Sequence record: NZ_CP027239.1 | Length of the DNA stretch: 64,000 bases | DNA from: a plasmid | Direction: 5' to 3' (one strand) | In this document: positions 1 to 64,000 of the stretch, one piece after another | Position numbering within the stretch: the first letter of the stretch is position 1 | Layout: every line of letters starts with the position of its first letter | The notes under the pieces: model-generated | The model's input: only the letters and a program-made list of their open reading frames with translations | What the model was told of the DNA's origin: nothing | The model's database searches: none | Translations under genes and position numbers: made by a program

Positions 1-625
1 GCACCCGCCGCGTCGACCCGGCCGGCGTCGTCACACACGCCAGCCACCGTTCGCGCCGGGCCATCGCCCCCGACGAATCGAGCGTCTCGTCATAGACGGT
101 CGGCACCACGCCCGGGGCGCTGCCGTCGCCGGCGACGACACCACGAGCACTCAACCAATCCGACAACTCGCCCGGCCCGCGCGTCTCGAACATGCGGATC
201 TCGCGTTCGGAGAACACCTCACGCCCAGAGGTCACCAACGCCGCCGCCTGCTCGGTGATCAACAGGCGGTGCAGCATCTGCGACGCCTTCGGTCGCACAC
301 CCGTCGACAGTGGGTGGGCCGCGCCGAGGACAGTGCGCTGACCGTCCAGGGTCGGCCACACCACGGGCCCGGCCCACGGCATGGAGTTGTCGCGTTCCAG
401 AAGGCCACCCTCGACCATTTTGCGGATCCGCTGGCGGGCCGTCTCCCACGAACCGTCGTAGAAGAACCGGGCCGCCTGGCGGACGCTGATCACCGTGAAC
501 CGCGACAGGAACCCCAACAGTTCCATGTCGCGGCCGTCGCGCCGCCACCCGTCGCCGCGCGTCAGACCGGACCGTTCGCCGCGGGAACGGCGACGACGCT
601 CACGCGCCGCGCGGTGCTCCGTCAT
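1..625 (-). CDS. replication-relaxation family (winged-HTH) protein; C-terminus cut by window edge
   Basis: Minus-strand frame is open from ATG at complement(623..625) to position 1 (hand-translated: MTEHRAARERRRRSRGERSGL...LGFLSRFTVISVRQAARFFYDGSWETARQRIRKMVEGGLLER...). GGAAGGGGG RBS just upstream. Not in the ORF track because it runs off the edge. Architecture resembles replication-relaxation proteins of actinomycete plasmids and AICEs. Confidence 0.6.
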   Translation of the reverse strand, partial: MTEHRAARERRRRSRGERSGLTRGDGWRRDGRDMELLGFLSRFTVISVRQAARFFYDGSWETARQRIRKMVEGGLLERDNSMPWAGPVVWPTLDGQRTVLGAAHPLSTGVRPKASQMLHRLLITEQAAALVTSGREVFSEREIRMFETRGPGELSDWLSARGVVAGDGSAPGVVPTVYDETLDSSGAMARRERWLACVTTPAGSTRRV

Positions 626-639
626 GCCCCCTTCCAGGG

Positions 640-2400
640 CCTCGAGCTCCGCCTCCCACGACCGCAGTATCCGAACCACGCAACTCCCCTACCGGCAGGC
701 AACACGTTCACCAACTACCTCACCAACGGGTGGTGAGATTACACAAACCCACCGTACCCCAGACACCAGCCGTAACACGCCCGAAACCTCACCACCCCAG
801 CCCCCCACCCACACCCCGACTAGATCGAAAAACCCCAAGCACCCACAAGGTGCAACAACCCCAACGAGACCACGCGGCCCAAAGGCCACAACGGTGACAC
901 CGGGGCAGTGCACAACGATGCCCCCAGCAACGCTGGGACCACCCGACCACGCCGCGAACCGCATGCGACAGCCACGACCCGGAGGGCCGCGGCAGTCGAC
1001 CACCGGTCCGCCCCGCAGGGTCGGTGCCGCACCCTCGCTCGCCGCGCCGGGTCGGGGCCTCGCCCACACCAACAGTGACCCGCCCGGGGGGCGTGCCAAC
1101 TGTGGTGGGGCTGGCCCACGACCGGACGCGTCTCGCTTGCGGGGCGGCCCCTCGATGTCGGCGGGCAGGCAACGGCAGGCAGCCCACAGCGGTGGGCCCC
1201 ACACCCCACACCCGGCTCACCGCAGGCGGTGACCACCAGGGGCGCGATGTGCAGTCCGCCGCTTCCGCGATGTGGGTGCCGCGGGCATCACCGTGGGTGG
1301 GGAGCACTCGCGGCGTGGCCACGCCAACGGTGTGTCTGGGAGTGGTCTTGCGGTTGTGTTCACGCCACCGTTCGGGGCCGCCCTGCCGGGCGACCCTGCT
1401 GTGGGTGGTCGGGGTGTTGCCTGCCGCTGTGGGCTTCGCGGTTGGCTGCGGTTGTGCACTGCGTGGGGGTGAGCCCCGGGAGGGTCGCTGACGGTTCGGC
1501 AGTGGGCTGCCCGTAGGAGACTGCGCGCGGACGGTGACCGAAGTGGCGGGGGGTGCGGCGAAGCCGCGCCCTGTGCCGGGAGGCTGCCTGACGGTGGGCC
1601 ACCGGGGCGGGCCGGGTGTCGACTGCCGCTGTGGGCAGCGCAGGCAACTGCCGGCAGCAGGCCGCGGGGCGCGGGCGGCCAGCCGGCGGCACCCCCAGGC
1701 GGTCAACCACCGCAACCCCCCGCAAAGGCCGCCGACTGGCGGGCAGGACACCAGCCACCGCCGGAAGGGTGGCGCGCCAGCGACGCCCCATGGGGTGCGG
1801 CGAAGCCGTGCCCCATCAACCCCCCACACAGCCCGGCGGCCCGCGACACCAGACGGCGACCCGTGCACTGCGCCGCGGCAGGGGGCAGCCGCGCGGTGCA
1901 CAGCCGAGGGGCAGCGCCCAGCCGCGCCGGCCGGCCGCCCGCTACGCGGGCAGGCCCGGCGCGGCCCGGCAGGCGCACCCGCGCCGGCGGCGGGCAGCGC
2001 GACGAGCTCCAGGAGATCGCCCCAACGCCAGAGGCACGGAAGGGCGTCCTACGACAGGGGCAGGGCGCAGCAAACCAGTGGGGCCGTGACGGGCGGCAGG
2101 TGGGTCACCGCCGGGGAAGTTCACCGCCAGCTGTGGACTTCGGCAGAGGTCGGCAGAGGGTGCGGCGTAGGTGGTGGGTCACCGTCGGGTGCAACCCCAG
2201 TCGGATGTGGGCGTGCGGGCTCGGCGGGTGCTGGGTGGGTTGGTGGGTGGGTTGCGGTGGCGGGCGCGCGGCGCGGGGTGGGGGTTGTTTTTGTTGGTGG
2301 GGGGTGTGGGGGGTGCGGCTGCTGGTGCGCGGAGCGCGGGCGCCGCGGAGGTGCGGCGCTGTAAGGTAGTGCCTGCACCTGCATGGGGGGACGAGACGGA
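640..2400. other. long non-coding, strand-asymmetric region (C/A-rich 700-1000, then G/T-rich with G-runs 1200-2400)
   Basis: Only Pro/Arg/Gly-rich shadow ORFs on all frames. No RBS-start contexts. Strong strand-composition switch. Dense GGTGGG/GGGTGG runs (e.g. 2200-2350). Confidence 0.5.
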
Positions 2401-2410
2401 GGCGTGGCGG

Positions 2411-3022
2411 ATGGTTCGGATCTCTGGGGACGTGGCGGCGGATCGGGCGGCGGCCGGCGCGCGGGCTCGGGCGGCGTTGGCGGCGGAGGCCAGGGCGAGG
2501 GCTGCGTTGGAGGCTGCGCAGGACCGCTCTGGGGCGGCGTTGGCGTTGGCGCGGATGGCTGGGGTGCCGTGGCGGGAGCTCGAGGGCGACCTCGGGATGT
2601 CGCGGCAGTCGTTGGTGGAGCGGCTGGCTCGGTGGGGTCGCCGCACGGGCGGCGGCGAGGGGACCAGATTTGCTCTTCCGTCGGCGGTGCTGGATCCCGG
2701 CTCGGGTGGGGTGGTCGATGACGGTCAGGGCGAGCCGCCGGCGCTGTGGTCGGACCCGGAGGTGCGGGCGCAGACGGAGGCCGCGGTGCGGTGGGTGACC
2801 CACCGGGCCAGGGTGACGGCGAGCAAGAAGACGGGGGACGAAGAGTTGGTGGCTCTGTGCCGGGAGTTGGCGGGGCGGGCGGAGCGGGCGGCGCTCGCGG
2901 AGGCCCGTCGGTTGGCGGGGATCCCGGGGACAGATTCGCGTCAGGCCGGGCAGCTGGTGTTCCGGGCTGCCGCGGCGGTGGCGCCGGCCGGTGACGGCTC
3001 GAGCGAGAGCTCCGGGAGCTGA
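2411..3022 (+). CDS. hypothetical protein with HTH-like segment (dubious; atypical G-ending codons)
   Basis: Open frame MVRISGD...MAGVPWRELEGDLGMSRQSLVERLARWGRR... Codon usage is GCG/CGG/TTG-rich, unlike neighbours, and follows the G-rich strand bias of the upstream region. Confidence 0.35.
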   Translation: MVRISGDVAADRAAAGARARAALAAEARARAALEAAQDRSGAALALARMAGVPWRELEGDLGMSRQSLVERLARWGRRTGGGEGTRFALPSAVLDPGSGGVVDDGQGEPPALWSDPEVRAQTEAAVRWVTHRARVTASKKTGDEELVALCRELAGRAERAALAEARRLAGIPGTDSRQAGQLVFRAAAAVAPAGDGSSESSGS

Positions 3023-3082
3023 CGTGAAGAACGGGCGGCCGAGCGGGCCGGCCCGCAGGGGGACGTGTGGCCGGGGTGGGCC

Positions 3083-3115
3083 TGTCTCCCTGGGAGACAC
3101 CGGCGGTTTCTGTCC
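3083..3115 (+). promoter_or_regulatory. palindrome TGTCTCCC-t-GGGAGACA + 10 nt + CTGTCC composite element (copy 1)
   Basis: Seen directly. Same architecture recurs at 5 other sites. Confidence 0.5.
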
Positions 3116-3579
3116 GCCCCCGGCGGCAGGCCGTGCCCGGGTCGTCGAGCTGCTTCTGGATCGCCCACATCGCCTGGGGTCTGACCCGGCGGCGAGTCGG
3201 CGCCGCGCGGCCCGGCCACCTTCACTGGCTCTGGGCGTGACGGGGACCAAACACGCGATTGGTGGCGGGCCTGCTCCCGCGGGCCACTCCCCCGCGGCCG
3301 GCACCTCGCCCCAGCCGTCCGCCCCCGCCGGGCCGCCGAGTGGGTCAGGGACAAGAATCGACCAGCTCCCCCGCCGACGCCGCGCACCGCAGGGCGGCCC
3401 GGACCGTCGCCGATCAACCCCCGGGGGCAGACGGGCCCAGCGGCCCCCAGCGGCCCCTCGCGACGGCGCGGCCCGGGATGGTCCGCGAGGTCCGGGCCGG
3501 CGCCACAGTCACCGGCGGCGGGTGCAGGGTAGGGACCAGACGGCGACCCTCGCCGCCCCTTCACCATCGGAGGCACGCC

Positions 3580-4011
3580 ATGACCCTCGCCAACCCGTCC
3601 CTCACCAACCCGTCCCTCACCCCAACCGGCCGCCTGGAGAACCTGTCCGATCGCGTCACGAACCTGCGCGACCGCCTCGACGGCCTGCGCGACAGAGAGC
3701 ACCTCAGCGAGTGGCTGCGCGACGACCTGGACTCGGTGCAGACCCTGCTCGACCGCATCGACCGTGCCGTCGCCGAAACGCTCGGCCGGATCCACTCCCT
3801 CACCCGCTTCGGGGACGAGATGTGCTCGGAGTCAAAGCAGCTCGCGAACACGCTCGTGCTCGCCGAAGACCCGTGGATCAACTACGCCCACGCCCGCCTG
3901 GCCGCCGCCAACATCACCTACCTGGCCCTGCGGCCCGCCCCGTGTCGACGCCCCACCCACACCCGGCAGCGGGCAGCCCGCCCGTCCGCGGGCCGGCCCC
4001 GTCACCGGTAG
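3580..4011 (+). CDS. hypothetical protein
   Basis: GGAGG 7 nt upstream of ATG. C-preferring GC3 codons. Coiled-coil-like sequence (LRDRLDGLRDREHLSEWLRDDLDSVQTLLDRIDRA). Confidence 0.6.
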   Translation: MTLANPSLTNPSLTPTGRLENLSDRVTNLRDRLDGLRDREHLSEWLRDDLDSVQTLLDRIDRAVAETLGRIHSLTRFGDEMCSESKQLANTLVLAEDPWINYAHARLAAANITYLALRPAPCRRPTHTRQRAARPSAGRPRHR

Positions 4012-4213
4012 CCGACGAGGACAGCCCCGCCGCGCCCGGCACCGGGCCGGCTGGCGGGCCCCGGCACCGTGCCAGCGCCGCGGTTCAGGCCGCACACGGC
4101 AGGCCGCCGGCAGCGGAGAACGCTGCTGCAATTCCCGCCGGACAAGGGACCGTATCGGGGTAGCGCGGCGGCACCCGCCCAGCGCCGACATCCCCTGACC
4201 GGAAGGCCCACCC

Positions 4214-4678
4214 ATGACCACCACCGCAGCCACTCGCATCGTCGCCAATCCCGACCTGACGGCCGGGGATCGCATCGCCACCCCGGACGGCTGGGTCACC
4301 CTCGAAGGGGACGCCGTTGCCAGCAGTCGAGCCCCGGACATGGTGTGCGTCGACGTCGCCGCCGGAACCCTGTACCTGGCCGCGGCGCAGTCGAGCCGAG
4401 TCCTGGACCAAGATCTCCACGACGAACCGCTGCTCGATGAGACCTACCTGGAGAGCAAGGGCTACAGCTCCGCCGACATCGAACTGTTCGCCCTCGGTCT
4501 GGCCCTGGGGCAAGGACGCGCCGCCGGCCTCACCGACGCCGCCACCATCCACCGGTTCTGCCTCGCCGACCCCGACGACGTCGACCGGCTCCTGACCTAC
4601 ACCGGCCACAGCGACCCGGGCCAGCTCCATCCCACCGCGGACACCGCCCTGGACTTCATCCAGAGCTACCGCGACTGA
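4214..4678 (+). CDS. hypothetical protein
   Basis: GGAAGG RBS. Clean 154-aa ORF with typical codon usage. Confidence 0.65.
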   Translation: MTTTAATRIVANPDLTAGDRIATPDGWVTLEGDAVASSRAPDMVCVDVAAGTLYLAAAQSSRVLDQDLHDEPLLDETYLESKGYSSADIELFALGLALGQGRAAGLTDAATIHRFCLADPDDVDRLLTYTGHSDPGQLHPTADTALDFIQSYRD

Positions 4679-4826
4679 AACTGCGCCGACCGGGCAGCGC
4701 CGCCCGGGCGGGGCGGCGGGGCCCCGGCCCGCCTGGCGCATCCCCGCTGTTCACACTGGGGACTGGACGACCTGCGCGGCCTTGGCAGTGTGCCCACCTC
4801 AGCGCTCCGGCCCGGTCGCAGCTCAC

Positions 4827-4860
4827 TGTCTCCCACGGGAGACGGCACCGGCCCCTGTCC
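4827..4860 (+). promoter_or_regulatory. palindrome TGTCTCCC-ac-GGGAGAC + CTGTCC composite element (copy 2)
   Basis: 26 bp identical to copy 3 (gcagctcactgtctcccacgggagac). Confidence 0.5.
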
Positions 4861-4967
4861 AGCCATCGGCGCTGGTCTCTGGCGGACGGTAGTGGTCGTC
4901 GACGCGACCCCGGAGTCATAGGGCAATTCGCCCCTGTTCATGATCGAATACTCATGATTGCTCGTCA

Positions 4968-5606
4968 GTGAGCGGAAAGAGGTCGAAAGTGTCACTCCGT
5001 AGACAGCTTGCATGCGCGGGCATCGCGCTCGCAGTAGCTGGAGCTCCAGCCGTTGCCCATGCCCAGTCCCTCAACTTCGGGTCACTCGGCTCCACCGGGC
5101 CCGCGCAGCCCGCGCCGCCGACGGCAGCTCCGTCGTGGCAAGACCAGCCAATCCCGTTTAGAGCCTCCGGATCGAAGAAGTGGCGAGGCGAGGGCTGGAG
5201 CACCTCCTGCTACATCCGCGTTTCCATCGACCTGAGCTACTGGAACGCCGATACCCGTTGGTTCTCCATGTACCCCGATCTTCCCTACGGAGAGCTCTAC
5301 GCAGTAAACGACAACACCGGAGAGGCCAAGTACCTAAGCCTCACGGGCGGAGACGGCCGGTTCAGCGGGGGAATCATTGCCAGCTACGGGCTTCTGGACC
5401 GGTTCCCCGCCGGGGAAACCTCCATCGTGCGGATGGAAATCCGCACGAGGGACGGCGAGGTCACTGTCCTCGGTACGGCGCCCGTGACCATCCCCGCGGA
5501 ATGCCCGGTCAGCGACGAGGAAGCACTTGCAAAGTTCGGTCCGAACCAAGTCGGGGAACTTGCCCGCCAGATCACCCCGGACGGGCTGACGCTGACCCGC
5601 TCCTGA
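4968..5606 (+). CDS. secreted protein with Sec signal peptide (AHA-Q cleavage motif)
   Basis: N-terminus MSGKRSKVSLRRQLACAGIALAVAGAPAVAHAQ. 212-aa ORF. Confidence 0.7.
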   Translation: MSGKRSKVSLRRQLACAGIALAVAGAPAVAHAQSLNFGSLGSTGPAQPAPPTAAPSWQDQPIPFRASGSKKWRGEGWSTSCYIRVSIDLSYWNADTRWFSMYPDLPYGELYAVNDNTGEAKYLSLTGGDGRFSGGIIASYGLLDRFPAGETSIVRMEIRTRDGEVTVLGTAPVTIPAECPVSDEEALAKFGPNQVGELARQITPDGLTLTRS

Positions 5607-5707
5607 CCTACGCATCCTGCTGACATTCGGCAAGCGGACAGAAAGGATCGGGTGCCGGATTCCGGGCTGGAGGCCGGCCCCCGCACCCCGGCGCGGGCGC
5701 AGCTCAC

Positions 5708-5741
5708 TGTCTCCCACGGGAGACAACGACGGCTCCTGTCC
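5708..5741 (+). promoter_or_regulatory. palindrome + CTGTCC composite element (copy 3)
   Basis: tgtctcccacgggagaca then ctgtcc 10 nt downstream. Confidence 0.5.
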
Positions 5742-5869
5742 GTGACTGTGCGCAGGTCACGGGCCGCCTTCTGGGGCGACGACATCTGCCCGGTCTGGTT
5801 CGGCGAGACCGACGTCCCACGCTGACCGGCTGCTGCCGCCCAGTCAGACTCAGGTGAGAGTGTTCAGGC

Positions 5870-7066
5870 ATGAACGCGCACCCCTTCTCCGCGACGATCG
5901 AGCAGATTCGACGCGGCCCGTTCGTGCCGGGCCGCAACGCCGACCCCGATGTGCTGGCCGTCAAGCACACCCACATTCGGGATCCGCATGTCGCGCCGAT
6001 CAACGCGCTAGCCGACCGGGTCGCCGACGCCGAGGGCATCGACCGTGGCCTAGTGCCGTACGTCGACCCGCAGATGGGAGGTGTCGAGGCAGCGGTCCTG
6101 GCGCTGCTGGACAACCCGTCGACCAAAGCCGAGGCGGGGACAGGATCGGGCCTGCTTAGCCTGGAAAATGACGACCGAACCGCCCGCTTCTGCGCCGAGC
6201 AGTACAACCGATTCGGACTCGCCCCAGGCGAGGTCGTGCACTGGAACGCCGCGCCCGCCCCCGTCCCCGGAGCAAAGAACGGAGCCTCGACCGCCGCCGA
6301 ACGCGCTCGAGGCGCCCGATGGCTTCACGACCTGCTCGACCTGCTGCCGAACCTGCAAGTGGTACTCCTGATGGGCCGCAACGCCAGAGACGGCTGGAGG
6401 AGATCCGGTCTGGCGCCTGCAGGCATCCTCATCCCCGCGCAAGTGCCCCACCCCTCAGGTCGGGGCATGGCCAACACCGATGCGCACCCACGGCTGCACC
6501 GCGGCCTGGCCGCCACGATGACCGCCCTGCACGGCCCAGGCCTGGCCACCCCGCCCGCACCGTCCGCCAGCGGACACCGAAAGGCCACCTCCACTCCCCC
6601 GAGGTCCCCTGCAGCAGTCAAGCCCGCCTCGCAGATACCCGCCTCCACCGCGGTAAACCCGGACCTCACTGCCCGAGCCGGGTGGCAAGGTGACGCCATG
6701 ACTCCATCGCCCACGCCACAGACCCAACCCATACCGTCTGACGGCGCCGTCTGGGGCTGGTGGCCCACGTTCGAGCACTACTCCAGCACCGGGTCGAACC
6801 CCTGGGGCGTCTCGACCAATCTCAAGCAGGTGGAGGCCGCCATCGACCGTCACGACGGGCCACCGCGCAAGACGAGCCCGATTGCTCGACTGACCTCCAC
6901 CGGGTGGGTTCTCGAAGCCAAGCGGGGCAACGGTCGCACCATCGACATGAAGCCTCGCCAGGCCGACAGGTACATCAACGCCCGCGCCGGCGGCCCCTGG
7001 GGCAACCAAGGCAAGGTCCCGCCCTCGCACGAGCTGACCCGCCCGACCGTCCACCTCGACAAGTAG
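5870..7066 (+). CDS. hypothetical protein; N-terminal ~210 aa tentatively uracil-DNA-glycosylase-superfamily-like, C-terminal half unknown
   Basis: 398-aa ORF. VVLLMGRNA beta-strand followed by VPHPSGRG (resembles UDG motif B HPSPL/R). ENDDRTARFCAEQYNRFGL resembles the family-4 E..D..G.PF.G.AG.LL region. Motif A is degenerate. Confidence 0.6.
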   Translation: MNAHPFSATIEQIRRGPFVPGRNADPDVLAVKHTHIRDPHVAPINALADRVADAEGIDRGLVPYVDPQMGGVEAAVLALLDNPSTKAEAGTGSGLLSLENDDRTARFCAEQYNRFGLAPGEVVHWNAAPAPVPGAKNGASTAAERARGARWLHDLLDLLPNLQVVLLMGRNARDGWRRSGLAPAGILIPAQVPHPSGRGMANTDAHPRLHRGLAATMTALHGPGLATPPAPSASGHRKATSTPPRSPAAVKPASQIPASTAVNPDLTARAGWQGDAMTPSPTPQTQPIPSDGAVWGWWPTFEHYSSTGSNPWGVSTNLKQVEAAIDRHDGPPRKTSPIARLTSTGWVLEAKRGNGRTIDMKPRQADRYINARAGGPWGNQGKVPPSHELTRPTVHLDK

Positions 7067-7138
7067 ACGGACCGGGCCCTGCGTTCTGTCCCACGGTTCG
7101 ATCCGGGACGGCGCAGACCGGCGTAGCGTCTTCCCGTA

Positions 7139-7875
7139 TGTGCGGTCGGTATTCGGTAGCGGTTAGTGGCGCTGACCTGGTCGACGTCCTGCAGCTCGAT
7201 GGAACTGAGCCAGGGTTCGAGTGGGCGCCTGCCTACTCCGTCGCCCCCAGAACACGTGCCCCGGTGATCCGTGACCGCGTGGTCGGCGATCAGCGGGTCC
7301 GGGAAGCGCTCCTGCCCACGTGGGGCCTACGGCCGTCGTGGGCCAAGGAGAAGGGGCCTCGCCCGATTAACGCGCGCCTCGAGGGGGTCGCCACCAACGG
7401 GATGTTCCGCTCGGCCTTAGCCTCAGCACGCGTCCTCGTCCCGATGACCGGGTACTACGAGTGGCAGGAAGCCGTAGAGGACGGCAAGACGGTCAAGAAC
7501 CCCTCCTACGTCCACGCCTCCGACGACGAGCTCCTGGCCGCCGCTGGGCTGCTCGCGTTCCACCGCGACGGCGACGAGGAGGACTGGAAGGCGACGTTCA
7601 CCATCATCACCCGCACCGGGGAAGACGCCGCCGGCGAAGTCCACGACCGGATGCCGGTCTTCCTCACAGAGGCGGCGTGGAACACCTGGCTGAACCCGGA
7701 GAAGATCGCCAAAGACCAGGCCGGCGATCTACTCGACCTGCTCGACGGCGAATCCCGCACCGTCGCATCAACCCTGCAGACCCGCCCCGTGTCCCGGGCA
7801 GTGAACAACGTCCGCACCGTCGATCGCCATGACGCCAGCCTCATCACGGCCGTGCAGCGGCCACCGCAGAGCTGA
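7139..7875 (+). CDS. SOS-response-associated peptidase (SRAP/YedK/HMCES-like abasic-site processing protein)
   Basis: Starts MCGRY (catalytic Cys2 hallmark). The ORF track 5-prime extension (6760) is upstream junk. Confidence 0.85.
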
Positions 7876-7938
7876 TCCCAGGTCCGAGAAGGCCAGCCCG
7901 ACCGGGTCGCTGTCCAGCGGAGCGCCCGGCCGACGCGG

Positions 7939-8787
7939 TCACTCGACGAAGGCCCGCTCCAGCTCGTCGGACAGGCGGACAGACGCGTCGACGCACTGCG
8001 ACGCCAAGGAACCGATCGTGCCGAGGAACTCAGGCACGCGTGGGGTGTCCTGCAGGTCCCGGACCAACTCCATGCGAGCGAACACGTACAGCGCATCGGC
8101 CATCTTGGTGACGAGGGTGTCGATTACTTCGATGTCGCCGGCGGTGTCGCGGACGCTCCCCGCGACCGCGGATGCAGCCAGGACCAGCTGGCTGATCATG
8201 GCGTCCACGGCCATGAGCTCGTCGATTCGTGGATCGGTGCCGCCGTCGGTCGCCGTGGCCAGGTGTGATCGGGGGTCGCCGCCTTCGGCCTCGAAGTAGG
8301 CCGCCAGTAGAACCTGGGTCGATACGGTCGCCGCCGCCAGCATCCCGAGCCCCTTAGTGAAGACCGCCAGCGGCAGCACAACCATCTCGGGTTCACCGTC
8401 GAACACGGCGCCGTTGTCGGCGCAGGGGCCCGCAGTGAGGTACCAGTCCTCGAGCTCCTCTTTGATCTCGTCGCAGTCGTCGCCGTTGATGCTGTCCGGC
8501 CCGCCGGGCACCAGGCGATGGGCGATCAAGATGAGGTGGCACCAGTCGCTGGGCAGAAACGCGTCGAACGGCTCCTCGTCGGGGTCCTCCCGGCCTGGGC
8601 CGCCTGGGTCGGTGCACACGTTGTCGGGGATCCACCGCAACCACGCTTCCACCTGGTCGGGCAGCATCTCCGCCCCGTGGTCCGCCAGGGCGGTTCGTAC
8701 GGTGTCGGTCAGTGGGCCGGGCCAGGAGTCGTCCATTGGCCCAGTATGTGGCCGCGGCGCAGTGCTTCGGACCGACTTCGTCGACAT
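7939..8787 (-). CDS. hypothetical acidic protein (alternative start at 8737, MDDSWPG)
   Basis: 282-aa minus-strand ORF with good codon usage. Confidence 0.55.
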   Translation of the reverse strand: MSTKSVRSTAPRPHTGPMDDSWPGPLTDTVRTALADHGAEMLPDQVEAWLRWIPDNVCTDPGGPGREDPDEEPFDAFLPSDWCHLILIAHRLVPGGPDSINGDDCDEIKEELEDWYLTAGPCADNGAVFDGEPEMVVLPLAVFTKGLGMLAAATVSTQVLLAAYFEAEGGDPRSHLATATDGGTDPRIDELMAVDAMISQLVLAASAVAGSVRDTAGDIEVIDTLVTKMADALYVFARMELVRDLQDTPRVPEFLGTIGSLASQCVDASVRLSDELERAFVE

Positions 8788-8842
8788 CGGCGACGGCCAC
8801 AGCCGGCCCGATCGAGCTCGCGGTTGAGGCGGTCACGACATG

Positions 8843-8852
8843 CTGCTGCACC
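8843..8852 (+). promoter_or_regulatory. CTGCTGCACC conserved upstream motif (representative copy)
   Basis: ~85 nt upstream of ATG 8936. Confidence 0.5.
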
Positions 8853-8935
8853 GCGGGGCGGGGACGTGACGATGGATCGGCATCACCCCGCGTAGTGGAC
8901 TGCGCGGGCCGCCCCGCAGCTCAAGGAGTACGACC

Positions 8936-9565
8936 ATGCCGAACTGGGCCACCTGCACCATCTCGTTCGCCGGACCCACCCAGGGGGTGGCGGCCATCCG
9001 CGACAGTCTCGCCCCGGCTCCGGCGGATCCGTCGGAGCTGCGGTTCGACTTCAACAAGCTGTTGCCGACGCCTTCCGAGTTGGATGCCGTCATCTCGCCG
9101 CTGCGGGTGGTGGAGACCCAGGAGGAGGCCGACGAGATCAACGGTGATTCCGACCGGATCTGGGCCGTCACGCGGGCGACGGCGGAGCGCTTCATTCAGG
9201 ACTTTGGTGCCGTCAACTGCCTCAACTGGCGACGGGCAAATTGGGGAACCAAGTGGAACGGGCACTGCGCCGAGATCCTCCTCGACTGCCCCGGCGACGT
9301 GATCGTGCGGTTCGACACGGCCTGGACCGAACCCGGCCAGCTGTTGCAGGCCATGAGCCAGAAGCACGGGCTGACCATCACCGGCGGAGTCATCTACGAA
9401 GACGGCAGCGAGTTCTTCCCCGTGGCCTACTACCCCACCGGGACTTGCGACACCGCCGAGGCCGCAGAGTTGTTCGCGCGGCGCTTCGTCGTACGTGAGG
9501 AGACCGTCTACGACCCGGACGAGCCTGAGTCCACCTGGGTCGACCGCTGGATCGAGCTGGCGTAG
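8936..9565 (+). CDS. DUF1281-like protein (MPNW... N-terminus)
   Basis: MPNWATCTISFAGP...FDFNKLLPTP matches the conserved N-terminus of the DUF1281/Api92-like family as I recall it. Confidence 0.65.
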   Translation: MPNWATCTISFAGPTQGVAAIRDSLAPAPADPSELRFDFNKLLPTPSELDAVISPLRVVETQEEADEINGDSDRIWAVTRATAERFIQDFGAVNCLNWRRANWGTKWNGHCAEILLDCPGDVIVRFDTAWTEPGQLLQAMSQKHGLTITGGVIYEDGSEFFPVAYYPTGTCDTAEAAELFARRFVVREETVYDPDEPESTWVDRWIELA

Positions 9566-9578
9566 AGGGGACCGCCCC

Positions 9579-9597
9579 CCGCCCGGTGCACGGGCGG
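9579..9597. terminator. hairpin (ccgcccg-gtgca-cgggcgg) between convergent genes
   Basis: 7-bp GC stem, 5-nt loop, between the stops at 9565 (+) and 9599 (-). Confidence 0.4.
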
Positions 9598-9598
9598 A

Positions 9599-10585
9599 TC
9601 AGCGGCGCCACGCCCGCACGAGGGTGTGGGGCGCTAGCGGGGCGTCCTCGGGGCCTTTGATGTAGGACTCGATCCACTGGGTTCGGCGCTGGGCACGGCC
9701 AGTCCCGTGGGCCTGCTGTCGCCAGTGCCCACGCACCACCCACCGGGTTGAGTAGCGGCGGCCGCTATCTTCGCTGCCGGCGGTCTCTTCCGGATCCGCG
9801 GGGACCGTTCGCATGGGCCGGGCATCGACGACCCGCACCTGCCCGACGGGCACCGTCACCGACTCAGCAGCCCTGCTCTCGCCTGTCCGCGGCTGCACGT
9901 CCCGGGCGCGGGCCACGGCCGGCATCGCCATCAGATGCAGGGCCGCCGCCAAGAACGCGGCCACCCCCAGGTTTCGGGAGAGGCCTTGTCCTTTCCAGTC
10001 ATCGGGGATCGAGACGCTGTCGGTGAAGTCGACTGGCATCGGCAGTGTGGCGCTGAAGTGGTCGATCAAGCCACCGCGGAGAGATCGGAGCGGTTCCGGC
10101 TTATTCTCCATCTTCGTAAGAATTTCGATGTGAATCCCGTTTTCAGCCGGGAACCATAACAGTCCGTCGATTGGAACGAGGTCATCCGCAAGCCGGCTGT
10201 CGCCGGGGGAGACCTGGGCTCTCTTTCGCTCGAAGGAAGAGCGGCCGGGCAGTGATGTCTCGAACACCATCATCCCGACCGGCCATGTTACGTCCTGTAT
10301 ATCGAGGCCAGGTATGTCCTGTGAAGCGTCCATTGTGATGTCTGCCATGTCCGAGGACACCCAGAACAGTTCCGCCTCACAAGCGGCGTCAGCAGCGTCC
10401 TCCATGCGGCGAAAGTCCAGCAGGAGCCCATCAACTGCAGACTGCTGGGTGGCCTCGTCGAAGCCCATCCGAGTGGCCTTGTCCAGAAGCTCGTCGGCCT
10501 GCTTCGGCCGCTCACGGTAGTTGCGAACCAGGTTGTCTCGGAGCCCGGCCACCGCGTACGGGGACCAGGACTGCTTGCGTCTCAT
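9599..10585 (-). CDS. hypothetical protein (328 aa; only the C-terminal part of the 545-aa track ORF)
   Basis: Start MRRKQSWSPYAVAG at complement(10583..10585). The track ORF extension to 11236 is antisense to the + gene 10727..11167. Confidence 0.6.
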   Translation of the reverse strand: MRRKQSWSPYAVAGLRDNLVRNYRERPKQADELLDKATRMGFDEATQQSAVDGLLLDFRRMEDAADAACEAELFWVSSDMADITMDASQDIPGLDIQDVTWPVGMMVFETSLPGRSSFERKRAQVSPGDSRLADDLVPIDGLLWFPAENGIHIEILTKMENKPEPLRSLRGGLIDHFSATLPMPVDFTDSVSIPDDWKGQGLSRNLGVAAFLAAALHLMAMPAVARARDVQPRTGESRAAESVTVPVGQVRVVDARPMRTVPADPEETAGSEDSGRRYSTRWVVRGHWRQQAHGTGRAQRRTQWIESYIKGPEDAPLAPHTLVRAWRR

Positions 10586-10726
10586 CGGCGGAGAGTGATG
10601 GGTTCGGTCATCCCAGAATCGTAGAACGTCCACACGTCCGCGGGCGGAGCTTGTGAACTGCTGCACCCGCGAGAGCCGGGCAGAGGGTGGAGCCACCAAC
10701 CCACCCCTGGACCGGAAAGCCCCGAC

Positions 10727-11167
10727 ATGACCTCCACGCTCGATTGCCCCACCGCCACCAACCTCAACGAGCTGCCCCACATCCCGCACCCCGAGTTCAA
10801 GTCCCGCGTCCTGCCCACCCTCAAGGGCAAGGGCCACCAGCCCGGCAAGGGCATCGGCCAGTACACGACCGGCGCCACCGACGAGGGCTGGGGCCGCGTG
10901 TACGTCGTCGTGACCCCCGAAGTGGACTGCCCCACCGTTCTGCGGCGCCCGCGCGCCCGCTCCAACACCCGCCCGATGGCGCTGTTGCTGCCGCGCCTCG
11001 ACGAGGGCACCTACCCGCACCTGGTCGGGCTGGCCCGCAGCTACAGCCACGAGTTCGTGCTCCGGGAGGCCGTCGGCGACGACGCGGGCCGCGCGGTGTG
11101 CGTGATCCGGCCCGGCAAGGTCGCCGCCCCGCACTGGACCCACCGGCGCCGCGACCCCCGCCACTGA
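10727..11167 (+). CDS. hypothetical protein
   Basis: 146-aa ORF divergent from the preceding minus-strand gene. Confidence 0.6.
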   Translation: MTSTLDCPTATNLNELPHIPHPEFKSRVLPTLKGKGHQPGKGIGQYTTGATDEGWGRVYVVVTPEVDCPTVLRRPRARSNTRPMALLLPRLDEGTYPHLVGLARSYSHEFVLREAVGDDAGRAVCVIRPGKVAAPHWTHRRRDPRH

Positions 11168-11244
11168 GCGGACGGGACCGCCGCAGTCGAGCCGATCTCT
11201 CGGCGAACCCGGTTGCGGCGCCCCGCGGACGTGCACGGGGCGCC

Positions 11245-11276
11245 GTCTCCCCGGGAGACAACTGCTACTCCTGTCC
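11245..11276 (+). promoter_or_regulatory. palindrome GTCTCCC-c-GGGAGAC + CTGTCC composite element (copy 4)
   Basis: Followed by CTGCTGCACC at 11315 and ATG at 11386. Confidence 0.5.
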
Positions 11277-11314
11277 GGTTCTTCTTCGAGGTCAACCGGT
11301 ACCTGCGATCAGTT

Positions 11315-11324
11315 CTGCTGCACC
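11315..11324 (+). promoter_or_regulatory. CTGCTGCACC conserved upstream motif (representative copy)
   Basis: 62 nt upstream of ATG 11386. Confidence 0.5.
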
Positions 11325-11385
11325 GCCGGCAGGCCATCAGAGGGTGGAGTCACCACGAAGAACCCACCCCTGAGGAGCTCGCCAT

Positions 11386-11773
11386 GACCGACATCCTGAC
11401 CGCCCCTGCCGCCGGTGCCGCCGCGCAGGAGCTCACCTCCACGCCGCGCCTGGCCACCCTCGTCGACGCCGCCCTGGGCGCTTACGGCGACTGGGGAGCG
11501 GCGACGGCCACCCTCGACGCCTGCACTGGCTCGGCCGTCGAGGTGGAGACAGCCCGCGTGGCCAAGTACGACGCGTACTGCCGCTACAACCGACGGATCG
11601 ACTCCCTCGCGGAGGCCTCCGGCCACCTGATCGCCGTCGACGCGCTGGCGAAGTTCACCGGCACCAAGTACGCGGTCGATGCCGGCATCCGCTACCTCCA
11701 CGCCTCCAACGCCGCCTGGGAGCACGCCCTGGACAACCCCGAGGACTACAACGGCCTCTTCGACCCGCACTGA
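11386..11773 (+). CDS. hypothetical protein
   Basis: GAGGAG RBS. Start context cctgaggagctcgccatgacc is identical to that of the gene at 12742. Confidence 0.65.
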
Positions 11774-11946
11774 CCCACCCAGACCACTGAGGGCGGCGCC
11801 TGCAACACCGCAGGCGCCGCCCTCCTCCGAGAACGGGCTTCACCTCGCGGCCAGCGAGAATTGCCCGGCCGAACCCTGTTCCCGCTACAACGCAGCGCGG
11901 TTTCCACGCTGCGAATGCGTTTCGTTTAGACCCTCACCGGGCAAGC

Positions 11947-12390
11947 TCAGCGCCCCAAGTCGGGGCGGAGAATCGGCTTGTCACCGAGCATCATCCGGGG
12001 CTCACCGATGGACAATTCCGTCCCGTTCTCAAGCTCACTCCTGCTGAATGTCTCGCTCACTCCGCTGAGCCCGAAGCTCACCTCGTAGGGGCCACCCTCG
12101 CCCACTTCCACTGGCGTGAAGAAAGTGAACTCGCAGTGCCTGCCGCTCTTCATGGAGAGAGTCAGGTCGGTACTCCCGACCTGCTCTCCGCTGGAATCAA
12201 CGATCACAGCGCGGTCCGTGTCCGCCACTTCTCCCCTGCACCCATCGCCGTTGACGGACCCGGTGTTGTCGACCACCCGCAATCGGGCATCGAACGTGGA
12301 CGGCTCACTGCTGCAGCCGACGAGGCTTGCGAAGACGAGCGCACCAACACCCGATAAGACGGCCGCCGTCCGAGTTCTGCTGTTGATCAT
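11947..12390 (-). CDS. lipoprotein (signal peptide + LVGC lipobox)
   Basis: MINSRTRTAAVLSGVGALVFASLVGCSS... Confidence 0.7.
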   Translation of the reverse strand: MINSRTRTAAVLSGVGALVFASLVGCSSEPSTFDARLRVVDNTGSVNGDGCRGEVADTDRAVIVDSSGEQVGSTDLTLSMKSGRHCEFTFFTPVEVGEGGPYEVSFGLSGVSETFSRSELENGTELSIGEPRMMLGDKPILRPDLGR

Positions 12391-12741
12391 TTGCAGAGAC
12401 TAGCGACGCCGCCCATTCTCAGTTCGCACTATGTCCAGAACCTTCTCTGCGGTCCCCTTTTCAGCCAGGTTCGTCGTCTCGGCGGCGCCCTCGATCGTCG
12501 AGCAGGCTTCACCCCGATCAGCGACGTACTCGGCCTGGTGGACGACGACGCCGCCAGCAAGCTCTCCCGCACTCGGCTCGAGCGACCGCAGCCCCTCCAG
12601 ATGGCGGGGTCGGCGCGTTCTCGTCCTGTCCGCCGGACCCGATGGCATCTTCGCAGGCCCGCACCTCTGGGCTGCCAGGCTGCTGCTGCACCGCGGTCGG
12701 CCCGGCGGAGAGTGGTGGCACACCGACCTGAGGAGCTCGCC

Positions 12742-13008
12742 ATGACCGCCAACGCCCAGTACGCCGCCGACGCCGCCCGCACCGCCGCCCGACTGATCGA
12801 GTCCGGCGCCATGAACGCGGACGCGACCTGCGCAGAGGCCGCCGGAGTCGCCGCCCGCCTGCAGCCCGAGGCCGCCGCGGTGGTCGACTCGCTCGCCGTC
12901 ATGCCCGCCAGCCCCGAGTATCAGGCCGCTGTCGACTGGAACAACGCCCTGCTCGACCTGCTGATGTACGCACACGCCCAGGACGCGGACGCGCCCATTT
13001 CAGCCTGA
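12742..13008 (+). CDS. hypothetical protein
   Basis: GAGGAG RBS. CTGCTGCACC 50 nt upstream. The track ORF start at 12391 is an upstream extension. Confidence 0.55.
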   Translation: MTANAQYAADAARTAARLIESGAMNADATCAEAAGVAARLQPEAAAVVDSLAVMPASPEYQAAVDWNNALLDLLMYAHAQDADAPISA

Positions 13009-13155
13009 TGTGCGCAGATCGGTTGAGGCGACCAGCACGAATGGCGCGAGGCGCGTGTCGAGTGGACGCAGGCGCCCTCGATCTCCAAACATCATCAGCG
13101 ACCGCGGGAGACCACCCTCGCGGCGCGGACTTCACACTCGAGCAAAGGATCGTCG

Positions 13156-13509
13156 ATGCACCACGACCCGGTCACGTACGTCACCGCGGAGCTGAAAGCT
13201 GCCGTAGATGAGGCTCATCGAATCGGTCGGCGGCGAGAGGAGGGCATCGCCACTCCGGAGGATGACCTCCGAGCCCGCTTCCTCGAGGGGAATCTCGACG
13301 CTCTCGATAGGGCGCGGAGGATCCTCGGCACCATCGACACCGACCATCGGGAGCTAGTCGTCGCCCACCTCAAGTTCGCCCTGAATCAGTCGATGGTGCA
13401 GGGCGCACCAACAGAGTGCCTCCAGGGGTTCGCCCGCGTGATTAACGATCTCGACGATCCGCACAGTCCGATCCGTGCCGCCGCCACAGCCAATCCAGAC
13501 GTGCCCTGA
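13156..13509 (+). CDS. hypothetical protein
   Basis: 117-aa ORF with typical codon usage. Confidence 0.6.
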   Translation: MHHDPVTYVTAELKAAVDEAHRIGRRREEGIATPEDDLRARFLEGNLDALDRARRILGTIDTDHRELVVAHLKFALNQSMVQGAPTECLQGFARVINDLDDPHSPIRAAATANPDVP

Positions 13510-13557
13510 TAACTAGCCCCCTCAGCCGTGGTCGAGCTCGACACCCGGGCCGCGTTC

Positions 13558-13589
13558 GTCTCCCCGGGGAGACACCGGCCCGCCTGTCC
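13558..13589 (+). promoter_or_regulatory. palindrome GTCTCCCC-GGGGAGAC + CTGTCC composite element (copy 5)
   Basis: Perfect 8-bp-arm palindrome, then ctgtcc 10 nt downstream. Confidence 0.5.
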
Positions 13590-13709
13590 ACCCAAGATGC
13601 CTGGTCACGGCCACTCGACGCGCGGTTGTGCTGCACGGCCAGAGGCCTCCCGCATCGTTGCTCTCACATGGAGCGGGACCGGCCCGCGCCCGAGTGTGAG
13701 GAGCCCACC

Positions 13710-14240
13710 ATGAGCGTCACCTTTCAGCCCGACGAGGCACCCGTCGTCGGGTACCGCGTGGCCGACTTCGCCGGTGGCCGAGCCCCCGAGCTGTTCGACG
13801 ACCGGGACGACGCTGTCGCGGCCATGTGCGCCGCCGAGTCCGCAGGCCGCGTCCTGCCCGGCTGCACCGACCCGGTTGGCATCACCAGCATGGGCGGCTA
13901 CTTCATCGACGCCGTCACCTCCGACCTCGATCAGGCGCCCAGCATCAACGTCTCCAACATCAACGCCGTCAGCGTGCTGGAATTGCTGGGCTTCGCGCAC
14001 GACGGCGAGGTCGACCTTGTCGGCTCGTGCGACGCGGAGCAGTTCGAGGGTCGAGTCCTCACGGCGCTGGCCCTGGCCCCGGCCGACGCCGGAGTGCCCG
14101 CCTACGAGGCCGCAGGAGCCGGCGGAGCCACCATCGTCGAGTGCGGCCGACGGCCCGGCTACCACCAGGACATCCTGGGGCGTCTCTACGCGATCTGCGC
14201 GTGGGCCCGTGCCCGGCAGCGGCGCATCGTCTGGTCCTGA
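13710..14240 (+). CDS. hypothetical protein
   Basis: GAGGAG RBS before ATG 13710. Confidence 0.6.
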   Translation: MSVTFQPDEAPVVGYRVADFAGGRAPELFDDRDDAVAAMCAAESAGRVLPGCTDPVGITSMGGYFIDAVTSDLDQAPSINVSNINAVSVLELLGFAHDGEVDLVGSCDAEQFEGRVLTALALAPADAGVPAYEAAGAGGATIVECGRRPGYHQDILGRLYAICAWARARQRRIVWS

Positions 14241-14459
14241 TCAGTGGGCGGCCCGGTCAGCCTGGCGCGGGGTGTGCGCCGGCGGCTCGGGCCGCCATGG
14301 GCGTCGCCTGTCCGCCGGCGGCGGCCAGCACGAAACGGCCCGCCACGTGTGTCGACGCTGCCCGCCAGACAGACGCGCCCCTCGAGACGCTGCTGCACCC
14401 GGGCGGGGCGCCTCGACAGTGGGGGCATCACCCGTTCCCGACTCCCCAGGAGATGACCC

Positions 14460-14729
14460 GTGACTACTCCCACCACCGGCCCGTTCTGCCAGGCCGAGCC
14501 CGACACCAGCCCGAACGCCGACGGGCAGGCCCACGTGGCCTACTACGCCGGCCACACCTCCTTCGTCTGGAACGGCGGGGACCTCATCGGCGTGTGCCCC
14601 GGCGGCTACGGCGAACCCATCACCGACTGGATCCCCGCGCCCCACGGCGCGGCCGAGATGACGACGGCGCAGGCGCTGCTGTGGATCGAATCCGCCGCCG
14701 ACCTGTACCTGACCAGCCAGCGGACGTAG
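14460..14729 (+). CDS. hypothetical protein (GTG start)
   Basis: AGGAG RBS. CTGCTGCACC 65 nt upstream. Confidence 0.55.
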   Translation: MTTPTTGPFCQAEPDTSPNADGQAHVAYYAGHTSFVWNGGDLIGVCPGGYGEPITDWIPAPHGAAEMTTAQALLWIESAADLYLTSQRT

Positions 14730-14937
14730 CCGGCAGCCGGGCCGGGCGTCGCCGCGCACACCGCCGGTGATGCCCGGCCACTGCCGTCGGCTCATCTCGA
14801 AGGTGGCCGCGCCGCCCCCAACGCTGTCCGCTCGATACCCAGGTCGCAGGTGCAGGGCCGCCGCTCTCACCTGCTGCACCAGGCGAAGCCGGCGAGACGC
14901 TGGAACCACACCGCAGCAGCCAGCCCCCGGGAGGACG

Positions 14938-15182
14938 CCATGATCCGCATCAAGATCGCCGCCACCATCACCACTGACGAACCCGCCGACGTTTTCGCCC
15001 TGCACGCCGACGTCGCCGCCGCTGCCGAGGACGCGATCATGTTCACCGTCGCCGACACGCAGGTGATCGTTGACGTCGCCGGCCCGGACCTGCCCGCCGT
15101 GCTCGCGGTCCTCTCCCCCACCGGCGCCCTCGGCCAGATCGCTGTCTCCGCCGCTGAGCAGCCCGCACAGCCCGCAGCCTGA
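14938..15182 (+). CDS. hypothetical small protein
   Basis: GGGAGG RBS. CTGCTGCACC 65 nt upstream. Confidence 0.5.
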
Positions 15183-15280
15183 CCCCGCGGACCGAGCGCC
15201 CCCGCCGGCCGGTGAGGGGCGCCTCGGCGTGCGCCCGAACCGGGCCTTCACGTCGCCTGTGCGGGCCGACGCCAACGGGG

Positions 15281-15316
15281 AAGGCCCCGATCCTGCCTAA
15301 GCGGGATCGGGGCCTT
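15281..15316. terminator. 13-bp perfect stem hairpin (aaggccccgatcc...ggatcggggcctt) between convergent genes
   Basis: Seen directly. Followed by ctgtgggg. Confidence 0.5.
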
Positions 15317-15336
15317 CTGTGGGGCTCGTAGGTCAG

Positions 15337-15516
15337 GAACCGACCTGGCCGACGATGTCGGCGAGGCTGCCGATCGGCTCGGCACTGCCGGAGACGCTGC
15401 CGAGGGAACCGGTGAACGGCAGGCCGGCGAGCAGGTCGCCGATGATCGGCAGGTTGGCGATGGTGTCGTACGCGCCGAGCAGTCCGGCGATGCCGTTCAG
15501 GGATCCAGAGATCATG
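15337..15516 (-). CDS. small Gly/Leu/Ile-rich hydrophobic peptide (59 aa)
   Basis: MISGSLNGIAGLLGAYDTIANLPIIGDLLAGLPFTGSLGSVSGSAEPIGSLADIVGQVGS. The longer 157-aa track ORF N-terminus looks spurious. Confidence 0.4.
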
Positions 15517-15765
15517 GTGCGCCCTTTCAAGAGGTTTCCGATGGGTTGTAGGCGCAGGTGCCGCGCCCACCGGCCAGACGGTAACAGCGGCCCATGCCGG
15601 CGCCTGGGTTCCCAGCGAGGGCGGTAATGCCTCGACCTGTCCGACCACTCCCCCGGCCCGGCCAGGGCGGTCGGCTCGCGTGCGCCAGGCGCCGGTTCTG
15701 GCAATGCTGCACCGGCACGGGCCGGGCAGATAGTGGAGGCACACCCACCACCGAGGAGGCCTCCG

Positions 15766-16074
15766 ATGACCACCACCACCGCAGCCACTGACCCGACCGA
15801 CACCACGATCCATGGCCCGGCCGGCAGCTACACGCTGGTGTTCCGGGGCCACCGCAAGCCCGACGCGATCCGCGCCCTGAGCGCCAAGGGGCCGATGCCC
15901 TACGGTGCCGACCACCTCTGCGTCGGAGTGAGCATCATCGACGGCTACACCGTCGCCAACAACGACACCTTCCGTCGCATCATGGACTGCCTCGGCTGGG
16001 AGATCACCGAGGTGACCGGGCTCCTGGACCCCAGCGGAACCACGACCTGGCTCGGCGATCCCGTCGCCGCCTGA
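15766..16074 (+). CDS. hypothetical protein
   Basis: GAGGAGG RBS. Start MTTTTAATDP. Confidence 0.6.
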   Translation: MTTTTAATDPTDTTIHGPAGSYTLVFRGHRKPDAIRALSAKGPMPYGADHLCVGVSIIDGYTVANNDTFRRIMDCLGWEITEVTGLLDPSGTTTWLGDPVAA

Positions 16075-16139
16075 CACGCCCTCGCCCCGCCAGCGGTGTC
16101 ACCGCCCTGGCGGGGCCGAACCCTGATCGGAGACAGGCC

Positions 16140-16430
16140 GTGAACCGCTACGCCCACACGCTGGTCGAAGAACTCCACGCCGCCGGCTACGCCGCCGAGG
16201 CGCCCTGGCCCACCGGCGGCGAATGCGAGCAGATCGGCCTCCAGGTCGGCGCCCTGGAGGTCGGCATCACCAACGGCGATGCCGCCCTCCCCGACGGCGA
16301 AGTGCACGACGGCCTGATCGCCTATGTCAGTGCCCGCGACGCCGACGGTGACGAGCTCGACGCAGTCCCGCTCCCGCCGGGAGGCAGCATCGTCGACGCA
16401 GTGGCTCAGCTCATCGACCGCCTGACCTGA
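16140..16430 (+). CDS. hypothetical acidic protein
   Basis: 96-aa ORF. Confidence 0.55.
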   Translation: MNRYAHTLVEELHAAGYAAEAPWPTGGECEQIGLQVGALEVGITNGDAALPDGEVHDGLIAYVSARDADGDELDAVPLPPGGSIVDAVAQLIDRLT

Positions 16431-16440
16431 CCTCCAACCG

Positions 16441-16474
16441 GCGTCTCCCACGGGAGACGCCGCGATTCCTGTCC
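16441..16474 (+). promoter_or_regulatory. palindrome GCGTCTCCC-ac-GGGAGACGC + CTGTCC composite element (copy 6)
   Basis: Seen directly. TGCTGCACC follows at ~16547 and ATG at 16613. Confidence 0.5.
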
Positions 16475-16612
16475 GCGTCCCTTGGCTGCTCACACCCCAG
16501 CGACGGCCGATCGACATGACGCGGAACAGGCTGATTTCAGCGGTGCTGCACCTGCTCGCGGGGGCACCAACGTGGTGGGCGAAGGCACGTCACCCACCTC
16601 CAGGAGGCAGCC

Positions 16613-17071
16613 ATGGGCGCCCATATGTACGCCGCGATGCACCGCATGCCCGACACACGACCGGGAGAATCCACGAAGGACGCCTACCGGCGGGAAATCG
16701 CCGCAACCAGCGACCGAGACAAGGTCATCGCCGCTACCCTCCCCGGCGTGTTCCTCGAGTGGCCCGAGGACCTCGAGGTGCCGTTCGACCCGGACTTTGG
16801 ACCCGATGACATCTCCGCCGCGGAGATCGACGCCTTGGCCGCGAACCCGCGGGTCATGGACTTCATCGAGGCGCGCCTCGCCACGGCCGTCGACTCCGTC
16901 GTGTCGCGTGAGAGCACCACCTGGAGACTGTTCGGCATCGACGTGGCGATCACCGGTGGCATGTCCTTCGGCGATTCCCCGACCGAGGCGTTCGACTCGC
17001 ATGTCCTGCTCGGGGCGCTGCCCGCCTTCGAGATTCCGCTCGAGGCGCCCTCCCCCTCCCCTGGCGCGTAA
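16613..17071 (+). CDS. hypothetical protein
   Basis: CAGGAGG RBS. Confidence 0.6.
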   Translation: MGAHMYAAMHRMPDTRPGESTKDAYRREIAATSDRDKVIAATLPGVFLEWPEDLEVPFDPDFGPDDISAAEIDALAANPRVMDFIEARLATAVDSVVSRESTTWRLFGIDVAITGGMSFGDSPTEAFDSHVLLGALPAFEIPLEAPSPSPGA

Positions 17072-17224
17072 CTCCAGCAACCGAACCCCCAGGCACGGCG
17101 CCCCGCCCACCATTGGTCGGGGCGCCGCCCCGCTGCTCGGAGGACCCCGTGACCGGTGCCGGTTCGTGAACTGCAGCCGAGGCATCACGCGGATCGGGGA
17201 CGCGAGCCCCACTCGGGCATGAAA

Positions 17225-17420
17225 CGCGACTGGGACCGGTAACCCCTACCTGCAACACCTACCCGGAACAGGTACCGCCAACCCGTAGGCCTACCAAATA
17301 CCGGACCGGCTACCGCCAGGGGTTAACGCCAACCGATACCGGCACCCCTTGGGTACATCCCATACCCGCGAACCCATACACGTAAGGGTTCGGGGTAACC
17401 CTTACCCGCACCCCTTGCCG
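17225..17420. repeat. iteron-like cluster with GGTAACCC(C/T)TACC, TACCG and GGTTAACG repeats
   Basis: cggtaacccctacc ... ggtaccgcc ... ataccggaccggctaccgcc ... gtaagggttcggggtaacccttacccgc. Shares the core GGTAACCCTTACC with the 23.9-24.2 kb iterons. Confidence 0.45.
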
Positions 17421-17620
17421 CACCGCCGTGACGTGCACCAAGCAGCGACTCGACGACTCGGGAATAATGCCACTGCCGGCGCGTGTACCGATTCACGCAT
17501 GCCCCCGGTGCCGGCCGCAGCCCAGCGGCGTGGCGGGAGCCCCAGCCGCCCTCGGCAGCCTGTCCGAAGCGGCACGACCCGGCCGTACCCTAAGACGGCC
17601 GCCTACCCGCCAGAGGAGCT

Positions 17621-17861
17621 CGACGTGCCCCGGAACAACTTCCTCCGCTTTCCCTCCGACAAGGAAGGCGAGAAGTACCAGTACGCGCGCACCGCGAACA
17701 TGGTCATAGCGATCACCGCATCAATCGGCCTGTGCATCGTCATGCTCGCTCTGTACGCGACGGTGAGGTCTTCCCTGCTGTTCGTCGCGGCAGGCATCAG
17801 CGCAGGTGTCGCGGTGGGGCTCTGGTACCTGACCAAGCCCCCGGTCGACGAGGAACCCTAG
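17621..17861 (+). CDS. small two-TM membrane protein (GTG start)
   Basis: GAGGAG RBS. Hydrophobic helices MVIAITASIGLCIVMLALYATV and LLFVAAGISAGVAVGLWYL. Confidence 0.45.
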
Positions 17862-17992
17862 GAGCATGGGTCAGTAATGGCTCGAAGCGCGCCGAGAGTA
17901 CGGCGGAGTGCGTGAGAGCGTTGCGCTCGGGCCGGCGTCACTGGCGGACAGGTATTCGGTTTGCGAAGCCGCGGTGATGGCGTTCAGTCCGC

Positions 17993-19563
17993 GGGTCAGC
18001 CTGTAGGTCGCCCGGGCCTGCCAGTTCAGGCGATCTGGAGGCCGCCGAGCCCGGTGGCGCCGATATGACCGTGGAGCTTTCGCAGGTTGTGGCAGGCAGC
18101 GAGCAGTAGCCATTCACCGCGGGCGGCGTCCAGACCGCGAATCAGGAGTTGCTTGCCGTTCTGCAGGGTGCTCATCTGTCCGAAGACCGGTTCGACGATC
18201 GCTTTGCGCCGGGCGTAGACCGCTCGGCCTTTCTTCGTGGCGAGCTTGCGGGCCATGCGCTGCTTGTCCGTGGCGCTGGCCGGGATCGGTCCCCGGGGGG
18301 CGATCGGCGCCGGTTCCCCGCTGCGCTGTCGTCCGGTGGCGATGAAGAACTCGGTGCCCTGCTCGCCGGTGACCTCGGCGGAGGCGGCGAGGTTCGCGGC
18401 TGAGCAGTACCCGGCATCGGCGAGCATCTGCTTCGGGGCCTGCCCCGTGTTGCTGATGGCCTGCTCGGTCATGGGGATGAGGTTGCCGACGTCGGCGGCA
18501 CAGTCGTTGACCTCGGCCGCCACGATGATCTGATGGGCGGCATCGACCACGGCCTGGCCGTTGTAGCACTGAGCGAACGACCCGTCCCCGGTGAGCATGA
18601 TCTTCGACTCCGGGTCGGTGAAGTTGCGCTGGGCCTTCGGCCTGGGCGTGGCGCGCTCGGCGGCCTCAGCGGCCTTCTGCGCGACGGTGTCTTCGTCTTC
18701 GCCCTTACCGCGGGCCTTAGCCTCAGCCTTCTCCGCCGCATCGGCGGCGGCGTCGGCTTCCAGAGCAGCTTTGGCCTGGCGCAGCTTGACCAGGCGAGAC
18801 TCTCGGCGGGCCAGCTCATCGGGCAGCTCGTCCCCGCGCCGGTTCTTGCCGAACTTGGCGTCCTCGGCCTTGTCGATGGCCTCGGCGGCGGCCAGCAGAT
18901 CGGAGACCTCCTGGGCCAGTACCTTCTCCTTGTCCGTCAGCCGCGCGTACGACATGGCCTTGCGTTTGGAGGCGTTCGCCCGCAGCTTCGTCCCATCCAG
19001 CGCGACCTGTCCAAGCGTGACCATCCCGGCGGCCTGGCACAACGCCAACGCCTGCAAGAACAGGTTGCCCAGCGCGGCCAGGTGCCTCTTGCGAAACCTG
19101 GCGATCGCGCGGTAGTCCGGGGCCGCCCCGGCCGCCAACCACCGGAAAGCGACGATGTCGGTGCAGGCCTTCTCGATCCCGCGGGAGGAGCGCACCCCCG
19201 TGGTGTAGCCGAAGATCAGCAACCGCACCATCAACCGCGGATCGTACGGCGGGGCCCCGCGCCCCTCCTGGTAGGAGACGTAGATCCGCGATAAATCCAG
19301 GTGCTCATCGACCAGATCCGCCACGAACCGTGCCAGATGATCGGCCGGAAGCCAGTCATCCAGCGACGGCGGCAGCAACAACCCCTGGCCCGGGTCGAAC
19401 GCCCGAAATGTCTTGCCTGCGCCCACCGGCTCGACCTCGCCCTGCCGGTCAGCCCGCTCGACGCGGAACTCCTCGGCGGCGAACAACCCTTCCTCGCCCA
19501 TGACGACAATTATCCCGCCGAACCCGCCCCATCAGCGGACCTGAACTGGCGTGTTACTGACCC
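17993..19563 (-). mobile_element. IS1182-family insertion sequence (~1.57 kb)
   Basis: Imperfect terminal inverted repeats GGGTCAG...GCCAGTTCAGG at both ends. Encloses the transposase ORF. Confidence 0.7.
18026..19501 (-). CDS. IS1182-family (IS5-like DDE) transposase
   Basis: 491-aa ORF. N-terminal PYDPRLMVRLLIFGYTTG motif and C-terminal DDE region typical of IS1182/ISL3-like transposases. Confidence 0.85.
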   Translation of the reverse strand: MGEEGLFAAEEFRVERADRQGEVEPVGAGKTFRAFDPGQGLLLPPSLDDWLPADHLARFVADLVDEHLDLSRIYVSYQEGRGAPPYDPRLMVRLLIFGYTTGVRSSRGIEKACTDIVAFRWLAAGAAPDYRAIARFRKRHLAALGNLFLQALALCQAAGMVTLGQVALDGTKLRANASKRKAMSYARLTDKEKVLAQEVSDLLAAAEAIDKAEDAKFGKNRRGDELPDELARRESRLVKLRQAKAALEADAAADAAEKAEAKARGKGEDEDTVAQKAAEAAERATPRPKAQRNFTDPESKIMLTGDGSFAQCYNGQAVVDAAHQIIVAAEVNDCAADVGNLIPMTEQAISNTGQAPKQMLADAGYCSAANLAASAEVTGEQGTEFFIATGRQRSGEPAPIAPRGPIPASATDKQRMARKLATKKGRAVYARRKAIVEPVFGQMSTLQNGKQLLIRGLDAARGEWLLLAACHNLRKLHGHIGATGLGGLQIA

Positions 19564-19989
19564 ACGCTCCTAGCTGTCGGCTGGTTCGGCACCCGCGGCA
19601 GAACTGCTGCAGTGCATGAACGCCCCAGTGCACTGGTCGGCACCACCCGCCCAGCGCTCTCGGAGGACTGCAATGCACGCCCCTCGCCCGAACTCCACTC
19701 CACGCCCAAACCGCTCCCCCGCCACCGCAGGAGAGTTGCTCGCCCTCCAGATCACGATGTGCATTGCGCTTCTCTCGGTCGGCATGCCGCTGCGCGAATC
19801 GCATCCCTTTCTTGCGGGCTTACTGATCGGCTTGTACATCTGCGCATCGCTGCCTGTGCTCCGCGGTATCTCCCGCTCCCCTTCCCGCGAACCGGAACGC
19901 CGTTTCGGCGACTGAACGGACGCCACCGCATGGCTTCGCCGGCTTGCCCCGGCGCCCCTCGAGACGGGCCGCTGGCGCGAAGTCGCGCT

Positions 19990-20790
19990 CCATTCGTTAT
20001 CTGTCGCCTATCACTGACGTTGCGGCGTTGGCCCCATTGGCCCCACAACACCCATTGGTACCGCCGGGGTACGTGGGTACAACGGGGTCGCTGGGGGCGA
20101 TTCACCAACAGGCACATCAGGACCTTGTTGCCCCAACTGGCCCACAGCCCACGGTGCCCCCAAATGCCCCGTTGTGGCGTACAGGGCCTCGAGGGCGTCT
20201 CGACCCGGCTGCCCCACGTGCCCCGTCGCCCCGCGTGGCCCCAGTAGCCCACGAGGGGCACGCCGGCCCAGGGGCGCCATTGGTTCGCGCGGGGGCCGCG
20301 GGCCACACCGGCCCAAAGGTGTCCACCGGGCGACAGGCCCCGACGGGGCGCAGAGGGTCGTGTGCTCGCACCGGACTCGGAGGAACCCGCGTAGCAGTCG
20401 ACGAGCCACCCGATACGCCCGCCCACGACACTCCGCCGCCTCAAAACAAGCGAGGCGTCTCAGGCGTTAGGTATCTAGCCCCATTGGCCCCACATGCCCC
20501 GAAAGGGACGACCGGCCCAGCGGGGGCGTGAGTCCCAATAGGGCCTTCGGTGCAGGCCGCCCCTCTTGCCCTCTTGGTCCACGCTGCCCCTGGCACCCCA
20601 GCTGGGCGCAAGGGGTCATTGGCCCCTTACGGGCCGTTGGGGGATTTGTCCCCGCAGGGTCGGTTGATCCACTCGGGGTCACTTTCCCCACTGGGGCGAC
20701 TTGGCCCGTAGGCCCCAGCCGCCCCTTTGGACTATTGCGGGCATTTGGCCCCGGTTGCCCGTCTGGGGCGGACAGGGGCACTCGCCCCTT
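19990..20790 (-). pseudogene. collagen-like (Gly-X-Y) triple-helix repeat gene remnant, frameshifted
   Basis: Minus-strand fragments GLLGPRGATGHVGQPGRD...GVVGPMGPTPQRQ* and GQPGPN...GPTGQVAPVGKV...QGQRGPRGQEGRPAP sit in different frames. Repeated ccattggccccac units on the + strand. Confidence 0.35.
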
Positions 20791-20872
20791 TTGACCTCAC
20801 CCCGCGAGTGCAGCGAGTGGCGACACATATCGCTGATAACGTGGCCGTATCCCACCCCTGAGAGGAGCCCCA

Positions 20873-21922
20873 ATGCCCGAGATGACGCCCGGACTGGTGG
20901 CGAAACTGCCCGATAAGGCTCGTGATCGAACGCTGACCATGGCTGCAGCCAAGGGCGGAATCGGCAAGACCACCACAACCGCGCAGGTCGCCTATCCGAT
21001 CGCGCAGTTCGGGCTGCGAGTGCTCCTGATCGACCTCGACGCCGTCGCCGGGCTGTCCACCATCCTCGGCGCGATCGACGACGGCCCTGGGGCAGTGGAG
21101 TTCCTGGACTCGCCGGGCATCGACAAGGACGAGTGCGTGCGCCGCCCGCCCGCGTGGCAGCCCAGCCCTGACGTGCCTTTCAGCGAGGGAGGCGCGCTCC
21201 TTCCTGGCGGATGCGTCGACATCATCCCAGCGACGCCGGGCATCGCAGAGTCGGTCGGCCGGCAGGACCCTCGCTCGATCAAGCGTCTACGACGAGCGCT
21301 CAACGACGACGACTTCGTCCTCGACCGCTACGACCTGGTGATGATCGACATTCCCGGCGCCGACAGCGTCATCGTCGACATGGCAATGCAGGCATCGCGC
21401 AACCTGGTCTTGACTCTGCTGCCGGAATCCCAAGGGCTCCGAGGGTTCAGCCGCACCGTTCTCCGTGCGAAGCAGGCGTACGAAGAGGATGGCCTGAACT
21501 TCAACGTGATCGGCGCAGTGACCAGCCGATACGAGAGGAACCGCACTGAGCACAAGGACGTCATGCGCGTCACTCGCAAGTTCTTGGCCGAGCAGCTCGG
21601 ACCCTCGACTCTGTGGCTCGGACTTCCCATCCCGGCCCGGGCGTCCATCAGCGATGCCAACCGGGCACAACGCCCACTGGCATCGCGGAACGCCTGGCGG
21701 GACAACATCTCCAATCGAACGCGCGGCATGGACGCTGTCGCGGCCTTTACGGCGATCGCCATCGCGATCGTCCGCGACGTTCTCGGTGACGAGCAGGCCG
21801 ACGAGATCGTTCGAGAATTTACCGAGGTCGGGCTGGGGGAGTACCCGACCAATCTGCTGCTTTCCGGTGTCGGAGTGACGCGTGCTCCCCACCAGGACGA
21901 CGACTACCCCGAGGAGGACTGA
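20873..21922 (+). CDS. parA: ParA/Soj-family partition ATPase
   Basis: Deviant Walker A KGGIGKTT. 349-aa ORF. GAGGAG RBS. Confidence 0.85.
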   Translation: MPEMTPGLVAKLPDKARDRTLTMAAAKGGIGKTTTTAQVAYPIAQFGLRVLLIDLDAVAGLSTILGAIDDGPGAVEFLDSPGIDKDECVRRPPAWQPSPDVPFSEGGALLPGGCVDIIPATPGIAESVGRQDPRSIKRLRRALNDDDFVLDRYDLVMIDIPGADSVIVDMAMQASRNLVLTLLPESQGLRGFSRTVLRAKQAYEEDGLNFNVIGAVTSRYERNRTEHKDVMRVTRKFLAEQLGPSTLWLGLPIPARASISDANRAQRPLASRNAWRDNISNRTRGMDAVAAFTAIAIAIVRDVLGDEQADEIVREFTEVGLGEYPTNLLLSGVGVTRAPHQDDDYPEED

Positions 21923-21924
21923 TC

Positions 21925-22377
21925 ATGGGTACGGGATTCGGGCCAGACAAAGACGAAGCCGACCTGGCGGCATTTACGACAGCCCCGACCCACGTCAGTG
22001 GCCGCACTTCGCCTGTCCGGCGAGACGAGTCGGCCGACGAGGAGTCGCCCGCGAAGAAGACCCCCGCCAAGAGGTCCGCCACGAAGCAGGCCACCGCGAA
22101 GAAGGCGCCCGCCAAGAAGGCGCCGATCCCTGCGTCGGAGCCGCCGAAGAGGCCCAAGGTGTCGCTTCCTCCCGGTCTCTACGAAGAGATGCACCGCGTC
22201 GTGAACAGGTGGCTCGTCGAAGACATCGAGCGGATGGATGCGTACCGCAAGCCTCTAGGCGTCGAGAACACCGTGATGGTCACCCTGTTGGCCTTCGCGA
22301 CCGCGACGCTCAAGGCCGAGATCGAGAAGGACGGCGGGGCCAGTACGAGTTTCCCGGACTTCATTCCGCGCAAGTAG
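21925..22377 (+). CDS. small partition-associated DNA-binding protein (ParB/ParG-like), Lys/Ala/Pro-rich N-terminal tail
   Basis: Start 3 nt after the parA stop. N-terminal KKTPAKRSATKQATAKKAPAKKAP. C-terminal globular ~70 aa. Confidence 0.6.
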   Translation: MGTGFGPDKDEADLAAFTTAPTHVSGRTSPVRRDESADEESPAKKTPAKRSATKQATAKKAPAKKAPIPASEPPKRPKVSLPPGLYEEMHRVVNRWLVEDIERMDAYRKPLGVENTVMVTLLAFATATLKAEIEKDGGASTSFPDFIPRK

Positions 22378-22468
22378 CGAGCACGGAAGCGACGATCTAA
22401 GCAGGTAGGTGCCCCTTTTCGCGCGGGTCTGGCCTCCGGCATGCCGCGAATGTTCGGCAATCGCCAGT

Positions 22469-22488
22469 ACGTCATGGTTCCATGACGT
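22469..22488. promoter_or_regulatory. palindromic operator ACGTCATGG-tt-CCATGACGT upstream of the RHH regulator gene
   Basis: Perfect 9-bp inverted repeat 33 nt upstream of ATG 22521. Confidence 0.45.
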
Positions 22489-22520
22489 TCATCGGAACAG
22501 ACTGCAACGAGAGGCACACC

Positions 22521-22931
22521 ATGGCCGTGACCGTCAGGTTGACGGACCAGCGGGCGTCCGAGTTGTCGACCCTCACTCGCCGGTGCGACCGCACCGCCGT
22601 ATGGGTTGCCACTCAAGCGCTCCTGGCCGCCGCACATGCCCACACCACCACCCCGATGCCGTTGGCCGACTACCTCGGCCGGCAAAAGCACACGCGCCGC
22701 ATCTTCATCGAGTTGCGCGGCGACGCCCTGGACCTGGTCGACGGGCTGGCGATCGCCCACACAGTGCCCGGCCATGCAGCACCGTCACGTCACACGATCG
22801 TTCGGGCCGCGCTCGCTCGCCTGGTCGACTCCTGCGGCGGCGCCGAAGCAGCTGCTGCGCATCTCGGAGGATTCGACGCAGATGGCGCGGAGGGAGGGGA
22901 GAGGCATGACCATGCTGCTGCCCAGAACTAG
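22521..22931 (+). CDS. ribbon-helix-helix (CopG/Arc-like) DNA-binding protein
   Basis: MAVTVRLTDQRASELSTLTRR N-terminus typical of RHH. The track ORF start at 22482 is an upstream extension. Confidence 0.55.
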   Translation: MAVTVRLTDQRASELSTLTRRCDRTAVWVATQALLAAAHAHTTTPMPLADYLGRQKHTRRIFIELRGDALDLVDGLAIAHTVPGHAAPSRHTIVRAALARLVDSCGGAEAAAAHLGGFDADGAEGGERHDHAAAQN

Positions 22932-23190
22932 CGCCACCTCAGCGGACCTCACCGTCGCTGCCGCGGCACTGCTTACCAGGGCTGTCTGTCGATACCTCGC
23001 CACTGGCAAGCCCCTGTCGAAGTCCGACATTCCCATGCAGGCCAACCTCCTTCGCTCAACGCTGGGGGCCGGCGCTCGCCTGATCACCGCCGACGAGGCC
23101 TGGGACGAGCTCGCCGAGCGAGGGCTCATCACCGGTACTCGTCAGCAGTGGATCCCGGCAGCAGGGGAGGTGTACCCCAATGGCGCGTAA
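22906..23190 (+). CDS. hypothetical small protein (overlaps neighbours; uncertain)
   Basis: MTMLLPRTSATSADLTVAAAALLTRAV... in the third frame of track ORF 22606..23190. Confidence 0.35.
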   Translation: MTMLLPRTSATSADLTVAAAALLTRAVCRYLATGKPLSKSDIPMQANLLRSTLGAGARLITADEAWDELAERGLITGTRQQWIPAAGEVYPNGA

Positions 23191-23908
23191 GTCCACCGGT
23201 GGTGGGTTCGTCACCATGACCAAGTCCTTCGAGGAGGACATGGCGGACTGCTCGCTCGCCGAGATCGGCCTGATGTCCCTGCTGATCACCTCGAAGGCCA
23301 CCACGCCAGTCGGGACCGTCTACCGCCGCCACGAGTGGTCGGAGCTGCCCGGCTCGAGCGCCGATACGGTCAGCAAGCTGCTCGAGGGACTCGAGGCCAA
23401 GGGCAAGATCGTGCGGGATCACCACGAAATCCTGATCCGCTCCTGGGTTCGCCACCGCTGTTTCAGCACCCCGAACTTCCTCAAGGCGTGCAAGTACACG
23501 CTGGAAGTGCAGATGCGAGCACCCTTGCTGCGCGTCGTGGTGGGGACAGAGCTGCTCCGCAAGGACATCGCCTCGATCGAACCAGCCCCTTCCACTCGGG
23601 GGAGCAAGGACGCCGCAGGCCGCGTGTTCACGAAGGGCCGCAACGCCCACTACGAGGCCCTGGAGTTGATCTGGGAGGAGCTCACCGGGCAGAAGCTGCC
23701 GGCGGCCGAGACGATCACCGGCTCACTCACAGAACCGAACCCCACGATGCTCGACCAGCTCATGGGAACCCGGGACTTCGAGCACGCACTACCTGAACTC
23801 GAGAACCGGAACTGGGTGTGCGTCGAACCATCCCTCGCTGTCGCGATCCGCGAGAAGCTCCACGGCCCGAATGTGAAGCCAATCCGTGGCACCCGGACGG
23901 CCACCTAA
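23180..23908 (+). CDS. hypothetical DNA-binding/replication-associated protein (wHTH-like?)
   Basis: 242-aa ORF immediately upstream of the iteron array. Confidence 0.55.
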   Translation: MARKSTGGGFVTMTKSFEEDMADCSLAEIGLMSLLITSKATTPVGTVYRRHEWSELPGSSADTVSKLLEGLEAKGKIVRDHHEILIRSWVRHRCFSTPNFLKACKYTLEVQMRAPLLRVVVGTELLRKDIASIEPAPSTRGSKDAAGRVFTKGRNAHYEALELIWEELTGQKLPAAETITGSLTEPNPTMLDQLMGTRDFEHALPELENRNWVCVEPSLAVAIREKLHGPNVKPIRGTRTAT

Positions 23909-23944
23909 CCGACCGATCTTCGCGGCCCTTCCGCCCCCGCCGAC

Positions 23945-24250
23945 GACGGCGGGGTAACCCTTACCTGTAAGGGATGCGGAAGGGTTGCGGAAGGGTTACC
24001 AAACCACATGCGCAACACGCTTATGCCAGCTTCCTCACGCCTCCACGGCGCCAATCCACGTGCGTCGGTCCAGGCTCCAGGGCGCCATTCGAGCGGCATT
24101 TGTGCAGGTAGACGGACTGTATCTCTCGGCGGGGTAACCCTTTCGGTAAGGGTTACCGAAAGGGTTACCGAAACGGATACCGCAAGGGTTACCGAAGCGG
24201 GTGTCTTACCTCGCGGGCGCGCGCAGGAATTAGAAATTAGATCTACCTGT
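23945..24250. repeat. iteron array (AAGGGTTACCG / CGGTAACCCTT in both orientations, two clusters) plus AT-rich tract: candidate replication origin
   Basis: Cluster 1 is gggtaacccttacctgtaagggatgcggaagggttgcggaagggttacc. Cluster 2 is cggggtaaccctttcggtaagggttaccgaaagggttaccgaaacggataccgcaagggttaccgaa. Then aattagaaattagatct. Confidence 0.6.
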
Positions 24251-24603
24251 GGTTGCTGTAGGTGGGTGGGGGTGTGGGGGAGGGAGTTCACGCCCTGCGG
24301 CGGACAAGCCGCCGCCCCGAGGGCTCGCCTGGCGGCTCGCCCCCCGAGGAATTCGCCCACCGATCTCGGAAAGCTCCGCCCCCACCACAGGCCGGTCATG
24401 GCTGCCCGAGCGAACCAGACACCACACGCGCCCGTGCCGCTGCGACGCTCATGCCGCCCCATAGCCCGGAATCGGCCCGCATTTGCTCTGTGCGGCCCCG
24501 GGAGCCATCGCGGCGCCCGAGGGGCGCGAACCACGACGATAGGAAGCCAGAGGGCCACACAGGCCGCCACAACGGCCGCCACTAGCCAGCAGGAGGGGCC
24601 GAC

Positions 24604-25698
24604 GTGAGCACACTCGACGACGACGATGTCGAGGCGATCGCACGCCGCGTCGCCGAACTGATCGCCCCGATGCTTGCTGGCGTCACGCCTCGCCCCGCCG
24701 CCGACAGCCCGACGCCTGGCGCGGCCGGTCAGCGCCTGAACGACTGGATCCACAGCCACCACCCCGCCATCGTGAGCGGCCTTGAGCCCTCCGCGGCGGC
24801 ATGGTCCGCGGCTCTCGTCGACGCAGCAGGCGAAACCGACCCGGTGGACGTCCTGACGTGGGCCTGGTCCGAGAACTGCCCGACCAGCTACTGGCGCGAA
24901 CACCACCGCCCGGTTCTGGCACCGACTCCGCGGGAAACCCGAAGGGCCGATGCCAGCACCAACCGCCGATACCGGCACGGGCCGTGGCTGCAGATGCTCG
25001 CCGAACATCGACTCCACCTGGCCGGCCGGGACGATGACCTGGCCGCCGTCGATGGGCTTATCGCCGATGTCGCCCGAGCCATCAACACCACCGGAACGCG
25101 CTCCGCCGCCATCTCGCTGAGCTCCAGGAAGAACGCGCTCACGATCATGGCCGACCCCGGGAATGACCCACAGACGGTGGTGGAAATCGTGCGGTGGTGC
25201 CTGGCCGAGAAGCCGCACTGGAGATCCAACCTGACCGGCGTTCCCAAACCGGCGACATTCCGGGCCATGCGAGGGGACTGGACGTCTGCTGGGCAGGGCT
25301 TTCGGCTCGACTCGATCGAGGACGGAACGTTGCGTCAGCACGTGTCTGACCTGGCGAAAGGGTGGGTCTACTACCTGTCTCGCACCTTGGGGCAGGACAT
25401 CACGATCAGCTCACGGACCCTGCATCGGATCCATGGTCTCCTGCTTGGGGACAGCACCCAGCCGGCTGTGCCGACAACCGATGTGCAGGACACCATCCGA
25501 TGGATCTGCGACCCCCAGTCCGGGCGCAGTCGCTACTACACCGACAGCTTCGATTTTCCCCGGCCAGACCGGGCCCGCAAGGCGCTTCTTGACATGCGTA
25601 GTGGACCGCCCGCCAGTAGCGGCGTCACCGCCACCAACTCCGCTGCTGGCGGCCTCGTCGGCGATCACGCCGACGACGAACTCAAGGGGATGCTGTGA
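24604..25698 (+). CDS. hypothetical protein; putative replication initiator/primase-like (by position)
   Basis: 364-aa ORF (GTG start) downstream of the iterons. Its stop overlaps the start of the helicase-loader gene. Confidence 0.6.
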   Translation: MSTLDDDDVEAIARRVAELIAPMLAGVTPRPAADSPTPGAAGQRLNDWIHSHHPAIVSGLEPSAAAWSAALVDAAGETDPVDVLTWAWSENCPTSYWREHHRPVLAPTPRETRRADASTNRRYRHGPWLQMLAEHRLHLAGRDDDLAAVDGLIADVARAINTTGTRSAAISLSSRKNALTIMADPGNDPQTVVEIVRWCLAEKPHWRSNLTGVPKPATFRAMRGDWTSAGQGFRLDSIEDGTLRQHVSDLAKGWVYYLSRTLGQDITISSRTLHRIHGLLLGDSTQPAVPTTDVQDTIRWICDPQSGRSRYYTDSFDFPRPDRARKALLDMRSGPPASSGVTATNSAAGGLVGDHADDELKGML

Positions 25699-26495
25699 CC
25701 AGCTCGATCGTGCACGCAACCTGCACCCGCTGCGGCTCAGACGTGCACCGCACTAAAGCACTCGTCGACGACAGGCCCGATTGGCGACAGCACGTGGTGT
25801 GCATCGACTGCCGCGAGGCGGCGGAACCGGCGGGCGCCCAGGTCGCACAGATGATCGCCGAGCGCACCCGACAGCGCTGGTCAGACAAGGCAGCGGCGTT
25901 CGATGCCGGAGCCCGGCTGGAAGACGCCTACCTGGATGCGACGCCGGCCTCGGCGTGGCAGCAGCTAGCCCACGAAGCGTTGTCCAAATGGCGCGACCCA
26001 GAACTGCCCCGCAGTCGAAGTGGGCTGATGATCTGCGGACCGACGGGAATCGGGAAGACATGGGCCGCGTTCGCACTGGCCAATGCTGTCGCCGACCTCG
26101 GATATGGAGCGGAGATCAGGGTCGCCTCCGAAGTCGAACTGATGGGGCCGCACGTGGCGACGTGGCAGCTCGAGGACCGACTCAGACGCTGGATTGATGG
26201 CGCGGTGATGGTCCTGGTCGACGACATCGGTGTCGCGCCTAGGCACCGAGACCAACTCCAGGCGGCATGGAAGATGCTGGCCGACCTGATCAGCTCGCAG
26301 CCTCGCTCGATGTTGGTGGTGGGCACCTCGAACCGGCAGTCGTGGAGCAAAGACGCCGGGCTGACTGAATGGGTGGGGCAGCAGACCGCGTCGCGACTGC
26401 GGTCGTGGACGTCGATCTGCACCACCGGTGCGGTCGACAGGCGCACAGGGGACACCCACGAGAACTGGTTGCGACAGACGGGCAGGTCGCAGTGA
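25695..26495 (+). CDS. DnaC/IstB-like AAA+ ATPase (helicase loader) with N-terminal Cys4 zinc-finger
   Basis: Walker A LMICGPTGIGKTW. Walker B VLVDDIG. N-terminal CxxC...CxxC. Confidence 0.8.
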   Translation: MTSSIVHATCTRCGSDVHRTKALVDDRPDWRQHVVCIDCREAAEPAGAQVAQMIAERTRQRWSDKAAAFDAGARLEDAYLDATPASAWQQLAHEALSKWRDPELPRSRSGLMICGPTGIGKTWAAFALANAVADLGYGAEIRVASEVELMGPHVATWQLEDRLRRWIDGAVMVLVDDIGVAPRHRDQLQAAWKMLADLISSQPRSMLVVGTSNRQSWSKDAGLTEWVGQQTASRLRSWTSICTTGAVDRRTGDTHENWLRQTGRSQ

Positions 26496-26562
26496 GCGCG
26501 GCGGCCTCGGCATGCCGTGCAGGGAAGATGAGTGCGACAGCGAACGTGGAAAGGAGGGGTGA

Positions 26563-28191
26563 ATGAGTCCGAAACCGTGGGAAGTCACTGACGACGACTT
26601 GGCGCAGGGGCTCGGGCCTACCAGTGCCACCAAGGGCGACGAGCTCGACGACCCCGACGGCTACGGCCTGCTCGACAGCGACGACGACTTCGAGGAGTTG
26701 GACGACCCGTGGTCGAGTGACAAGCCAGCCGCGGCGCCGGCGGCGACACCGGCCCGCCCCATCGAGCCGCAATCCGAGTCCCCGAACTTAGCCCCCGCTG
26801 CCACGGAGCCCGAGCCCGCCGCAGAGCCGACGACCGTCGACCACACGGCCCCGGACGAGGATCTGTCCGGCGAGGCTCCTCCGGGGCCCAGCCACGAGCC
26901 TGAGAGCTCGGCGCCGGCTTCGGAGGCGTTCGCCCCAGCACAGCCGGAGCAGGAAACTCCTGCGGTCGACGACGCCGACGACTTCGACGACTTCTGGGAT
27001 GAACCTGTCGCCCCCGACGATCGCGCTCCGGCCACCGCGGGCTACGACTTGAGCGCCTCGCCGGGTGGTGCGGGCGAACCAGCCCCGCGGACAGAGCCCG
27101 CCCCAGGCGTCGGCGGGACCGCGGCAGATCACGATGTCAGCAGCGCCGACCCCGACGATGAGGACCCGGACGGCACGCTCACGGTGACGTTGCGTCGCAA
27201 TCGGGAACCGCAGCAGCCCGGCCCGACCCGGTCGTACCGGACCTCGAGCGAGGCGCGTCGCCCGGTCAAGCCGTCGGAGCGGCGCCACAAGATGGATGTG
27301 GCGCCGGTCAAGCAGGGGCCGATGGCCCGCATGAGGAAGATGCTGACCGGAGACGCCGATGTCTCGCGGGCACATGAGACGTCGGCGAAGCGGGACACGA
27401 TCCGACCGCTGAACGTGGTGGTGCTCGGCAAGAAGGGCGGCGTGGGCAAGACCGTCGTCACCACGCTGCTCGGCCACACTTTCGCGTCTGTGCGTAAGGA
27501 CCGTGTCTTGGCGGTGGATGCCTCTCCGACAGGTGGAAACCTGTCCGCCCGATGCCCGAAAGAGGGGCTGGGCACGGTGGTGTCGCTGCTCGATCAGCTC
27601 GAGTACGTCACGTCCTACGCCAACGTGCGGGAGCACACCGCCAAGGGCGACACCGGGCTGGAGGTGCTGGGAGCCGATGTGACCAGACCTCAGCGGCCGA
27701 TCACCGGCCCGGACTACCGACGGTTGATGGACGAACTGCGCCGCCACTACCAGCTGATTTTGAGCGATACTCCGGGCGACATCACCACTGCCTCCGCGGA
27801 CGGCCCCGACGGGATCGTGCCGGCCTTGCTGGACGAGGCGGATTTGCTGGTGCTGGTCGCGGAGGGTGTCGACGGCGCCAACGCGGCGACCTGGCTGGTG
27901 AATTGGCTCAAGGCCCGCCTTCGGGACACCGATGACCGTCATCTGGAGAAGCTGCTCGATGACCTGATCGTGGTGGTGAGCTCCCGGTCTCCCAGGAGCA
28001 ACGCCAAGCCGGACCGGATGGCGAAGTATTTCAGCGAGGAGATCGCTCGACGGGTGGTACTGCTGCCGTTTGATCCGGTCGTCGAAGGTGGGTTGGAGAT
28101 TGACTACAACCTGATCTCGCCGAAGACGCGAAAGGCGATGCTGGAGCTGGCAGACGCGGTTACTGGTTCGGATGCGTTCACCGGTCGGTGA
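26563..28191 (+). CDS. MinD/ParA-family P-loop ATPase with ~280-aa acidic/Pro-rich disordered N-terminus
   Basis: VVLGKKGGVGKTVVTTLLG Walker A and ...LILSDTPGD in the C-terminal domain. Low-complexity N-terminal region. Confidence 0.8.
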   Translation: MSPKPWEVTDDDLAQGLGPTSATKGDELDDPDGYGLLDSDDDFEELDDPWSSDKPAAAPAATPARPIEPQSESPNLAPAATEPEPAAEPTTVDHTAPDEDLSGEAPPGPSHEPESSAPASEAFAPAQPEQETPAVDDADDFDDFWDEPVAPDDRAPATAGYDLSASPGGAGEPAPRTEPAPGVGGTAADHDVSSADPDDEDPDGTLTVTLRRNREPQQPGPTRSYRTSSEARRPVKPSERRHKMDVAPVKQGPMARMRKMLTGDADVSRAHETSAKRDTIRPLNVVVLGKKGGVGKTVVTTLLGHTFASVRKDRVLAVDASPTGGNLSARCPKEGLGTVVSLLDQLEYVTSYANVREHTAKGDTGLEVLGADVTRPQRPITGPDYRRLMDELRRHYQLILSDTPGDITTASADGPDGIVPALLDEADLLVLVAEGVDGANAATWLVNWLKARLRDTDDRHLEKLLDDLIVVVSSRSPRSNAKPDRMAKYFSEEIARRVVLLPFDPVVEGGLEIDYNLISPKTRKAMLELADAVTGSDAFTGR

Positions 28192-28594
28192 GCGTCACAG
28201 GGCCGAGGTCGGCCCATGGGGTGATGCGCTCGCCGGTTTCGGTGTCTGTGACGGTTTCGGGCCTGCCGGTGCCAGGGCGGGCGAGGAGCCTGTTTGGGTA
28301 CTGGCGGGCGAAGTCGCAGATAGACGGGGCGTAGGCATGGACGGGCTCCGTCGCCGAGCCGGAGGGGCGGGCGACGCCGTACTTGGTGGCCGCGGCAGTG
28401 AGGGACTCGCTCCGAGTGGTGGCGCACACCAGCAACAGCGAGTCGCTGGTGAGCTGGTAATCGGCGCAGGCCTCGCGCAGGGCGCCGGTGGTCGTCACCG
28501 CTCGTACCCATACGGGCAGGCGGGACGGATCTGGAGTAGTGGTCACACCCGCAGCGTAGGAGGCGGGCGTGCGGGTGTGACGTCCCCGGCCCAT
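28178..28594 (-). CDS. hypothetical protein (uncertain)
   Basis: 138-aa minus-strand ORF with acceptable GC3. Sits between the ATPase and recG. Confidence 0.35.
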   Translation of the reverse strand: MGRGRHTRTPASYAAGVTTTPDPSRLPVWVRAVTTTGALREACADYQLTSDSLLLVCATTRSESLTAAATKYGVARPSGSATEPVHAYAPSICDFARQYPNRLLARPGTGRPETVTDTETGERITPWADLGPVTLTDR

Positions 28595-28693
28595 CGGGGA
28601 CTGGACGCTGTTGCTGCGGCAGGTGTCGGAGTCCCCTCATAGGGTCTGACCACTGAGAAGACGATGCGCACAGACGGCAGGGAGGGCAGCGGC

Positions 28694-31141
28694 ATGGCAT
28701 TGACAACTGTGCAGCGGGCCCGCCTGCGGTCGGCCGCCACCGCTCTGGTCAAGTCCGGGGACAGTACGGCCGCACTGCGTGCCGCGACTCGCCCTGACCC
28801 GTGGCCGCAGGGCCTGGCACAAGTGGTGGTGGAGGAACTGTCGTCGCGCCGGCCGAAAATGATGGCCTTAGGCGTGGACGTGGCGCTACTGCCGGTGCCG
28901 GCATCTGCCGAGGAAGCCTCTCCGTGGGCGCTCTCCGGGACGGTGCGGGAGCAAGCCCCGGTTGTCGATTGGTCGGTGCCGGACAAGGTGGAGGTTCGGA
29001 CCGCCGCGGACGTGCTGGCCGATGCCGCTAGCGCGGGCCCACTCGAGTTCGATGCGACCTTGGATGGGCTGCGCGGGGTGCCGATCTCGGACCTGGACGG
29101 GGTGGGGGAGAAGGCCCTGGAGCGACTCACTGGCGCGGGGATCACCTCGGTGTACGACCTGATGATGTGGGTGCCGCTGCGATACGTGGACCGCACCCAG
29201 ATCACCCCGCTGGCGGATCTGCAGCCGGGGATGGAGGCGACGTTCATCGCACGGGTCAAGAGGGTGGACACCAACTGGGAGAAGTCGTACGTCCGGTTGA
29301 CCGTCGGGGACAACGGCGCCGACGTGTCGATCATGTTCTTCCGGGCGATGTGGATGCGGTCGCGCTTCCGCAGTCGTGACCTGGTGATCGTGCAGGGCGA
29401 CATCGGTGACTTCAATGGCCAGCTGTCGATGAGTTCCCCGTTGATGGAGAAGCTCGACGATGCTGGCGCACCGCTGATGGCGATCTACCGGCAGTCGGCG
29501 AAATACGAGGTCAACACGTGGATGCTGCGTCGTGCGGCGACCGATGCGCTGCGCCGCATCCCAGCCCTGGACGATCCGATCCCTGACCGGCTCGTGTCGG
29601 GAAGGGGCCTGCCGGGCCGGCTGGAGGCGCTGCAGGCGGTGCACCTGCCGGACGATAAGCCGTCGGCCGACCGCGGGCGTGACCGTCTGGCCTACGACGA
29701 GCTGCTGCGTCTGCAGTTGGCGCTCGGGGTGCTGCGGCACGCTCAAGCCGCCGAGCCCGGCGTGACCCACGCACCCACCGGCAGGCTGACCCGCCGCTGG
29801 CTCGAGTCGCTGCCGTGGCCGCTGACCGGTGCCCAGTCGCGGGCCCTGGAGCAGGTGCGCGCGGACATGACCTCCGCCCAGCCGATGAACCGGCTCCTGC
29901 AGGGCGACGTCGGCGCCGGCAAGACCATGGTGCTGGCCGGTGCCGCGTTGATGGCTGTCGAGGGCGGCTACCAGGCGGCACTGCTGGCCCCGACGGAGAT
30001 CCTGGCCCGCCAGCACCATGAGGAGCTGGCCGAGGCGCTGGGCCCGCTGGGGCTGCGCGTGGACCTGTTGGTGAGCAAGAACCTGCCGCGGCCCCGCAAG
30101 GAGGTGCTGGCCGGCGTGGCCGACGGCGCAGTCGACATCGTCGTCGGCACCCATGCCCTGCTGACCGACAAGGTCGTCTTCCACCGGCTCGGTGTGGCGT
30201 TGATCGACGAGCAGCATCGGTTCGGGGTGGACCAGCGGGCCCTGCTCGCCGCGAAAGGCCCGGACGGGGCGGCGCCGGACATCCTGCAGGCCACAGCCAC
30301 GCCGATTCCTCGCACCGCGGCGATCACGACCTACGGCGATCTGGCGTTGTCGATCCTGGACGAGAAACCTCCGGGCCGGTCGCCGATCGACACCCGCTGG
30401 GTGGAGCACCAGGTCAGCACCGCCAACCGGGCGGCCGGGCCATGGCAGGCGATCCGCGAGCAGGTCGCCGCGGGCCATCAGGCGTTCGTGGTGTGCCCGC
30501 GGGTGGTGGTCTCCGGCAAGGAGTCGGAGACCAAGCAGGCCGCCGCGGCGCAGGAAACCGCAGACGAGCTCCGGGACGGCGCGCTGGCCGGGCTGCGCAT
30601 CGGGCTGGCGACGGGCAAGCAGCACCCGGATGAGCGGGCTGCGCAGATGGCCGCGTTCAAGGCCGGTGAGCTCGACGTGCTGGTCGCTACCACGGTCATC
30701 GAGGTCGGGGTGTCGGTGCCGAACGCGACGGTGATCGTGATCCTCGACGCCGGTAACTTCGGCTTGGCGCAGCTGCATCAGCTGCGAGGCAGAGTGGGTC
30801 GCGGTAAGCATCCCGGGCAGTGCTGGCTGGTCGCCGAGACCAAGGGCGCCGACGGTGCGGCCCGCATGGAGGCGATGGTCGAGACCGACGACGGGTTCGT
30901 GCTGTCGGAGAAAGACCTGGAGATCCGCGGGCCCGGGGCGATGACCGGCACCGCGCAAGCCGGCCGCGATGCCGGGCTGCGGGTAGCGGACTTGCTGCGT
31001 GATGGGCGTATCCACCTGGCGGCCCGCGCGGACGCCCAGTCGATCCTGCAGAGCGACCCGAAGCTGATGCGGCACCGCACCCTCAAGACCGAGGTGGAGC
31101 TGGCGCTGGGGGAGGACGCCCACTACCTGACCAAGAGCTAG
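28694..31141 (+). CDS. recG: RecG-family ATP-dependent DNA helicase
   Basis: Helicase motifs GDVGAGKT, DEQHRFG, ATPIPRT and QLRGRVGRG. C-terminal EIRGPG...GTAQAG. N-terminal HhH/wedge region. GGGAGGG RBS before ATG 28694. Confidence 0.9.
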   Translation: MALTTVQRARLRSAATALVKSGDSTAALRAATRPDPWPQGLAQVVVEELSSRRPKMMALGVDVALLPVPASAEEASPWALSGTVREQAPVVDWSVPDKVEVRTAADVLADAASAGPLEFDATLDGLRGVPISDLDGVGEKALERLTGAGITSVYDLMMWVPLRYVDRTQITPLADLQPGMEATFIARVKRVDTNWEKSYVRLTVGDNGADVSIMFFRAMWMRSRFRSRDLVIVQGDIGDFNGQLSMSSPLMEKLDDAGAPLMAIYRQSAKYEVNTWMLRRAATDALRRIPALDDPIPDRLVSGRGLPGRLEALQAVHLPDDKPSADRGRDRLAYDELLRLQLALGVLRHAQAAEPGVTHAPTGRLTRRWLESLPWPLTGAQSRALEQVRADMTSAQPMNRLLQGDVGAGKTMVLAGAALMAVEGGYQAALLAPTEILARQHHEELAEALGPLGLRVDLLVSKNLPRPRKEVLAGVADGAVDIVVGTHALLTDKVVFHRLGVALIDEQHRFGVDQRALLAAKGPDGAAPDILQATATPIPRTAAITTYGDLALSILDEKPPGRSPIDTRWVEHQVSTANRAAGPWQAIREQVAAGHQAFVVCPRVVVSGKESETKQAAAAQETADELRDGALAGLRIGLATGKQHPDERAAQMAAFKAGELDVLVATTVIEVGVSVPNATVIVILDAGNFGLAQLHQLRGRVGRGKHPGQCWLVAETKGADGAARMEAMVETDDGFVLSEKDLEIRGPGAMTGTAQAGRDAGLRVADLLRDGRIHLAARADAQSILQSDPKLMRHRTLKTEVELALGEDAHYLTKS

Positions 31142-31245
31142 CCGGCGGGCCGCATACCAGGCGGTCGCCCAAATCGCGTGGGTGCTGCACCTGTCGTAGG
31201 CGTGTTGGACGATCGCGGCACGCCCACCAACGAGGAGGAGCAACC

Positions 31246-31500
31246 ATGGACCTCGATAACTACCGCGACCCGTTCGGCCGCATCAACGTGCCGATGGTGC
31301 GAGCACTCAGCCGCGCGGGAACCCGCCTGGTGATCGTTGGAATTGCCCTGCTTCTGGTGGCAGCGATCGTTGGAGCGGTGGCCGGCGACGCGCTCGACTG
31401 GAAGGGCAAGCTCCTCGTCTTCGCGCCGGGGTTCTTGGCGACGGTGGCAGGGGTGGCGTGCAGGTTCGCAGCGCAATCTCGCCTGACCGACCTGCGGTAG
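31246..31500 (+). CDS. small membrane protein
   Basis: GAGGAGGAG RBS. TM helices. TGCTGCACC 60 nt upstream. Confidence 0.6.
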   Translation: MDLDNYRDPFGRINVPMVRALSRAGTRLVIVGIALLLVAAIVGAVAGDALDWKGKLLVFAPGFLATVAGVACRFAAQSRLTDLR

Positions 31501-31604
31501 GCGAGTAGGGCTCACCGTCACGCGCGGTTGGTGAACGCCATAAACTGGCAACTGCTGGCGTCGCGGACGCCGGTTCCCCACACTGCGCCGTAGATCGGAA
31601 GTCG

Positions 31605-32105
31605 ATGCCGACCAACCCACATCCCCTGTCCCGGGCCAGGGCAGCGGCGGCTTGCGCCGGCGCCGCGGCGCTCCTGCTGCTCACCGGATGCGGGCAGTCG
31701 TCCGCCCCGGCGGCGGATGTCGACTCGACGACCAGTACCTCTGCCATCACCTCGACAGCAACGCCGAGCAGCACCACCGAGGCCACGAGCTCGAGCACGA
31801 CCGTCACCGAGACGGAGAACGTCGTGGCTGAGGTCCCGCCGGCCGTCACCTACGCTCCGGGGCCTCCCTCGTACGCGGCCCCGACGCCGGCAGGGGTGAC
31901 CTGCGGTGACGGGAGCTTCGCCGCGGATTACTCGCAGTGCTACGACAACTACCCGTACCTCGGGGCGCGGCAAGCCCCGCCCCCGCCAGGGATGTTCCCC
32001 GCTGAGATGACCCCGCTCGATGCCGCCGACGCCGGTGTCACGCTCGGCCCGTACTGCGGGCCGGTGGCCCTGGCCAACGGTTGCGTCGAGCCCGGCGGCC
32101 AGTAG
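31605..32105 (+). CDS. lipoprotein (LLTGC lipobox), Ser/Thr-rich linker
   Basis: MPTNPHPLSRARAAAACAGAAALLLLTGCGQSS... Confidence 0.65.
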   Translation: MPTNPHPLSRARAAAACAGAAALLLLTGCGQSSAPAADVDSTTSTSAITSTATPSSTTEATSSSTTVTETENVVAEVPPAVTYAPGPPSYAAPTPAGVTCGDGSFAADYSQCYDNYPYLGARQAPPPPGMFPAEMTPLDAADAGVTLGPYCGPVALANGCVEPGGQ

Positions 32106-32183
32106 CCCCACAGGCATGCCGCGGGAAGCGTCGACGCCCGTCGGCCTTCGGGCCCGGCCCCCGCTGCTGGCTACGATCTGACG

Positions 32184-33254
32184 ATGCACGCTGACGGCCA
32201 CTTCACTCAGGTCAAAGTCCGCGCCGGAGACACTTCCGATGGTGCGGAGCGCCTGGTTTGGACCTCGGACATGCTCTCAGTCGAGGAGATGACCCCCACG
32301 GTTCGTGACGACGGCGGGATGACGATCGTCGCTGGGGAGTTCCACGGCCACGCCGCCCAGGTTGGGACGTGGGTCGGGCCCGACGGGCTGCAGCTTGACG
32401 AGGCAGATCCCGCCCCGCCCGAGTCAGCTGATTCCGGGCCCGTGCGTTACGTCGTGTGCCGAACCCTGCGTTACGGCAACGAGCACCAGGAGCTGGTGAA
32501 CGTCGGCGCCGGGGCCGTCGAACTCTCCGACCACGAGGTGGAGCACTTGTGTCGGGCGCTGCTGTCCGATCTGTTGTGCGGTGCCGATGGGGATGCCGCG
32601 GCGGCTGCCAGGTTCGCGGGCCAGGCGCCTACCTACCGCACGATCGTCTGCCGATTCCCTGCCGAGCACGAGGGGGTCCGTCACGGCACGTTCCTCTTGG
32701 TGCTGACCGAGGGGCTGCGTCAGATCCGGGTGGTCGGCCAATGCCAGACCTACCGTCAGGCGCACACCTACGACGCATCTGCGCTGGTGGCTGCCGATGT
32801 GGACGACATCTGGTTCACCGATGACAGCGAGATGATCGTCAGGCGGGTAGCGCTGAAACTGATGCGCGGCGTCCCGGCCCTCTACTCGATCTCGGTTCAG
32901 CACGCCGGCTACCGGGGCGCCTACGAGGTCAACACCCGGCAGGAGGATCCCGACCTCGAGCTGACCGCCTCTGAGCGCTTCATCGCCCGCATGCTGGCTC
33001 GCCTGGTCGATAGACGGCGCGGCGCCGAAGCCGACCAGGCCTGGGCCAGTGCCGGACCCGTCGTGTGGCCGAACCTGACGCTGATGGTCGACGAAGCCAA
33101 CGCAGCGTGGCGCGAAGAAGAGGACCTGTGCTCTGAACTGGCCGAGCACGGCCTTCTCCAGGATCCTTACGCGTTCGACTCTCCCGACGACAGTTGGATC
33201 TTCCGCGAGGGACTGCGCTACAGCGACCTGATCCACTCCACTGTCCTGTGGTGA
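32184..33254 (+). CDS. hypothetical protein; 3-prime end lies in direct repeat copy 1
   Basis: 356-aa ORF. Last 32 codons are duplicated at 34825..34927. Confidence 0.65.
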   Translation: MHADGHFTQVKVRAGDTSDGAERLVWTSDMLSVEEMTPTVRDDGGMTIVAGEFHGHAAQVGTWVGPDGLQLDEADPAPPESADSGPVRYVVCRTLRYGNEHQELVNVGAGAVELSDHEVEHLCRALLSDLLCGADGDAAAAARFAGQAPTYRTIVCRFPAEHEGVRHGTFLLVLTEGLRQIRVVGQCQTYRQAHTYDASALVAADVDDIWFTDDSEMIVRRVALKLMRGVPALYSISVQHAGYRGAYEVNTRQEDPDLELTASERFIARMLARLVDRRRGAEADQAWASAGPVVWPNLTLMVDEANAAWREEEDLCSELAEHGLLQDPYAFDSPDDSWIFREGLRYSDLIHSTVLW

Positions 33255-33257
33255 GCG
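33155..33257 (+). repeat. 103-bp direct repeat, copy 1 (3 mismatches vs copy 2)
   Basis: tctccaggatccttacgcgttcgactctcccgacgacag...ctgtggtgagcg. Confidence 0.85.
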
Positions 33258-33422
33258 CCAACCCGGTTCGTCCTGCAGGGGCGCCTCTCGCGGGCGGCGG
33301 CGTCTGGGCCGCGGACCAGTAGCAAACGTCCGCAGGCCATTGCTGGCTGTGCGCGGCCAGGCGACTCTGAGGACACTGCGGTAAGCACGGAGCCGGGGCG
33401 TTACTGCCGACTTCGACAGCGT

Positions 33423-34598
33423 CTACTGCGGTGCGTCCAGCTCGGGCATGGCGGTCGCCCATCGGGCCAGATCATCGGCGGTGGCGGTCAATGCAGTCAG
33501 TTCGGCCCGCAGAACCTCGGCTACTCCGCTGGCGTTGGCTGTCAATGAAGTGAGGTGCTCGGCGGCGAGTTCATTTCCGGGCATGCCCCCGACCACCTGG
33601 GCTGCCAGATCATCGGCTTCCGTTGACCGCAGACGGTTGAGCTCGTCCAAGCGCTCACCGATGTCGCTAACAGCCATGTGCAACGCCACCAGGGACACGA
33701 CTCGCTCACGCAGCGAGGCCACGCCGGCGTCGTAGATGTTCTGACGCCCTTCCCACACGGCTACCGCCTCGTCGCCAAGCAGAGAGGGTCGTTCTCCATT
33801 GGATTGGCGCAGTCGCGCGAGGGATGAGACGAACTTGCCGACCTGGATAGCTTCTTCTCTGAGATTGATCTGGGCGCGTGGCCCGGCCAGGGTTTCTGAC
33901 CTCCAGGCAGGGGAGTTCTGCAGCGCCCCGGTTGCCTTAAAAGCAACGTCGAGCAGGAATTGTTCGTCGCTGGTGAGGTGTTCTGGCGCGCGCTGTGGGG
34001 ACGAGTCGAAGGTACCGCGGAGGCCTCTTCTGGCGCTGGCCCGCCAGTGAACGGCCAGCTTTAACGTGCTCGCGGCGACGATCAGCAGAACGACGGTGGT
34101 GATCATGGTGACGAGAACTGCGGTTGTCACCCCGGCAACCATGGCGATCGCGGTGAGTCCTGAGACGCTGATGCCGCCAGCAAGGAGCAGCGTGGGGAGT
34201 GGCTCCAAGGAGATTGAGGCTATCGGAGGCGAGGTGTAAAGCTCGGCGGGCCTTAGAGTGGGCTTCGCGGACTTCCGTGCCGGCGCGTACTCGTAGGGGA
34301 CGGGGTCGCTCGCGTGGTATCCGCGTTCTTGGAGGTCGAAGGCGACGGGCAATCCCTGTCGCACTGCTTCATCGAAGCGCTTCTTGTCGGCATTGTTGGC
34401 TGGCAGGTAGAGGTCGCCGACAGTGCGTCCCTTGGCCATCTCCACGACTACTTGCGGATCGTGGGAGGTGGTGAACATGGCGAGGTGCTTACGGGCTCTC
34501 GCTGTGAGGGACTCCCGGAGTTGGGCAGGCGCGGCGTGCTGGAGGGCTTTATCAGCAGCTGTGGAGGCGACGCTGTCTGGTTCCTGACGGGTCATAGT
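33423..34598 (-). CDS. hypothetical membrane protein (two central TM helices), cassette cargo
   Basis: Start MTRQEPDSVAS with GGAAGG RBS. Locally lower GC. Lies between the 103-bp direct repeats. Confidence 0.6.
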   Translation of the reverse strand, partial: TMTRQEPDSVASTAADKALQHAAPAQLRESLTARARKHLAMFTTSHDPQVVVEMAKGRTVGDLYLPANNADKKRFDEAVRQGLPVAFDLQERGYHASDPVPYEYAPARKSAKPTLRPAELYTSPPIASISLEPLPTLLLAGGISVSGLTAIAMVAGVTTAVLVTMITTVVLLIVAASTLKLAVHWRASARRGLRGTFDSSPQRAPEHLTSDEQFLLDVAFKATGALQNSPAWRSETLAGPRAQINLREEAIQVGKFVSSLARLRQSNGERPSLLGDEAVAVWEGRQNIYDAGVASLRERVVSLVALHMAVSDIGERLDELNRLRSTEADDLAAQVVGGMPGNELAAEHLTSLTANASGVAEVLRAELTALTATADDLARWATAMPELDAPQ

Positions 34599-34824
34599 GA
34601 ACCTTCCGGGAAAGTCGCCGAGGCATACCGCTCGGGCGTTTGTCTGGGCTGGTTGGAGAGGTAACCGTATCGGCGGTCCTTGCCGGCTGTGGTGCCGCGA
34701 AGAAAGCAATCAGGCCCGGCCGCTCAGCGATGCTGCACTCTGTCGGGTCGATTGCAGTGTTGAGCCATCAAGCCCACGCCATCCGGTCGTGGGGGTACGT
34801 CAAAGGAGTTACCCATGGAGCCGA

Positions 34825-34927
34825 TCTCCAGGATCCTTACGCGTTCGACTCTCCCGACGACAGCTGGATCTTCCGCGAGGGACTGCGCTACAGCGACCTG
34901 ATCCACTCGACTGTGCTGTGGTGAGCG
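34825..34927 (+). repeat. 103-bp direct repeat, copy 2
   Basis: Matches 33155..33257. Forms the 3-prime end of an otherwise dubious ORF 34640..34924. Confidence 0.85.
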
Positions 34928-35011
34928 GCGGGCGAGATTTCACCTGGGACGGCACGACTGGCGAAGACAATGGATTCTCGGATTCTCGTCTACTGAGGAA
35001 GCCCTTCGCCC

Positions 35012-35443
35012 ATGAACGATCCCGTGATTTTGCTCGACATCGACGGCACCTGCTCGCCGATGTGCGCCTCGAATCTTCTTCCCGGGCGGTGGGAGCCCTG
35101 GGTGCGCGGCCAGTTCGGATGGAACAAAGGCTGGACGTCCGCGGCGATGGCCACCGCTCTACAGTCGCTGGCCCAGATTGCGGACGTACGGTGGTGCACC
35201 GGATGGGAGGCCGAGTCCGCGGCTTACGGCGCCGCCCTGGGCCTGGACTCACCGTGGATTCCCCTCGGCGCCGGCTGCTCAGAACGCATGTGGAAGCTGT
35301 CCGCAGTTGATGCAGCGCTGCCCGATCGCCCGGTGTGGTGGATCGACGACGAGCACGACGATTCCAGCACTCAGTGGGCGGAGACGCGGACGGCTCGTGG
35401 GGTCCCCACGACTGTAGTGGCGTGCGCCCGAACGTCGGTCTGA
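35012..35443 (+). CDS. HAD-superfamily-like hydrolase (DxDGT motif)
   Basis: [10 protein letters not shown] motif I. Later WWIDDE. Confidence 0.55.
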
Positions 35444-35584
35444 CCTCGTACGACGTGCAGGCCGCCGCCCGCTGGGTTGGTGGGGTCGCGAGGCGGTGAG
35501 TGAGTGGCTTGCAGACTGCTGCACCGCGCCGGCTGCAGCGGAGAGTGAGTGCAGCCCGTTCACCCACCCCTCAGGAGGCTCACC

Positions 35585-35959
35585 ATGACCGCACACCGTG
35601 GAGTGCTCGTCGAACCCGACGGCACCGTCAGCATTGAGACCTTCGACTCCGTAGATCTGGAGGCGCTCAGGACAACGGTCGGCGCACGCTACGTCGATGT
35701 CGTCCGGGTCGCGAGCATGGGCGGTGCCGATGATCTGACTCTGGACGCCTGGGTGGATGACGAGGGGCTGTTCACCGCCGAGTTCAACCCGGTCGCCAGT
35801 TTCATGGTCGCCAGCCTGCTGGGGGCGACCTGCCAGCGCTTTCACGGCAAGATGCTGTTCGTGGCCGGAAACACGACCACCGGTGACAGCGTGGGCCTGC
35901 CGGCGGTCACCGAGAAGGCACTTGTCGACTTGGGGGAGTACCTGGCCAAGTCGCTGTGA
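35585..35959 (+). CDS. DUF3846-like protein (paralog 1 of 3)
   Basis: LTLDAWVDDEGLFTAEFNPVAS...FHGKMLFVAG. Similar to the genes at 56534 and complement(62276..62749). Confidence 0.6.
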   Translation: MTAHRGVLVEPDGTVSIETFDSVDLEALRTTVGARYVDVVRVASMGGADDLTLDAWVDDEGLFTAEFNPVASFMVASLLGATCQRFHGKMLFVAGNTTTGDSVGLPAVTEKALVDLGEYLAKSL

Positions 35960-36158
35960 TCGCGCGGGCAGGGCCCGCTCGAGTGCAGACGGGGCGGGCT
36001 CTGCCCGCTGCCTGGGCACGCGGGCGCACTGTCCGTGATTAGCCCCAGGCCGGCGTCCTGCCGCTGGTCTCGGGCGTGCTGCACCGACACGGGCAGGGGA
36101 GAGGGTGGAGCCCGACCGGCCCGCCGCCCTTGGGCCATCTGAGACGAGGAGGAAGACC

Positions 36159-36419
36159 ATGACTGACGCCGCCCGCACGATCACCTTCGCCAGCGGAAAC
36201 CTGCCGGGAAACCCGCACAGCAGCAGCGCCCACGAGTTCGCCGAGTCGGCTGAGGTGCTGGCCCTCGTCCACGAGCAGCGCACCGCGAACCTCATCGCCC
36301 TGCTCAACACTCCTGATGTGCCCACCAGTGACCGCTCGGCCCTGCTGGACGCTGTCTACAAGAACCTGGGCATCGAGGTCACGAAGCCCGGCGATGGGGG
36401 AGCGGCTCTCAACCTGTGA
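36159..36419 (+). CDS. hypothetical protein
   Basis: GAGGAGGAAG RBS. TGCTGCACC 75 nt upstream. Confidence 0.55.
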   Translation: MTDAARTITFASGNLPGNPHSSSAHEFAESAEVLALVHEQRTANLIALLNTPDVPTSDRSALLDAVYKNLGIEVTKPGDGGAALNL

Positions 36420-36572
36420 CCTGACACGGCCCCGCCCGACCAACGGGCGGGGCCGTCCCGCATCCGACGCCAGCGGTGGAGATGGTCGGACAGAAAGCCC
36501 CCGAAAGCACGTAAGTTCTGGCTGCGGCCTGCACCTCGGGCGCAGTGGACCTCGGCGAAGGAGACAACGGCA

Positions 36573-36974
36573 GTGCGCGACGACGAATCCCGCTCGCTGG
36601 GGCGCGCCATCCGCGCGGCCAGGCTGGAGGCTGGGCTGACCCAGCTCAAACTGGCGGTCGCGGTAGGGGTCAGCGCCGGGCAGATCGGTGTGTGGGAGCG
36701 CGGTCGGGTCTCGCCTGCACGCGGCCGTGCCGCCTACGTGCCGGAGGTGTCCCGCGAGCAACTCGAGGCGATCGCGGCGGCGCTGGGCTGCGAGGTCGCG
36801 GCCATCGCTGATCGGGCGGCGCTGTCCGCCGCCACCCGGCTCATGCTCGGGTTGGAGCCGCTCGGCCCGGCCAGCACCGTCATCGCCGGGATCGAGTACG
36901 ACCTCTCCGAAGCCGAGACCGACCGGGTCGCTGCTTTCGTCGCGGGCCTCATCGCCGCCCGCGAACTGCACTGA
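36573..36974 (+). CDS. XRE-family (Cro/C1-type HTH) transcriptional regulator
   Basis: LGRAIRAARLEAGLTQLKLAVAVGVSAGQIGVWERG helix-turn-helix. Confidence 0.75.
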   Translation: MRDDESRSLGRAIRAARLEAGLTQLKLAVAVGVSAGQIGVWERGRVSPARGRAAYVPEVSREQLEAIAAALGCEVAAIADRAALSAATRLMLGLEPLGPASTVIAGIEYDLSEAETDRVAAFVAGLIAARELH

Positions 36975-36980
36975 TCGTCC

Positions 36981-36990
36981 ACTGCTGCAC
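36981..36990 (+). promoter_or_regulatory. CTGCTGCACC conserved upstream motif (representative copy)
   Basis: 76 nt upstream of ATG 37066. Confidence 0.5.
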
Positions 36991-37065
36991 CTGTCGCGGG
37001 CGCCGAGACAGTGGTTGCAGACAGCGACGCGAACAGCGCGGAGCGCCCGAGGCGAGGAGCCCATC

Positions 37066-37449
37066 ATGGACCTGCAGACCATTCAGTTCGACACCCTCGA
37101 CGCCGACGCCCTGGACCGCCTCAAGCGGGCGGAGGACAACCTGCGTTTCGACGGGGACCACGATCCGCTGCTGAACCTGCGCGGCCTGATCACCGACCTC
37201 AACTCGGTCGGGGTCTGGCCGGGGCGGGACGTGCTCGCCACCCCCGAGGGCGGACTGGTCTCCGACGGACTGGACCTCAAGGTCAACATCACCGGGTTCA
37301 CCTACGTGTCGTGCTTCATCGACTCGATGGACGAACTGGTGGGCGACGAGGGCTGGACGTGGCGAAGCATCGCCCAGGCCGTCACGGACCGCCTCAATGA
37401 GGAGATCCAGGCTGCTCGCGAAGCGCTGATCGCCCCGGCCTACACCTGA
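37066..37449 (+). CDS. hypothetical protein (tandem paralog A)
   Basis: NITGFTYVSCFIDSMDELV motif shared with the next two genes. Confidence 0.6.
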   Translation: MDLQTIQFDTLDADALDRLKRAEDNLRFDGDHDPLLNLRGLITDLNSVGVWPGRDVLATPEGGLVSDGLDLKVNITGFTYVSCFIDSMDELVGDEGWTWRSIAQAVTDRLNEEIQAAREALIAPAYT

Positions 37450-37639
37450 CGGGCAGACCATAGGCCCCGCACCCGAACCGGGTGCGGGGCACTTCTTTGC
37501 GCCACGGTCCCGCTGTCCGAGCTGCTGGCTGCCGCAGCACCCTTCGCAGAGGACGGGGCCTGGCGATCTCGCCTGCTGCACTTCCCGAAGCGCATCCGAT
37601 GCTGATCGGGACATGCACCCCTGGCGGAAGGACACCCCG

Positions 37640-38083
37640 ATGCGCTCACTGGACCTGGTCTTACACGCGATCACCGACGACGAACGGGCACGGCTCGACG
37701 ACACGGCCTCACAGCTGCGCGAACCCGACGACTGGAACGCCGGCACCCGTGGACTGTGGCGCTTCTCGTATGAGGGGTTCGACAGTCTGCGCCATTTCGT
37801 GAACGCCTTGGCCGATTGCGGGGGCCTGCAGTGGGCGCAGAGGGGCGGGTTCGACCTGCTGGCGACGTTCGAGTCGGGCGACGGCTCGAACGACATGGAC
37901 GACGGCCTCAACATCTCCGTCGCCTTGCACCTGGGCGACATCCAACGCTCGTTCTCGCCCCTGATCACCGTGTTCGTGGACGACGTGGCCGCGTTCCTGG
38001 GGGAGGAGCCCACCGTGGAGTCCGCCGCGACCGCGATTCGCGACGCGCTCAACGAGACCCTCGCGCATTTCGCGGCCGAGTAG
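37640..38083 (+). CDS. hypothetical protein (tandem paralog B)
   Basis: FESGDGSNDMDDGLNISVALHLGDIQRSFSPLITVFVDD. Confidence 0.6.
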   Translation: MRSLDLVLHAITDDERARLDDTASQLREPDDWNAGTRGLWRFSYEGFDSLRHFVNALADCGGLQWAQRGGFDLLATFESGDGSNDMDDGLNISVALHLGDIQRSFSPLITVFVDDVAAFLGEEPTVESAATAIRDALNETLAHFAAE

Positions 38084-38135
38084 ACGTCCCGATCGCCGCG
38101 GCCAACTTCCAGCACTTCGACCGAAAGGCCCCACC

Positions 38136-38582
38136 ATGACTTCGCTGCTGATCAACTTCGACGACCTCGACCCCTCCGACCGTGCCGACCTGGAGGATCT
38201 GGCCACCTCGCTGGTCGAACCCGCCGACCACCGCTCTGAATGGGAGGGCCGCTGGTCCAAGTCGTTCCGCGCCTTGGACGCACTGCGCAGCCTGATCAAC
38301 GAGTTCGCCGCCCACGACGTGCTGCGGTGGGCCGACGGCACCCCGGCCGGGGCGACGGCCTCGTTCGACTCCGACGGTGAGCAGACCGACACCGAGTTCA
38401 TCAACATCTCCGTGCTGCTGCCGACCAAGAACACCACCGGCCGGTTCGGGGCGTTCGTGATGTTCCTGGTCTCCGACATCGACGACCTGCTGCCGGCGAG
38501 CGAGCGCACCGCGGCCACCTGCGCCGAGGCGGTGGCCCGGGCACTGGGCGACGCGGTCGCCGATGCGTGCACTGCTGCCTGA
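38136..38582 (+). CDS. hypothetical protein (tandem paralog C)
   Basis: FDSDGEQTDTEFINISVLLPTKNTTGRFGAFVMFLVSD. Confidence 0.6.
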   Translation: MTSLLINFDDLDPSDRADLEDLATSLVEPADHRSEWEGRWSKSFRALDALRSLINEFAAHDVLRWADGTPAGATASFDSDGEQTDTEFINISVLLPTKNTTGRFGAFVMFLVSDIDDLLPASERTAATCAEAVARALGDAVADACTAA

Positions 38583-38692
38583 GTCGGCGGGCCCCTCCGG
38601 GGCCCGCACCGGGCGGGCGGCTGGCGCTGTCCGGCCAGGTCGAAGCACGGCCGGTCCCGCCGAAGGGAGGGGCAAGCGAGCGGTCGGCGGCA

Positions 38693-38702
38693 CTGCTGCA
38701 CC
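38693..38702 (+). promoter_or_regulatory. CTGCTGCACC conserved upstream motif (representative copy)
   Basis: 59 nt upstream of ATG 38761. CTGTCCG lies 61 nt further upstream. Confidence 0.5.
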
Positions 38703-38760
38703 CGCGGCAACGGCGGAGACGCTGACGGGGCAGTACCCACCCCGCTCGAGAGGAACCGCC

Positions 38761-39123
38761 ATGCACGATGACACCTCCACCCCTGATCCCCGCCCGCTCG
38801 CCGGTGCCGCCCTGGTCCTGCTCGGCGACGCCGTGCCACAGGAGACGGTCCGGCAGTGGTGGCAGGCCGCCCGCCACGTCTCCCGGCAGACGGTGGCCAG
38901 CGGCCAGCCCAGCCCCGCCCAGCAGGACGGGCAGGTGTGCATGACTGCGTTCCTGGGCGAGGTGCACCGACTGCTCGGGGAGGACGACGTGGCCCGCGAC
39001 GCGGCGATCAGCGCAGCGGCCTCGCAGGCCGACCTGATGGCCTTCCTTGCCACAAAGGAGCCGATCATGCGGGCCGCGATGCCCGACTACCTGCCGATCC
39101 TGCAGGGCTACCTGAACCCGTGA
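38761..39123 (+). CDS. hypothetical protein
   Basis: GAGAGGAAC RBS. Confidence 0.55.
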   Translation: MHDDTSTPDPRPLAGAALVLLGDAVPQETVRQWWQAARHVSRQTVASGQPSPAQQDGQVCMTAFLGEVHRLLGEDDVARDAAISAAASQADLMAFLATKEPIMRAAMPDYLPILQGYLNP

Positions 39124-39310
39124 GCCTGGCACTGGGTGGGGCCACGGGCCTCGCCCAGCGCCTGCCGTCCCGGGCCCGCGCTGTCCGGGGGTCGGCAGGC
39201 CAGCCGCGACCTGCGGTGAGAGTCGCAGCCGTCGACGACTGCTGCACCTGGCGGACGAGAAGGGAGCGTCTTGGGCAGCGACGAACCCCGACAAGCCCAG
39301 GAGCAGACCG

Positions 39311-39820
39311 ATGGCACACACCACGTTCCCCGCGATCTTCCGCGACACAGCCCTGCTGACCCCCGCCCCCGCGCACGCTGACAGTGAGGTGATCGGCGTG
39401 GACCCGCAGACCGGCTACCACGTCCTGTGCGACGGGCACTTCGATCCGGACACCGTCCCCGCTGAGGTGCGGGCGGCTAAGGCCAGCGACTTCGCGGACT
39501 ACCTCAACCTGCTGGCCCGCCGACTGCGTGCCCGCATCCACGACACCCGGTCGGCCTCGTGGGAGGGCGACTGCGAGGTGCTGGCGGCCCGAAACCTGAT
39601 CGAGGAGTTCGCCGGCTACATCTACCGTCGCGACCTGCGCGAGGCCGAAGCCCTGCAGGCCGAGCTGATCACGCAGCGGGAGGACCGGCTGGCCGGCAGG
39701 CCCCTGCCGGAGTGGCGCAACAACGGGCCGGCCCGCCCGGCGATCCGTCGTGCCGCCGCCCTGGCGGGCATCTACCGGCGTCAGGCTGCCGCGCTGGCCC
39801 CGGCCACGGCCGCTGCCTGA
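39311..39820 (+). CDS. hypothetical protein
   Basis: 169-aa ORF. Confidence 0.6.
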   Translation: MAHTTFPAIFRDTALLTPAPAHADSEVIGVDPQTGYHVLCDGHFDPDTVPAEVRAAKASDFADYLNLLARRLRARIHDTRSASWEGDCEVLAARNLIEEFAGYIYRRDLREAEALQAELITQREDRLAGRPLPEWRNNGPARPAIRRAAALAGIYRRQAAALAPATAAA

Positions 39821-39856
39821 ACGCCCCCAGCGACGACCATTCGACGAGGAGAGACG

Positions 39857-40216
39857 ATGAAACCGATCGACGCCACGAACTGCTTGACTCTCGACGACCT
39901 GCGCCCCATGGCGCTGGAGGAGTCCGCCGACGACCCCGACCATCTGAGCGCCGTCATCCGGTACACGCCGGGGGAGTGGGACGCCACGATGGGCAGGCTC
40001 ATCGAGGCCACCATGCGTGACTTTCTGGAGGACGCCCCGATGCGTGTCACGGTGGAGTACCTGACACCCGACGAAGGGGACTGGATGCGCCTGACCGGCG
40101 AACTCGTCGCACTCACCGCAGGCGGCGACGCCGTGTTCCTCGGAGGTGACCGCGGCCAGAAGCCGACCCAACGCAAGACCGTCCCGCTTGAGGACATCTA
40201 CACCCTCGCGTTCTGA
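39857..40216 (+). CDS. hypothetical protein
   Basis: GAGGAGAGA RBS. Confidence 0.6.
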   Translation: MKPIDATNCLTLDDLRPMALEESADDPDHLSAVIRYTPGEWDATMGRLIEATMRDFLEDAPMRVTVEYLTPDEGDWMRLTGELVALTAGGDAVFLGGDRGQKPTQRKTVPLEDIYTLAF

Positions 40217-40626
40217 GGGGGCGCTGCTATCCGCTGGGCCGGGGCGGTCCGCACCGGTGGGGCACTGCTGGTTGGTGGTGCGCTTGAACGTAGCCTCCTG
40301 GCCCCTCCTCGCGAAGTGGAGTCGTGCGCTTGCCCGGGCAGGAAGTCCTACGTTCGCGTGAAGAACTAGACAGGTCGTCCACACCGCCGCGGGCTAACCA
40401 AGCCGCGCTGTCCGCAGTTCAGCTGGGACACGCGCCCTCCGCCCAATCGCGAGGCGATCATTGCTCCCGCAGGCGGCGCTACCCGCACGTCGTTGATTCC
40501 GAACCTTTCCCCGGCCTGCGCACGGCTGCTGTGGTTGCCGCCGGACTCGGTGAGGGTGCTGCACCGTCAAAGCTCAGGGGCACAGTGGGCTGATCGGAAA
40601 CACAGCCCGCGTCGAGGAGGCCCCTG

Positions 40627-41073
40627 ATGAGCACTCAGCACACCATGGAGGAGCGCATGAACGCACTGTTCGGCGAACCGGTCGACCTGCCCACCGTTGA
40701 CGAGCTCGTCGCTTCCGGAGACCTCGTCGATGCGACTGGCTCCTACGCTGCCGGCAACGCCAGCGACCCCGACCGGCAGGCTCGGCTGCTGTTCAGCGCA
40801 GCCGCCTGGGACGACCTCGCCGCCTGGGACGAGAGGAACGCCGCCTACCAGGATGTTTCGGGTCGAATCCACGACGTGGTGACCGCTAGCAGGTTCTGGC
40901 ACCCGCTGACCGGACGGTGCAACTCCCGCATGCTCGGCGAACGCACCGTGTTCTCCCTGACTCGGATCCCGAACACGCCCAGGGCGACGATCCCGCGACA
41001 CACCAACGCCACCATCTACCCCGCCATCGACAACGGGCGGCTCACGCTCACCTTTCGACTGGCCTACGAGTAG
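40627..41073 (+). CDS. hypothetical protein (paralog of 42261..42707)
   Basis: GDLVDATGSYAAGNASDPDRQARLLFSAAAWDDLAAWDERNAAYQ matches GDLVDATAIYAVSVGANPHELPRLLFTRQAWYDVAAWDEHNTAHQ. Confidence 0.6.
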   Translation: MSTQHTMEERMNALFGEPVDLPTVDELVASGDLVDATGSYAAGNASDPDRQARLLFSAAAWDDLAAWDERNAAYQDVSGRIHDVVTASRFWHPLTGRCNSRMLGERTVFSLTRIPNTPRATIPRHTNATIYPAIDNGRLTLTFRLAYE

Positions 41074-41130
41074 CCCCGGGCCGCAGGCGATCGCCGCAGC
41101 CGACAAGCGGCGAGGCTATACCGGTCCTCG

Positions 41131-42033
41131 TTGTTCGACCCGCCAACTGTCGACTTTGTCAGCGCCAGGGCTGGCTACAGTTCGGCTATGGCACCGCGTC
41201 GCAGCTCCGAGGAGTCCCCACTGCAAAAGAACGGGGAGTGGCTGGCGCGACTCAATCGGTTGTCGCCCGCTGTCGATACCTGGCACAAGCGGTCCAAGAA
41301 CCCGCAGCCACCCGATCCGGGAAGCTCGCTCGCAGCCGACTCGATGGCGGGGCTCAACGTGGACAACCCAGTCTGGTACTCGATGTGCGTCTCTTCCGAG
41401 CATCTCCACTTCTCGCTCGAGGCAATGCGAGCAACCGGGACGTTGTATCCGACCGCCTACATCACGGTCGCCCGGACGGCGCTCGTCGCTGCCGTGAACG
41501 CTGTCTGGGTACTTGCGCCCCGGACCCGGCAGGAGCGTCGCGAGCGCGCGCTCACGCTTCGCGCCGAAGACCTTCGCTCCCAGATAACGGCCATTGGCAA
41601 CTTGCCAGCCGTTGACAGTGAATCCGAGGAGGTACAGCAGAAGCTCCTGGAGCAGCTGCGCGAGCGGCAATCTGGCCTGCAGGCGACCGCAGTCGCGCTG
41701 GGGATCGAGAGAGACGTGGAAAATCTCCGGCTGAATCAGACCGAAGCGATCAAATGGGTAGCTCGGAGCGTGCCCGATCTCGACGATGACCTTCTAGCTT
41801 CTGGGGTGCAGGCGATCTGGCGTTCAGGGAGCGCAGCCGCACACGCCCAGTACCACTACGGGGTGATGCGGGCCGCCAAGGATGAGACCGTGCCCGAACA
41901 GTCGGGAAGCTCAATCGTGAGGCTCAGCGGAGACCTCGACAAAGACATTGGCCCAGCCTTGGCCGCGGCAGCAATGGTTCTCAACGAGGCGTTTCGACTG
42001 TTCGACCTCCGGCGCGTTGCGCATCTGTCGTAG
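41131..42033 (+). CDS. hypothetical protein in a lower-GC segment (alternative starts 41188/41344)
   Basis: 300-aa ORF whose codon usage is visibly less GC3-biased than its neighbours. Inserted between two paralogs. Confidence 0.55.
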   Translation: MFDPPTVDFVSARAGYSSAMAPRRSSEESPLQKNGEWLARLNRLSPAVDTWHKRSKNPQPPDPGSSLAADSMAGLNVDNPVWYSMCVSSEHLHFSLEAMRATGTLYPTAYITVARTALVAAVNAVWVLAPRTRQERRERALTLRAEDLRSQITAIGNLPAVDSESEEVQQKLLEQLRERQSGLQATAVALGIERDVENLRLNQTEAIKWVARSVPDLDDDLLASGVQAIWRSGSAAAHAQYHYGVMRAAKDETVPEQSGSSIVRLSGDLDKDIGPALAAAAMVLNEAFRLFDLRRVAHLS

Positions 42034-42260
42034 CTGAGCGCTGCGCGCACGGTACGGGCGGCTGTCCGCCGCTCGCTGCGCAACATCTGCAGGGTCGACG
42101 ACATCGCCGATGGGGCGTCCGCCATCTTCGAGCCGGCGCTTCGCGGCTGTCCGCGCCGACTGCCCCACCACCTGCCGGTCCTTCCCTCGGCGCTGCTGCA
42201 CTCTGCGCGGCGGGAGGCAGGGTGATCGAACCCGATACCCCGTGACCGAGGAGCGAAGAG

Positions 42261-42707
42261 ATGACCCCACTGCTGTACCGCGATCACCGCGTCAACGTGA
42301 GCGACCTGGCAGCCGATGCCGCAGGGCTCGGCGACTTGGTGAACGCCGGAGACCTGGTCGATGCCACTGCCATCTACGCCGTCAGCGTGGGCGCAAACCC
42401 GCACGAGCTGCCGCGGCTGCTGTTCACCCGCCAGGCTTGGTACGACGTCGCCGCGTGGGATGAACACAACACCGCCCACCAGAGCGTCGCCGGCCGCATC
42501 TGCAAGGTCCTGGCCGCCGCCGAAGCCCTCGACACAGCAACCGGACACCCGACCCCAGTGCGGGCGGGGCAGCGTCGTCGAGTGTGGGTTGCGCGGATCC
42601 CCAACGCGCGGATGGCGTCGATGGCCGCTGCCACCAACGTCGACCTGGTCGAACTCCCCGACGGTCACCGAACCGCACTGCTGTTCTGCGCCACCTACGA
42701 GCCCTGA
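42261..42707 (+). CDS. hypothetical protein (paralog of 40627..41073)
   Basis: See 40627..41073. CTGCTGCACT 65 nt upstream. Confidence 0.6.
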   Translation: MTPLLYRDHRVNVSDLAADAAGLGDLVNAGDLVDATAIYAVSVGANPHELPRLLFTRQAWYDVAAWDEHNTAHQSVAGRICKVLAAAEALDTATGHPTPVRAGQRRRVWVARIPNARMASMAAATNVDLVELPDGHRTALLFCATYEP

Positions 42708-42778
42708 CCGCCAGGAACCCGGGCCCCGTCGCTGACAACGCGCAGCCCTGACCACCCCCGACCACATAGGAGGCCCCA

Positions 42779-43078
42779 ATGCCTCGGAAACTCACTACTG
42801 ACCAGCTGGAATGGCTCAGCGACAAGTGCGATGACCTCGACCTGAACCTGCGCACCGACTACGAAGGGCGCGGCCACTACGAATCCCCGGGCGTGGGCAT
42901 CGTCTGCCAGTCGCACGAGCTGGGCCTCGCGGCCCTGCTGATGGCGGCGACACTCAGCCAGGACAGCACCGGCATGGACTGGGATGACGTGCTCCACGAG
43001 CTCGACAATGCGCCCGCCCCGTCGATCGACTCGCTCGGGCTGTCTTCCATCGCCTACTGGCCCGGCCTCTCAGCCTGA
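42779..43078 (+). CDS. hypothetical protein
   Basis: AGGAGG RBS. Confidence 0.6.
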   Translation: MPRKLTTDQLEWLSDKCDDLDLNLRTDYEGRGHYESPGVGIVCQSHELGLAALLMAATLSQDSTGMDWDDVLHELDNAPAPSIDSLGLSSIAYWPGLSA

Positions 43079-43209
43079 CCTCGACCGTCCCGGCCCAGAC
43101 GGGCCTGAAAGGAACCACCGATGACGAACTGGCTTGCCGCCATCGCTCACCTGCCCACCTGGAGCGGCTGGGGCACCCTCTTCCGCACCGCCCGCGACGG
43201 GGCAGCCTG

Positions 43210-43461
43210 GTGACCGCGATGCTCAGTCCCGCCCGCCATGCGAGGGCTGCCGACGTCGCAGCTGACCGTGCAGAGAACGCCGCCTACCGGAGCGACCAGG
43301 CCGAAGCCGACCGGCAGGCAGGTCTCGCCCGCCAGCACGCCGACCAGGCCGGGGCGCTGGCCGCCCGGCACCCCGGTTCGGCAGCCGACGTGGACGCCAC
43401 CGATGCCGACCGTGCCGCCGAGCGCGCCGAGCGGGAAGCCCGCAGCCTCACCGCTGGCTGA
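43210..43461 (+). CDS. hypothetical Ala/Arg-rich small protein (GTG start; uncertain)
   Basis: Follows a possible 30-aa micro-ORF at 43121..43213. Confidence 0.35.
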   Translation: MTAMLSPARHARAADVAADRAENAAYRSDQAEADRQAGLARQHADQAGALAARHPGSAADVDATDADRAAERAEREARSLTAG

Positions 43462-43656
43462 ACGGCCCGACCGCGCCCACCCCGAACTCGAGGGGGTGCG
43501 CGCGGTGCCGCGGCGAACGCTCGCCCTGTCCGGCCCCAGCGCAGCACCGGCCAGCGGCAAGGCGGACCCGCACAGCCTCACCAGCGGCAGCTGCTGCACC
43601 CGCGAAACCGGGGGAGAGGCTCAGTGCATCCCGCAGACCCACCCCAGGAGGCCCCG

Positions 43657-44415
43657 ATGAGCGCCACAACACTGACTCAGCTGCTGACCCGCACAAAGGC
43701 CGGGCACGACTGTTACCTCGACGCTGCCCGCCTGGCCTCAGACGGTGACCTGGCCGCCGCCGCGGTGATGGCCCGCTACAGCGTGGACGCCTACGCCGAT
43801 GCCGCTGAGATCACAGCAGGCCTCGACGGCGGCAACATCGGCCGGCCCCGCATCTACGTCGCCTGTGCCGAGAAGTCCGCCGCCGTGGCCGCGATGATGG
43901 CTCAGCTGGCCACCCTCGCCGGTAGCGACTCCCTCAAGGACGCGGCCGTCTCGGCAGAGTTCGCGGCCCGCGCGGTGCGCCGCGCCCGCATCGCCGTGAA
44001 TCCGCGACTGGACGACAACGACCTCTCCGACGCCGGCCTCGCCGCAGCCAACGAGATCGCGGAAGCGTTCGCCGCGGTCAGCCAGTTGGCCGACGAGGCG
44101 GTAGCCCACGCAGATGACGCCGCACGGTATGCCGACGAGTGCGAGAACACGCAGGTGGCGCAGGACGCACAAGACGTGGCCTCGCAGGCGCGAGCCGCCG
44201 CGGTGAAGGCGGTGCGAGCGGCCGGGGTGGCGATGTCGTTGGCTCCCGGCGCCTACTCGACGGGGGCGACCGCAGCCCCCGACCGCGCCGACTTCGCCGT
44301 CACGGCGGCGACCGTTGCCGACCGTGCCGCCACCAAGGCAGAGCGGCACGCCGAGCAGAAGACGGCCAGTGAGGCTGTGACGTCCCTGCGCAGCCGCATC
44401 GCCGACCCCCGCTGA
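43657..44415 (+). CDS. hypothetical Ala-rich protein
   Basis: AGGAGG RBS. CTGCTGCACC 58 nt upstream. Confidence 0.55.
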   Translation: MSATTLTQLLTRTKAGHDCYLDAARLASDGDLAAAAVMARYSVDAYADAAEITAGLDGGNIGRPRIYVACAEKSAAVAAMMAQLATLAGSDSLKDAAVSAEFAARAVRRARIAVNPRLDDNDLSDAGLAAANEIAEAFAAVSQLADEAVAHADDAARYADECENTQVAQDAQDVASQARAAAVKAVRAAGVAMSLAPGAYSTGATAAPDRADFAVTAATVADRAATKAERHAEQKTASEAVTSLRSRIADPR

Positions 44416-44495
44416 CCCCTGCACTCCACGCGCACCGCAAGCGAGATCACCCGCCTGCGATGCACCTATGACTCGATCTGACGAAAGGCTCTGCC

Positions 44496-45080
44496 ATGTT
44501 CTCTCTCAAGGCATCGCCGATGGCCGATGCGATGCTCACCCGGGCATTGTGGAAGCCAGCGCCCGCAACCGACCTGGACGCCTACGCCGCGGTCCTCCAC
44601 ACCGTCGACGACGCCGCCGCATGGGAATGGAACGGCATCCCCGCGCACGTCGAACCGTTCTTCCAGTCGGGCGACGACACCCCCGATGCCCTGTTCGTCT
44701 CCGCCCGGTTCGGGGCGCTGGCCGCATCGCTGATGGTTGAGCTCGACACCGAACAGTTGGCCCGGGCTGACACCTGGGGTGGAGTACTCGAGATGGTCAC
44801 CGACGACCTCAACGATGCCCACGCGAGCCTGCTCAGGAGCTTCCCGCCAGCACCACCGCGGGCCGACGGGCTGGGGCAGCGACTGGTGAACCGCGACAGC
44901 ATCCGCGCCGAGATCGACGACAACCCGAACCTGACAGAGAGCCAGCGACTGAGGCTGATGGCAGCCCTTGACAGTGAGATCGACGACGCGATCGAGGCGT
45001 GCACCCGCAGTGTCGAAGATCAGCTGTACGCCGTGCACGACGAGTTGCAGGCACTGGTCGTCGCCGACCTGACCAGCTGA
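44496..45080 (+). CDS. hypothetical protein
   Basis: 194-aa ORF. Confidence 0.6.
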   Translation: MFSLKASPMADAMLTRALWKPAPATDLDAYAAVLHTVDDAAAWEWNGIPAHVEPFFQSGDDTPDALFVSARFGALAASLMVELDTEQLARADTWGGVLEMVTDDLNDAHASLLRSFPPAPPRADGLGQRLVNRDSIRAEIDDNPNLTESQRLRLMAALDSEIDDAIEACTRSVEDQLYAVHDELQALVVADLTS

Positions 45081-45188
45081 CCACTCCCACCCCGCCGGTC
45101 GCCTTGGCCGCCGGGGTGGGTTCCGGCCTGCCAGGGGATAGGGCTGTCCGCCGCCGGTGGCGATCATGGGCGGCCTAATCTCCACGAC

Positions 45189-45758
45189 ATGACACTTCGC
45201 GGGGTGGTTGCCGTTCTCATGGTCTCGGCCATGGGCCTAGCCGGGTGCGGGGAAGACTGGTCGGCCGAACCTGAACCGCCCACCGAGGCAGAACTCGTCG
45301 TAGAACGTGCCCAACAGCGACAGCAGCAACTCGACGCCGAGCTCGAACGGTGGCGGGAACTCGACTTGGACGACCATATCGTCGCGCCGATGGGCGAACC
45401 GATCTCCGATCACGTCCTCACCACGTCGCTTGGCGAGCTCTACATCGACGGCTTCGGACTCTGCACCGATGTGACGATCACCAACAGCGGCACCCTGCCG
45501 AGGAAAGTGGGAGCGAGAGATTGGACCACCACCTACCCGAGCGGCTTCACCAGCCAAGGCCGCATTGTCAAAGGCGACGTCTCCGGCCGCAGCCATTGGT
45601 ATCGGCGAGGCTTGATCATCGTGCAACCCGGTGAAACCCGGACCATGCAGATCTGCCTTGGTGGCGCCGACGAACGCGAGGGCATCAAACCGGGCCTGTA
45701 CAAGATCAAGTTCACTCCAGCGCTGATGCAAACCCACGTCTGGCTAACCGTGATCTAA
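45189..45758 (+). CDS. lipoprotein (LAGC lipobox)
   Basis: MTLRGVVAVLMVSAMGLAGCGED. Locally lower GC. Confidence 0.65.
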   Translation: MTLRGVVAVLMVSAMGLAGCGEDWSAEPEPPTEAELVVERAQQRQQQLDAELERWRELDLDDHIVAPMGEPISDHVLTTSLGELYIDGFGLCTDVTITNSGTLPRKVGARDWTTTYPSGFTSQGRIVKGDVSGRSHWYRRGLIIVQPGETRTMQICLGGADEREGIKPGLYKIKFTPALMQTHVWLTVI

Positions 45759-45955
45759 CTCTGGCGCTGCAGTTCGCCGGTTAGGTTCCGGCTTCTCAGG
45801 GGAGCTGTCCGCTGATTCGCCTGGTCTCGGCACTGATGGTGGCGTGATGGTCTGCTGCACCGGCGGGGTGGGATCACACGGCCCTGCTAACCCAAAAACT
45901 ACCTTTACAGATGTAGAGGCGGGCAGTTAGCCACCCACTCGATAGGAGCAAGACC

Positions 45956-46234
45956 ATGACTTTCATTGCACCCGCAGCCACCATCCTCGTCGGAATCCTC
46001 GGCCTGATTGGCGTCCTGGCCACCCTCCGCCAGCGCGCCCGCGCAGAAGCCACCGACCGGTTCTGGAAGCGCCTCATGTGGGCGCTGGACGCGGCCATGA
46101 GCGACGACCCCCGCACCCGCGAAGCCGGGGAACGAACCCTACTGGCCCTTCGCCGCCACCCGGAGGCCACCGCCCACGACCAGCACCTCATCCGTACCGC
46201 CCTCAACGGCAATCGCCGCCACCCGCTGACCTAG
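45956..46234 (+). CDS. small membrane protein
   Basis: TM helix IAPAATILVGILGLIGVLATL. Confidence 0.55.
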   Translation: MTFIAPAATILVGILGLIGVLATLRQRARAEATDRFWKRLMWALDAAMSDDPRTREAGERTLLALRRHPEATAHDQHLIRTALNGNRRHPLT

Positions 46235-46571
46235 AACCCCACACCTGCGCCCCGCCATCACGCGGGGCGCTTTCCGTTCTCGGCGCTGCGGGCTGTCCGC
46301 ACCGCCGGCGCCGCCGCGCACCTTCACTAATTCGCCTGAGCCCCGCCTCGGCCAGCGGGGCGTTCATCGTTCCCCCCGACCACGCGATCAGCACACGGGC
46401 CACGCGTGAGGTCCGCGACGCCAGACTCTGCTGCACTCGCGGACCGCCAGGGCACAGTGAGCACACCCGGTTCGCCAACACGCGGCGACCGAAACAAGTC
46501 CCGGGCCCCCGTTGCTGACCACGCGCGGCGGGGGCCCGCACACACGACAGCAACACGAGAACGAGGTCACT

Positions 46572-46781
46572 ATGTCTTTCCGCAGCGAATGGTTCGACGC
46601 CGGCAGCACCCACGTCGGGCTTCTGACCGAAGGTGACGACCCCGACTGGTGCGACGAGCCGGTCACCGGTGAGGTCGCCGTCGTGTTCTCCGGCGACACC
46701 GGCGCCGTCATCGAGGGCAGCAAGGACGCCGTACGACGTCTGCTCACCGCCGCCCTGGACGGTCTCGACAGGCTCGGCTGA
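46572..46781 (+). CDS. hypothetical small protein
   Basis: The track ORF start at 46512 is an upstream extension. Confidence 0.5.
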   Translation: MSFRSEWFDAGSTHVGLLTEGDDPDWCDEPVTGEVAVVFSGDTGAVIEGSKDAVRRLLTAALDGLDRLG

Positions 46782-46841
46782 TCCGATCCCCGTCGCTCTG
46801 GACGGTAGCCGTGAGGCCACCGCAGACGGTTCAAGGAAGGA

Positions 46842-47810
46842 ATGATCATGGAATCTGTTGACGCACTGATCAACTTGACCTCGAACTTCGCGCTGGCAGT
46901 GGCGGTGATTGCGGGGATCGCGGGCGGCTACAAGCTGGCTGTCGGGGAGCCCGGTACCGGAGTTCGGCTCGTCGCCATGTCGGTCGTACTCGGCGGGTTC
47001 CCGTTGATCTCGAAGGTCATCATGCCGTGGGCCGTCGAGCTGGGGTCTGCTGCTGAACCGTCCGCAGCTCCACCACAAGGTCCCGACTCTCAAGCGCCGA
47101 TCGACTCGCCGCAACCGCCCCCGCCGCCCCCGTCGGCAGATCCCTTCTCGGAGATTCCGCCGATCGCAGTCGGGGAGCCCGTCGAGCTGCCGGCATGGTT
47201 CTGGCCCGCCCTTGGTGGGAGCACGCTCGTGGTCGTGCTTGTGCCCCTCGTTGTGATGCTGGGCATCCGCGTGCTCGCAAAGCGCCGTCAGCAGCGCGAA
47301 CTGCGGAAAGAGATCGAACGGCTCTGGAGCCTGCACGATCGGAGCTTGCGCAAGCTCAAGCGGGCCTACACCGCGGCCGAGACCGATCCGTGGACCGCGT
47401 TCCGCCGACCGCTGCTGACTGATGTGACCGAGCCCCTGACCGCGCAGTTCCACGAGAAGTTCGCCCGAGCCCGAGAGCTGGATACCGAGTATCGACCCAC
47501 CAACAGGGAGCTGGTCGACCGTTTCGGTGACGCCGTTCGTGAAGCCACCGCCGCGTGGACGGCTGTCGACCAGCACGCCCGCGCTGTCGCCGTGCCCACC
47601 ACATCAGACGCTGAGCGACGCCGCCTGCGCCGGGCCGAAGACGCTCTGCGGTTGGCGCTGGACGAACGCGCCAGCCCCGCCGAGCGGGCCGTCGCTCTGG
47701 CCAGAGTCGAGCAACTCATCGCAGGACTGACGGCGATCCCCGACAAGGCGCGCGCGGCCGTCGTCGCCGAGTTGGAAACCACGACGCGGCTGGCGCTCAC
47801 CAGCGGATGA
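46842..47810 (+). CDS. membrane protein (3 TM) with Pro-rich linker and cytoplasmic coiled-coil tail
   Basis: AAGGAAGG RBS. 322-aa ORF. Confidence 0.65.
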   Translation: MIMESVDALINLTSNFALAVAVIAGIAGGYKLAVGEPGTGVRLVAMSVVLGGFPLISKVIMPWAVELGSAAEPSAAPPQGPDSQAPIDSPQPPPPPPSADPFSEIPPIAVGEPVELPAWFWPALGGSTLVVVLVPLVVMLGIRVLAKRRQQRELRKEIERLWSLHDRSLRKLKRAYTAAETDPWTAFRRPLLTDVTEPLTAQFHEKFARARELDTEYRPTNRELVDRFGDAVREATAAWTAVDQHARAVAVPTTSDAERRRLRRAEDALRLALDERASPAERAVALARVEQLIAGLTAIPDKARAAVVAELETTTRLALTSG

Positions 47811-47868
47811 TCGCCGGAGCTTGGCACTAGGCTGACACAGTCGCAGGCAGGAAAAAAAGGGGATCTAC

Positions 47869-48045
47869 ATGCAACGTGCCATCGGATACGCGCTACTCGC
47901 GGTTGCGGTGGCGATGCTCAGCGTGGCCCTTCTGCGGTTACGCCGCGGCAACTACCAGCCTGCAGTGGGCCTCGCCGTGAGGCCGCTGATGTTCGCCGCC
48001 GCCGCGTGCAGCGCAGCCGGATCCGTGGTCTTGTTCACCTCCTAG
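47869..48045 (+). CDS. 58-aa two-TM peptide (below the ORF-track length cutoff)
   Basis: MQRAIGYALLAVAVAMLSVALLRLRRGNYQPAVGLAVRPLMFAAAACSAAGSVVLFTS. AAAGGGGAT RBS. Confidence 0.35.
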   Translation: MQRAIGYALLAVAVAMLSVALLRLRRGNYQPAVGLAVRPLMFAAAACSAAGSVVLFTS

Positions 48046-48111
48046 CCTGCGCACCTCCGGGGGCGCGGGCCAGAAGGTTCGCGTCGGAGTCGCCGGATAC
48101 CGTGCCTGCCC

Positions 48112-48396
48112 GTGGACGAGCTCGCCGAGAAAATTCGTGTCGCCTCTGAGCAGCTGGACCCGGCCCGGTTCCTGGAGCTGCTCAGGTGGCACCGCGTCGT
48201 GGCCGGCCTACCCGAGCTGGACTGGTCGCAGCCTGGTGTCTACAAGAGGGCTGTCGACGAGCTCACCCCCGAGCGAGCCGCAGAACTCCTGCGAGATGTA
48301 CGGCGCACGGCCCGAGATCCGCGCGGTCACCGGCACGGCGCCGACGGCAAACCCCAGTTCCGGCAGGGTCGAACCCTGCGTAACCGATTCAACTGA
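48112..48396 (+). CDS. hypothetical protein (GTG start; uncertain)
   Basis: 94-aa ORF. Confidence 0.4.
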   Translation: MDELAEKIRVASEQLDPARFLELLRWHRVVAGLPELDWSQPGVYKRAVDELTPERAAELLRDVRRTARDPRGHRHGADGKPQFRQGRTLRNRFN

Positions 48397-48474
48397 GCGT
48401 CCCGGTGCACGACACCGTGTCGGACTGTCCGAATAGTCTGAACCAGACCCAGGCGAACAACGGAGGACCCACCG

Positions 48475-48987
48475 ATGGCAACTACCGATGCTGGCGACGA
48501 CCTTCTGCGGCTGATCGGCGTGGGCAGCGGCTGGGACTTCGATCCGCCTCTGCCGGCCCTGTGGGCCCGACGGCTTCGCCGCGTAACCGGGACTCATCCG
48601 TCGGGCGCCCGCCTGGAGCTGGTGTGGACCCTCACCGGGGGCATCGCCGACGCGACCACGTGGGTGAGCGCCCGCGGCGCGGTCGTGGAGTTCGCGCCGA
48701 TCGTGCCGCCGGCCCGCGATGCCCTTTTGATTGCGCTGTTGACCACGCCAGATGACACGCAGCAGCAGGCCGACGAGACTGTCGCCACGCACATCGCCGA
48801 TTTCTGGTCGACCACCCCACGCAAGCTCAACGACCGCGTCCGGGCGTCGATGCTGGAGGGACAGCCCGAGCCCCAGCGCCAGCAGCTCATCGACCACATG
48901 GAGCTCGTTGACCGTCGCCTCCAGGCCTACCATCAGCGCAGCCAACAGCGGGCCCGGCGCCGCGGCTGGCATCCCCCGACACCCTGA
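48475..48987 (+). CDS. hypothetical protein
   Basis: ACGGAGGA RBS. Confidence 0.6.
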   Translation: MATTDAGDDLLRLIGVGSGWDFDPPLPALWARRLRRVTGTHPSGARLELVWTLTGGIADATTWVSARGAVVEFAPIVPPARDALLIALLTTPDDTQQQADETVATHIADFWSTTPRKLNDRVRASMLEGQPEPQRQQLIDHMELVDRRLQAYHQRSQQRARRRGWHPPTP

Positions 48988-49170
48988 ATTGACGCGCGGG
49001 AGCCGTCGACCGGCCACGGCCTGTCCACGCCGTCACCGCGGGGCGCCCCAACGAAACCGGCGCCATCCGACCGGTGCATGGAGCTGCTGCACGCCCAGGC
49101 GGCGGCGGCACAGTGTGGGCATCTCACCTACCCAACCGGGGCGGGTGACCGGCCCGAAAAGGGGAGCCCG

Positions 49171-49437
49171 ATGAGCAACGCCGATCCCGTCATGGCCCAG
49201 CCCAGCCGCGCCACCTTCCACGTGGAAATGACCCGAGTGGTCGAAGTGACCATCGACATGCCGGACGGGCACACCCTGGACGACTGCTCCTCCCATCGGC
49301 TGTGGCGCTGGCCCGACAGCGTCCTGGAGGCGATCGAGGACGCTGTACGCGAGGAGCTCGCCGACGAGAGCGCTACCTCCCTCCTTGGCGGCATCTCCGA
49401 GATCAGCCACTCGGACGGCGACGCCGCCACCGGATGA
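49171..49437 (+). CDS. hypothetical acidic small protein
   Basis: CTGCTGCACG 90 nt upstream. AAAAGGGGAG RBS. Confidence 0.5.
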   Translation: MSNADPVMAQPSRATFHVEMTRVVEVTIDMPDGHTLDDCSSHRLWRWPDSVLEAIEDAVREELADESATSLLGGISEISHSDGDAATG

Positions 49438-49472
49438 CGCCGCCACCCGCCTCTGCGATTCGAGGAGAACCC

Positions 49473-49772
49473 ATGACCCACACCTATCCCACCCCGACCC
49501 ACGCCGAGCTCACCTCCCACGGAATCACAGCCCGCATCGACGCCAACTACGACGCAGCCACCGCAGCAGACCCACTCGGCGCGTTCGCCAGTGTCACGGT
49601 GGCCGGCCACCCGGACGTGGCGGTTCACGTCCACTCCTCAACCACCGTCGACGGCGCAGTGACCGTCCTGGTCGACGCCCCCGAAGGCACGACAATCCGA
49701 TTCGACGTGAACGACGCCAGCGTTGCCGAGTCCGTCGTCGGGGAAGCATCCCGCCTGGTCGACGACGACTAA
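49473..49772 (+). CDS. hypothetical protein
   Basis: GAGGAGAAC RBS. Confidence 0.55.
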   Translation: MTHTYPTPTHAELTSHGITARIDANYDAATAADPLGAFASVTVAGHPDVAVHVHSSTTVDGAVTVLVDAPEGTTIRFDVNDASVAESVVGEASRLVDDD

Positions 49773-49799
49773 CGGTCATCCGCCGCCCCGGGTGCTCGA

Positions 49800-50186
49800 C
49801 TAGTCGGAGGTCGGCGACCTCCATCGCCGGAGAGTGTCCAGCGCTCGACGGTGCCCGGTGTCCCCGCCAGTAGGTTCGTGTTTGCGGAAACGGTCGACCG
49901 CCCCGACGAACCGTTCGAGCTCGGCGATCGCACGTCCGAGATCGCCCTGACTCTCGTACAGCTGCGCCAACGCCATCGCCGGTCCAGGAGCCACCGTGTA
50001 CCCGGCCAGCTGCGCCCCACGTTCAGTGGCGTCGCGCATCTCGCACAGCAGAGCCTCATACTCGCGCCACTTCTGTGCCCGCTCCAACCGCTCCACCTCA
50101 TCCCACCAGGACGTGAAGTGCCGACCCCGGACCGCCTCCGCGGCCTCAGCGGCATCCATCAGGTCGAAGTAGTCGTCGTCCTCCAT
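49800..50186 (-). CDS. hypothetical protein (TPR-like helical), one of few minus-strand genes in the array
   Basis: MEDDDYFDL... start within the 141-aa track ORF. Confidence 0.5.
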   Translation of the reverse strand: MEDDDYFDLMDAAEAAEAVRGRHFTSWWDEVERLERAQKWREYEALLCEMRDATERGAQLAGYTVAPGPAMALAQLYESQGDLGRAIAELERFVGAVDRFRKHEPTGGDTGHRRALDTLRRWRSPTSD

Positions 50187-50401
50187 GCGAACACCGTAGG
50201 ACGGTCGAGCACTCACCACGCCCACTGTCGTAGACCGCCTCGTATCTCCCGGCCTGTCCGCAGCCCCCGCCCTGACTCTGCTTCCCCTCCCGGTTCGCTC
50301 GCATGGCCACCGTGCAGTAGCTGCTGCACCTCGCCGATGCCGGGAGATCGTCGGAAGGAGCCGCCCGATCGGGTGGCCCGACCACGACGAAGGGCACCGC
50401 G

Positions 50402-50821
50402 ATGACCACCACCCCCGACACCGACTTCCCAGCTGGCCTGCTGATCCAGGTCGTTCGCCCGGCCCCCTCGACGTACGGGGACCTGACCCTTGGGGGAGTG
50501 TCGGCCGAGGCGAAACAGCTCACCCTGATCGGCATCATCGACGCCGACGGCGACTACGAGCAGCTGCCCAAGCAGTCCCGCGTCTTCCCTGCCCGCCCCG
50601 ACGCGCCCGCCGTGGTGCTGGATCGCACCGCCGGTGGGTTCCCGATCCTGGTGCCCGCCAGCCACCACCCGGAGACGGGATGGGGCCGGGTTCGTACCCA
50701 CACCATGGCCGGCGGCAACTTCGGCGCCTCCTCCGACTCCCGGGTCGGCGACGCCCTGCTGGCGGTGAGCGGGTCACGCTTCTACGGGGCCGTGGCGATC
50801 CACGACCGCATCGAACGCTGA
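50402..50821 (+). CDS. hypothetical protein
   Basis: CTGCTGCACC 78 nt upstream. Confidence 0.6.
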   Translation: MTTTPDTDFPAGLLIQVVRPAPSTYGDLTLGGVSAEAKQLTLIGIIDADGDYEQLPKQSRVFPARPDAPAVVLDRTAGGFPILVPASHHPETGWGRVRTHTMAGGNFGASSDSRVGDALLAVSGSRFYGAVAIHDRIER

Positions 50822-50999
50822 ACGCGGAGCTACTCTCGGCGCTGCGCGCCGATCGGAATCCCGCCACAACCCCGCCACTCCACGGGACCTACCCGCGGCA
50901 CCTACTCGCTGCACGGGCAGGCATACGGCCTTCACCGACCCCGCCGCGCCGGGTGGGCTGCCGACCCGGCGCGGTGGGTGAGTCATCGTCCCGGTCACC

Positions 51000-51170
51000 T
51001 CACCACGGGCCCACCTCGAGAAGTTTGACGACGCCCTGGCCGATGACCGCTGCGGCTGTCACCTCCGTGAGCCACGAGCCGAGCCGCCGAACCCACCAGC
51101 CGAGCCGCCGAATCCACCGGCCCGCCCCGCCGTCGTCGCCGCCGTAGCCGTTGCTTCCCTTGTTCCTCAT
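51000..51170 (-). CDS. possible small protein with RRLGWWVRRLGSW internal repeat (uncertain)
   Basis: MRNKGSNGYGGDDGGAGRWIRRLGWWVRRLGSWLTEV... Fills an otherwise 660-nt gap. Confidence 0.3.
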   Translation of the reverse strand: MRNKGSNGYGGDDGGAGRWIRRLGWWVRRLGSWLTEVTAAAVIGQGVVKLLEVGPW

Positions 51171-51479
51171 CTCGACGTACCCCTTGGGGTTTGGGCCCTC
51201 GCCGGCTGCGTGGGCCTGTACCTCTTCACTGGGAAGCCGCAAGGTTCACAGCATCACCCCGCGATCCGACCGGGCCCTGAGCTCGCTGACAGTCACTACA
51301 TCTGGACCAGCTGACCCGGACCTGCCGCGCAAGGGGAGGGGCCGGCCACCCGCCGGGCTGTCCGAACCGGGGGCCAGGTCAGCGCATCGAACCTCCGCAG
51401 CCGATACCGCGGTACTGCTGCACCCCGAGGGAGCGGGCAGAAGGTGGAGGCGACAAACGACATCGCCCAGGAGGACGCC

Positions 51480-51821
51480 ATGACCACCATCGCTGACCGC
51501 GCCGCCGAGATCCTCGCAGGCTGGGACGCCGACGACGCCGCCGCCAAGGAGCGCCTCGAAGCCCACACCGCATGGGTCACCCACATGGTCGAGGTGGAGC
51601 GCATCCGTCCCGAAACCCTGCCCTGCATCCACGGCACCGCCTTCTGGCCAGACCGCGGTCAAGTCTGCACCTCCTGCGAGTCCGAGGCCGAGGCCATCGC
51701 CTACGACTACCGCACCCCCGAGGAGGTCGCCGCCGACCGCCAGCGGGCCGCCCTGGCTCAAGCGGAGCGGGAAGCAGCGCACGCCGCCGAACCCGGCTCG
51801 TGGACCGATCACCCGTTCTGA
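51480..51821 (+). CDS. hypothetical protein with Cys cluster
   Basis: CAGGAGGAC RBS. CTGCTGCACC 63 nt upstream. Confidence 0.6.
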   Translation: MTTIADRAAEILAGWDADDAAAKERLEAHTAWVTHMVEVERIRPETLPCIHGTAFWPDRGQVCTSCESEAEAIAYDYRTPEEVAADRQRAALAQAEREAAHAAEPGSWTDHPF

Positions 51822-51851
51822 CCAGCCACACGCCCACACGAGGAGGACTCG

Positions 51852-53126
51852 ATGACCACGATGACACTGACCGACGATGACCGCGCCGACACCGCCGCCG
51901 AGTCCGGCCGCGAGTTCGACATCCCCGCCTGCGCTGTGTCGGAGGCGATCGGCCGAATCGACCGCGCGAACCGCCGCCTCGAGCGGGCCGGCATCGAGTC
52001 CCGGTTCGTCTACGAGCTCACCCCCTACGAGCACACCGCCACCCGCGACGGCATCACCCGCACCGAACGCCGCGTGGTGCTGACCATCAACTCGCCTGCC
52101 CTGTCGTTCGGCGGGTGGCGGTTCCAGGCGGCCCTGGACATCATCGACGGGCAAGCCATCGTCTCCGCCCCGCCCGGCGTCGACCTGTCGGACTGGGAGC
52201 GGCCAGACGCCCACCAGTGCGACCACTGCGGCCTCAACCGGACCCGCACCCACTCCTACGTGGTGCGCCACGAGGACACCGGCGAGCTGCGCCAGATCGG
52301 GCGTTCCTGCCTGCCCCTGTTCCTGGGAGTGCGCCCGGCCGGACTGTGGGCCTTGCAGTGGGACTACGACGACCTGGAGATGTTCACCGACCGCGACGCC
52401 CACGGCAACGCCCCAGTCGTGGTCACGTCCTACGACCCCCGCGAGCTGCTGGCCCTGACGACAGTGCTCAGTGAGCGTGGGCGCCGCTACGTCTCCCGCG
52501 CTGCGGCCGGTGATGGCCGCACCGCCACCGCCGACATCCTGTGGTCGATTCTGGATCCGTCGCCGTACGAGACCAGCCAGGTGCGGGCGTGGCGCGAGGA
52601 GATCACCGCCGCCGCGGCACTGGTGCCCGCCGGCGACATCGACGACATGATCGCCACCGCCACCACGATGGGCGACTCTGACTACGCCCAGAACCTGCGA
52701 GTATTGGCTGGCCAGGACCACATCCCGGCCCGCCACGTCGCACTGTGGGCATCCCTGGTCGGCGTCTACTTCCGCCGAGAACGAGACAAGGACCGCCGGG
52801 CCGCGCTGCCGGAGCTGACCGGCGGCTACCTGGCAGACAAGGGCGCAAAGATCGCCGACATCACCGGCATCGTCACCACGTTGACCAGCTGGGAATCGGA
52901 CTACGGCTACCCGCCCAAGACGGTCACCCTGCTCGTGGTGCACACCGACTGCGGTCACCTGCTCAAGTGGCAGGGGACGGTGCCCGACGAGGTCGACGGC
53001 CAGCGCCTGGAGTGCGGGCAGCGCGTGACCATCGCCCGGGCCACGGTCAAGGCCCACGAGCAGTGGAAGGGCACCCCGCAGACCCGCATCGTCCGAGCAA
53101 AGCTGACGCGTCCCGCCACCGAGTAG
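51852..53126 (+). CDS. hypothetical protein (424 aa) with CDHCG zinc-ribbon-like motif
   Basis: GAGGAGGAC RBS. Confidence 0.7.
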   Translation: MTTMTLTDDDRADTAAESGREFDIPACAVSEAIGRIDRANRRLERAGIESRFVYELTPYEHTATRDGITRTERRVVLTINSPALSFGGWRFQAALDIIDGQAIVSAPPGVDLSDWERPDAHQCDHCGLNRTRTHSYVVRHEDTGELRQIGRSCLPLFLGVRPAGLWALQWDYDDLEMFTDRDAHGNAPVVVTSYDPRELLALTTVLSERGRRYVSRAAAGDGRTATADILWSILDPSPYETSQVRAWREEITAAAALVPAGDIDDMIATATTMGDSDYAQNLRVLAGQDHIPARHVALWASLVGVYFRRERDKDRRAALPELTGGYLADKGAKIADITGIVTTLTSWESDYGYPPKTVTLLVVHTDCGHLLKWQGTVPDEVDGQRLECGQRVTIARATVKAHEQWKGTPQTRIVRAKLTRPATE

Positions 53127-53176
53127 GGGCGCCGCCGGTGGCCCTCACGAGCCGGTCAGGCGACGCCTCAGATGGC

Positions 53177-53260
53177 CTGCTCGTGGAGGCCGTGCCTACC
53201 TTCTCGTGGAGGCCGTGCCCGCCTTCTCGTGGAGGGGGTGGCCCCCTTCTCTTGGAGAAG
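53177..53260 (+). repeat. tandem repeat, ~3.6 copies of a 23-bp unit CTTCTCGTGGAGGCCGTGCCYRC
   Basis: ctgctcgtggaggccgtgcctac / cttctcgtggaggccgtgcccgc / cttctcgtggagggggtggcccc / cttctcttggagaag. Confidence 0.8.
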
Positions 53261-53418
53261 TAGAGAGCCCTTTGGATCTCCGCTGAGGCGGGGCGCCCGC
53301 CGCGGGGCGCCGGCGCTGTCCGGGCCAGCCGGCAGAGCGTTGGCCGCCCGCCGCCACCCGCTGCCGCCCGGGGCGAGCCGCCGCCGGCGAGCGTGCGGCG
53401 CCGTGGCCCGCGCGAGTG

Positions 53419-53428
53419 CTGCTGCACC
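53419..53428 (+). promoter_or_regulatory. CTGCTGCACC conserved upstream motif (representative copy)
   Basis: 60 nt upstream of ATG 53488. Confidence 0.5.
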
Positions 53429-53487
53429 CGTCGACTCCGACGAGAGGCTGGCCACGTCACGCAGCCCACCCCGAAGGAGCCCCCTAA

Positions 53488-53903
53488 TGCGCAGCCACAG
53501 GCTCAGCCTCAACTACTTCACCGCGCCAGCGCCCGCTGGCGTCAGCGGTGACTTCTGGATCGACTACCTCGAGGACGTCCTGATCGACCTCAGCCGCGAC
53601 GACGTCGGAGACGCCATCGCCAACCACTCGGCGTACCCGCTGGAGGACTACGTCCCCGACGGCGGTAAGTCCGCGGTCCTGACATGGCTCAACGAGCAGG
53701 TGGCGGCGCTGCGCCACGGCAGCCGCCACGTCGAGATCCTCTACCCGCCCGGACTGACCATTGACGGCGAGCCCGCCGCGCTGGTGACGGCCAGCGACGA
53801 CGGCATCGACTGCGCCTCACAGCAGGCGACCGCGTTCGCGATGCTCGCGTGGCTGGTCAACGACCGCCAGGCCCAGGACCACCGCCGCGACTTCGCCGCC
53901 TAG
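53488..53903 (+). CDS. hypothetical protein
   Basis: AAGGAGCC RBS. Confidence 0.6.
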
Positions 53904-54146
53904 CCCCTCCCAACGGCCCCGGCCCCAGCACGCGGGGCCGGGGCCCTCTCGCTGCCGCCCACCCGGCCGCTCTGTCCAAACGCCCGCAGGTCGCTCGTGG
54001 ACCTGCCGCAGCGGCATGACCGGCCCATACCTTTACTCCAGCTCATTGACAGGTGGGTTCTCTTCTCCGCCTCGCAGATCTGCTGCACCGGCGCGAGGCA
54101 CCGAGACGATATGGGCACACATCCAGCCAGCACAGAGGAGCAGGCC

Positions 54147-54284
54147 ATGAAGGCAACAGACACGGTCAGGCAGGGAGCAACCGCCCTGGCCCGCCACCTG
54201 GCGGCCGGAACGGGAGCGGGCCTGCGGCTGCTCGTGCTGGTGACCATCGACCACGCTCTCGACACCCCGCTGCCCCGCTACTGA
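54147..54284 (+). CDS. 45-aa small ORF (uncertain)
   Basis: GAGGAGCAGGCC-ATG. CTGCTGCACC 64 nt upstream, the same spacing as for confirmed genes. Confidence 0.35.
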   Translation: MKATDTVRQGATALARHLAAGTGAGLRLLVLVTIDHALDTPLPRY

Positions 54285-54343
54285 CGACCGCCCGGCCGCG
54301 CGGCTCAACAAGACGTGGCCACAGTCCCGCGAAAGGACATCCC

Positions 54344-55072
54344 ATGAGCACTGAAACCACCCACTTTGACCGCGCCAAGATGACGGACCGTGTCGGCAAG
54401 CTGTTCGCCAAGGCTGCCTCCACCTCCAGCGAAGAGGAGGCGTCGGCGCTGCTGGAGAGGGCGTTCGCGCTGAGCGCCAAGTACGGCATCGACGAGGCGC
54501 TGGCCCGCTCGGGTGGCGACATCGACGCGGCGGAGATCGTCACCGTCACTATCGACGTCACCGGCCGTTACCAGCCCGACCAGATCGGCCTGGTCGCCTC
54601 GATAGCGAACGCGTTGCACTGCAAGGTGGTCACGGTCCAGGCTGGCCAGAACCGTAAGTGCATGGTGGTCGGTGCTCGCCGTCACACCGATCGCGTGACG
54701 ATGCTTGCGGGCTACCTCATTGGCATCATGCTCACGCGCGCCGCCAAGACGCGTCCCTCGCATCCGGGAGTGCCGACCGTGGCCCATCGCAAGAGCTTCA
54801 TGACGGGGTTCGCCTTCGCGGTCGGGTCCAGGTTGGCTGCGGCGGAGGACAACGCCGTGCACGACAGCGTCGACACCAAGGGTGCGGCACTGGTGCTGGC
54901 CAGCGATGCCGACCGTGCGGCGGCCGAACTTGACCGTCAGTTCCCCACCGCGGTGCCCGGTCGGCGCCGAAAGGTCGGCGTCTCGGGAATCGACGAAGGG
55001 CGCAGCGCCGCCAACGACCTCGACCTCGGCCAGGCCCGGTTCGCCGGCCACCGGCACGCCCTGACCGCCTGA
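54344..55072 (+). CDS. DUF2786-like protein
   Basis: N-terminal RVGKLFAKAASTSSEEEASALLERAFALSAKYGIDEAL resembles the DUF2786 consensus seen in phage and plasmid proteins. Confidence 0.6.
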   Translation: MSTETTHFDRAKMTDRVGKLFAKAASTSSEEEASALLERAFALSAKYGIDEALARSGGDIDAAEIVTVTIDVTGRYQPDQIGLVASIANALHCKVVTVQAGQNRKCMVVGARRHTDRVTMLAGYLIGIMLTRAAKTRPSHPGVPTVAHRKSFMTGFAFAVGSRLAAAEDNAVHDSVDTKGAALVLASDADRAAAELDRQFPTAVPGRRRKVGVSGIDEGRSAANDLDLGQARFAGHRHALTA

Positions 55073-55296
55073 CCGCCTGACCCCAGCGGCGGTCAACGGA
55101 CCAGCCCCCGGCGGATCCCCGCCGGGGGCTGCACTTTCGCCCGAGCTCGCTGGCCCCCCTGTCCGCTTCGCCCGCCGAACGCACACCGCCAGCAGGCCCT
55201 GACATGGCGTGTGATCTGCGCGTTTATGGCTGCTGCAGTTTCCGGACGGCGCGAAACGATGAGTCGGTCAGCGCATCCGGATGGAAGGGGAACAGC

Positions 55297-55557
55297 ATGG
55301 CAATTCCGAAGAGGCTCAAGACGGTATTCGCCCTAGCGCAGGACCACGGGTGGACCGTCACAGAGACCAAGGACGGGCACCCCGCCCTAGTTCCCCCGAA
55401 GGGGACGGTCGATCACCAAGGCAGGCCGGTGGCGCTCGTAGCGTTCGCGAAGACCCCCTCGGACCACCGCGCCGACAAGAACGCCATCGCGGCGCTGCGT
55501 CGGCTAGGGCTCGGCGTCCCGGCAAAGGGGCATACTAAGAAGAAGGCACAACGATGA
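55297..55557 (+). CDS. hypothetical basic small protein
   Basis: GGAAGGGGAAC RBS. CTGCTGCAG 64 nt upstream. Confidence 0.55.
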   Translation: MAIPKRLKTVFALAQDHGWTVTETKDGHPALVPPKGTVDHQGRPVALVAFAKTPSDHRADKNAIAALRRLGLGVPAKGHTKKKAQR

Positions 55558-55922
55558 TCTGGGAAGAGGTGACCGCAATGACGAACCGCCACTGGCAGGT
55601 GTTCGCCGATCTGGCGGCCCGCGACCACGCCGCGCACGCGCGGGTGCTCGAGGCGGTCCCGGGCGCGGCGCTGACGCACTTCGCGGACGGCAGTGCAGAA
55701 GCCACGATGATCATCGACGCACCCACCCAGCACGAAGCCACCCTGTTCGTGCGGCTGGCGCTGCTGGAGCTCGACTTGGAAGCCACCGGCCTGTCGGTAG
55801 AAGAGACCGGCCCAGACGACGTTGGTGAGCCGTTCGAGCCACTGGACTTGGCGGACCCGGCGATGGCCCGGGCGCAGGAGTGGGCGCACTCCCTGGCCCG
55901 ACCCATCCCGGCCCTGACCTGA
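55554..55922 (+). CDS. hypothetical protein
   Basis: Start overlaps the previous stop (ATGA). Confidence 0.55.
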   Translation: MIWEEVTAMTNRHWQVFADLAARDHAAHARVLEAVPGAALTHFADGSAEATMIIDAPTQHEATLFVRLALLELDLEATGLSVEETGPDDVGEPFEPLDLADPAMARAQEWAHSLARPIPALT

Positions 55923-56126
55923 CACACCACTGACGTAGCCGCTGCTGCCCGCCTCGCTCATTCCGGGGCGGGCAGCGGCGATTTCGCACTCCCCTCGGGC
56001 GGCTGGCTGTCCGGCCACGCCCCCCGGCCGCGGCACCGCCGGCGTCTCGGCAGAGCTGTGCCGGCATGCCCGTCGGGTTAACTGTGCGGACCCCGCCGAC
56101 TGGCAGAGGCGCGACCGTGAAAAGAG

Positions 56127-56396
56127 GTGCTCGTGGACCCGTTGTTCGACCTGGACCTGGCCGTCGCCGGCCTACCGGACGATGGCGGACTGTTTCCCGC
56201 CGGAGCCGCAGCCCCGCACCTCGAGGAACCGGCCCTGGGGCGCCACGGACAACTGGTGTGGTTCTGGCATCCGGGCCACGGCGAGACCGTCGTAGGCACC
56301 TGGTTCGGCCCCGGTCCCCGCGCAGACGCCATCGCCGTCACCTACGGCGGCGACCTGCTGCTGATCGACACCACAACGTGGACGATCACCGTGTGA
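56127..56396 (+). CDS. hypothetical protein (GTG start; uncertain)
   Basis: 89-aa ORF. Confidence 0.4.
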   Translation: MLVDPLFDLDLAVAGLPDDGGLFPAGAAAPHLEEPALGRHGQLVWFWHPGHGETVVGTWFGPGPRADAIAVTYGGDLLLIDTTTWTITV

Positions 56397-56533
56397 CCCC
56401 AGCTGCCGTCGGACAGGCCCGGGAGCATGCTGCCGGCCGGGCCCGCGAGCTCGCTCAGGGGTACGGGTCACCACACTCCGCGCGACGGCCGAGAAGGTGG
56501 GATCCACACCCACCCCTGCTCGAAAGGCCCACC

Positions 56534-56962
56534 ATGACGATCGCCTCCCTGAACACCGTGACGGGGCTGCTCATCGCAGTCGACGGCACCACGAGCCGCC
56601 AACCCCTCCACCGCGTCGAAGGCACCGTCCTGGCCGGCCTGCAGGGCCTCGTGGGTGCCGAGGACGTCGAGTCGGTGCCACTGAGGGACTGCCCCAACAA
56701 GCCGGGTAGGACAGTCGACGCGTGGGCAGCGGCCGGAAGCGACCTGCAGCCCAACTGGGTAGCCACCGCGCTGGCAGCCCTGGTCAGTGACGATCACCGC
56801 CGCGTCCTGCACGGGCCGGTTGTACTGCTGACGACAGACCAGCGCACCGGGCGTTGTCACAGCCTGCCCTCCGAGCTGGTGGGTGGGATCGGAACCGCCG
56901 CGTCCCGCCTGGCGCAGGCCTCGACGATCGCAGGGAAGGTCGAGCATGCTCTGCGCGCCTGA
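56534..56962 (+). CDS. DUF3846-like protein (paralog 2 of 3)
   Basis: LLIAVDGTTSRQP...LHGPVVLLTTDQRTGRCHSLPSELV matches the genes at 62276 (-) and 35585. Confidence 0.6.
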   Translation: MTIASLNTVTGLLIAVDGTTSRQPLHRVEGTVLAGLQGLVGAEDVESVPLRDCPNKPGRTVDAWAAAGSDLQPNWVATALAALVSDDHRRVLHGPVVLLTTDQRTGRCHSLPSELVGGIGTAASRLAQASTIAGKVEHALRA

Positions 56963-57049
56963 CCCGCCCAGCTAGAAGCGGCTCCACGGCATGCCCACCC
57001 CTTAGGGTTTTGCTCATCGGAACAAAACTCTCAGGGGAGGCGACTGCGG

Positions 57050-59158
57050 GTGTGTATCGCAGAAGACCAGCCCGGCGGGCCCAAAAGGTGCCCAGCCGAC
57101 ACCGCCAAAGCGGTCGCTGACGCAGAAGCTCGAGTGCAAGCGATCCTCGCCCAGCGAGAGGAAATCGAAGCCAACCTCGCCCTGATCGAAGCGAAGTTCC
57201 TGTCCGGTGACCCTGCAGCGGTCGCCGCGGACCTGGATAGCGCCAAGACCGACCTCGACTTCGCCAAGACCGACCTCGAGGAAGCGAGCGAGCACCACGG
57301 CCTTCAAGAGAAGCTCGCCCAGGCACAGAAGACGCCAGCGCAGACCTACCTCGAATCCACCGAAGCAGACCTCGCCCAAGCCGAACTGGACGCCGACGAA
57401 GCCCGCAAGGCCTACCAGCGGGTACAGCGCAAGACCTCCGCCGCGAAGAAGAACCTCGCCGAAGGCGAGACGACCTCCCCCGAACTGGAAGAGCTCGAGC
57501 AGCAGAAGCTCGAAGCCAAACTCCACTGGGACACCTGCAAGGCAGATGTGAAGCTGCAGGAAAAGCGCGTCGCCGAAGCCGGCCAGTTCATCAAAGACGA
57601 GAACCTCGGCCGTGAATGGGCCGCATCCACAGACCTGCCAGAAGAAGAGCGGGATGCCTACCTGGCTGGGCTGTCCGACGAGGATCTCGAGGCGATCGGC
57701 CGGTACCAGGCCCACGGTCTCCGGGCCGAGATTGACGAAGCGCTGCCCGTTGGCGGGACTCCGACGATCGACGACCGTGAACGTGACACCAGCATCTACG
57801 GTCCTGGCACCATCACCTGGCACCACGGTGGCGCGGTCGAAGAGGTCGAAGGTCGAATCCTGGACGCCGACACCGCCATCTACCGCAAGGGCTACGGCGA
57901 CTTTTACATCCTGCTCAAAAACGGTGACGAGTACGAAACTGTCGGGCAGGCCGATTCCAAGGCCGCAGCAGTGGCCCAGGCGAACCAGATTCCGGTCCTG
58001 ACCCAGATGGAGCCGCTACCTGACGGTGCCACTGAGCTGCAACGCGAGGTGTGGCAAGCCAAGGCGGAACTGCGGGCAGGTGCAGCGGAGCAAGCCGCGG
58101 TGGTCTCATCGGCGAAGGCCCAAGCCGAGGCGCGGGCAAAGCTCGCCGACGTCGAGGGGGCAGCCCGGGACCGCGTGGTGGACCTCAGCGTGGTGGGCCC
58201 GGTCCAGGCTGAGGCCAGGGACGGCCGGCTGCGGCACGTCAAGCGCGAACGGGAGAAGGCCGCCGACGCCGCTGGAGCCAAGGCCCGCGAGGAGGCGCTG
58301 GCTGCTGGAGCGTCGGCGGCGGACGCGGACAAGGCGTACGAGACGGCCCGGCGGAAGTCGCTGGGCACCGTGACGCTGCGCGGCGGGGTGATCCCGCATT
58401 TCAACCACCGCATCCCCCCCGAGAGTCTGGGGCAAGACGGCTACAACGCCCTGGCGCGCAGTGGCATCCGCGCATGGGGCGTGGAAACGGCGAACGACTA
58501 CTCCGTGATCGGGAAACGACTCGGCAGCCCGCAGTCGTGGGGGTTCCACGGTGGGCCGCACAATCTGCAGACGTCGAATATCGACGAGCTGACCAACCGG
58601 GCCAGGCCCTTCCTGAACAACGAGCTCACCGCAGCGGAGCGCAAGTCCCTGACGGCCTACACGGGCGGGATCTACCAGAGCATCAACGCCGCGGTCACCG
58701 GGCGGGACAAGAACCCGGCGTCGAGCATCGCCACCCACGTCTCCCGAATTGAGTCAGCGTTCGGCAAGTTGGCGGCCTCCCAGAAGCACGCGGAGCCGAT
58801 GGTCGTCGTGCGTGGCACGGGCGTTCCGTCGGGTTGGAAGGGCACCACGAAGGAATTTCTGGACAAGACCTTCACCCCAGGCAGTCGCGTCGAGATTGGA
58901 AAAATTACCTCTACCAGCACCAAAACGTCGATCGCTTCCGGGTTCGGCAACGGTAAGGACCCGTACGTCATGGCGATCCGCTCACGCACCGGGCTGGCGG
59001 TCAAGAGCATCTCCAGTCACAGTCACGAAGATGAGGTGCTGATGACGATGGGCACCAAGATGCGCTGCGTCGACATCCAGGAGAAGGGGATGCACGGCCG
59101 CCCGACCGTCTACCTCGTGGAAGAGGACCTCGTCGCTGAGGCCGAAGATGGGCTGTGA
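57050..59158 (+). CDS. C3/VIP2/SpvB-type mono-ADP-ribosyltransferase domain protein with long N-terminal coiled-coil/acidic region
   Basis: C-terminal domain has LTAAERKSLTAYTGGIYQSINAAVTG (the E..A...YT...Y..IN NAD-pocket helix), VVVRGTG (Arg), KITSTSTKTS (STS motif) and HEDEVLM (E-x-E). N-terminal ~450 aa is Ala/Glu/Lys-rich. Confidence 0.85.
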   Translation: MCIAEDQPGGPKRCPADTAKAVADAEARVQAILAQREEIEANLALIEAKFLSGDPAAVAADLDSAKTDLDFAKTDLEEASEHHGLQEKLAQAQKTPAQTYLESTEADLAQAELDADEARKAYQRVQRKTSAAKKNLAEGETTSPELEELEQQKLEAKLHWDTCKADVKLQEKRVAEAGQFIKDENLGREWAASTDLPEEERDAYLAGLSDEDLEAIGRYQAHGLRAEIDEALPVGGTPTIDDRERDTSIYGPGTITWHHGGAVEEVEGRILDADTAIYRKGYGDFYILLKNGDEYETVGQADSKAAAVAQANQIPVLTQMEPLPDGATELQREVWQAKAELRAGAAEQAAVVSSAKAQAEARAKLADVEGAARDRVVDLSVVGPVQAEARDGRLRHVKREREKAADAAGAKAREEALAAGASAADADKAYETARRKSLGTVTLRGGVIPHFNHRIPPESLGQDGYNALARSGIRAWGVETANDYSVIGKRLGSPQSWGFHGGPHNLQTSNIDELTNRARPFLNNELTAAERKSLTAYTGGIYQSINAAVTGRDKNPASSIATHVSRIESAFGKLAASQKHAEPMVVVRGTGVPSGWKGTTKEFLDKTFTPGSRVEIGKITSTSTKTSIASGFGNGKDPYVMAIRSRTGLAVKSISSHSHEDEVLMTMGTKMRCVDIQEKGMHGRPTVYLVEEDLVAEAEDGL

Positions 59159-59180
59159 TTGGGGCAGTTGATCGTCGGTG

Positions 59181-59190
59181 CTGCTGCACC
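59181..59190 (+). promoter_or_regulatory. CTGCTGCACC conserved upstream motif (representative copy)
   Basis: ~85 nt upstream of ATG 59274. Confidence 0.5.
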
Positions 59191-59273
59191 GCGCAAGCCC
59201 CATGATTGACTCGATTCATACCAACGGACTGAGCCTTACACCGAGGAGGACTCACCACCGGAAAGGACACGAC

Positions 59274-59480
59274 ATGAAGGTCAGCAAGGAACAGATCCAG
59301 ATTCTGAACGAGCACATCGCAGAGAACCCGGACCAGGGGCCGCACGAGATCGCCCGCTACATCGCCCGCATCACTGACATGGGTGAAGACGACACTTTCG
59401 CCCTGGCCACCATCGTGAAGCACCTCAAGAACGGCGACCCGCTCCCGGCCGCGTACCTGGCCGAAGACCAGGGCGACTGA
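59274..59480 (+). CDS. hypothetical small acidic protein between the transferase and hydrolase genes
   Basis: GGAAAGGACACGAC-ATG. 68 aa. Its stop overlaps the hydrolase start. Confidence 0.5.
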   Translation: MKVSKEQIQILNEHIAENPDQGPHEIARYIARITDMGEDDTFALATIVKHLKNGDPLPAAYLAEDQGD

Positions 59481-60583
59481 TGAGCCAGGCAGACAACACG
59501 GCCCGCTACGCCAACGCGCTGATCGGCGGAGCCGCCGGCGACGCCTGGGGCTACCAGGTCGAGTTCACCAAGTACCCGAAGATGCCCGCCTACCCCGTGA
59601 GCCCGCCGGCCGGCGACTGGATCATCTCCGATGACACCCAGATGCTGCTGGCGACCCACAACGCGCTGCACGATGTCGTGGACTTCGATGACATCGACGA
59701 GGTGGCCGAGGTGATCCTCGACCGGTACCTGGACTGGGCGGTAGACCCAGACAACAACCGAGCGCCCGGGACGACGTGCATGAGTGCGCTCTGGAACATC
59801 GAATCGGGCAAGCATTGGAACGCCGGCGGTGCCCGCTACTCGGCGGGCTGCGGCGCGGTCATGCGGCTGGCCCCGGCTGCGTTCGCCCCGCAGCAGTACC
59901 GGCGAGGTCTGGCCGTGCTGCAGGCCGTCGTCACCCACCGCCACCCCAAGGCCGCCCTGTCGGCGCTGCTGCTGTGCGATGCCTTCACCGTCGCCGGCCA
60001 GGCACCGCTCCTGGAGCACGCCCGAGCTGACCTGATGACGCTCGCGACCCGCCTGCCGGATGCGTGGGCAGACGACGACTACCTCCTGCGAGTCCTGGCC
60101 CTGCTGACCGACGACCCGCACGCCTACCTGTCTTCCGCACTTGGCCCCGAGCCCGGCCGTCGCGGGCCGTCGATGGAGCAGGCGTTCACCGCAGCGGCAG
60201 AACGTCTGGCCATCGAAACCCACTCCACCGGCTGGGCTGGTGACCCCTGCGCCGGAATCGGCGAAGGTTGGGACGCAGCAACCGCCACCGCACTGGGGAT
60301 GCTGGCCGCCGACCTGCACCGCAACGGCCGCCTCGGCCCGGTGGAGGCCATTGCCTGGGCGGCGACCAGCAACGGCGACTCCGACTCAATCGCCACCCTC
60401 GCCGGCGCCCTCATCGGAGCCGCCAGCAGCGACCCCGGATTCTGGGGCGACCACCAGCTGGGCCTATGCCTGGAGCCGCGCTACGCAGACGAAATCGACA
60501 ACGCCGCATCGCAGGGCCCCGCAAGCACCCTGGCCGGGGTATCAGCAGCCATGGATCGACCAGTGGGCCTGACAGGCGTCTAG
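59480..60583 (+). CDS. ADP-ribosylglycohydrolase (DraG/Tri1-like)
   Basis: GGAAGDAWGYQVEF and SDDTQMLLA motifs characteristic of the ADP-ribosylglycohydrolase family. 367 aa. Confidence 0.85.
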   Translation: MSQADNTARYANALIGGAAGDAWGYQVEFTKYPKMPAYPVSPPAGDWIISDDTQMLLATHNALHDVVDFDDIDEVAEVILDRYLDWAVDPDNNRAPGTTCMSALWNIESGKHWNAGGARYSAGCGAVMRLAPAAFAPQQYRRGLAVLQAVVTHRHPKAALSALLLCDAFTVAGQAPLLEHARADLMTLATRLPDAWADDDYLLRVLALLTDDPHAYLSSALGPEPGRRGPSMEQAFTAAAERLAIETHSTGWAGDPCAGIGEGWDAATATALGMLAADLHRNGRLGPVEAIAWAATSNGDSDSIATLAGALIGAASSDPGFWGDHQLGLCLEPRYADEIDNAASQGPASTLAGVSAAMDRPVGLTGV

Positions 60584-60760
60584 AAGGCCGAGTGTTCCGC
60601 AGGCTTGAAGACGCCGCGCGGGTCAAGGAGTCGGTGCGGGTCTTCACCACGACGGGGCAGACCTTCGTTGGCCTCCCGTCGTTCCGGCACTCCTGCGCGC
60701 GGTCGGCTTTTCTCTGACGGCGGAGGAGATGACGTCCATGGCGGGACGATGCGTGACTGC

Positions 60761-61180
60761 CTACGCGGAGCCGTCCGTAATGATCGAGCTGAATAACGCG
60801 ACCTTCGTGAGCGGCAGCACCAGCGTCCACTCCTGCGCTTTGGAAGGCACGATGGCCAGGTACCCGACGCCTTGTTCCCAGGCGTCGACACCCATCAGGG
60901 TGTTGCCGCTAAGTCGCGCTGCAGCCGGGTGGTCAATGGCGCGAAGCTGGTCGGCGACGCCCTGATCGACGGTCACGTTCATGCGTTGGGCGGTTGCCGG
61001 GAGCAACGTGGGGAGGATGACGACATCGGAGTTAGGGGATAAGGACCCGACTCCGCTGAGTACCGACGCAAGGTCGTCGATCTTCCCGGGCAGGTCCGCC
61101 ACGTCGTCGGACAGTCGTCGCACGGCATCGGAGAGCTCAGACAATGCAGCTTCGCCGAGGCCTTCGTCATTCGGTTGCAT
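60761..61180 (-). CDS. hypothetical protein (lower-GC)
   Basis: Start MQPNDEGLGEAALSELSDAVRRL with GGGAGGGG RBS. The N-terminal 100 aa of the track ORF looks spurious. Confidence 0.45.
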   Translation of the reverse strand: MQPNDEGLGEAALSELSDAVRRLSDDVADLPGKIDDLASVLSGVGSLSPNSDVVILPTLLPATAQRMNVTVDQGVADQLRAIDHPAAARLSGNTLMGVDAWEQGVGYLAIVPSKAQEWTLVLPLTKVALFSSIITDGSA

Positions 61181-61341
61181 GGACAGTGCCCCTCCCGTTG
61201 ATTGCTCGTCGATTCTGGCACGCGAAATGGCCCACCGAGGGCGGTCGCCGCCGAACGGTGCGCCACGGTGGAGGAGCTGTTGCCAGGCCGCTCGTTCGAG
61301 ACGGTGCGCTACGACCTGCTCATTCACTAAGGAGATCAGTT

Positions 61342-62253
61342 TCAGGCGGCGTGATCCCCGGGCTCGCCCCATCGCACCCAGTCGCCGTCGTCCCAGTTGT
61401 AGCCGCGGTGCCAGGCCGCGTCGGAGACGATGTCGCGCACCTGCGGAGTGCAGGTGTCGGTGATGGCCTTGTCGGCGGTCAGCCACAGAGCGTCGGTGAC
61501 CCGCATGAGAGCTGTGGTCTCCGCCGGTGACAGCTGTTCGAGATCGACATGCTGGGCAAGTCGGTTGAGCACATCCGCGGTGGTGCAGATCGGGAACCGA
61601 TCGGCCTTGAGCCGGTACCAGACATCGGGCACCGCGTAGAGCTCATTGATGTCGGTCGAGCGGTCGGCGATGACCTGCAAGACCTTCATCGGGGAGGGGT
61701 GGAGCAGGTACTTGATGACCTGCGGTCTCACCGGCTCGTACTCGTCGGCCACGCCTTTGCGCTTCTTGAGGCCATTGCAGTCGTAGCCGCCCACTTCATC
61801 GAACTCGTCGGCGTTGATCCACCGCTTGTCGAGGATGTCCTGGTAGCGGCGCATGTGGGCGGCCTGCTCGGCAGTGACCTCGACAGCGTCACAGTCCAGC
61901 AGCTGCTGGACTGTGATGCCGTGGTTCCACTGCGGCGGTGTCTTACCGGGCTTGTGCTCGGTGCGGGCCAGCTCTGTCCGCTCTCCGGCAGGGGAGTAGT
62001 CGACTGCGGTGAAGTCGGCGCCGTTGCCTGACTCCTCGACGACCGGGGTGCGACCGCCGGGCCAGTCTGCCGGGTCGAGCTGCGGGAACAGGGCCAGGAC
62101 CAGGGCCTCGCGGAGGTGCTCACTGTGGTCGGTGGCCAACTGGGCGATCGCCTTGTTCAGCGGCGCCTCGAGGAAGCCGAAGCCGACGCCGGTGGAGCGG
62201 TCGATCCAGCGGGAACGGATGGGCTCGGTGTAGGGGGTGCGGGGCGTGTTCAT
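61342..62253 (-). CDS. hypothetical protein
   Basis: 303-aa ORF. AAAGGAGAAC RBS. Confidence 0.65.
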   Translation of the reverse strand: MNTPRTPYTEPIRSRWIDRSTGVGFGFLEAPLNKAIAQLATDHSEHLREALVLALFPQLDPADWPGGRTPVVEESGNGADFTAVDYSPAGERTELARTEHKPGKTPPQWNHGITVQQLLDCDAVEVTAEQAAHMRRYQDILDKRWINADEFDEVGGYDCNGLKKRKGVADEYEPVRPQVIKYLLHPSPMKVLQVIADRSTDINELYAVPDVWYRLKADRFPICTTADVLNRLAQHVDLEQLSPAETTALMRVTDALWLTADKAITDTCTPQVRDIVSDAAWHRGYNWDDGDWVRWGEPGDHAA

Positions 62254-62275
62254 CGTGGGTTCTCCTTTGCGGTGG

Positions 62276-62749
62276 TCAGCTCTGGTCTTCGCCGCGGGCG
62301 TGGAAGGCGGTGATGGACTCGGTGATTCCGTCGACGATTTCGGGGATCGAGGTGATGACTCCGACCTCGTTCTGCAGTAACGTCAGCGCCTCGGCGCTCA
62401 GGGGCAGACTGTCGCCTGTCTCGGGATTCCCGGCCTGCAGAACCACTGGTCCGTGAAGGACCGCGTTGTCTGCGCCGAGTGCCTGGGCGAGCACTGTTGC
62501 CGCCATGTTCCGGGGCCGCTCGTAGGCGGACATGCGCCCGTACCAGAAGTCGAGTGCCATGCCGTTCAGCACGGCGGCAAGGCGCGGCCCGGGCCGTCGG
62601 TTGAGGGACGGGTTGACGGGCAGGACCTCGGCTCGTCGGGCGCCGATCAGAGGGTAAATGTCCTCCAGGTCGTGAATGTGCGGCTGAGTCTCGACAGGCC
62701 AGGTCGTGCCGTCGACGGCGATCACGAGTGCGGTGGCTTGGTTGCTCAT
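62276..62749 (-). CDS. DUF3846-like protein (paralog 3 of 3)
   Basis: ALVIAVDGTT...LHGPVVLQAGNPETGDSLPLSAEAL. Confidence 0.65.
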   Translation of the reverse strand: MSNQATALVIAVDGTTWPVETQPHIHDLEDIYPLIGARRAEVLPVNPSLNRRPGPRLAAVLNGMALDFWYGRMSAYERPRNMAATVLAQALGADNAVLHGPVVLQAGNPETGDSLPLSAEALTLLQNEVGVITSIPEIVDGITESITAFHARGEDQS

Positions 62750-62771
62750 GGTGGGTTCTCCGTTGTGGTTG

Positions 62772-63269
62772 TCAGTGGTTCTCGGAGTGGGTGCGCAGGA
62801 TGGCTACGCCTCCGGCGGGTTCGCTGGTCAGCGATTCCAGGTAGAGGGGGCCGTTGCCGTTGGGGGAGCGGACCTGGAGCCGGCCGCCGGGGAGGGCTTC
62901 GATGTGCCAGCCGCAGACCATTGCGGACTGGGTGTCATCGCTGGGGACCGCCTCCGGCTGGTAGTCCCACAGCTTGATGGGGTTGGCTGCGCCTCGGACC
63001 CAGGGGTTGGGAACTTCCTGTCCGATTAGGTCTGCCCGCTCGGGGGCTGCGCCGAGCTCGAAGACAACCTTCCCGCCGCTGTCGTCTGGGCGGCTGTGGC
63101 CGAGGACGCGCCACACGCCGACGATGGTGTTGTCGCGCACGGCTGCCAGATAGTCGCCGTAGCCGCGGATCGACTCCTCTGCGACCTTCCAGTACTTGCT
63201 CGCGGCCTCCATGAGCTGCTGTTCGGTGACGGCTCCCACGGCCGATCGGCTGACGTTTACAAGGATCAT
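62772..63269 (-). CDS. hypothetical protein (start MILVNVSRSAVG)
   Basis: GAGAGAGGG RBS. The track ORF extension to 63446 covers the AT-rich palindrome and promoter motif and is probably non-coding. Confidence 0.5.
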   Translation of the reverse strand: MILVNVSRSAVGAVTEQQLMEAASKYWKVAEESIRGYGDYLAAVRDNTIVGVWRVLGHSRPDDSGGKVVFELGAAPERADLIGQEVPNPWVRGAANPIKLWDYQPEAVPSDDTQSAMVCGWHIEALPGGRLQVRSPNGNGPLYLESLTSEPAGGVAILRTHSENH

Positions 63270-63298
63270 GTCCGGTCCCTCTCTCGATGTTGTGACGC

Positions 63299-63313
63299 TA
63301 TCTAATTTAGATA
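63299..63313. promoter_or_regulatory. AT-rich palindrome TATCTAA-t-TTAGATA in divergent intergenic region
   Basis: Perfect 7-bp arms. Unusual in ~70% GC DNA. Confidence 0.4.
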
Positions 63314-63372
63314 CGCACGGCCTTGTTGTCAATACGTCTTTGGAAGATGTTCCGAGGTTCTGAACCGAGACG

Positions 63373-63382
63373 CTGCTGCACC
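63373..63382 (+). promoter_or_regulatory. CTGCTGCACC conserved upstream motif (representative copy)
   Basis: 65 nt upstream of ATG 63447. Confidence 0.5.
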
Positions 63383-63446
63383 TGGGATTTGTGCCGGAAT
63401 CATCGCCGAAGACAACGACGTCTTCCTGGTGAAAGGAGCCCGTCAT

Positions 63447-64000
63447 GGGTTCGATCAGCTATCCCAAGTCCCCTGGCCGCACGACCGACCAGGAGCTGCG
63501 GGCCTACCTGGCCGAGAACCTGCCCGCCGGCCATAGTGTGGTCGCGCAGGCCACCCGGCCTGCACTTGATTATGAGTTCTCCCGCGAGTTGTTCGCAGCG
63601 GTCGAGGACGGCGATGGCAACGTCACCTGCCACGTCCTGCTGGGCGGCTCCCAGAACGGAGAGATGTACATCAAGGCCCTGCATGAGGACATGGGTCCGT
63701 GCGTGAACCCGGATCCACCCGCGCGCGTGCTCGCTGCACTGACGCCGACGGACTCCAAGTACGCCCTCGAGTTTCGTGCCGCCGCGGCCGATGCGTTGGA
63801 GCGCAAGAAGGTGGCGAAGGCCATGATCGGCCTGCACCTCCGGTTCGACGTCCCGTTCCCGTACCCGGGCGAGGACGCCGAGCGCACCGACTTTCGTGTG
63901 CAGTCGATGAGCAGGTTCACCCGCCCCGACGGCACCGGGCTTTACCGCGCACCCAAGGGCTGGTGGATGCGCACCTTTCGTGTCGTCCCTGCGGCTGATA
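63447..64000 (+). CDS. hypothetical protein, 3-prime end beyond the window
   Basis: AAAGGAG RBS. MGSISYPKSPGRTTDQELRAYLAENLPAGH... Open to the window end, so absent from the ORF track. Confidence 0.6.

Follow-up and report, generated by a model that had tools for sequence, protein, structure and literature searches.

A palindrome and CTGTCC box repeated upstream of genes on a large Dietzia-type plasmid: putative protein-binding sites of a plasmid-wide gene-control system

Introduction

What is the role of a perfect palindrome that recurs between the genes of a plasmid, each time followed at nearly the same distance by a short asymmetric box? The question is raised by 64,000 nucleotides of sequence record NZ_CP027239.1 (the window), part of a large Mycobacteriales plasmid of the actinobacterial Dietzia type. 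A preliminary description of this stretch proposed that the composite is a dimeric-repressor operator overlapping a promoter element or, alternatively, an RNA processing site or attenuator hairpin.

Results

The palindrome, (T)GTCTCCC-N1-2-GGGAGAC(A), has a 15-16 bp core, GTCTCCC-N1-2-GGGAGAC, with six exact matches in the 64-kb window, all on the + strand (Table 1), versus 0.00 expected from 100 dinucleotide shuffles. It is followed by CTGTCC(G/A) after 11 nt in four copies and 10 nt in two, confirming the recurrent composite that had been described. All six palindromes are intergenic by our own GC3-based gene calls, and the six genes that they precede are of unknown function. Allowing two mismatches added a single chance-level match, at 10199; the window thus holds no degenerate palindromes and none scattered inside genes. 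Some details of the preliminary description require adjustment. The starts at 11245 and 13558 are right; the arms of the first three copies begin one base after a T, and the sixth begins at 16443 instead of 16441. Copies 2 and 3 do share an identical stretch (repeat family D10), which covers 27 bp at 4817-4843 and 5698-5724; in the intervals first given, 4821-4846 and 5702-5727, the last three bases differ. The reported 140-170 nt to a gene start is close for five copies (139-170 nt to an RBS-supported start codon), but the copy at 3084 lies 496 nt from ATG 3580, or 175 nt from TTG 3259 if that codon is used.

Table 1. Composite elements, boxes and promoter-like repeats in the window. Third-motif scores are read against a 99th percentile of 3.7 for random sequence.
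Feature	Position	Strand	Details
Composite copy 1	3083-3133	+	T, palindrome 3084-3098 (GTCTCCC-T-GGGAGAC), 11-nt spacer, box CTGTCCG 3110-3116; no TGCTGCAC promoter downstream
Copy 1 third motif	3126-3133	+	GCAGGCCG, score 5.4
Composite copy 2	4827-4878	+	T, palindrome 4828-4843 (centre AC), 11-nt spacer, box CTGTCCA 4855-4861
Copy 2 third motif	4871-4878	+	GCTGGTCT, score 8.7
Composite copy 3	5708-5759	+	T, palindrome 5709-5724 (centre AC), 11-nt spacer, box CTGTCCG 5736-5742
Copy 3 degenerate second box	5746-5752	+	CTGTGCG
Copy 3 third motif	5752-5759	+	GCAGGTCA, score 12.0
Composite copy 4 with putative promoter	11245-11345	+	palindrome 11245-11259 (centre C), 11-nt spacer, box 11271-11277
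Copy 4 third motif	11287-11294	+	CGAGGTCA, score 11.1
Copy 4 putative promoter	11316-11323, 11340-11345	+	-35-like TGCTGCAC (box start + 45), -10-like GAGGGT; ATG 11384
Composite copy 5 with putative promoter	13558-13658	+	palindrome 13558-13573 (centre CG), 10-nt spacer, box CTGTCCA 13584-13590
Copy 5 third motif	13600-13607	+	CCTGGTCA, score 9.2
Copy 5 putative promoter	13629-13636, 13653-13658	+	TGCTGCAC (box start + 45), -10-like CATCGT; ATG 13710
Composite copy 6 with putative promoter	16443-16573	+	palindrome 16443-16458 (centre AC), 10-nt spacer, box 16469-16475
Copy 6 third motif	16485-16492	+	GCTGCTCA, score 11.2
Copy 6 putative promoter	16544-16551, 16568-16573	+	TGCTGCAC (box start + 75), -10-like CAACGT; ATG 16613
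Boxes without palindrome, left arm	7086-15643	+	degenerate CTGTCCC 7086; CTGTCC[GA] 7910, 12626, 14308, 14824, 15637
Intergenic palindrome-less box array	35297-56013	+	each upstream of a small + strand gene; starts 35297, 36029, 37513, 38627, 39181, 40408, 42062, 42147, 43526, 45144, 45805, 46293, 48425, 49021, 50254, 51358, 53316, 53972, 55159, 56007
Promoter-like sites (n=25)	8844-54110	+	TGCTGCAC-N16-(G/C)ANNNT; starts 8844, 10659, 11316, 12684, 13629, 14391, 14872, 15705, 16544, 34731, 35517, 36077, 36983, 37574, 38694, 39240, 40557, 42194, 43592, 46429, 49085, 50322, 51416, 53420, 54081

The box is more widespread than the palindrome. CTGTCCG occurs 49 times in the window versus 19.0 +/- 4.6 expected, with 40 occurrences on the + strand, and its inverse, CGGACAG, is at chance level. 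By our own gene calls, 30 of the 47 + strand CTGTCC[GA] sites fall in the non-coding ~29% of the window. As first observed, many of these intergenic boxes precede other genes without a palindrome, in the left arm and in the 35-56 kb array. A third motif, GCWGGYCA, is usually present 9-10 nt past the box. Around 29 intergenic boxes we found no conserved position from -60 to +40, and hence no -35/-10 partner. We rejected the earlier suggestion that CTGTCCG is itself a core promoter element: it is a bare 7-mer, and a separate promoter-like repeat begins at least 45 nt downstream.

This repeat, TGCTGCAC-N16-(G/C)ANNNT, occurs 25 times in the window versus 0.04 expected, and TGCTGCAC has a single reverse copy there. 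Its fuller consensus is cTGCTGCACc-N15-a(G/C)ANNGTGG. Its geometry is that of a sigma-70-family promoter: the 8-mer never varies, the 16-nt spacer is constant in length but free in sequence, and the hexamer always keeps an A and a T four positions apart. The sequence points to a promoter assignment; the CA 7 nt after the -10-like hexamer is the likely transcription start. An RBS and ATG follow 35-45 nt past the repeat, at which we found no consensus RNA structure. A box lies within 200 nt upstream of 36 of 49 promoter-like sites, where box density predicts ~14%. The distance from box to TGCTGCAC is 45-150 nt, with a mode of 45-48 and never less than 45, and shows no clean helical periodicity; in the units of box and promoter, the box precedes the -35-like motif by 45-70 nt and sits at about -81 from the predicted start. 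The 45-48 nt register is kept by 10 of 12 palindrome copies and 6 of 24 bare boxes. Because TGCTGCAC never begins fewer than 45 nt past the box, the palindrome lies ~64 nt upstream of the -35-like motif, its centre near -100. Coupling to one promoter class is not strict, since a TGCTGCAC promoter follows only three of the six window composites, and relatives also have the module ahead of TTGACA-type sequences, at distances that vary.

These elements populate two arrays (~3-17 kb and 35-57 kb) of small, co-oriented genes, mostly of unknown function. Most array genes have their own promoter-like element, and the palindrome is added in about one fifth of the box/promoter units. Domains encoded in the arrays include DUF3846, DUF2786/DUF7168, SRAP, ART/ARH and a weak AcrVA2-like match; some genes of the putative regulon carry anti-defence-type domains. 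Only one HTH protein could be recognised in the window (36573-36971), and homologues with 62% identity to it occur on Dietzia plasmids without the palindrome. No ParB/KorB-like protein was found in the window.

Genome and metagenome scans yielded 35 non-redundant copies of the composite in Dietzia, Lolliginicoccus and related contigs. The palindrome arms persist in these homologous elements: arms and box are invariant across all 35, and the centre (1 or 2 nt), spacers and flanks are free to vary, which indicates selection on the motifs and not recent copying. The spacer from right arm to box is 11 nt in 30 of the 35 copies. Near-identical orthologous copies differ only in the spacers, the eighth arm base and the third motif. 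Where the downstream + strand gene is absent, the palindrome is lost or decayed, as at the bare box at window 7910 and in aTCTCCC of relative D; at the site matching window 7910, relatives D, L027 and L013 have a full or degenerate composite. The composite was found on no viral contig and on none of the Dietzia MobF plasmids examined. A Rhodococcus megaplasmid with the same ParA-AAA-RecG backbone carries the box and a one-base promoter variant, TGCCGCAC, and lacks the palindrome. Its boxes are mostly on the - strand in a block of mainly minus-strand genes (15-29 kb) and on the + strand in a + strand array, so box orientation appears to track gene orientation. T4SS genes adjoin the comparable array on this plasmid.

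The proposal of an RNA processing site or attenuator hairpin found no support. The composite matches no Rfam family, its hairpin is not followed by a run of T, and it lies upstream of the downstream gene's promoter. RNA structure prediction gave no significant fold in three of four regions tested; the remaining one folds better than shuffles, with either strand considered. Neither covariation, stem extension nor pairing between box and third motif revealed excess base pairing. Invariant arms, a free centre and the lack of covariation support a putative sequence-specific protein-binding site rather than a structural hairpin.

Discussion

Our tentative reading, to which we assign a probability of roughly 0.45, is that the module is putative double-stranded cis-regulatory DNA upstream of promoters, read by sequence-specific proteins, with the box in general use and the palindrome in a subset. 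The box would be the general upstream site of a plasmid-specific regulon, bound by an activator-like or upstream factor or by a stoperator-like silencer. The palindrome would be the operator of a second, probably dimeric, regulator that adds control of a gene subset from about -100, whether through contact with the protein on the box, through looping or by stopping read-through that comes from the upstream gene. Each of the two factors would probably be a plasmid-encoded protein of no assigned family, or a host protein.

The dimeric-repressor operator of the preliminary description survives in part. Site-like conservation, the fixed register with the box and the position upstream of genes all agree with it. 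Overlap with a promoter does not hold, given the distance to the -35-like motif and the three of six copies with that promoter. Because the centre is 1 nt long in some copies and 2 nt in others, the distance between half-sites shifts by 1 bp; such a shift is unusual for a dimeric repressor or another dimeric binder of double-stranded DNA and natural for a hairpin. For simple repression, a site near -100 would be a long way from RNA polymerase. The window's recognisable HTH protein is not confined to replicons that bear the palindrome. These last three observations also weigh against the reading that we favor, as do the loose coupling to one promoter class and the lack of clean helical periodicity in the box-to-promoter distances.

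A hairpin could instead act in single-stranded DNA. Conjugative entry might expose a 6-7 bp hairpin on the transferred strand to an enzyme acting at the 7-mer 10-11 nt from its foot: a primase or primase-polymerase, an HUH relaxase-type nickase or a hairpin-dependent polymerase. Complementary-strand synthesis could, for example, be primed just upstream of each establishment-gene promoter. Known sites share this geometry. In the MOB_F oriT of R388, the IR2 hairpin is followed by 8 nt and TGTCT^AT; IS608 is cleaved 10 nt 3' of its right-end hairpin; the RSF1010 ssiA site and N4 hairpin promoters are further examples. Like R388 oriT, ssiA and the IS608 right end, the composite joins a hairpin (invariant stem, free loop) across a near-fixed ~8-11 nt to a TGTC-containing linear motif, strand-specifically. 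Every copy is on the same strand and points the same way as a long, unidirectional array of small ORFs whose domains are typical of conjugative leading regions, and on the related Rhodococcus plasmid such an array adjoins T4SS genes. Co-oriented leading-region genes with early expression from single-stranded DNA are already known (PMC11541004; bioRxiv 10.64898/2026.01.09.698686), and Frpo/ssi elements (PMC11541004) are likewise repeated between genes of a conjugative-type plasmid, ahead of small co-oriented genes of which some encode anti-defence-type domains. However, the composite is not of the Frpo type: Frpo reconstitutes sigma-70 -35/-10 boxes within a long, imperfect stem-loop (PMC11541004), whereas here the stem is 7 bp, the promoter has no inverted copy and no significant fold is seen. 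Some 25 boxes have no conserved hairpin, and hairpins upstream of bare boxes are no stronger than control windows (-18.6 vs -16.1 kcal/mol). An oriT is single, with its relaxase adjacent, but the composite has at least six copies per 13 kb, and the window yielded neither a relaxase nor a primase nor an oriT. The preferred promoter register is left unaccounted for, and box orientation on the Rhodococcus plasmid appears to follow the genes. We consider this explanation unlikely.

Recombination at the box or palindrome, as sites bounding mobile cassettes (cf. integron attC or a relaxase-/HUH-mediated site), would account for the shuffled gene modules, and the small co-oriented ORFs look like a cassette array. 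When the window is compared with Dietzia 179-F or the metagenome contigs, homology breaks off at the elements. Window 5746-7085 (gene 5870-7066) has CTGTgCG at its left boundary and ttCTGTCCC at its right one, and at this position relative D has CTGTCCG-tga-CTGTCCG directly before SRAP; the 27-bp repeat bounds the segment between copies 2 and 3; window 11272-13584, palindrome to palindrome, is missing from relative D, in which a gene between two palindromes has its window homologue at 46842-47810. Ordinary short-homology recombination also predicts breaks at the sole conserved intergenic sequences, however, and at least one well-resolved junction (window 12981-13546) is off the element, its left breakpoint in a gene's 3' end and its right ~11 nt upstream of the palindrome. 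With no integrase or HUH enzyme found in the window, no paired inverse core to the box and, unlike integron cassettes, a promoter for each gene, a dedicated recombination site seems improbable. We regard as more improbable still a 3' element of the upstream transcript, either a stabilising or processing hairpin with a protein-binding box or a nut-like antitermination signal. The boxB/boxA arrangement of hairpin plus linear box is similar, orientation relative to transcription is single, and the composite frequently follows a separate GC-rich terminator-like hairpin. But since that hairpin usually precedes it, the composite may not be transcribed, and its invariant stem and free loop reverse boxB-type recognition. 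It lies upstream of the downstream promoter even in long gaps, where boxes 15637, 43526, 50254 and 51358 are 58-68 nt from that promoter and 448-537 nt from the upstream stop codon.

Protein-bound DNA modules have several precedents. The conserved inverted repeats (CIRs) of Streptomyces phage phiC31, bound by the phage repressor, reportedly accompany unusual early promoters (work attributed to Ingham and Smith and to Wilson et al. 1995). Like them, our palindrome is a conserved inverted repeat (~17 bp in CIRs) in many intergenic copies on an actinobacterial mobile element, with a family of conserved non-canonical promoters and short transcription units separated by terminators. Unlike CIRs, it is unrelated in sequence, varies in centre length, lies well upstream of the -35-like motif, is tied to an asymmetric 7-mer and belongs to a plasmid, not a phage. 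The box resembles the stoperators said to have been described in mycobacteriophage L5 by Brown et al. in 1997, in being short, asymmetric and present in dozens of intergenic copies in one orientation relative to transcription; it differs in length (7 nt vs 13), in its preferred distance to a downstream promoter and in residing on a plasmid, not a prophage. In RK2/IncP, KorB (OB palindromes) and KorA (OA) globally regulate establishment and maintenance genes, and many OB operators act at a distance, 80-190 bp upstream of start sites. Scattered palindromes with a second site type for a partner protein near promoters are common to both plasmids, but here no KorB-like candidate accompanies them, centre length varies and palindrome-to-box spacing is fixed at 10-11 bp.

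As the only sequences common to the intergenic regions, box and palindrome may also serve as short homologies for exchange of gene modules between related plasmids. Most likely, the composites are putative protein-binding sites upstream of promoters and part of a previously undescribed plasmid-wide gene-control system.

Results

Copies of the composite and of its box in the window

Within the 64 kb of the window, the palindrome GTCTCCC-N1-2-GGGAGAC is matched exactly at six places, always on the + strand; 100 dinucleotide-preserving shuffles of the window gave no match. In every copy the box CTGTCC(G/A) comes after the right arm, at a distance of 11 nt in four cases and of 10 nt in the other two. 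The six palindrome-plus-box copies of the preliminary description are thus real, with some corrections of detail. The last copy starts at 16443 rather than 16441; the two copies reported as identical over 26 bp do contain an identical stretch, but it spans 27 bp (4817-4843 and 5698-5724). The claimed distance of 140-170 nt to a gene start fits five copies (139-170 nt), but the first lies 496 nt from an RBS-supported ATG at 3580. Allowing two mismatches added a single, chance-level match at 10199. The window therefore contains no decayed or intragenic palindrome copies at up to two mismatches, and the scatter through coding regions that would have spoken against the element is not seen.

The box also occurs outside these copies, as had been noted, and is over-represented. 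CTGTCCG occurs 49 times (19.0 ± 4.6 expected), 40 times on + and 9 times on −, and 30 of the 47 + strand CTGTCC(G/A) sequences are intergenic by GC3-based gene calls, under which about 29% of the window is non-coding. Two of the few reverse-oriented boxes have the 11-mer CGGACAGAAAG in common, the one at 36487-36497 being 76 nt upstream of the Xre-type HTH gene. Three tandem copies of a 23-nt unit resembling CCTTCTCGTGGAGGCCGTGCC lie in intergenic DNA upstream of a box at 53316.

Features of the window with their coordinates
Feature	Position	Strand	Remark
Composite copy 1	3084 (start)	+	
Composite copy 2	4828 (start)	+	
Composite copy 3	5709 (start)	+	
Composite copy 4	11245 (start)	+	
Composite copy 5	13558 (start)	+	
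Composite copy 6	16443 (start)	+	
Reverse-oriented boxes with common 11-mer	5635-5645; 36487-36497	−	
Promoter-like sites (25)	8844-54110	+	
SRAP peptidase	7264-7875		Anti-defence/establishment-type
Weak AcrVA2-like protein	9599-10585	−	Anti-defence/establishment-type
1.7-kb insertion	17862-19568		
DDE (IS) transposase	18026-19501	−	Within the 1.7-kb insertion
ParA	20873-21922		
ORF directly downstream of ParA	21925-22377		
15-nt periodic repeat	22029-22117		Within the ORF downstream of ParA
IstB/DnaC-like ATPase			
Second ParA-like ATPase			
RecG-like helicase	28709-31141		
103-nt direct repeat	33155-33257; 34825-34927		Duplicates 3' end of gene 32184-33254
Doubtful ORF	33423-34595	−	Between the 103-nt repeats; no family match
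DUF3846 protein	35549-35959		Anti-defence/establishment-type
Xre-type HTH protein (one)	36573-36971		
23-nt unit, three tandem copies	53175-53257		Intergenic
DUF2786/DUF7168 proteins	54380-55072		Anti-defence/establishment-type
ADP-ribosyltransferase and ADP-ribosylglycohydrolase pair	57134-60583		Anti-defence/establishment-type
Operon with ordinary promoter	60761-63269	−	Promoter region 63270-63440

Gene content and replicon type

The window DNA is 68% G+C, and nearly all genes are on +. Apart from the families in the table, it encodes dozens of small proteins without a family match, and the genes downstream of the six composites match nothing in Pfam, PHROGs or NCBIfam. No relaxase, recombinase, primase or sigma factor was found in the window. 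The anti-defence and establishment-type domains suggest that the arrays of co-oriented small genes are establishment or leading-region-like. Exact matches to the window's proteins are in assembly GCA_025147785.1. Large Rhodococcus plasmids have the ParA-AAA-AAA-RecG backbone in common with the window, at 52-67% protein identity. One of them, Rhodococcus pyridinivorans NZ_CP040721.1 (stretches L036 and L041; 141-233 kb), carries T4SS-type conjugation genes next to a similar array, whose small + strand genes include DUF3846, zeta toxin and ADP-ribosyltransferase; the window is therefore part of a large Mycobacteriales plasmid of conjugative type. MOB-suite classes NZ_CP040721.1 as non-mobilizable despite these conjugation genes.

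The periodic repeat in the ORF downstream of ParA encodes basic KKxPAK-type repeats with a weak histone-H1-like hit, and the product may be the centromere-binding partner of ParA. The 103-nt direct repeats, 97% identical, enclose a 1.67-kb segment that holds only the doubtful minus ORF, and may be an insertion or rearrangement scar. The 1.7-kb insertion with the DDE transposase is missing from two near-identical metagenome contigs (L034 and L028), whose alignments jump from 17861 to 19569; it looks like a recent IS insertion.

Conservation of the composite outside the window

A scan of one genome per species for the palindrome followed after 10-11 nt by CTGTCC showed that a 232-kb contig from Dietzia sp. 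179-F carries at least five copies and Lolliginicoccus levis at least two. Metagenomes contributed a further 23 contigs, the majority from a single study, many carrying two to four copies; orientation is uniform within each of these contigs. None of the viral contigs scanned carries a composite, and two Dietzia MobF/T4SS plasmids that share the SRAP gene have neither the palindrome nor box enrichment. We treated four genome and four metagenome matches as chance, since they are single copies without box enrichment. These eight are located in gamma- or alphaproteobacterial DNA, a Streptomyces natalensis contig or a GC-rich contig (L016) that lacks CTGTCCG on both strands.

Across 35 non-redundant copies, seven bases of each arm and six to seven box bases are invariant, and an eighth arm position (T/A) is partly conserved. 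The palindrome centre is 1 nt long in 19 copies (T, C or A) and 2 nt in 16 (AC, CG, GC or CC). Between right arm and box, 30 copies have 11 nt and five have 10 nt, irrespective of centre length, so the right arm is registered to the box and it is the left arm that shifts, by a single base. At 16-23 nt from the start of the box there is a third motif, GCWGGYCA, which is weaker. With a weight matrix trained solely on copies outside the window, all six window copies score 5.4-12.0 for this motif, where the 99th percentile of random positions is 3.7.

The copies share no similarity in spacers or flanks, and near-identical orthologous copies differ only in the spacers, the eighth arm base and the third motif. 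Judged by this pattern, invariant motifs between free spacers are the mark of purifying selection on putative binding motifs and not of a recently copied mobile unit. Unrelated spacers and flanks leave no whole-unit similarity of the kind expected of a REP- or MITE-like repeat and rule out recent copy-and-paste of a mobile mini-element. Tandem gene duplication is rejected as the source of the repeats because the downstream genes are not paralogues.

Mosaic structure relative to Dietzia and other contigs

The Dietzia contig, 24 kb of which enter the comparison, is syntenic with 1-16 kb of the window, with blocks inserted, deleted and reshuffled. Upstream of the SRAP gene, Dietzia has a palindrome, a box and a second box; the window has a palindrome-box, a gene (4968-5606), another palindrome-box, a gene (5870-7066) and a degenerate box. 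The first of these window insertions is bounded by a 27-bp repeat that includes the palindrome, the second by CTGTgCG and ttCTGTCCC. Dietzia also lacks 11272-13584, which runs from palindrome to palindrome, and a gene between two Dietzia palindromes has its window homologue at 46842-47810. Single-gene modules are extensively shuffled between window positions 1-16500, the Dietzia contig and the related contigs L015, L027, L029 and L031; in L015 and L029, the homologue of 5870-7066 comes after that of 13668-14240. Breakpoints of this shuffling are concentrated at the conserved intergenic motifs, and we conclude that the motifs probably act as short homologies for module exchange.

A promoter-like repeat and its register with the box

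A repeat search identified a second, larger family in the window, cTGCTGCACc-N15-a(G/C)ANNGTGG, which is arguably a more important discovery than the composite. Its exact −35-like 8-mer, TGCTGCAC, is present 29 times on + and once on −; at 25 sites, all on +, (G/C)ANNNT follows exactly 16 nt on (0.04 expected). The 16-nt spacer is free in sequence, and the invariant A and T, four positions apart, correspond to −11 and −7 in the −10 elements of the sigma-70 family. There is an excess of CA 7 nt past the −10-like hexamer, and the sites are followed by a C-rich leader, ACCCACCCC (e.g. 11362-11370), a GAGGAG RBS and an ATG within 35-45 nt. RNAalifold finds no conserved base pairing in the 25 sites, and an RNA structure is rejected on that account. 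From these features we infer a private promoter class. No sigma factor or other candidate reader of the repeat was found in the window.

Of the 49 non-redundant promoter-like sites in window and relatives, 36 are preceded by a box at no more than 200 nt, where box density predicts about 14%. The distance from box start to TGCTGCAC is 45 (seven times), 46, 47, 48, 75 and 75 nt for copies with a palindrome; for bare boxes it is 46-48 (six), 58-61 (five) or 64-70 nt (seven), with a tail to 161 nt. The minimum in the window and relatives is 45 nt, and helical phasing was rejected, as no period stands out. Relative to the predicted start, these distances place the box start near −81, the third motif near −61 and, some 64 nt before TGCTGCAC, the palindrome centre near −100.

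Several observations tie the module to the gene that follows it. In long intergenic gaps the box lies 58-68 nt before the downstream promoter and 448-537 nt past the upstream stop codon, figures that missed small genes could blur. Where the downstream + strand gene is absent, the palindrome is lost (a bare box at 7910) or decayed (aTCTCCC in Dietzia), and relatives that retain a gene at the position of 7910 retain the full composite; the module therefore belongs to the downstream gene. Its coupling to the TGCTGCAC promoter class is not strict, because only copies 4 to 6 of the window precede such a promoter and because the module of relatives also stands 50-61 nt upstream of TCTAGATTGAC(A)-type sequences. 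Repeated TCTAGATTGAC(A) and TTGACAAG/TTGTCAAG motifs occur between composite and downstream gene in L027 (2400-2480), L033 (530-700) and the Dietzia contig (5390-5450), and look like a separate operator and sigma-A-type promoter system.

The suggestion that CTGTCC(G) is itself a promoter element was not borne out. No position from −60 to +40 is conserved around 29 aligned intergenic boxes; CTGTCCG therefore lacks a −35/−10 partner and is not a core promoter element. As a sigma-70-type −35 or −10 it has no partner hexamer at 16-18 nt, and the third motif is only 9-10 nt away. The minus-strand operon at the end of the window is served by a canonical TTGACA-N17-TAAATT promoter, with the special motifs all absent; the private promoter class is thus confined to the + strand arrays of genes of unknown function. 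In a test for orientation flips within the window, minus genes were seen to use ordinary TTGACA/TAAATT-type promoters and to carry no motifs.

On NZ_CP040721.1, CTGTCCG is both enriched and biased in strand: it occurs 15 times on + and 3 times on − in one 42-kb stretch, and 31 times in another, where 13.7 are expected. Among intergenic 8-mers, TGCCGCAC and CTGTCCGC are the commonest; TGCCGCAC differs by one base from the −35-like motif and has a (G/T)ANNGTGG-type element after it. The palindrome is absent from the stretches examined. The box is on + throughout the + strand gene array and mostly on − in a mainly minus-gene block (15-29 kb), with one − strand box 54 nt upstream of a minus gene. 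This distribution is a weak hint that box orientation goes with that of the genes, although codon bias may play a part in it.

Discussion

Of the readings considered, the evidence best supports a regulatory module that is read as double-stranded DNA and lies upstream of promoters; we place its probability at about 0.45. Box and third motif would form the general upstream site of a plasmid-specific regulon, and the palindrome would be an additional operator-like site in a subset of units. The anatomy and conservation of the motifs, their fixed registers, their placement with respect to genes and promoter-like repeat, and their occurrence in several genera are observed; the promoter role of the repeat, duplex protein binding to box and palindrome and the sign of regulation are inferred. 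The dimeric-repressor operator that had been proposed is supported in part, its overlap with a promoter element is not. The inverted half-sites are indeed invariant, but their spacing varies and the palindrome lies too far upstream of the −35-like motif to overlap it. The Xre HTH protein was rejected as a specific binder of the palindrome, since its 62%-identical homologues are on plasmids without the palindrome. In layout, the box resembles L5 stoperators: it is short, asymmetric, repeated many times, largely intergenic and mainly in one orientation. The system as a whole resembles the KorB/KorA operator network of RK2 and the arrangement in phage phiC31, where conserved inverted repeats are associated with unusual early promoters.

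What speaks for readings in which the composite acts as a single strand is that the centre varies in length while the right arm holds its register with the box, as for a hairpin read by a sequence-specific protein. A hairpin site used on conjugative entry is nevertheless unlikely, and several results oppose a generic structural hairpin: at six successive positions outside the arms, base pairing is at chance level; variable positions between box and third motif do not covary; and of four regions folded as DNA of either strand, a single one exceeds its shuffles. A second hairpin from box and third motif was rejected: pair-probability analysis gave only a modest CC/GG signal for the composites and no signal for bare boxes, and covariation was absent. 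An inverted repeat with CTGTCC 10-11 nt on has the apparent geometry of an oriT/HUH site; a canonical nick site is rejected by the six copies in 13 kb, the lack of a relaxase or Rep domain in the window, and the Dietzia MobF plasmids without the element. An Frpo-type single-stranded promoter is opposed by the single reverse copy of TGCTGCAC, which leaves no inverted promoter, and by the lack of a significant long-range fold. Somewhat less likely still is a specific form of the single-strand idea, in which hairpin and fixed-offset 7-mer, upstream of establishment and anti-defence promoters, would be a signal and not a transcription factor site, and a plasmid enzyme would prime on the incoming strand or nick and rejoin it. 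If true, early expression of the private promoter regulon would be coupled to the conversion into double-stranded DNA and perhaps also to cassette exchange. This reading would also be of greater interest, as a kind of signal not yet described for actinobacterial conjugative plasmids.

The shuffled modules, with their breakpoints at conserved motifs, raise the question of a recombination site, which we regard as improbable: the data do not require a dedicated site-specific system, and the window has no matching enzyme. The box as a universal crossover point was rejected because one well-resolved indel (12981-13546) has its junctions elsewhere, the left one within coding sequence and the right one some 11 nt before a palindrome. 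An integron attC or cassette is rejected, with no inverse core, no integrase in the window and a promoter-like site for each gene. An RNA 3' element is more improbable again, and the hairpin as RNA processing site or attenuator, also put forward in the preliminary description, found no support. The arms never vary, stem extensions pair at chance, no T-run follows the palindrome, Rfam has no match to the composite and folds are non-significant in three of four regions, which together reject a structural RNA hairpin, be it an intrinsic terminator or an attenuator. Control windows from this GC-rich DNA have hairpins as strong as those that precede bare boxes, so terminator hairpins before every box are not the rule.

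Neither the literature, searched for the motifs and for similar accounts from Rhodococcus plasmids, nor phage records returned anything relevant. We therefore see in the system a new version of a familiar arrangement, in which a mobile element uses repeated operators and upstream sites for a promoter regulon of its own. In Dietzia, Rhodococcus and related bacteria, large plasmids contain long arrays in which small genes of unknown function all point one way, some of them with anti-defence or establishment-type domains. For these arrays the box and the palindrome, together with the promoter-like repeat, define a three-level cis code that is conserved across genera: a private promoter class, a general upstream 7-mer and, in a subset, an extra perfect palindrome. 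The code provides handles for a regulator search, as pull-down oligonucleotides and as sites for reporter mutagenesis. It makes regulon membership predictable from sequence, and transient switch-on at entry into a new host becomes testable. The same motifs mark points of module exchange, and may thus be useful in understanding how the arrays diversify.

Follow-up and report, generated by a model that had tools for sequence, protein, structure and literature searches.

Genes and promoter-like units of the window

The window (the whole 64,000-nt stretch of plasmid DNA that was analysed) carries ParA and RecG-like backbone genes, together with genes for SRAP, DUF3846, DUF2786/DUF7168 and DUF1281_C proteins, an ADP-ribosyltransferase/glycohydrolase pair and a weak AcrVA2-like match. 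Related plasmids with the same backbone bear conjugation genes, and the gene content resembles that of a conjugative-plasmid establishment or anti-defence region, which fits the likeness to plasmid leading regions or phage early regions drawn in a preliminary description of this DNA. Outside the par/rep backbone genes at 17-31 kb, which are without the motif, the window is punctuated by promoter-like units around the 8-mer TGCTGCAC, listed below with upstream box, spacer (N15, 15 bases), downstream box, distance to the start codon and ORF. Positions such as A+25 are numbered from the T of TGCTGCAC.

4123-4160, +, one-mismatch variant: CTGCTGCAAT, then GGGACCGT, A+25, T+29; 90 nt to ATG, ORF 4214-4678
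8843-8880, +: CTGCTGCACC N15 GACGAT; 92 nt to ATG, ORF 8936-9565 (DUF1281_C match)
10658-10695, +, newly found: CTGCTGCACC N15 GAGGGTGG, A+36; 68 nt, ORF 10727-11167
11315-11352, +: CTGCTGCACC N15 GAGGGTGG, A+36; 68 nt, ORF 11384-11773; CTGTCCG 45 nt upstream
12683-12720, +: CTGCTGCACC N15 GAGAGTGG, A+36; 58 nt, ORF 12742-13008; CTGTCCG 58 nt upstream
13628-13665, +, newly found: GTGCTGCACG N15 CATCGT; 81 nt, ORF 13710-14240
14390-14427, +: CTGCTGCACC N15 GACAGTGG, A+36; 69 nt, ORF 14460-14729; CTGTCCG 83 nt upstream
14871-14908, +: CTGCTGCACC N15 GACGCTGG, A+36; 68 nt, ORF 14940-15182; CTGTCCG 48 nt upstream
15704-15741, +: ATGCTGCACC N15 GATAGTGG, A+36; 61 nt, ORF 15766-16074; CTGTCCG 68 nt upstream
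16543-16580, +: GTGCTGCACC N15 CAACGTGG; 69 nt, ORF 16613-17071; CTGTCCG 75 nt upstream
31182-31219, +, spacer longer by one base: GTGCTGCACC, GACGAT shifted by +1; 63 nt, ORF 31246-31500; 42 nt past the RecG-like helicase gene
34730-34767, +, orphan: ATGCTGCACT N15 CAGTGT; followed only by a 28-codon ORF (34815); adjoins a 103-nt segment (~34825-34927) 97% identical to ~33155-33257
35516-35553, +: CTGCTGCACC N15 GAGAGT, A+36; 68 nt, ORF 35585-35959 (DUF3846)
36076-36113, +: GTGCTGCACC N15 GAGGGTGG; 82 nt, ORF 36159-36419, which stands before the XRE gene (36573-36974); CTGTCCG 48 nt upstream
36982-37019, +: CTGCTGCACC N15 GACAGTGG, A+36; 83 nt, ORF 37066-37449; starts 9 nt past the XRE stop codon
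37573-37610, +: CTGCTGCACT N15 GATGCT; 66 nt, ORF 37640-38083; CTGTCCG 61 nt upstream
38693-38730, +: CTGCTGCACC N15 GACGCT; 67 nt, ORF 38761-39123; CTGTCCG 67 nt upstream
39239-39276, +: CTGCTGCACC N15 GAGCGT; 71 nt, ORF 39311-39820; orthologous promoter at L003 16973
40556-40593, +: GTGCTGCACC N15 CACAGTGG, A+36; 70 nt, ORF 40627-41073; orthologous promoter at L003 20749
42193-42230, +: CTGCTGCACT N15 CAGGGT, A+36; 67 nt, ORF 42261-42707; CTGTCCG 47 nt upstream
43591-43628, +: CTGCTGCACC N15 GAGGCT, A+36; 65 nt, ORF 43657-44415; CTGTCCG 66 nt upstream
45852-45889, +, without T+29: CTGCTGCACC N15 CACGGC, A+36; 103 nt, ORF 45956-46234; ~87% identical unit at L003 19549
46428-46465, +, long leader: CTGCTGCACT N15 CACAGT, A+36; 143 nt, ORF 46572-46781
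49084-49121, +: CTGCTGCACG N15 CACAGT, A+36; 86 nt, ORF 49171-49437
50321-50358, +: CTGCTGCACC N15 GATCGT; 80 nt, ORF 50402-50821; CTGTCCG 68 nt upstream
51415-51452, +: CTGCTGCACC N15 GAAGGTGG; 64 nt, ORF 51480-51821; CTGTCCG 58 nt upstream
53419-53456, +: CTGCTGCACC N15 GAGGCTGG; 67 nt, ORF 53487-53903; CTGTCCG 104 nt upstream
54080-54117, +: CTGCTGCACC N15 GACGAT, A+36; 66 nt, ORF 54147-54284, then DUF2786/DUF7168 gene 54344-55072
55230-55267, +, one-mismatch variant: CTGCTGCAGT, then GAAACGAT, A+25, T+29; 66 nt, ORF 55297-55557; CTGTCCG ~72 nt upstream
59181-59218, +, without A+25: CTGCTGCACC, then GATTGACT, T+29; 92 nt, ORF 59274-59480; between the ADP-ribosyltransferase and ADP-ribosylglycohydrolase genes
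63373-63410, +: CTGCTGCACC, then GGAATCAT, A+25, T+29, A+36; 71 nt, ORF 63445 onward

Frequency and placement of the motif

An unbiased k-mer count put TGCTGCAC at the top of 8-mer enrichment in the whole window and in intergenic DNA alike, with 29 copies on the + strand and one on the - strand where about one is expected; YTGCTGCAC occurs 22 times, on the + strand only, against 1.5 expected from shuffles, and CTGCTGCACC 18 times against 0.3. The repeated 10-mer of the preliminary description, including its excess over chance, is thus real and stronger than was stated. Its 27 listed copies were all recovered within 10 nt, the one near 55232 being the one-mismatch variant CTGCTGCAGT, but the list lacked the copies at 10658, 13628 and 34730 and the one-mismatch copy at 4123. 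When A+25 and T+29 are required, copies with zero or one mismatch number 28 on the + strand and 1 on the - strand, whereas copies with two mismatches are equally spread over the strands (10 versus 12) and represent noise.

All 29 + strand copies are intergenic, as had been claimed, in a window of which 26% is intergenic; the + strand orientation, said to hold always, does so for these 29 and fails for the single - strand copy, at position 269 within a gene. In 28 of the 29 a + strand start codon preceded by a GGAGG-like sequence follows 58-143 nt downstream; counted from the T of TGCTGCAC, the distance is 58-103 nt with one case of 143 (median, 68.5), in keeping with the 55-90 nt given before. 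Only two paralogous pairs exist among the motif-driven genes, which argues against gene duplication as the way in which the motif spread.

A two-part element with fixed spacing

[quoted passage not shown] A+25 and T+29 are each present in 27/29 copies, G+28 in 20, G+24 in 19 and A+36 in 18; the copy at 31182 has the same boxes with one more base between them. We found no conserved RNA or single-stranded DNA structure at the element, and no canonical TTGACA/TATAAT promoter in 35-55 kb.

Judged from the letters, the geometry is that of a σ70-family promoter whose −10 element is normal (A−11 and T−7, the bases that every σ70-family factor needs) but whose −35 box is foreign. At −12 there is G/C and not T. 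The −35-position box is unlike TTGACA, varies far less than −35 elements commonly do and, to our knowledge, fits no known Mycobacteriales σ consensus. The earlier suggestion of a −35-like box in an element-specific promoter is supported by this arrangement, since A+25 and T+29 lie precisely as far from the box as a −10 element should.

Conservation in related sequences

The element outlives the DNA around it. Nine copies, all on the + strand, are present in a contig of Dietzia sp. (helicase 83% identical), where the A+25/T+29/A+36 geometry recurs although the spacers are unrelated, and 15 high-GC metagenome contigs have two to eight copies each, on one strand per contig; these metagenomic relatives keep the element despite diverged spacers and flanks, and two of them (L142 and L158) have it with no detectable DNA similarity to the window. 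Across 16 orthologous promoter pairs, whose proteins are 51-91% identical and whose upstream DNA is ~40% identical, A+25, G+28 and T+29 are conserved in 100%, and G+24, G+30/31, A+36 and +38 in 75-88%.

The Corynebacterium plasmid pCRULAC1 resembles the window in its RecG/ParA backbone and small-gene arrays. There, nine of nine intergenic units checked read ttCCGGGCAC-N18-GGGAnnGT, with A 25 nt and T 29 nt from the first G, indicating that the −10-like box is shared across the genera but the upstream box is not.

CTGTCCG and the recurrent hairpins

The heptamer CTGTCCG, described before as frequently preceding the motif, occurs 40 times on the + strand and nine times on the - strand of the window. 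Its association is genuine: 26 + strand copies are intergenic against 1.8 expected, and it precedes 16 of the 29 motif copies by 45-104 nt. It also recurs in a Corynebacterium plasmid, with the same −10-like box and a different −35-like box. Intergenic CTGTCCG copies and the recurrent hairpin GTCTCCC-N-GGGAGAC ("hairpin" with coordinates alone; CTGTCCG distances counted from its start) are as follows.

3084-3098: hairpin, past the stop codon of ORF 2411-3022; CTGTCCG at 26 nt
3110-3116, +: CTGTCCG, after hairpin 3084
4828-4843: hairpin, then variant CTGTCCA
5709-5724: hairpin; CTGTCCG at 27 nt
5736-5742, +: CTGTCCG, after hairpin 5709
11245-11259: hairpin, 78 nt past the stop codon of ORF 10727-11167; CTGTCCG at 26 nt
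11271-11277, +: CTGTCCG, after hairpin 11245; motif (11316) 45 nt on
12626-12632, +: CTGTCCG; motif 58 nt on
13558-13573: hairpin, then variant CTGTCCA
14308-14314, +: CTGTCCG; motif 83 nt on
14824-14830, +: CTGTCCG; motif 48 nt on
15637-15643, +: CTGTCCG; motif 68 nt on
16443-16458: hairpin, 13 nt past the stop codon of ORF 16140-16430; CTGTCCG at 26 nt
16469-16475, +: CTGTCCG, after hairpin 16443; motif 75 nt on
17560-17566, +: CTGTCCG, no motif following; ORF 17625-17861 65 nt on
36029-36035, +: CTGTCCG; motif 48 nt on
37513-37519, +: CTGTCCG, 22 nt past terminator-like hairpin 37464-37490; motif 61 nt on
38627-38633, +: CTGTCCG; motif 67 nt on
39181-39187, +: CTGTCCG; motif 59 nt on
40408-40414, +: CTGTCCG; motif 149 nt on
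42062-42068, +: CTGTCCG; motif 132 nt on
42147-42153, +: CTGTCCG; motif 47 nt on
43526-43532, +: CTGTCCG; motif 66 nt on
45144-45150, +: CTGTCCG, no motif following, 64 nt past the preceding stop codon; ORF 45219 75 nt on
45805-45811, +: CTGTCCG; motif 48 nt on; start of the 87%-identity block common with L003
46293-46299, +: CTGTCCG, 22 nt past terminator-like hairpin 46247-46270; the L003 block ends 10 nt beyond its first base, just after the motif
48425-48431, +: CTGTCCG, no motif following, 29 nt past the preceding stop codon; ORF 48475 50 nt on
50254-50260, +: CTGTCCG; motif 68 nt on
51358-51364, +: CTGTCCG; motif 58 nt on
53316-53322, +: CTGTCCG; motif 104 nt on
55159-55165, +: CTGTCCG, after a strong GC-rich hairpin; variant copy (55231) ~72 nt on
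56007-56013, +: CTGTCCG, no motif following, after a hairpin, 85 nt past the preceding stop codon

CTGTCCG would be a second site, placed independently of the first, in the stretch that separates the promoter from the terminator upstream of it; there it could bind an auxiliary protein or act as an insulator.

A putative regulon and its reader

We consider it probable (roughly 70%) that the 10-mer is the −35-position box of about 31 near-identical bipartite promoters that form one regulon, each driving its own short unit; from the geometry we infer both promoter function and the position of the transcription start. Each promoter would consist of the two boxes described above, with a predicted start, preferably an A, ~7 nt after the second. 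Next in the unit would come an unstructured leader of ~32 nt, rich in A and C, a ribosome-binding site (GGAGG) and a single small gene, in most cases without a known family, or now and then two or three genes; a GC-rich terminator-like hairpin would close it. Jointly the units would make up a single regulon, located in the accessory arrays of a plasmid of Dietzia-like (Mycobacteriales) type. Some thirty small, mostly unrelated genes, each with its own promoter-like copy, would in this way become one co-ordinated gene set under a putative common factor.

The reader is most likely RNA polymerase together with a dedicated specificity factor, given that the −10-like half keeps A−11/T−7 while the −35 box is both un-TTGACA-like and sharply conserved. 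This factor may be an alternative, orthogonal (ECF-like) σ factor, or an activator that takes over −35 recognition from the housekeeping σ factor, in the manner of MotA at the middle promoters of T4. Among the 83 ORFs of the window there is no σ factor (no Sigma70 family match better than ~E=1e-4) and no obvious activator, and neither is annotated on pCRULAC1; the factor would be encoded by the host or elsewhere outside the window. Alternatively, the box could be constrained mainly by a protein that binds DNA sequence-specifically, for instance a repressor; the exact 8/8 conservation over 29 copies, sharper than in most σ regulons, would speak for this.

The two binders proposed in the preliminary description are both unlikely. 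The XRE protein has a 69%-identical homologue on the Dietzia plasmid pDK313-79, yet TGCTGCAC is at chance level there. The gene of the ribbon-helix-helix (RHH) protein sits in the ParA operon, the usual place of a partition adaptor; this protein matched nothing in Pfam or PDB, though by sequence it resembles a tandem ribbon-helix-helix.

RESULTS

A strand-biased, intergenic motif

The preliminary description, made from sequence alone, had pointed to a conserved 10-mer that recurs ahead of plus-strand genes, and our counts confirm and extend that observation. The core of the motif, TGCTGCAC, is the most enriched 8-mer in the whole window and in its intergenic DNA alike, with 29 copies on the plus strand and 1 on the minus strand; within the window, YTGCTGCAC has 22 copies, all on the plus strand, against 1.5 expected, and CTGCTGCACC has 18 against 0.3. 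Every one of the 29 plus-strand copies of the core is intergenic, although intergenic DNA makes up 26% of the window; because the window is ∼68% G+C, the genes for this comparison were called by third-position GC bias. With zero or one mismatch and the downstream A and T described below, 28 sites lie on the plus strand and 1 on the minus strand, whereas at two mismatches the strands are equal (10 versus 12), so that the family is sharply bounded. The motif is thus real, and all 27 of the positions first listed were recovered to within 10 nt, the one near 55232 differing by a single mismatch; that list lacked the copies at 10658, 13628, and 34730, as well as a variant at 4123. The site is asymmetric and intergenic, has one orientation, and occurs in many copies, features that it has in common with phage stoperators (see below). 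Taken as a whole, we regard the finding as solid and moderately surprising.

The 10-mer is one half of a bipartite element

When the 29 copies are aligned on the T of TGCTGCAC (position 0, from which offsets are counted), the 10-mer appears as one half of a bipartite element, in which 15 unconserved, G-rich bases are followed by GAnnGT(GG). Two positions of this second half are nearly invariant, A at +25 and T at +29 (27/29 copies each), and they are accompanied by G at +24 (19/29), +28 (20/29), +30 (19/29), and +31 (18/29) and by an enriched A at the predicted start position, +36 (18/29). The box ends at +7/+8 and the hexamer begins at +24, a spacing that is identical in 28 of the 29 copies; the copy at 31182 has the same boxes and a spacer longer by one base.

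Promoters of the σ70 family have an A at −11 and a T at −7, followed by +1. Here, two invariant bases four apart lie 16 to 17 bp past the upstream box and ∼7 bp ahead of a preferred purine, which, judged from the alignment, is the geometry of a σ70-family promoter. We read the element as a putative bipartite promoter and give this reading a probability of roughly 0.7. Its upstream box, CTGCTGCAC(C), falls at about −37 to −28 and bears no likeness to TTGACA, while the −10-like element has A-11 and T-7 but G or C at −12; a consensus scan of 35 to 55 kb found no canonical promoter. ECF-type promoters combine an AAC-containing −35 element with a −10 element of CGT/GTC type and have their σ factor gene close by; the high information content of the box is ECF-like, a resemblance only, the box holding CAC and not AAC.

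Leaders, hairpins, and downstream genes

The leader that follows +36 has a median length of ∼32 nt and is A/C-rich and T-poor. CCCACC(CC) stands directly upstream of a GGAGG-type ribosome-binding site in 12 of 28 leaders, 19 to 27 nt before the start codon (e.g., at 10705, 11370, 35570, and 43640), and may be a translation-related leader element. Start codons lie 58 to 103 nt from position 0, with one case at 143 nt (median, 68.5), and a convincing downstream open reading frame (ORF) exists for 28 copies. The copy at 34730 is an orphan that adjoins a 103-nt duplication, which suggests a local rearrangement that stranded this promoter:

∼34825-34927, 103-nt duplicate, 97% identical, of ∼33155-33257, the 3′ end of the ORF at 32184-33254.

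In most units, a GC-rich hairpin separates the previous stop codon from the promoter, and two hairpins have T-tails. One inverted repeat recurs and could be either a terminator hairpin that has been conserved or a palindrome to which a protein binds; CTGTCC(G/A) follows ∼10 nt past it, and the sequence labeled L147 has five copies of the hairpin:

3084, 4828, 5709, 11245, 13558, and 16443, perfect inverted repeat GTCTCCC-N1-2-GGGAGAC, just after stop codons.

The genes downstream of the motif mostly have no recognized family in the family scans of the window ORFs. Only two paralogous pairs occur among them, and gene duplication therefore does not account for the signal that they share.

CTGTCCG, a second signal upstream of the units

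A 7-mer, CTGTCCG, had also been noticed upstream of the 10-mer, and it too holds up: the window has 40 copies on the plus strand and 9 on the minus strand, with 26 intergenic copies (e.g., at 11271, 37513, and 45805) against 1.8 expected. Intergenic copies are also found in L003, a Dietzia sp. contig, and in the gene array of the Corynebacterium crudilactis plasmid pCRULAC1 (L137, 1080-14980), where the strand ratio is 23:1 and the 7-mer sits within a longer repeat, ACGTAAAGACCnGA-CTGTCCG / ACGTAAAGACCnGACTGTCCG. Intergenic CTGTCCG is therefore common to Dietzia-like elements and pCRULAC1, always in gene orientation. Only intergenic copies were counted as meaningful, because the strand bias of this 7-mer in the Dietzia kunjamensis plasmid pDK313-79, where nearly all copies are intragenic, is a coding-strand codon effect (CTG-TCC).

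The distance from CTGTCCG to the box ranges from 45 to 149 nt and clusters at 45 to 48, 57 to 61, 64 to 70, and 75 to 83 nt; a circular statistic, computed on units that are not independent, peaks near a period of 11 nt. Several copies follow a gene that has no promoter downstream. The flanks of the 7-mer are unconserved in the window and its close relatives, which rules it out as a −35, −10, or PafBC box. The consensus for PafBC, which acts in RecA-independent DNA damage regulation, is tTGTCRgtg-N8-TAnnnT, that is, a TGTC(A/G)GTG box 8 nt ahead of TAnnnT, and no −10-like element lies at a fixed distance from CTGTCCG. One stretch of the window is bounded by the 7-mer on both sides:

45805-46303, cassette of ∼500 bp consisting of CTGTCCG, promoter, 92-amino-acid gene, hairpin, and CTGTCCG; 87% identical to L003 ∼19500-20000.

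The flanks of this cassette are far more diverged than the cassette itself, the block of identity beginning and ending at CTGTCCG; it is the sole such case found.

Conservation of the element in relatives

Proteins identical to ones encoded in the window are found on contigs of two assemblies, a fragmented one from NCBI and one from Logan. The best named relative is L003, with a RecG-like helicase 83% identical to that of the window; it carries nine copies of TGCTGCAC, all on the gene strand (∼1 expected), which have the same A+25/T+29/A+36 geometry and unrelated spacers. In 16 promoter pairs whose downstream proteins are orthologous (51 to 91% identical), identity of the upstream DNA is essentially at the random level (∼40%), yet A+25, G+28, and T+29 are kept in all 16 pairs and G+24, G+30/31, A+36, and position +38 in 75 to 88% of them; some of these pairs are not independent, and positions 0 to 7 are identical by construction. 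Some cargo genes have homologues on plasmids without the motif, and these are preceded by different upstream sequences.

A metagenome scan with the pattern CTGTCCG-N35-65-CTGCTGCACC-N15-GANNGT returned 24 contigs. Fifteen are high-GC contigs of one project (Ga01941xx) with two to eight copies each, always on a single strand, and the remaining nine, mostly lower in G+C, have one copy each, and chance would give about as many such contigs. For two of the metagenomic contigs, L142 and L158, no similarity to the window is detectable at the DNA level. In viral contigs, a scan with a 14-base pattern gave single-copy matches only, consistent with chance. Megablast of 35 to 55 kb against plasmid and phage collections returned nothing, and a more distant blastn matched nothing beyond the XRE gene, present on five Dietzia plasmids, and a patch of 46 nt in Arthrobacter phages.

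TGCTGCAC is absent from pCRULAC1 and from the Rhodococcus pyridinivorans plasmid pB, and in pDK313-79 it is at chance level only. On pCRULAC1, all nine CTGTCCG units with a downstream GGGCA box read ttCCGGGCA(C/T/G)-N18-GGGAnnGT, with A and T exactly 25 and 29 nt from the first G. pCRULAC1 and the window agree in the −10-like half and differ in the upstream box (GCAC is common to both, two bases out of register), as would be expected if polymerase and −10 recognition were shared and the box reader were lineage specific. On plasmid pB, units resembling GTGCACC-N14-16-(C/G)AnnGT are too few and too variable to count, and an enrichment of GTTGCGTTGC, at first sight a strand-biased motif, comes from a tandem repeat inside an annotated gene on the opposite strand, not from a promoter:

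L136 (R. pyridinivorans plasmid pB) 6590-6990, ∼10 copies of a 27-nt tandem repeat containing GTTGCGTTGC, within a minus-strand gene for a DUF2637 protein.

Plasmid context of the arrays

The window appears to come from a large plasmid whose host is a Dietzia-like member of the Mycobacteriales. Its backbone, which is free of the motif, encodes ParA with a ribbon-helix-helix (RHH)-like partner, a DnaC-like ATPase, a second ParA-like protein, and a bona fide RecG-type helicase, and an insertion element lies between the left array and this partition/replication backbone:

18026-19501, minus strand, IS1182/IS5-family transposase (DUF772 and DDE domains).

A helicase/ParA backbone together with long arrays of small same-strand genes is also found on Rhodococcus megaplasmids and on pCRULAC1; the latter additionally has conjugal-transfer, FtsK-like, SSB, and DUF87 genes, and pDK313-79 has conjugation genes. 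The gene at the left end of the window is 37% identical to a pCRULAC1 gene that faces the array of that plasmid across a 1.9-kb gap beside transfer genes. No relaxase or oriT was found in the window. These comparisons lend indirect support to a leading-region-like position of the arrays. The corresponding gap near the left end of the window is rich in repeats and is a candidate origin (oriT or oriV) region:

626-2410, 1.8 kb of 73 to 75% G+C with no confident gene and many direct and inverted repeats, between the minus-strand gene with 37% identity to pCRULAC1 and the first plus-strand gene of the array.

The families that are recognized in the window include SRAP, DUF3846, DUF2786/DUF7168, DUF1281_C, a weak AcrVA2-like match, and an ADP-ribosyltransferase/ADP-ribosylglycohydrolase pair. 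They are typical of establishment and anti-defense regions, and the likeness to plasmid leading regions or phage early regions proposed in the preliminary description fits this gene context. Two loci may be described individually:

9599-10585, minus strand, 328-amino-acid ORF in the left array, with a weak AcrVA2-like (anti-CRISPR) Pfam match in the precomputed annotation of an identical contig.

57050-60583, genes for the ADP-ribosyltransferase (702 amino acids) and the ADP-ribosylglycohydrolase (367 amino acids), with a 68-codon ORF that has its own promoter, at 59181, between them.

A Pfam scan of the window ORF at 9599-10585 gave no match. The ADP-ribosyltransferase/glycohydrolase pair could be a toxin and its antidote or serve in anti-defense.

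Candidate readers of the box

The search for a protein that reads the box comprised Pfam, NCBIfam, and PHROGs scans of 83 window ORFs, individual Pfam scans of 30 proteins, and PDB searches of two backbone proteins. It yielded only an XRE-type helix-turn-helix (HTH) protein (36573-36974) and a faint Crp-like HTH in the ORF at 23180-23908; no match to the σ factor domains Sigma70_r2/r4 better than an E value of ∼1e-4 was found among the 83 ORFs, and no σ factor is annotated on pCRULAC1. Ten proteins from the metagenomic relatives include a primase-wHTH protein, a RES toxin pair, and an AAA ATPase, and no σ factor. The earlier interpretation of the 10-mer as an element-specific promoter is supported in part, for the promoter box and not for the proposed binders: pDK313-79, which lacks the motif, carries a homologue 69% identical to the XRE protein, and the RHH gene is located in the partition operon, so that neither candidate is supported. 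The factor expected to read the box would be a host protein or the product of a gene on another part of the replicon.

The conjugative Dietzia plasmid that shares the XRE gene has a different repeated promoter/operator of its own:

L134 (pDK313-79) 5270-5400, 14810-14940, and 16710-16840, repeat at least 60 nt long, present three times upstream of small genes; two CACTAGTG palindromes in tandem precede TAGTAT, and the region upstream is similar as well, with TTGGACA in two of the three copies.

DISCUSSION

Proposed mechanism

In the bipartite promoter reading, about 31 individually promoted and individually terminated units would form one regulon. Each promoter would combine a weak but correctly spaced −10 element with a sharply conserved foreign box at the −35 position, and RNA polymerase would recognize it only with the help of a dedicated alternative σ factor or a σ-adapting activator; a short, unstructured leader and a strong ribosome-binding site would then allow efficient translation. 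A broader proposal, which we put forward tentatively and regard as possible but less probable than the promoter reading itself, is that Mycobacteriales megaplasmids with a ParA/RecG-like backbone carry a self-contained orthogonal transcription system. A specificity factor without detectable σ70 domains would read a lineage-specific box (CTGCTGCAC in Dietzia, CCGGGCAC in Corynebacterium) together with the shared GGGAnnGT −10-like element, with CTGTCCG at preferred upstream distances; some 30 individually promoted establishment and anti-defense genes would be switched on as a block after transfer, and box and reader would coevolve between lineages.

Alternative explanations

The main rival is that the 10-mer is mainly the operator of an element-encoded repressor, either overlapping the −35 position of promoters that would otherwise suffice by themselves and allowing transient “zygotic” expression once the plasmid has been transferred, as in Bacillus p576 and anti-CRISPR/Aca loci, or acting as a stoperator-like, orientation-specific roadblock. 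A very sharp, asymmetric, intergenic site with ∼30 copies in one orientation is what stoperators look like (PMC9283540, PMC6550527), the establishment regulons of the pLS20 family are defined by repeated promoters under repressor control (PMC8708921), and pDK313-79 itself offers a repeated promoter with two operator-like CACTAGTG palindromes. A roadblock, however, has no need of a −10-like partner at invariant spacing, and if the box is set aside, neither a likeness to TTGACA at −35 nor a T at −12 is left, so that the boxless promoters would be weak; moreover, the sole clear HTH protein, XRE, is the one with a 69%-identical homologue on a motif-less plasmid. We therefore consider a mainly operator role unlikely, while a repressor acting on the same box and permitting a transient posttransfer burst is compatible with the promoter mechanism, since one box could do both.

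Much less probable is a motif that works at the RNA level, in a 5′ leader transcribed from upstream, where processing, or the binding of a protein or a small RNA, would give uniform 5′ ends or translation control. Its strand specificity, its constant placement ahead of ribosome-binding sites, and the A/C-rich composition and CCCACC(CC) that the leaders share before the Shine-Dalgarno (SD) sequence would suit such a role, and the start-associated sequences of Cluster K mycobacteriophages are an earlier example of motifs repeated ahead of genes in mobile elements of actinobacteria (PMC3203893). Yet folding between the box and +42 does not exceed that of shuffled sequence (mean z = −0.2), and Rfam covariance models have no match in the window at the gathering score. 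A hairpin between the box and the GTGGnGGCA region was rejected, as no more than 6 of the 29 copies have both complementary triplets (TGC..CAC / GTG..GCA) and excess folding is lacking. It is also the spacing between the boxes that is invariant and the distance to SD and ATG that varies (58 to 143 nt), the units are set apart by GC-rich terminator-like hairpins, and a conserved A-N3-T 16 to 17 nt from the box is a DNA promoter signature.

We assign a similarly small probability to the idea that the repeats are recombination modules or cassette boundaries that move small genes, as the promoter-early stem-loops (PeSLs) of T4-type phages or integron attC sites do, with promoter-likeness a secondary matter. 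Orthologous cargo genes do stand in a different order in the window and L003, the 500-bp segment at 45805-46303 is bounded by CTGTCCG at both ends in that comparison, and the composite terminator-plus-promoter architecture is that of PeSLs (PMC2839356). Of the distinct ends of similarity blocks, however, just one on the left (of 34) and one on the right (of 33) coincide with CTGTCCG; neither the 7-mer nor the promoter is statistically supported as a breakpoint, and blocks that start at the 10-mer are explained by the conservation of the motif itself. Integrase and recombinase families are absent from the top Pfam/NCBIfam matches of the window ORFs, and recombination leaves the invariant A+25/T+29 unexplained.

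Least probable of all are Frpo-like promoters, active only on the incoming transferred strand through a hairpin that mimics a duplex −35/−10, for although such promoters are known from leading regions (PMC11541004), which the context here resembles, and all units share one orientation, the units are ∼40 nt long where Frpo elements are long hairpins, they have no TTGACA- or TATAAT-like sequences, and folding of whole intergenic regions with DNA parameters pairs the two boxes at background level (0.61 and 0.62 versus 0.60 for the remainder) with partners that vary from copy to copy, a result that, together with the lack of excess folding and of Rfam matches, makes both an RNA motif and a hairpin-type promoter unlikely.

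Relation to known repeated elements

Among the closest functional analogues of the putative bipartite promoter are EGeRS1 and EGeRS2 of the pLS20-family conjugative Bacillus plasmids (Val-Calvo et al. 2021, PMC8708921), where a repeat ahead of many separate, highly variable establishment and anti-restriction operons defines the regulon. EGeRS1 is 400 to 600 bp long with multiple inverted repeats, and EGeRS2 consists of strong σA promoters under an RHH repressor, with ∼4 to 5 copies per plasmid (PMC8708921). The unit described here, in contrast, measures ∼40 nt, has a noncanonical −35 box, and occurs in ∼30 copies within 64 kb of an actinobacterial plasmid.

The MotA box has a TGCTT core, is centered at −30, and needs MotA and AsiA. 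The TGCT that it has in common with our motif is probably a coincidence. T4 middle promoters join this foreign box to a σ70 −10 element (PMC2988021) and are read by host polymerase with an element-encoded adaptor; they resemble our element in that a strictly conserved foreign box replaces the −35 next to a σ70-type −10, in dozens of copies on one mobile genome, while host and sequence differ and no MotA or AsiA homologue was seen here. The PeSL cassettes of T4-type phages (Arbiol et al. 2010, PMC2839356; PMC4122927) likewise place terminator hairpin and promoter modules around small family-less genes in hyperplastic regions with mosaic gene order. Their promoters are canonical, strong σ70 promoters and recombination between PeSLs has been demonstrated, whereas recombination here is backed by the single example at 45805-46303, one block bounded by CTGTCCG in a gene order otherwise shuffled relative to L003 without enrichment of block ends at the 7-mer.

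Two further comparisons come from mycobacteriophages. Cluster A stoperators (∼13 bp, asymmetric, ∼24 to 36 copies, read by a monomeric protein; PMC9283540, PMC6550527) also occupy short gaps between the genes of an actinobacterial mobile element and all point the same way with respect to transcription, but they are repressor roadblocks without a −10, while every copy here has a −10-like partner and no immunity-repressor homologue was identified. The SAS/ESAS of Cluster K phages are likewise asymmetric, one-orientation motifs repeated ahead of many nonstructural genes, and are absent from the host genomes; SAS lies 3 to 7 bp from the start codon and overlaps the ribosome-binding site (PMC3203893), whereas our motif is ∼68 nt upstream (58 to 143 nt) and has a −10-like partner. 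The Frpo/ssi single-strand promoters of plasmid leading regions, finally, in which a long hairpin mimics canonical −35/−10 elements (Samuel et al. 2024, PMC11541004), share with our arrays the uniformly oriented, establishment/anti-defense-like genes and the leading-region-like context, without such a fold being present here.

The element fails the defining features of each of these families, be it canonical σ70 boxes, a hairpin fold, the lack of a −10 partner, or adjacency to the start codon, and it is therefore best seen as a variant of the repeated early or establishment promoter of mobile elements. In the literature searched, we found no description of the element or of pCRULAC1, none of an equivalent repeated regulatory sequence for actinobacterial plasmids, and nothing relevant under the motif string, pCRULAC1, or Dietzia plasmid promoters. 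Repeated regulatory sequences are how the establishment and anti-defense regulons of F-like and pLS20-like plasmids were recognized. If the units are promoters, the motif marks ∼30 mostly family-less genes as one coregulated set, a related motif does the same for arrays on Corynebacterium and possibly Rhodococcus plasmids, and the genes so marked form a candidate list for new anti-defense and establishment functions in the Mycobacteriales. CTGTCCG, found across genera, is a further signal and, with the reader of the box, the part most worth pursuing. A box this sharp, information-rich, and noncanonical implies a dedicated reader, and it may serve as an orthogonal expression signal in Corynebacterium and Rhodococcus engineering.

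Follow-up and report, generated by a model that had tools for sequence, protein, structure and literature searches.

A plasmid-borne ADP-ribosyltransferase with a small acidic partner and a separable ADP-ribosyl(arginine) hydrolase: a candidate toxin–antidote module

Plasmid sequence NZ_CP027239.1 carries, within a Dietzia stretch of 64 000 nucleotides analysed here (the window), genes for an ADP-ribosyltransferase (ART), a 68-aa protein and an ADP-ribosyl(arginine) hydrolase (ARH) in the same orientation, and the question is what such a trio does for a plasmid. A sequence-only reading had placed it in a broad class (effector–immunity, reversible ADP-ribosylation or addiction) with which all our findings are compatible, and it was right about the domains, the catalytic motifs, the arrangement of the operon and the mobile-element setting. 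The three open reading frames lie on the plus strand where it had put them (table 1) and have a coding-type GC3 (0.80−0.85 in all three; 0.80 for the ART gene); a trio of 702, 68 and 367−382 aa was also called independently in near-identical Dietzia cinnamea and Gordonia contigs. The ART stop is separated by 116 nt from the ATG of the small gene at 59274, whose TGA overlaps the ARH ATG (TGATG), both as described. The GTG start of the ART is backed by an N-terminus (MC...RCP) conserved among homologues. An inverted repeat across the ARH stop might possibly form an operon-end hairpin, and no T-tract terminator was called at this end of the cassette.

Table 1. Features of the cassette, with positions in the window.
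Feature	Position	Strand	Basis or comment
Shine-Dalgarno-like GGGGAGG, 5′ of ART GTG start	57034..57040	+	direct sequence reading
ART gene, whole, 702 aa	57050..59158	+	ORF; GC3; full-length homologues; AF2 model
N-terminal Cys motif, aa 1−16, MCIAEDQPGGPKRCPA	57050..57097	+	reduced form of the family's MCRS..GG.RRCPGC module
Two long helical hairpins, aa 17−195	57098..57634	+	AF2 helices 15−47, 55−90, 96−134, 144−193
Central domain, aa 196−330, conserved, family-specific	57635..58039	+	three short helices and a five-strand antiparallel beta unit
Second helical region, aa 331−438, basic	58040..58363	+	AF2 helices 329−438
Pre-ART block, aa 439−510 (GGVIPHF.H.IPPESLG ... RSGIRAWG.ETA.DY ... WGF)	58364..58579	+	many invariant columns
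R-S-ExE ADP-ribosyltransferase domain, aa 511−691	58580..59122	+	Pfam, Foldseek, invariant residues
Catalytic codons	R588 = 58811−58813, S621 = 58910−58912, E660 = 59027−59029, E662 = 59033−59035	+	
Invariant acidic C-terminal helix, aa 692−702, EDLVAEAEDGL	59123..59155	+	homologue alignment
Shine-Dalgarno GGAAAGGA ahead of small ORF	59260−59267	+	sequence
68-aa acidic HTH-like protein, pI 4.65	59274..59480	+	family alignment A3; locus survey
ADP-ribosyl(arginine) hydrolase, DraG/ARH family, 367 aa	59480..60583	+	PF03747; ARH1 relatives
ARH metal-site codons	D51−D52 = 59630−59635, D300 = 60377−60379, D302 = 60383−60385	+	
Inverted repeat across ARH stop	60575..60615	+	12-nt arms, 83% complementary

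The ART domain matched PF03496 (E = 1.4e-9, 38 bits against a cut-off of 23.4) and PF01129 (E = 1.4e-8), with Pfam matches spanning residues 522−680. All quoted motifs were found (YTGG 537−540, VVVRG 585−589, TSTSTK 620−625 and HEDEV 659−663); R588, S621-T-S and E660-D-E662 are invariant across 23 homologues, and the STS and ExE residues align with those of ExoT/ExoS. In the AF2 model (pLDDT 85.7, pTM 0.75) this domain matched ExoS, C3, VIP2, Plx2A, Vis and 8za7 by Foldseek (E about 1e-7). There are 54 clusters of full-length homologues, and conservation is uneven along the protein. The helical hairpins are the least conserved region (24% identity between distant homologues) and the C-terminal helix the most (75%; V690, E692, V695, A696 and E697 invariant in 23 sequences), while the C-terminal half of the second helical region is also highly conserved (aa 395−438, 60% identity, pI 9.45). 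The N-terminal 500 aa gave no Pfam match, the hairpins giving only coiled-coil noise, and the N-terminal region has no WXG100/LXG similarity (hhalign probability 0.1%); its 30 clusters all carry an ART and never another toxin domain. Positions M1, C2, G9, R13 and C14 of the Cys motif are invariant (alignment A6), and the motif is kept by the short ART relatives P0075, P0078 and P0079 and shared with a WhiB-like protein adjoining eccA. The pre-ART block is always joined to this ART clade, short forms included.

The 68-aa gene had been treated as incidental, but it proved to be the universal and exclusive partner of the ART, present at 32/32 ART loci and directly downstream in 31 of them; the family comprises 98 clusters, each sampled member of which sits in an ART locus. 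All 14 members analysed are acidic (pI 4.0−4.75), as against pI 9.6 for the basic part of the ART, and the small protein is the fastest to diverge (44% identity to its counterpart in Dietzia sp., versus 59% for the ART and 68% for the ARH). The window's copy is 100% identical to WP_106386726.1 of Dietzia, and one source labels a family member ‘Antitoxin’, an automatic label. Similarity to HTH_38, HTH_7 and KorB-HTH was sub-threshold. Given that it always and exclusively accompanies the ART, diverges fast along with it and is complementary to it in charge, we infer that the small protein is a stoichiometric inhibitor (immunity protein or antitoxin) of the ART.

The ARH matched PF03747 over residues 13−315 (E = 1.2e-36) with intact metal motifs (SDDTQ 50−54 and GDSDS 299−303) and the GDAWG motif at 20−24. 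Among solved structures it is best matched by ARH1 ADP-ribosylarginine hydrolases, with which GDA.GY and SDDT align, and it has no Tri1-like N-terminal extension, the domain beginning at residue 13 and the alignment to the Tri1 model only at position 64. It had been cast as the partner of the transferase; instead it is separable, being in the operon at only 15/32 ART loci, unlinked to the ART on M. avium plasmids and an orphan on one ART-less plasmid. Gordonia phages, whose hosts also bear the cassette, have relatives of the ARH and no ART. In a phylogenetic tree, the orphan and unlinked copies nest inside the ART-linked clade and the Gordonia phage copies form a sister clade; the tree sampled no chromosomal ARHs, so the phage link may only mirror a common actinobacterial ARH subfamily. 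In prophage McProf, an orphan ARH lies in the same accessory region as a polymorphic toxin cassette.

Proteins with the complete 700-aa ART architecture form a single closed family, which is confined to Mycobacteriales-type plasmids (41 in PLSDB). The carriers are mostly soil Rhodococcus, Dietzia, Gordonia and Nocardia, but they include Rhodococcus equi pVAPN virulence plasmids and, beside ESX loci, plasmids of M. avium and M. marinum. The cassette is no stray accessory gene: in two plasmid lineages it belongs to the conserved backbone, next to transfer genes. It lies directly 5′ of the MobF relaxase in pVAPN1571, and a block ART-small-...-eccA-eccB-eccC-PE-PPE is conserved in at least 10 mycobacterial plasmid loci. 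No ESX genes were found near the Rhodococcus, Dietzia and Gordonia ART loci, and no relaxase or T4SS gene in the window. ParA genes, an IS element, arrays of orphan genes and plasmid-borne homologues all speak for the ‘plasmid-like’ setting, but the window itself yielded no identified replicon. The description of the cassette as lying ‘among DUF3846 genes’ holds in part: 35549−35959 is a bona fide member (5.4e-7) and 62276−62749 a divergent paralogue by BLASTP, but the gene immediately upstream of the ART (56510−56962) is sub-threshold (E = 0.053). A HicA-like gene lies upstream of the cassette, and a RES/Xre pair adjoins the pR1CP1 copy. PADLOC found no known defence family and none of its models matched any of the three proteins.

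Tre1−Tri1 and DraT/DraG, both named in the sequence-only reading, differ from the cassette in their defining features and are therefore analogies only. As with Tre1−Tri1, an R-S-E ART with ExE (a weak profile match to 6drh_B/6dre_B of Tre1, E = 0.22−0.37) is followed immediately 3′ by a DraG/ARH-type hydrolase that would erase arginine ADP-ribosylation. The cassette also resembles Tri1 of Serratia proteamaculans in protective logic, the N-terminal plug and eraser domain of that protein protecting in two ways, by blocking and by erasing (PMC8120803). However, a T6SS or PAAR context is lacking, as the cassette belongs to Actinobacteria; the ARH has no plug, in whose place stands a separate 68-aa protein; the ART has a 500-aa family-specific N-terminal region; and the ARH may be unlinked to the ART or stand alone. 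The ARH is no Tri1 equivalog, scoring 28.5 bits where the cut-off is 490. The Listeria monocytogenes pair 8za7 is of the same named class (ART toxin with ARH immunity protein) and the ART domains superimpose (Foldseek E = 1.8e-7; TM-score on target 0.71), but sequence identity is only 20%, the source is a Firmicute and, going by the title of the PDB entry, the pair lacks both a small third protein and a large N-terminal region. DraT/DraG likewise encodes an arginine-ADP-ribose writer together with a DraG-family eraser, but DraT belongs to another ART family, the ART here being of the toxin (C3/ExoS) class, and the cassette has no nitrogen-fixation context; as a DraG equivalog the ARH scored 26 against a cut-off of 337. 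ART-based toxin–antitoxin defence systems include DarTG, DarHTG and CmdTAC. In these, an ART toxin is similarly neutralized by an eraser, a binding antitoxin or both, but their ARTs act on DNA or RNA and are of other ART clades, and the erasers of DarTG1/2 are macrodomain or NADAR proteins. DarG3 of DarHTG is an ARH-fold antitoxin (PMC13069673), and the phage orphan eraser AdfN, which defeats DarTG1 (PMC11825919), recalls the sister-clade ARHs of Gordonia phages.

Our preference, a tentative one, is for a tripartite toxin–antidote module of plasmid backbones, deployed inside the cell like a toxin–antitoxin system. By fold and motifs, the C-terminal 190 residues are an intact R-S-ExE mono-ADP-ribosyltransferase, predicted to modify one or more arginines of a conserved cellular protein, an arginine specificity suggested by the ExE motif and the ARH1-like partner. 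The small protein would bind and block the basic catalytic part one-to-one and the ARH, translationally coupled to it, would strip ADP-ribose from modified self targets; together they would split the two functions of Tri1 over two genes, which would allow the eraser to be lost, moved or carried alone. The toxin would be freed once the inhibitor was no longer replenished, through plasmid loss (addiction) or shut-off of host expression by an infecting phage (abortive infection). The erasers of the ART-less plasmid and of Gordonia phages could then act as orphan antidotes, and the N-terminal region as a regulatory, sensing or target-binding module. Consistent with this module are the intact ART and ARH motifs, the ever-present acidic small protein facing a basic ART part, the separable ARH without a plug, the ARHs of ART-less phages, the AdfN and DarG3 precedents, the reuse of the pre-ART and ART unit as a toxin domain in P0073, the toxin–antitoxin-type neighbours and the plasmid location. 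Against it, a conserved 500-aa N-terminal region is atypical of plasmid addiction toxins, the phage ARHs are not nested in the ART-linked clade, the HTH-like signature of the small protein could mark a regulator and PADLOC recognized nothing. Toxin–antitoxin and defence modules also usually have a patchy distribution, whereas this cassette is a conserved backbone gene.

Its location bordering transfer modules, in two backbones that are unrelated, also favours a rather unlikely alternative, in which the ART is exported to recipients or neighbours by conjugation machinery or ESX/type VII secretion and modifies a conserved target, killing competitors or conditioning new hosts for establishment or takeover, as phage T4 Alt does, while the small protein and ARH guard the producer and orphan ARHs guard others. 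A large N-terminal region, C-terminal toxin and downstream immunity are the layout of polymorphic toxins, for which orphan immunity genes are typical, and the invariant acidic tail could serve as a translocation signal. The WXG100 (T7SS) polymorphic toxin P0073 ends in two copies of the pre-ART block and ART unit, and McProf (gp98, a WXG-100-Tde with Tdi immunity) also carries an orphan ARH. Among transconjugants of pRAW were Tn insertions immediately 5′ of a putative matching operon region, one of them with higher transfer (PMC4173767). On the other side, the window ART has no WXG100-like N-terminus, and no secretion or targeting domain was detected (signal peptide family, WXG100/LXG, or Pfam in the N-terminal 500 aa); true polymorphic toxins, unlike this family, pair their N-terminal regions with other toxin domains; and the searches for ESX genes near the Rhodococcus, Dietzia and Gordonia loci and for a relaxase or T4SS gene in the window were negative.

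We consider it improbable that writer and eraser are co-expressed as a DraT/DraG-style switch in which reversible ADP-ribosylation of arginine tunes a plasmid or host process (transfer competence or replication, for instance), with the N-terminal region picking the target and the HTH-like protein regulating the operon. Translational coupling within one operon, the position beside transfer genes, the weak HTH similarity, the N-terminal module shared with the WhiB-like putative regulator and the conservation of the full-length architecture, which suggests one specific conserved target, would all fit. However, at about half of the loci, where the ART catalytic residues are still intact, the ARH is either unlinked or was not detected close to the ART; ARHs occur without an ART on a plasmid and in phages; a toxin is indicated by the class of the ART fold and by its reuse in a T7SS toxin; the small protein is acidic in every member analysed, unlike DNA-binding HTH regulators; and the DraG score is far below its cut-off. 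Finally, a virulence toxin against eukaryotic host cells, like C3, ExoS or SpvB, on plasmids of intracellular pathogens is very improbable: the fold matches such toxins and the cassette is on R. equi pVAPN and the ESX-adjoining M. avium and M. marinum plasmids, but most carriers are soil bacteria, a search for an export signal was negative, and the presence of genes devoted to self-protection (small protein and ARH) implies that bacteria contain the target.

The window DNA is high in GC (about 66-75%) and carries, on one strand, three ORFs that the sequence-only reading had put forward as a candidate reversible ADP-ribosylation or effector-immunity module: a gene for a toxin-like ADP-ribosyltransferase (ART), a small ORF and a gene for an ADP-ribosylhydrolase (ARH). 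This gene structure was borne out by the ORF coordinates, by a coding-type GC3 of 0.80-0.85 in all three ORFs and by contigs of Dietzia cinnamea, which match the local gene order exactly; the 68-aa protein is 100% identical to Dietzia WP_106386726.1. All of the ART and ARH motifs quoted in that reading were found in the translated proteins. The predicted enzymology of the cassette is well supported, with an intact arginine-type ART toxin domain alongside an intact ARH1-type eraser.

Features of the cassette and of its surroundings in the window
Feature	Coordinates	Strand	Details
IS-type DDE transposase	18026-19501	-	
ParA	20873-21922		
Second large ParA/MinD-like ATPase	26563-28191		relatives on 109 actinobacterial plasmids
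RecG-like helicase	28664-31141		wedge + DEAD + Helicase_C
DUF3846 gene	35549-35959		above Pfam threshold
DUF2786 + DUF7168 gene	54053-55072		339-aa ORF; Pfam 7e-11 and 1.7e-6
HicA-like gene	55204-55557		weak PADLOC match, E=1.9e-4
Acidic ORF	55554-55922		122 aa; overlaps HicA-like gene
DUF3846-like gene	56510-56962		divergent paralogue, directly 5' of ART
ART gene	57050-59158	+	702 aa; GTG start; GGGGAGG upstream
Small-protein gene	59274-59480	+	68 aa; ATG start; GGAAAGGA upstream
ARH gene	59480-60583	+	367 aa; ATG overlaps TGA of small ORF
DUF3846-like gene	62276-62749		divergent paralogue

In the profile comparison that the earlier reading had suggested, residues 522-680 of the ART match PF03496 (38 bits, cut-off 23.4, E=1.4e-9); they also match PF01129 (34.8 bits, cut-off 22.3, E=1.4e-8). 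R588, S621-T-S623 (within T-S-T-S-T) and E660-D-E662 lie in the expected order, and the predicted alignment of these catalytic residues held: R588, S621, E660 and E662 are unchanged across a 23-sequence alignment with identity down to 40%, and in the family profile STS and ExE line up with their ExoT/ExoS counterparts. In a confident AF2 model (pLDDT 85.7, pTM 0.75), Foldseek showed the C-terminal domain to resemble ExoS, C3, VIP2, Plx2A, Vis, CDTa and Ia (E 4e-8 to 1e-6). TM-scores on target were 0.55-0.71 where the target was a single-domain ART chain, and 0.32-0.36 against the two-domain toxins VIP2, CDTa and Ia and full-length Certhrax. The domain model also superimposes on Listeria 8za7, a solved 'ART-ARH type toxin effector-immunity pair'. 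A phmmer search of the whole ART against the PDB gave no match, and the family profile yielded weak ExoS/ExoT/Vis/Tre1 matches in the ART domain, coiled-coil matches elsewhere and nothing more. The ExE form of the ARTT motif points to an arginine acceptor in the C2/iota/ExoS/ART2 class. Together with the ARH1-like partner, this motif suggests that the ART carries out NAD-dependent ADP-ribosylation of protein arginine. Its target is likely to be a conserved essential protein of the Mycobacteriales, and hence of interest in itself.

The second proposed profile, PF03747, matches ARH residues 13-315 (127.3 bits, cut-off 26.2, E=1.2e-36, profile positions 2-278/287). Among solved structures, the closest relatives are those of ARH1 ADP-ribosyl-arginine hydrolases (E about 2e-7 to 6e-7, with GDA.GY and SDDT aligned), which makes the protein a predicted arginine-ADP-ribose hydrolase. 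The metal-coordinating Asp/Thr residues expected of such an enzyme are intact: S50-D51-D52-T53 aligns with the ARH1 SDDT, a second metal motif, G299-D300-S301-D302-S303, can be read from the sequence, and both are retained in plasmid and phage homologues.

Of 32 related loci, 15 have the eraser gene within the ART operon; they come from Rhodococcus, Prescottella, Dietzia and Aldersonia (in the last it is inverted and upstream of ART). A Gordonia MAG contig has it there too. None was found within the available 10-kb flanks of Mycobacterium, Mycolicibacterium and Nocardia ART loci. Absence from mycobacteria is nevertheless ruled out by two ART-bearing M. avium plasmids, in which the ARH gene lies about 64 kb from ART, beside ImmA/IrrE and HTH genes. 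An ARH gene without ART is present on an R. fascians linear plasmid, and relatives occur in two groups of Gordonia phages (40-46% identity), in M. abscessus/M. chelonae prophages (35-37%) and in Rhodococcus phages (about 30%). In a neighbour-joining tree, whose lack of chromosomal ARHs limits inference on the origin of the phage and orphan genes, the ART-linked clade encloses the unlinked and orphan ARHs of plasmids, the ARHs of Gordonia phages form its sister group and that of prophage McProf falls outside. In the gene pairs gp115-gp114 of phage Aleemily (L051) and gp87-gp86 of McProf (L056), the ARH gene is preceded or overlapped by a 66-68-aa Cys-rich, zinc-ribbon-like ORF; gp115 and gp87 were considered as members of the small-protein family and rejected as unrelated Cys-rich proteins. 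The McProf orphan shares its accessory region with a WXG-100-Tde toxin / Tdi immunity cassette.

The small-protein family was defined from ORFs 3' of ART in the 32 related loci. Its members have 55-75 aa and the motif L-T-x-E-Q-L-D-E-I...G-M-x-P-x-x-I-A...G-R-x-A-D-L-D. A profile HMM detects one in all 32 loci (directly 3' of ART in 31, 7 kb off in one), with a second copy in two. A profile database search returned 98 clusters, all small proteins of Mycobacteriales or other Actinomycetota, and wherever the surroundings of a divergent member were inspected, they proved to be an ART locus. One environmental lineage has a paralogue on each side of ART. Its contigs (L041-L044, environmental Actinomycetota) encode a 724-aa ART with a 71-aa paralogue upstream and a 65-aa one directly downstream, no ARH and a FitA-like RHH gene nearby; L041 and L042 also have an IS605-family element (Y1 transposase + OrfB) just 3' of ART. 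All family members are acidic (pI 4.0-4.75), in contrast to a pI of about 9.6 for the basic catalytic half of the ART, and the small protein diverges faster than ART and ARH. Matches to HTH families (HTH_38, HTH_7, DUF433, KorB) are all sub-threshold. From the universal co-occurrence, the acidity against a basic ART, the fast divergence and the sub-threshold HTH matches, we infer that the small protein is probably a protein-binding inhibitor (immunity protein or antitoxin); a classical DNA-binding HTH regulator is less likely, given those HTH matches and its uniform acidity.

By analogy, the cassette would work like Tre1-Tri1 and the Listeria ART-ARH pair, yet it falls outside Tre1-Tri1, DraT/DraG, type VII secretion (T7SS), PADLOC and MuF/Alt families. 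The likeness to Tre1-Tri1 seen in the earlier reading stood in so far as the ARH gene is adjacent to and 3' of ART, an arrangement shared by the window and 14 other loci but not by 17 of the 32. The window ARH scores 28.5 bits against NF041672, far below the cut-off of 490, with a match starting at model position 64. The N-terminal extension of Tri1 plugs the active site of Tre1 (PMC8120803); the window ARH domain begins at residue 13 and thus has no counterpart of this plug. Instead, the position of the extension is filled by a distinct small protein that is translationally coupled to ARH, an arrangement that suggests the idea of a 'split Tri1'. The Tre1-Tri1 effector is also T6SS-delivered (PAAR/VgrG-linked), whereas the window ART and its neighbours have no PAAR/T6SS domains and the hosts are Actinobacteria. 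An antitoxin with an ARH fold is already known (PMC13069673).

We tentatively favour a tripartite toxin-antidote module acting inside the carrier cell, a reading to which we give somewhat less than an even chance and in which putative roles are assigned to the small protein and to the ART N-terminal region. The small protein would block the ART, and the ARH would remove modification left by leakage. The ART would be released once the inhibitor is no longer made, through plasmid loss or phage-induced shut-off, while the stand-alone eraser genes of phages and of a rival plasmid would be counter-measures. A phage eraser used in this way has a parallel in AdfN against DarTG1 (PMC11825919). The cassette resembles no known anti-phage defence system in PADLOC-DB v2, where none of its three proteins has a match at E<=0.01. 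A phage origin of the ART was likewise rejected: tblastn against 50,697 phage records gave no match, and IMG/VR matches are remote (25-28%) and confined to the ART domain. Phage ARTs that are MuF-fused or capsid-packaged (T4 Alt-like) are phage-encoded with a packaging or MuF domain; the window ART shows neither feature, with no Pfam match to MuF.

Full-length ART homologues form 54 clusters in Gordonia, Dietzia, Rhodococcus, Prescottella, Nocardia, Mycolicibacterium and Mycobacterium. A check for homologous pairs on other plasmids or phages had been suggested; PLSDB has 41 plasmids with the ART, of which 27 are from Rhodococcus, 12 from Prescottella equi (the pVAPN virulence plasmids) and two from M. 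avium, while phages have ARH relatives and no ART. The Rhodococcus/Prescottella backbone reads ParA-hyp-DUF2637-hyp-hyp-cutinase-(HNH)-ART-small-ARH, followed directly in pVAPN1571 by a MobF relaxase. A conserved 660-aa 'cutinase family' protein is encoded a few genes 5' of ART in Rhodococcus, Prescottella and Nocardia (L001, L002, L005-L007, L009-L012, L014, L016, L019, L030, L032, L045), often with an HNH/GmrSD-like endonuclease gene in between; phage LysB provides an analogy by which this protein may be a transfer-region enzyme that breaches the mycomembrane. Mycobacterial pRAW-type plasmids keep the order ART-small-(reverse gene)-[MCRS-module/WhiB-like protein]-eccA-eccB-eccC-PE-PPE in at least 10 loci, and their conjugation requires ESX-P1 plus T4SS (PMC4173767). 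Judged by its distance to eccC-P1 (Tn 68,840; Ummels et al.), p00530 of M. marinum pRAW would be either the homologue of ART or the first of the small genes in that operon; L033-L038 are homologous to this region. A copy on R. opacus 1CP pR1CP1 (L055:3934-6050), followed by the small gene and ARH, adjoins a RES-family NAD+ phosphorylase / HTH (Xre-type) toxin-antitoxin pair; it was rejected as a natural short-form ART, being 5'-truncated and beginning at VIPHFDH inside the pre-ART block, the conserved segment before the catalytic domain. Two Gordonia MAG contigs (L039:8766-9374, L040:66-674) have a 202-aa Peptidase_M48 gene two genes 5' of ART, which is missing from the window and Dietzia layouts.

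The synteny of the cassette with transfer genes lends weight to the main rival, in which the ART is an effector delivered in trans, exported via conjugation or ESX machinery, as does its polymorphic-toxin-like layout. The N-terminus has a Cys motif (MCIAEDQPGGPKRCPA in the window ART; MCRS..GG.RRCPGC...ANGNRR in most homologues) and two long, poorly conserved helical hairpins (24% identity among distant homologues). Residues 196-330 form a conserved central domain, which a basic second helical region separates from the very conserved pre-ART block (aa 439-510); an acidic helix after the ART domain is invariant. A profile of residues 195-505 found 30 clusters among 1.84 billion representative proteins, and the complete ones all end in this ART; this marks the region as specific to the family, as opposed to a delivery module that has been shuffled. 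Type VII polymorphic toxins differ in carrying variable C-terminal toxins on a common N-terminus with a WXG100-like/LXG domain, which was not found in the window ART. Pfam gave no match on residues 1-500 beyond coiled-coil noise and no recognisable targeting domain. Among ART relatives of deviating architecture, P0075, P0078 and P0079 retain the Cys motif, joined to the pre-ART block and ART by a shortened helical region in P0075 and a short linker alone in the other two. P0073 (1432 aa) opens with an N-terminus of the WXG100-like, type VII secretion kind and also contains a long disordered linker and a tandem pair of pre-ART block + ART units, an architecture which implies that the catalytic unit serves elsewhere as a secreted toxin domain and which also speaks for delivery. 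The catalytic motifs of the two units have partly degenerated (LDE and NNE in place of EDE, no Arg in the second unit). A T7SS targeting domain in the window ART found no support in hhalign of its N-terminal profile against the P0073 WXG100_2 domain (probability 0.1%). With no targeting domain found and a closed architecture, we regard delivery as rather unlikely.

A search for further carriers of the N-terminal MCRS module returned short fragments only. The module (MCRS..RRC..C..ANGNRR..VV.HL..GLV.TA..APPS) is carried by a 254-256-aa protein encoded directly 5' of eccA (L003:12605-13375, M. avium pP3-3a; also L015, L017, L021-L025, L028, L029, L033-L037), whose Cys-rich C-terminus is WhiB-like in appearance (C..C..LC.GCP....C...GV.GG) with no Pfam match. 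The module thus appears to have a second use, on a protein that putatively regulates the ESX locus of the plasmid.

An unlikely reading goes further and takes arginine ADP-ribosylation as a previously unrecognised currency of mobile-element conflict in Mycobacteriales, the plasmid-backbone ART being a conjugation-linked takeover or exclusion effector and not part of an ordinary toxin-antitoxin pair. The ART, with its own new N-terminal machinery, would hit a conserved cellular target during or just after conjugation, or superinfecting phages; the new family of small acidic inhibitors would restrain it, and rival plasmids and Gordonia/Mycobacterium phages would respond with stand-alone erasers. 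If true, this would implicate the cassette in the biology of R. equi virulence plasmids and of pRAW-type ESX/T4SS plasmids.

A DraT/DraG-like regulatory switch, also raised in the sequence-only reading, is improbable in view of the separability of ARH from ART and the toxin pedigree of the latter, and membership of that system did not hold up: the window ARH scores 26.3 bits against TIGR02662 (cut-off 337), no DraT family is among the Pfam/NCBIfam matches of the ART (PF03496/PF01129 instead) and no nif genes were found around the cassette. A virulence toxin directed at eukaryotes is highly improbable because the hosts are from soil and self-protection genes are present.

Pairs of ART toxin and ARH eraser are already known (Tre1-Tri1, the Listeria pair). 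What is new here is the apparent division of block and erase functions between two genes, the small-protein family, a 500-aa region without known relatives, an eraser clade common to plasmids and phages, and the fixation of the cassette in backbones of Mycobacteriales plasmids of medical and environmental relevance: the pVAPN virulence plasmids of R. equi, the conjugative ESX/T4SS plasmids of M. avium and M. marinum and the large catabolic plasmids of Rhodococcus. Literature searches yielded no publication on this ART family, none on pVAPN together with an ART and none on what DUF3846 does. If the small protein inhibits the ART directly, it would be a compact new inhibitor scaffold. Should the orphan phage and plasmid erasers be counter-measures, the system would offer a tractable model of ADP-ribosylation warfare among actinobacterial mobile elements, which would bear on mycobacterial phage therapy and plasmid spread.

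Within the 64-kb window no relaxase or T4SS gene was found, and most remaining genes have no Pfam family. Nucleotide matches to plasmids are limited to the ARH segment, which matches Rhodococcus plasmids; 20.8-31.2 kb has no nucleotide-level plasmid match. A promoter/terminator scan and a search for oriT-type inverted repeats gave no decisive signal. The cassette's neighbours are the DUF2786/DUF7168 gene, the HicA-like gene, DUF3846-like genes and orphans. The DUF3846 surroundings described earlier were confirmed for one gene, the other two being divergent paralogues. The DUF2786/DUF7168 gene is called at 242-243 aa in homologous contigs, so its true start is probably internal to the longer ORF. 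The HicA-like gene and the acidic ORF, 1.1 kb 5' of the cassette, could be a HicAB-type toxin-antitoxin pair; both are also kept in Dietzia and Gordonia contigs.
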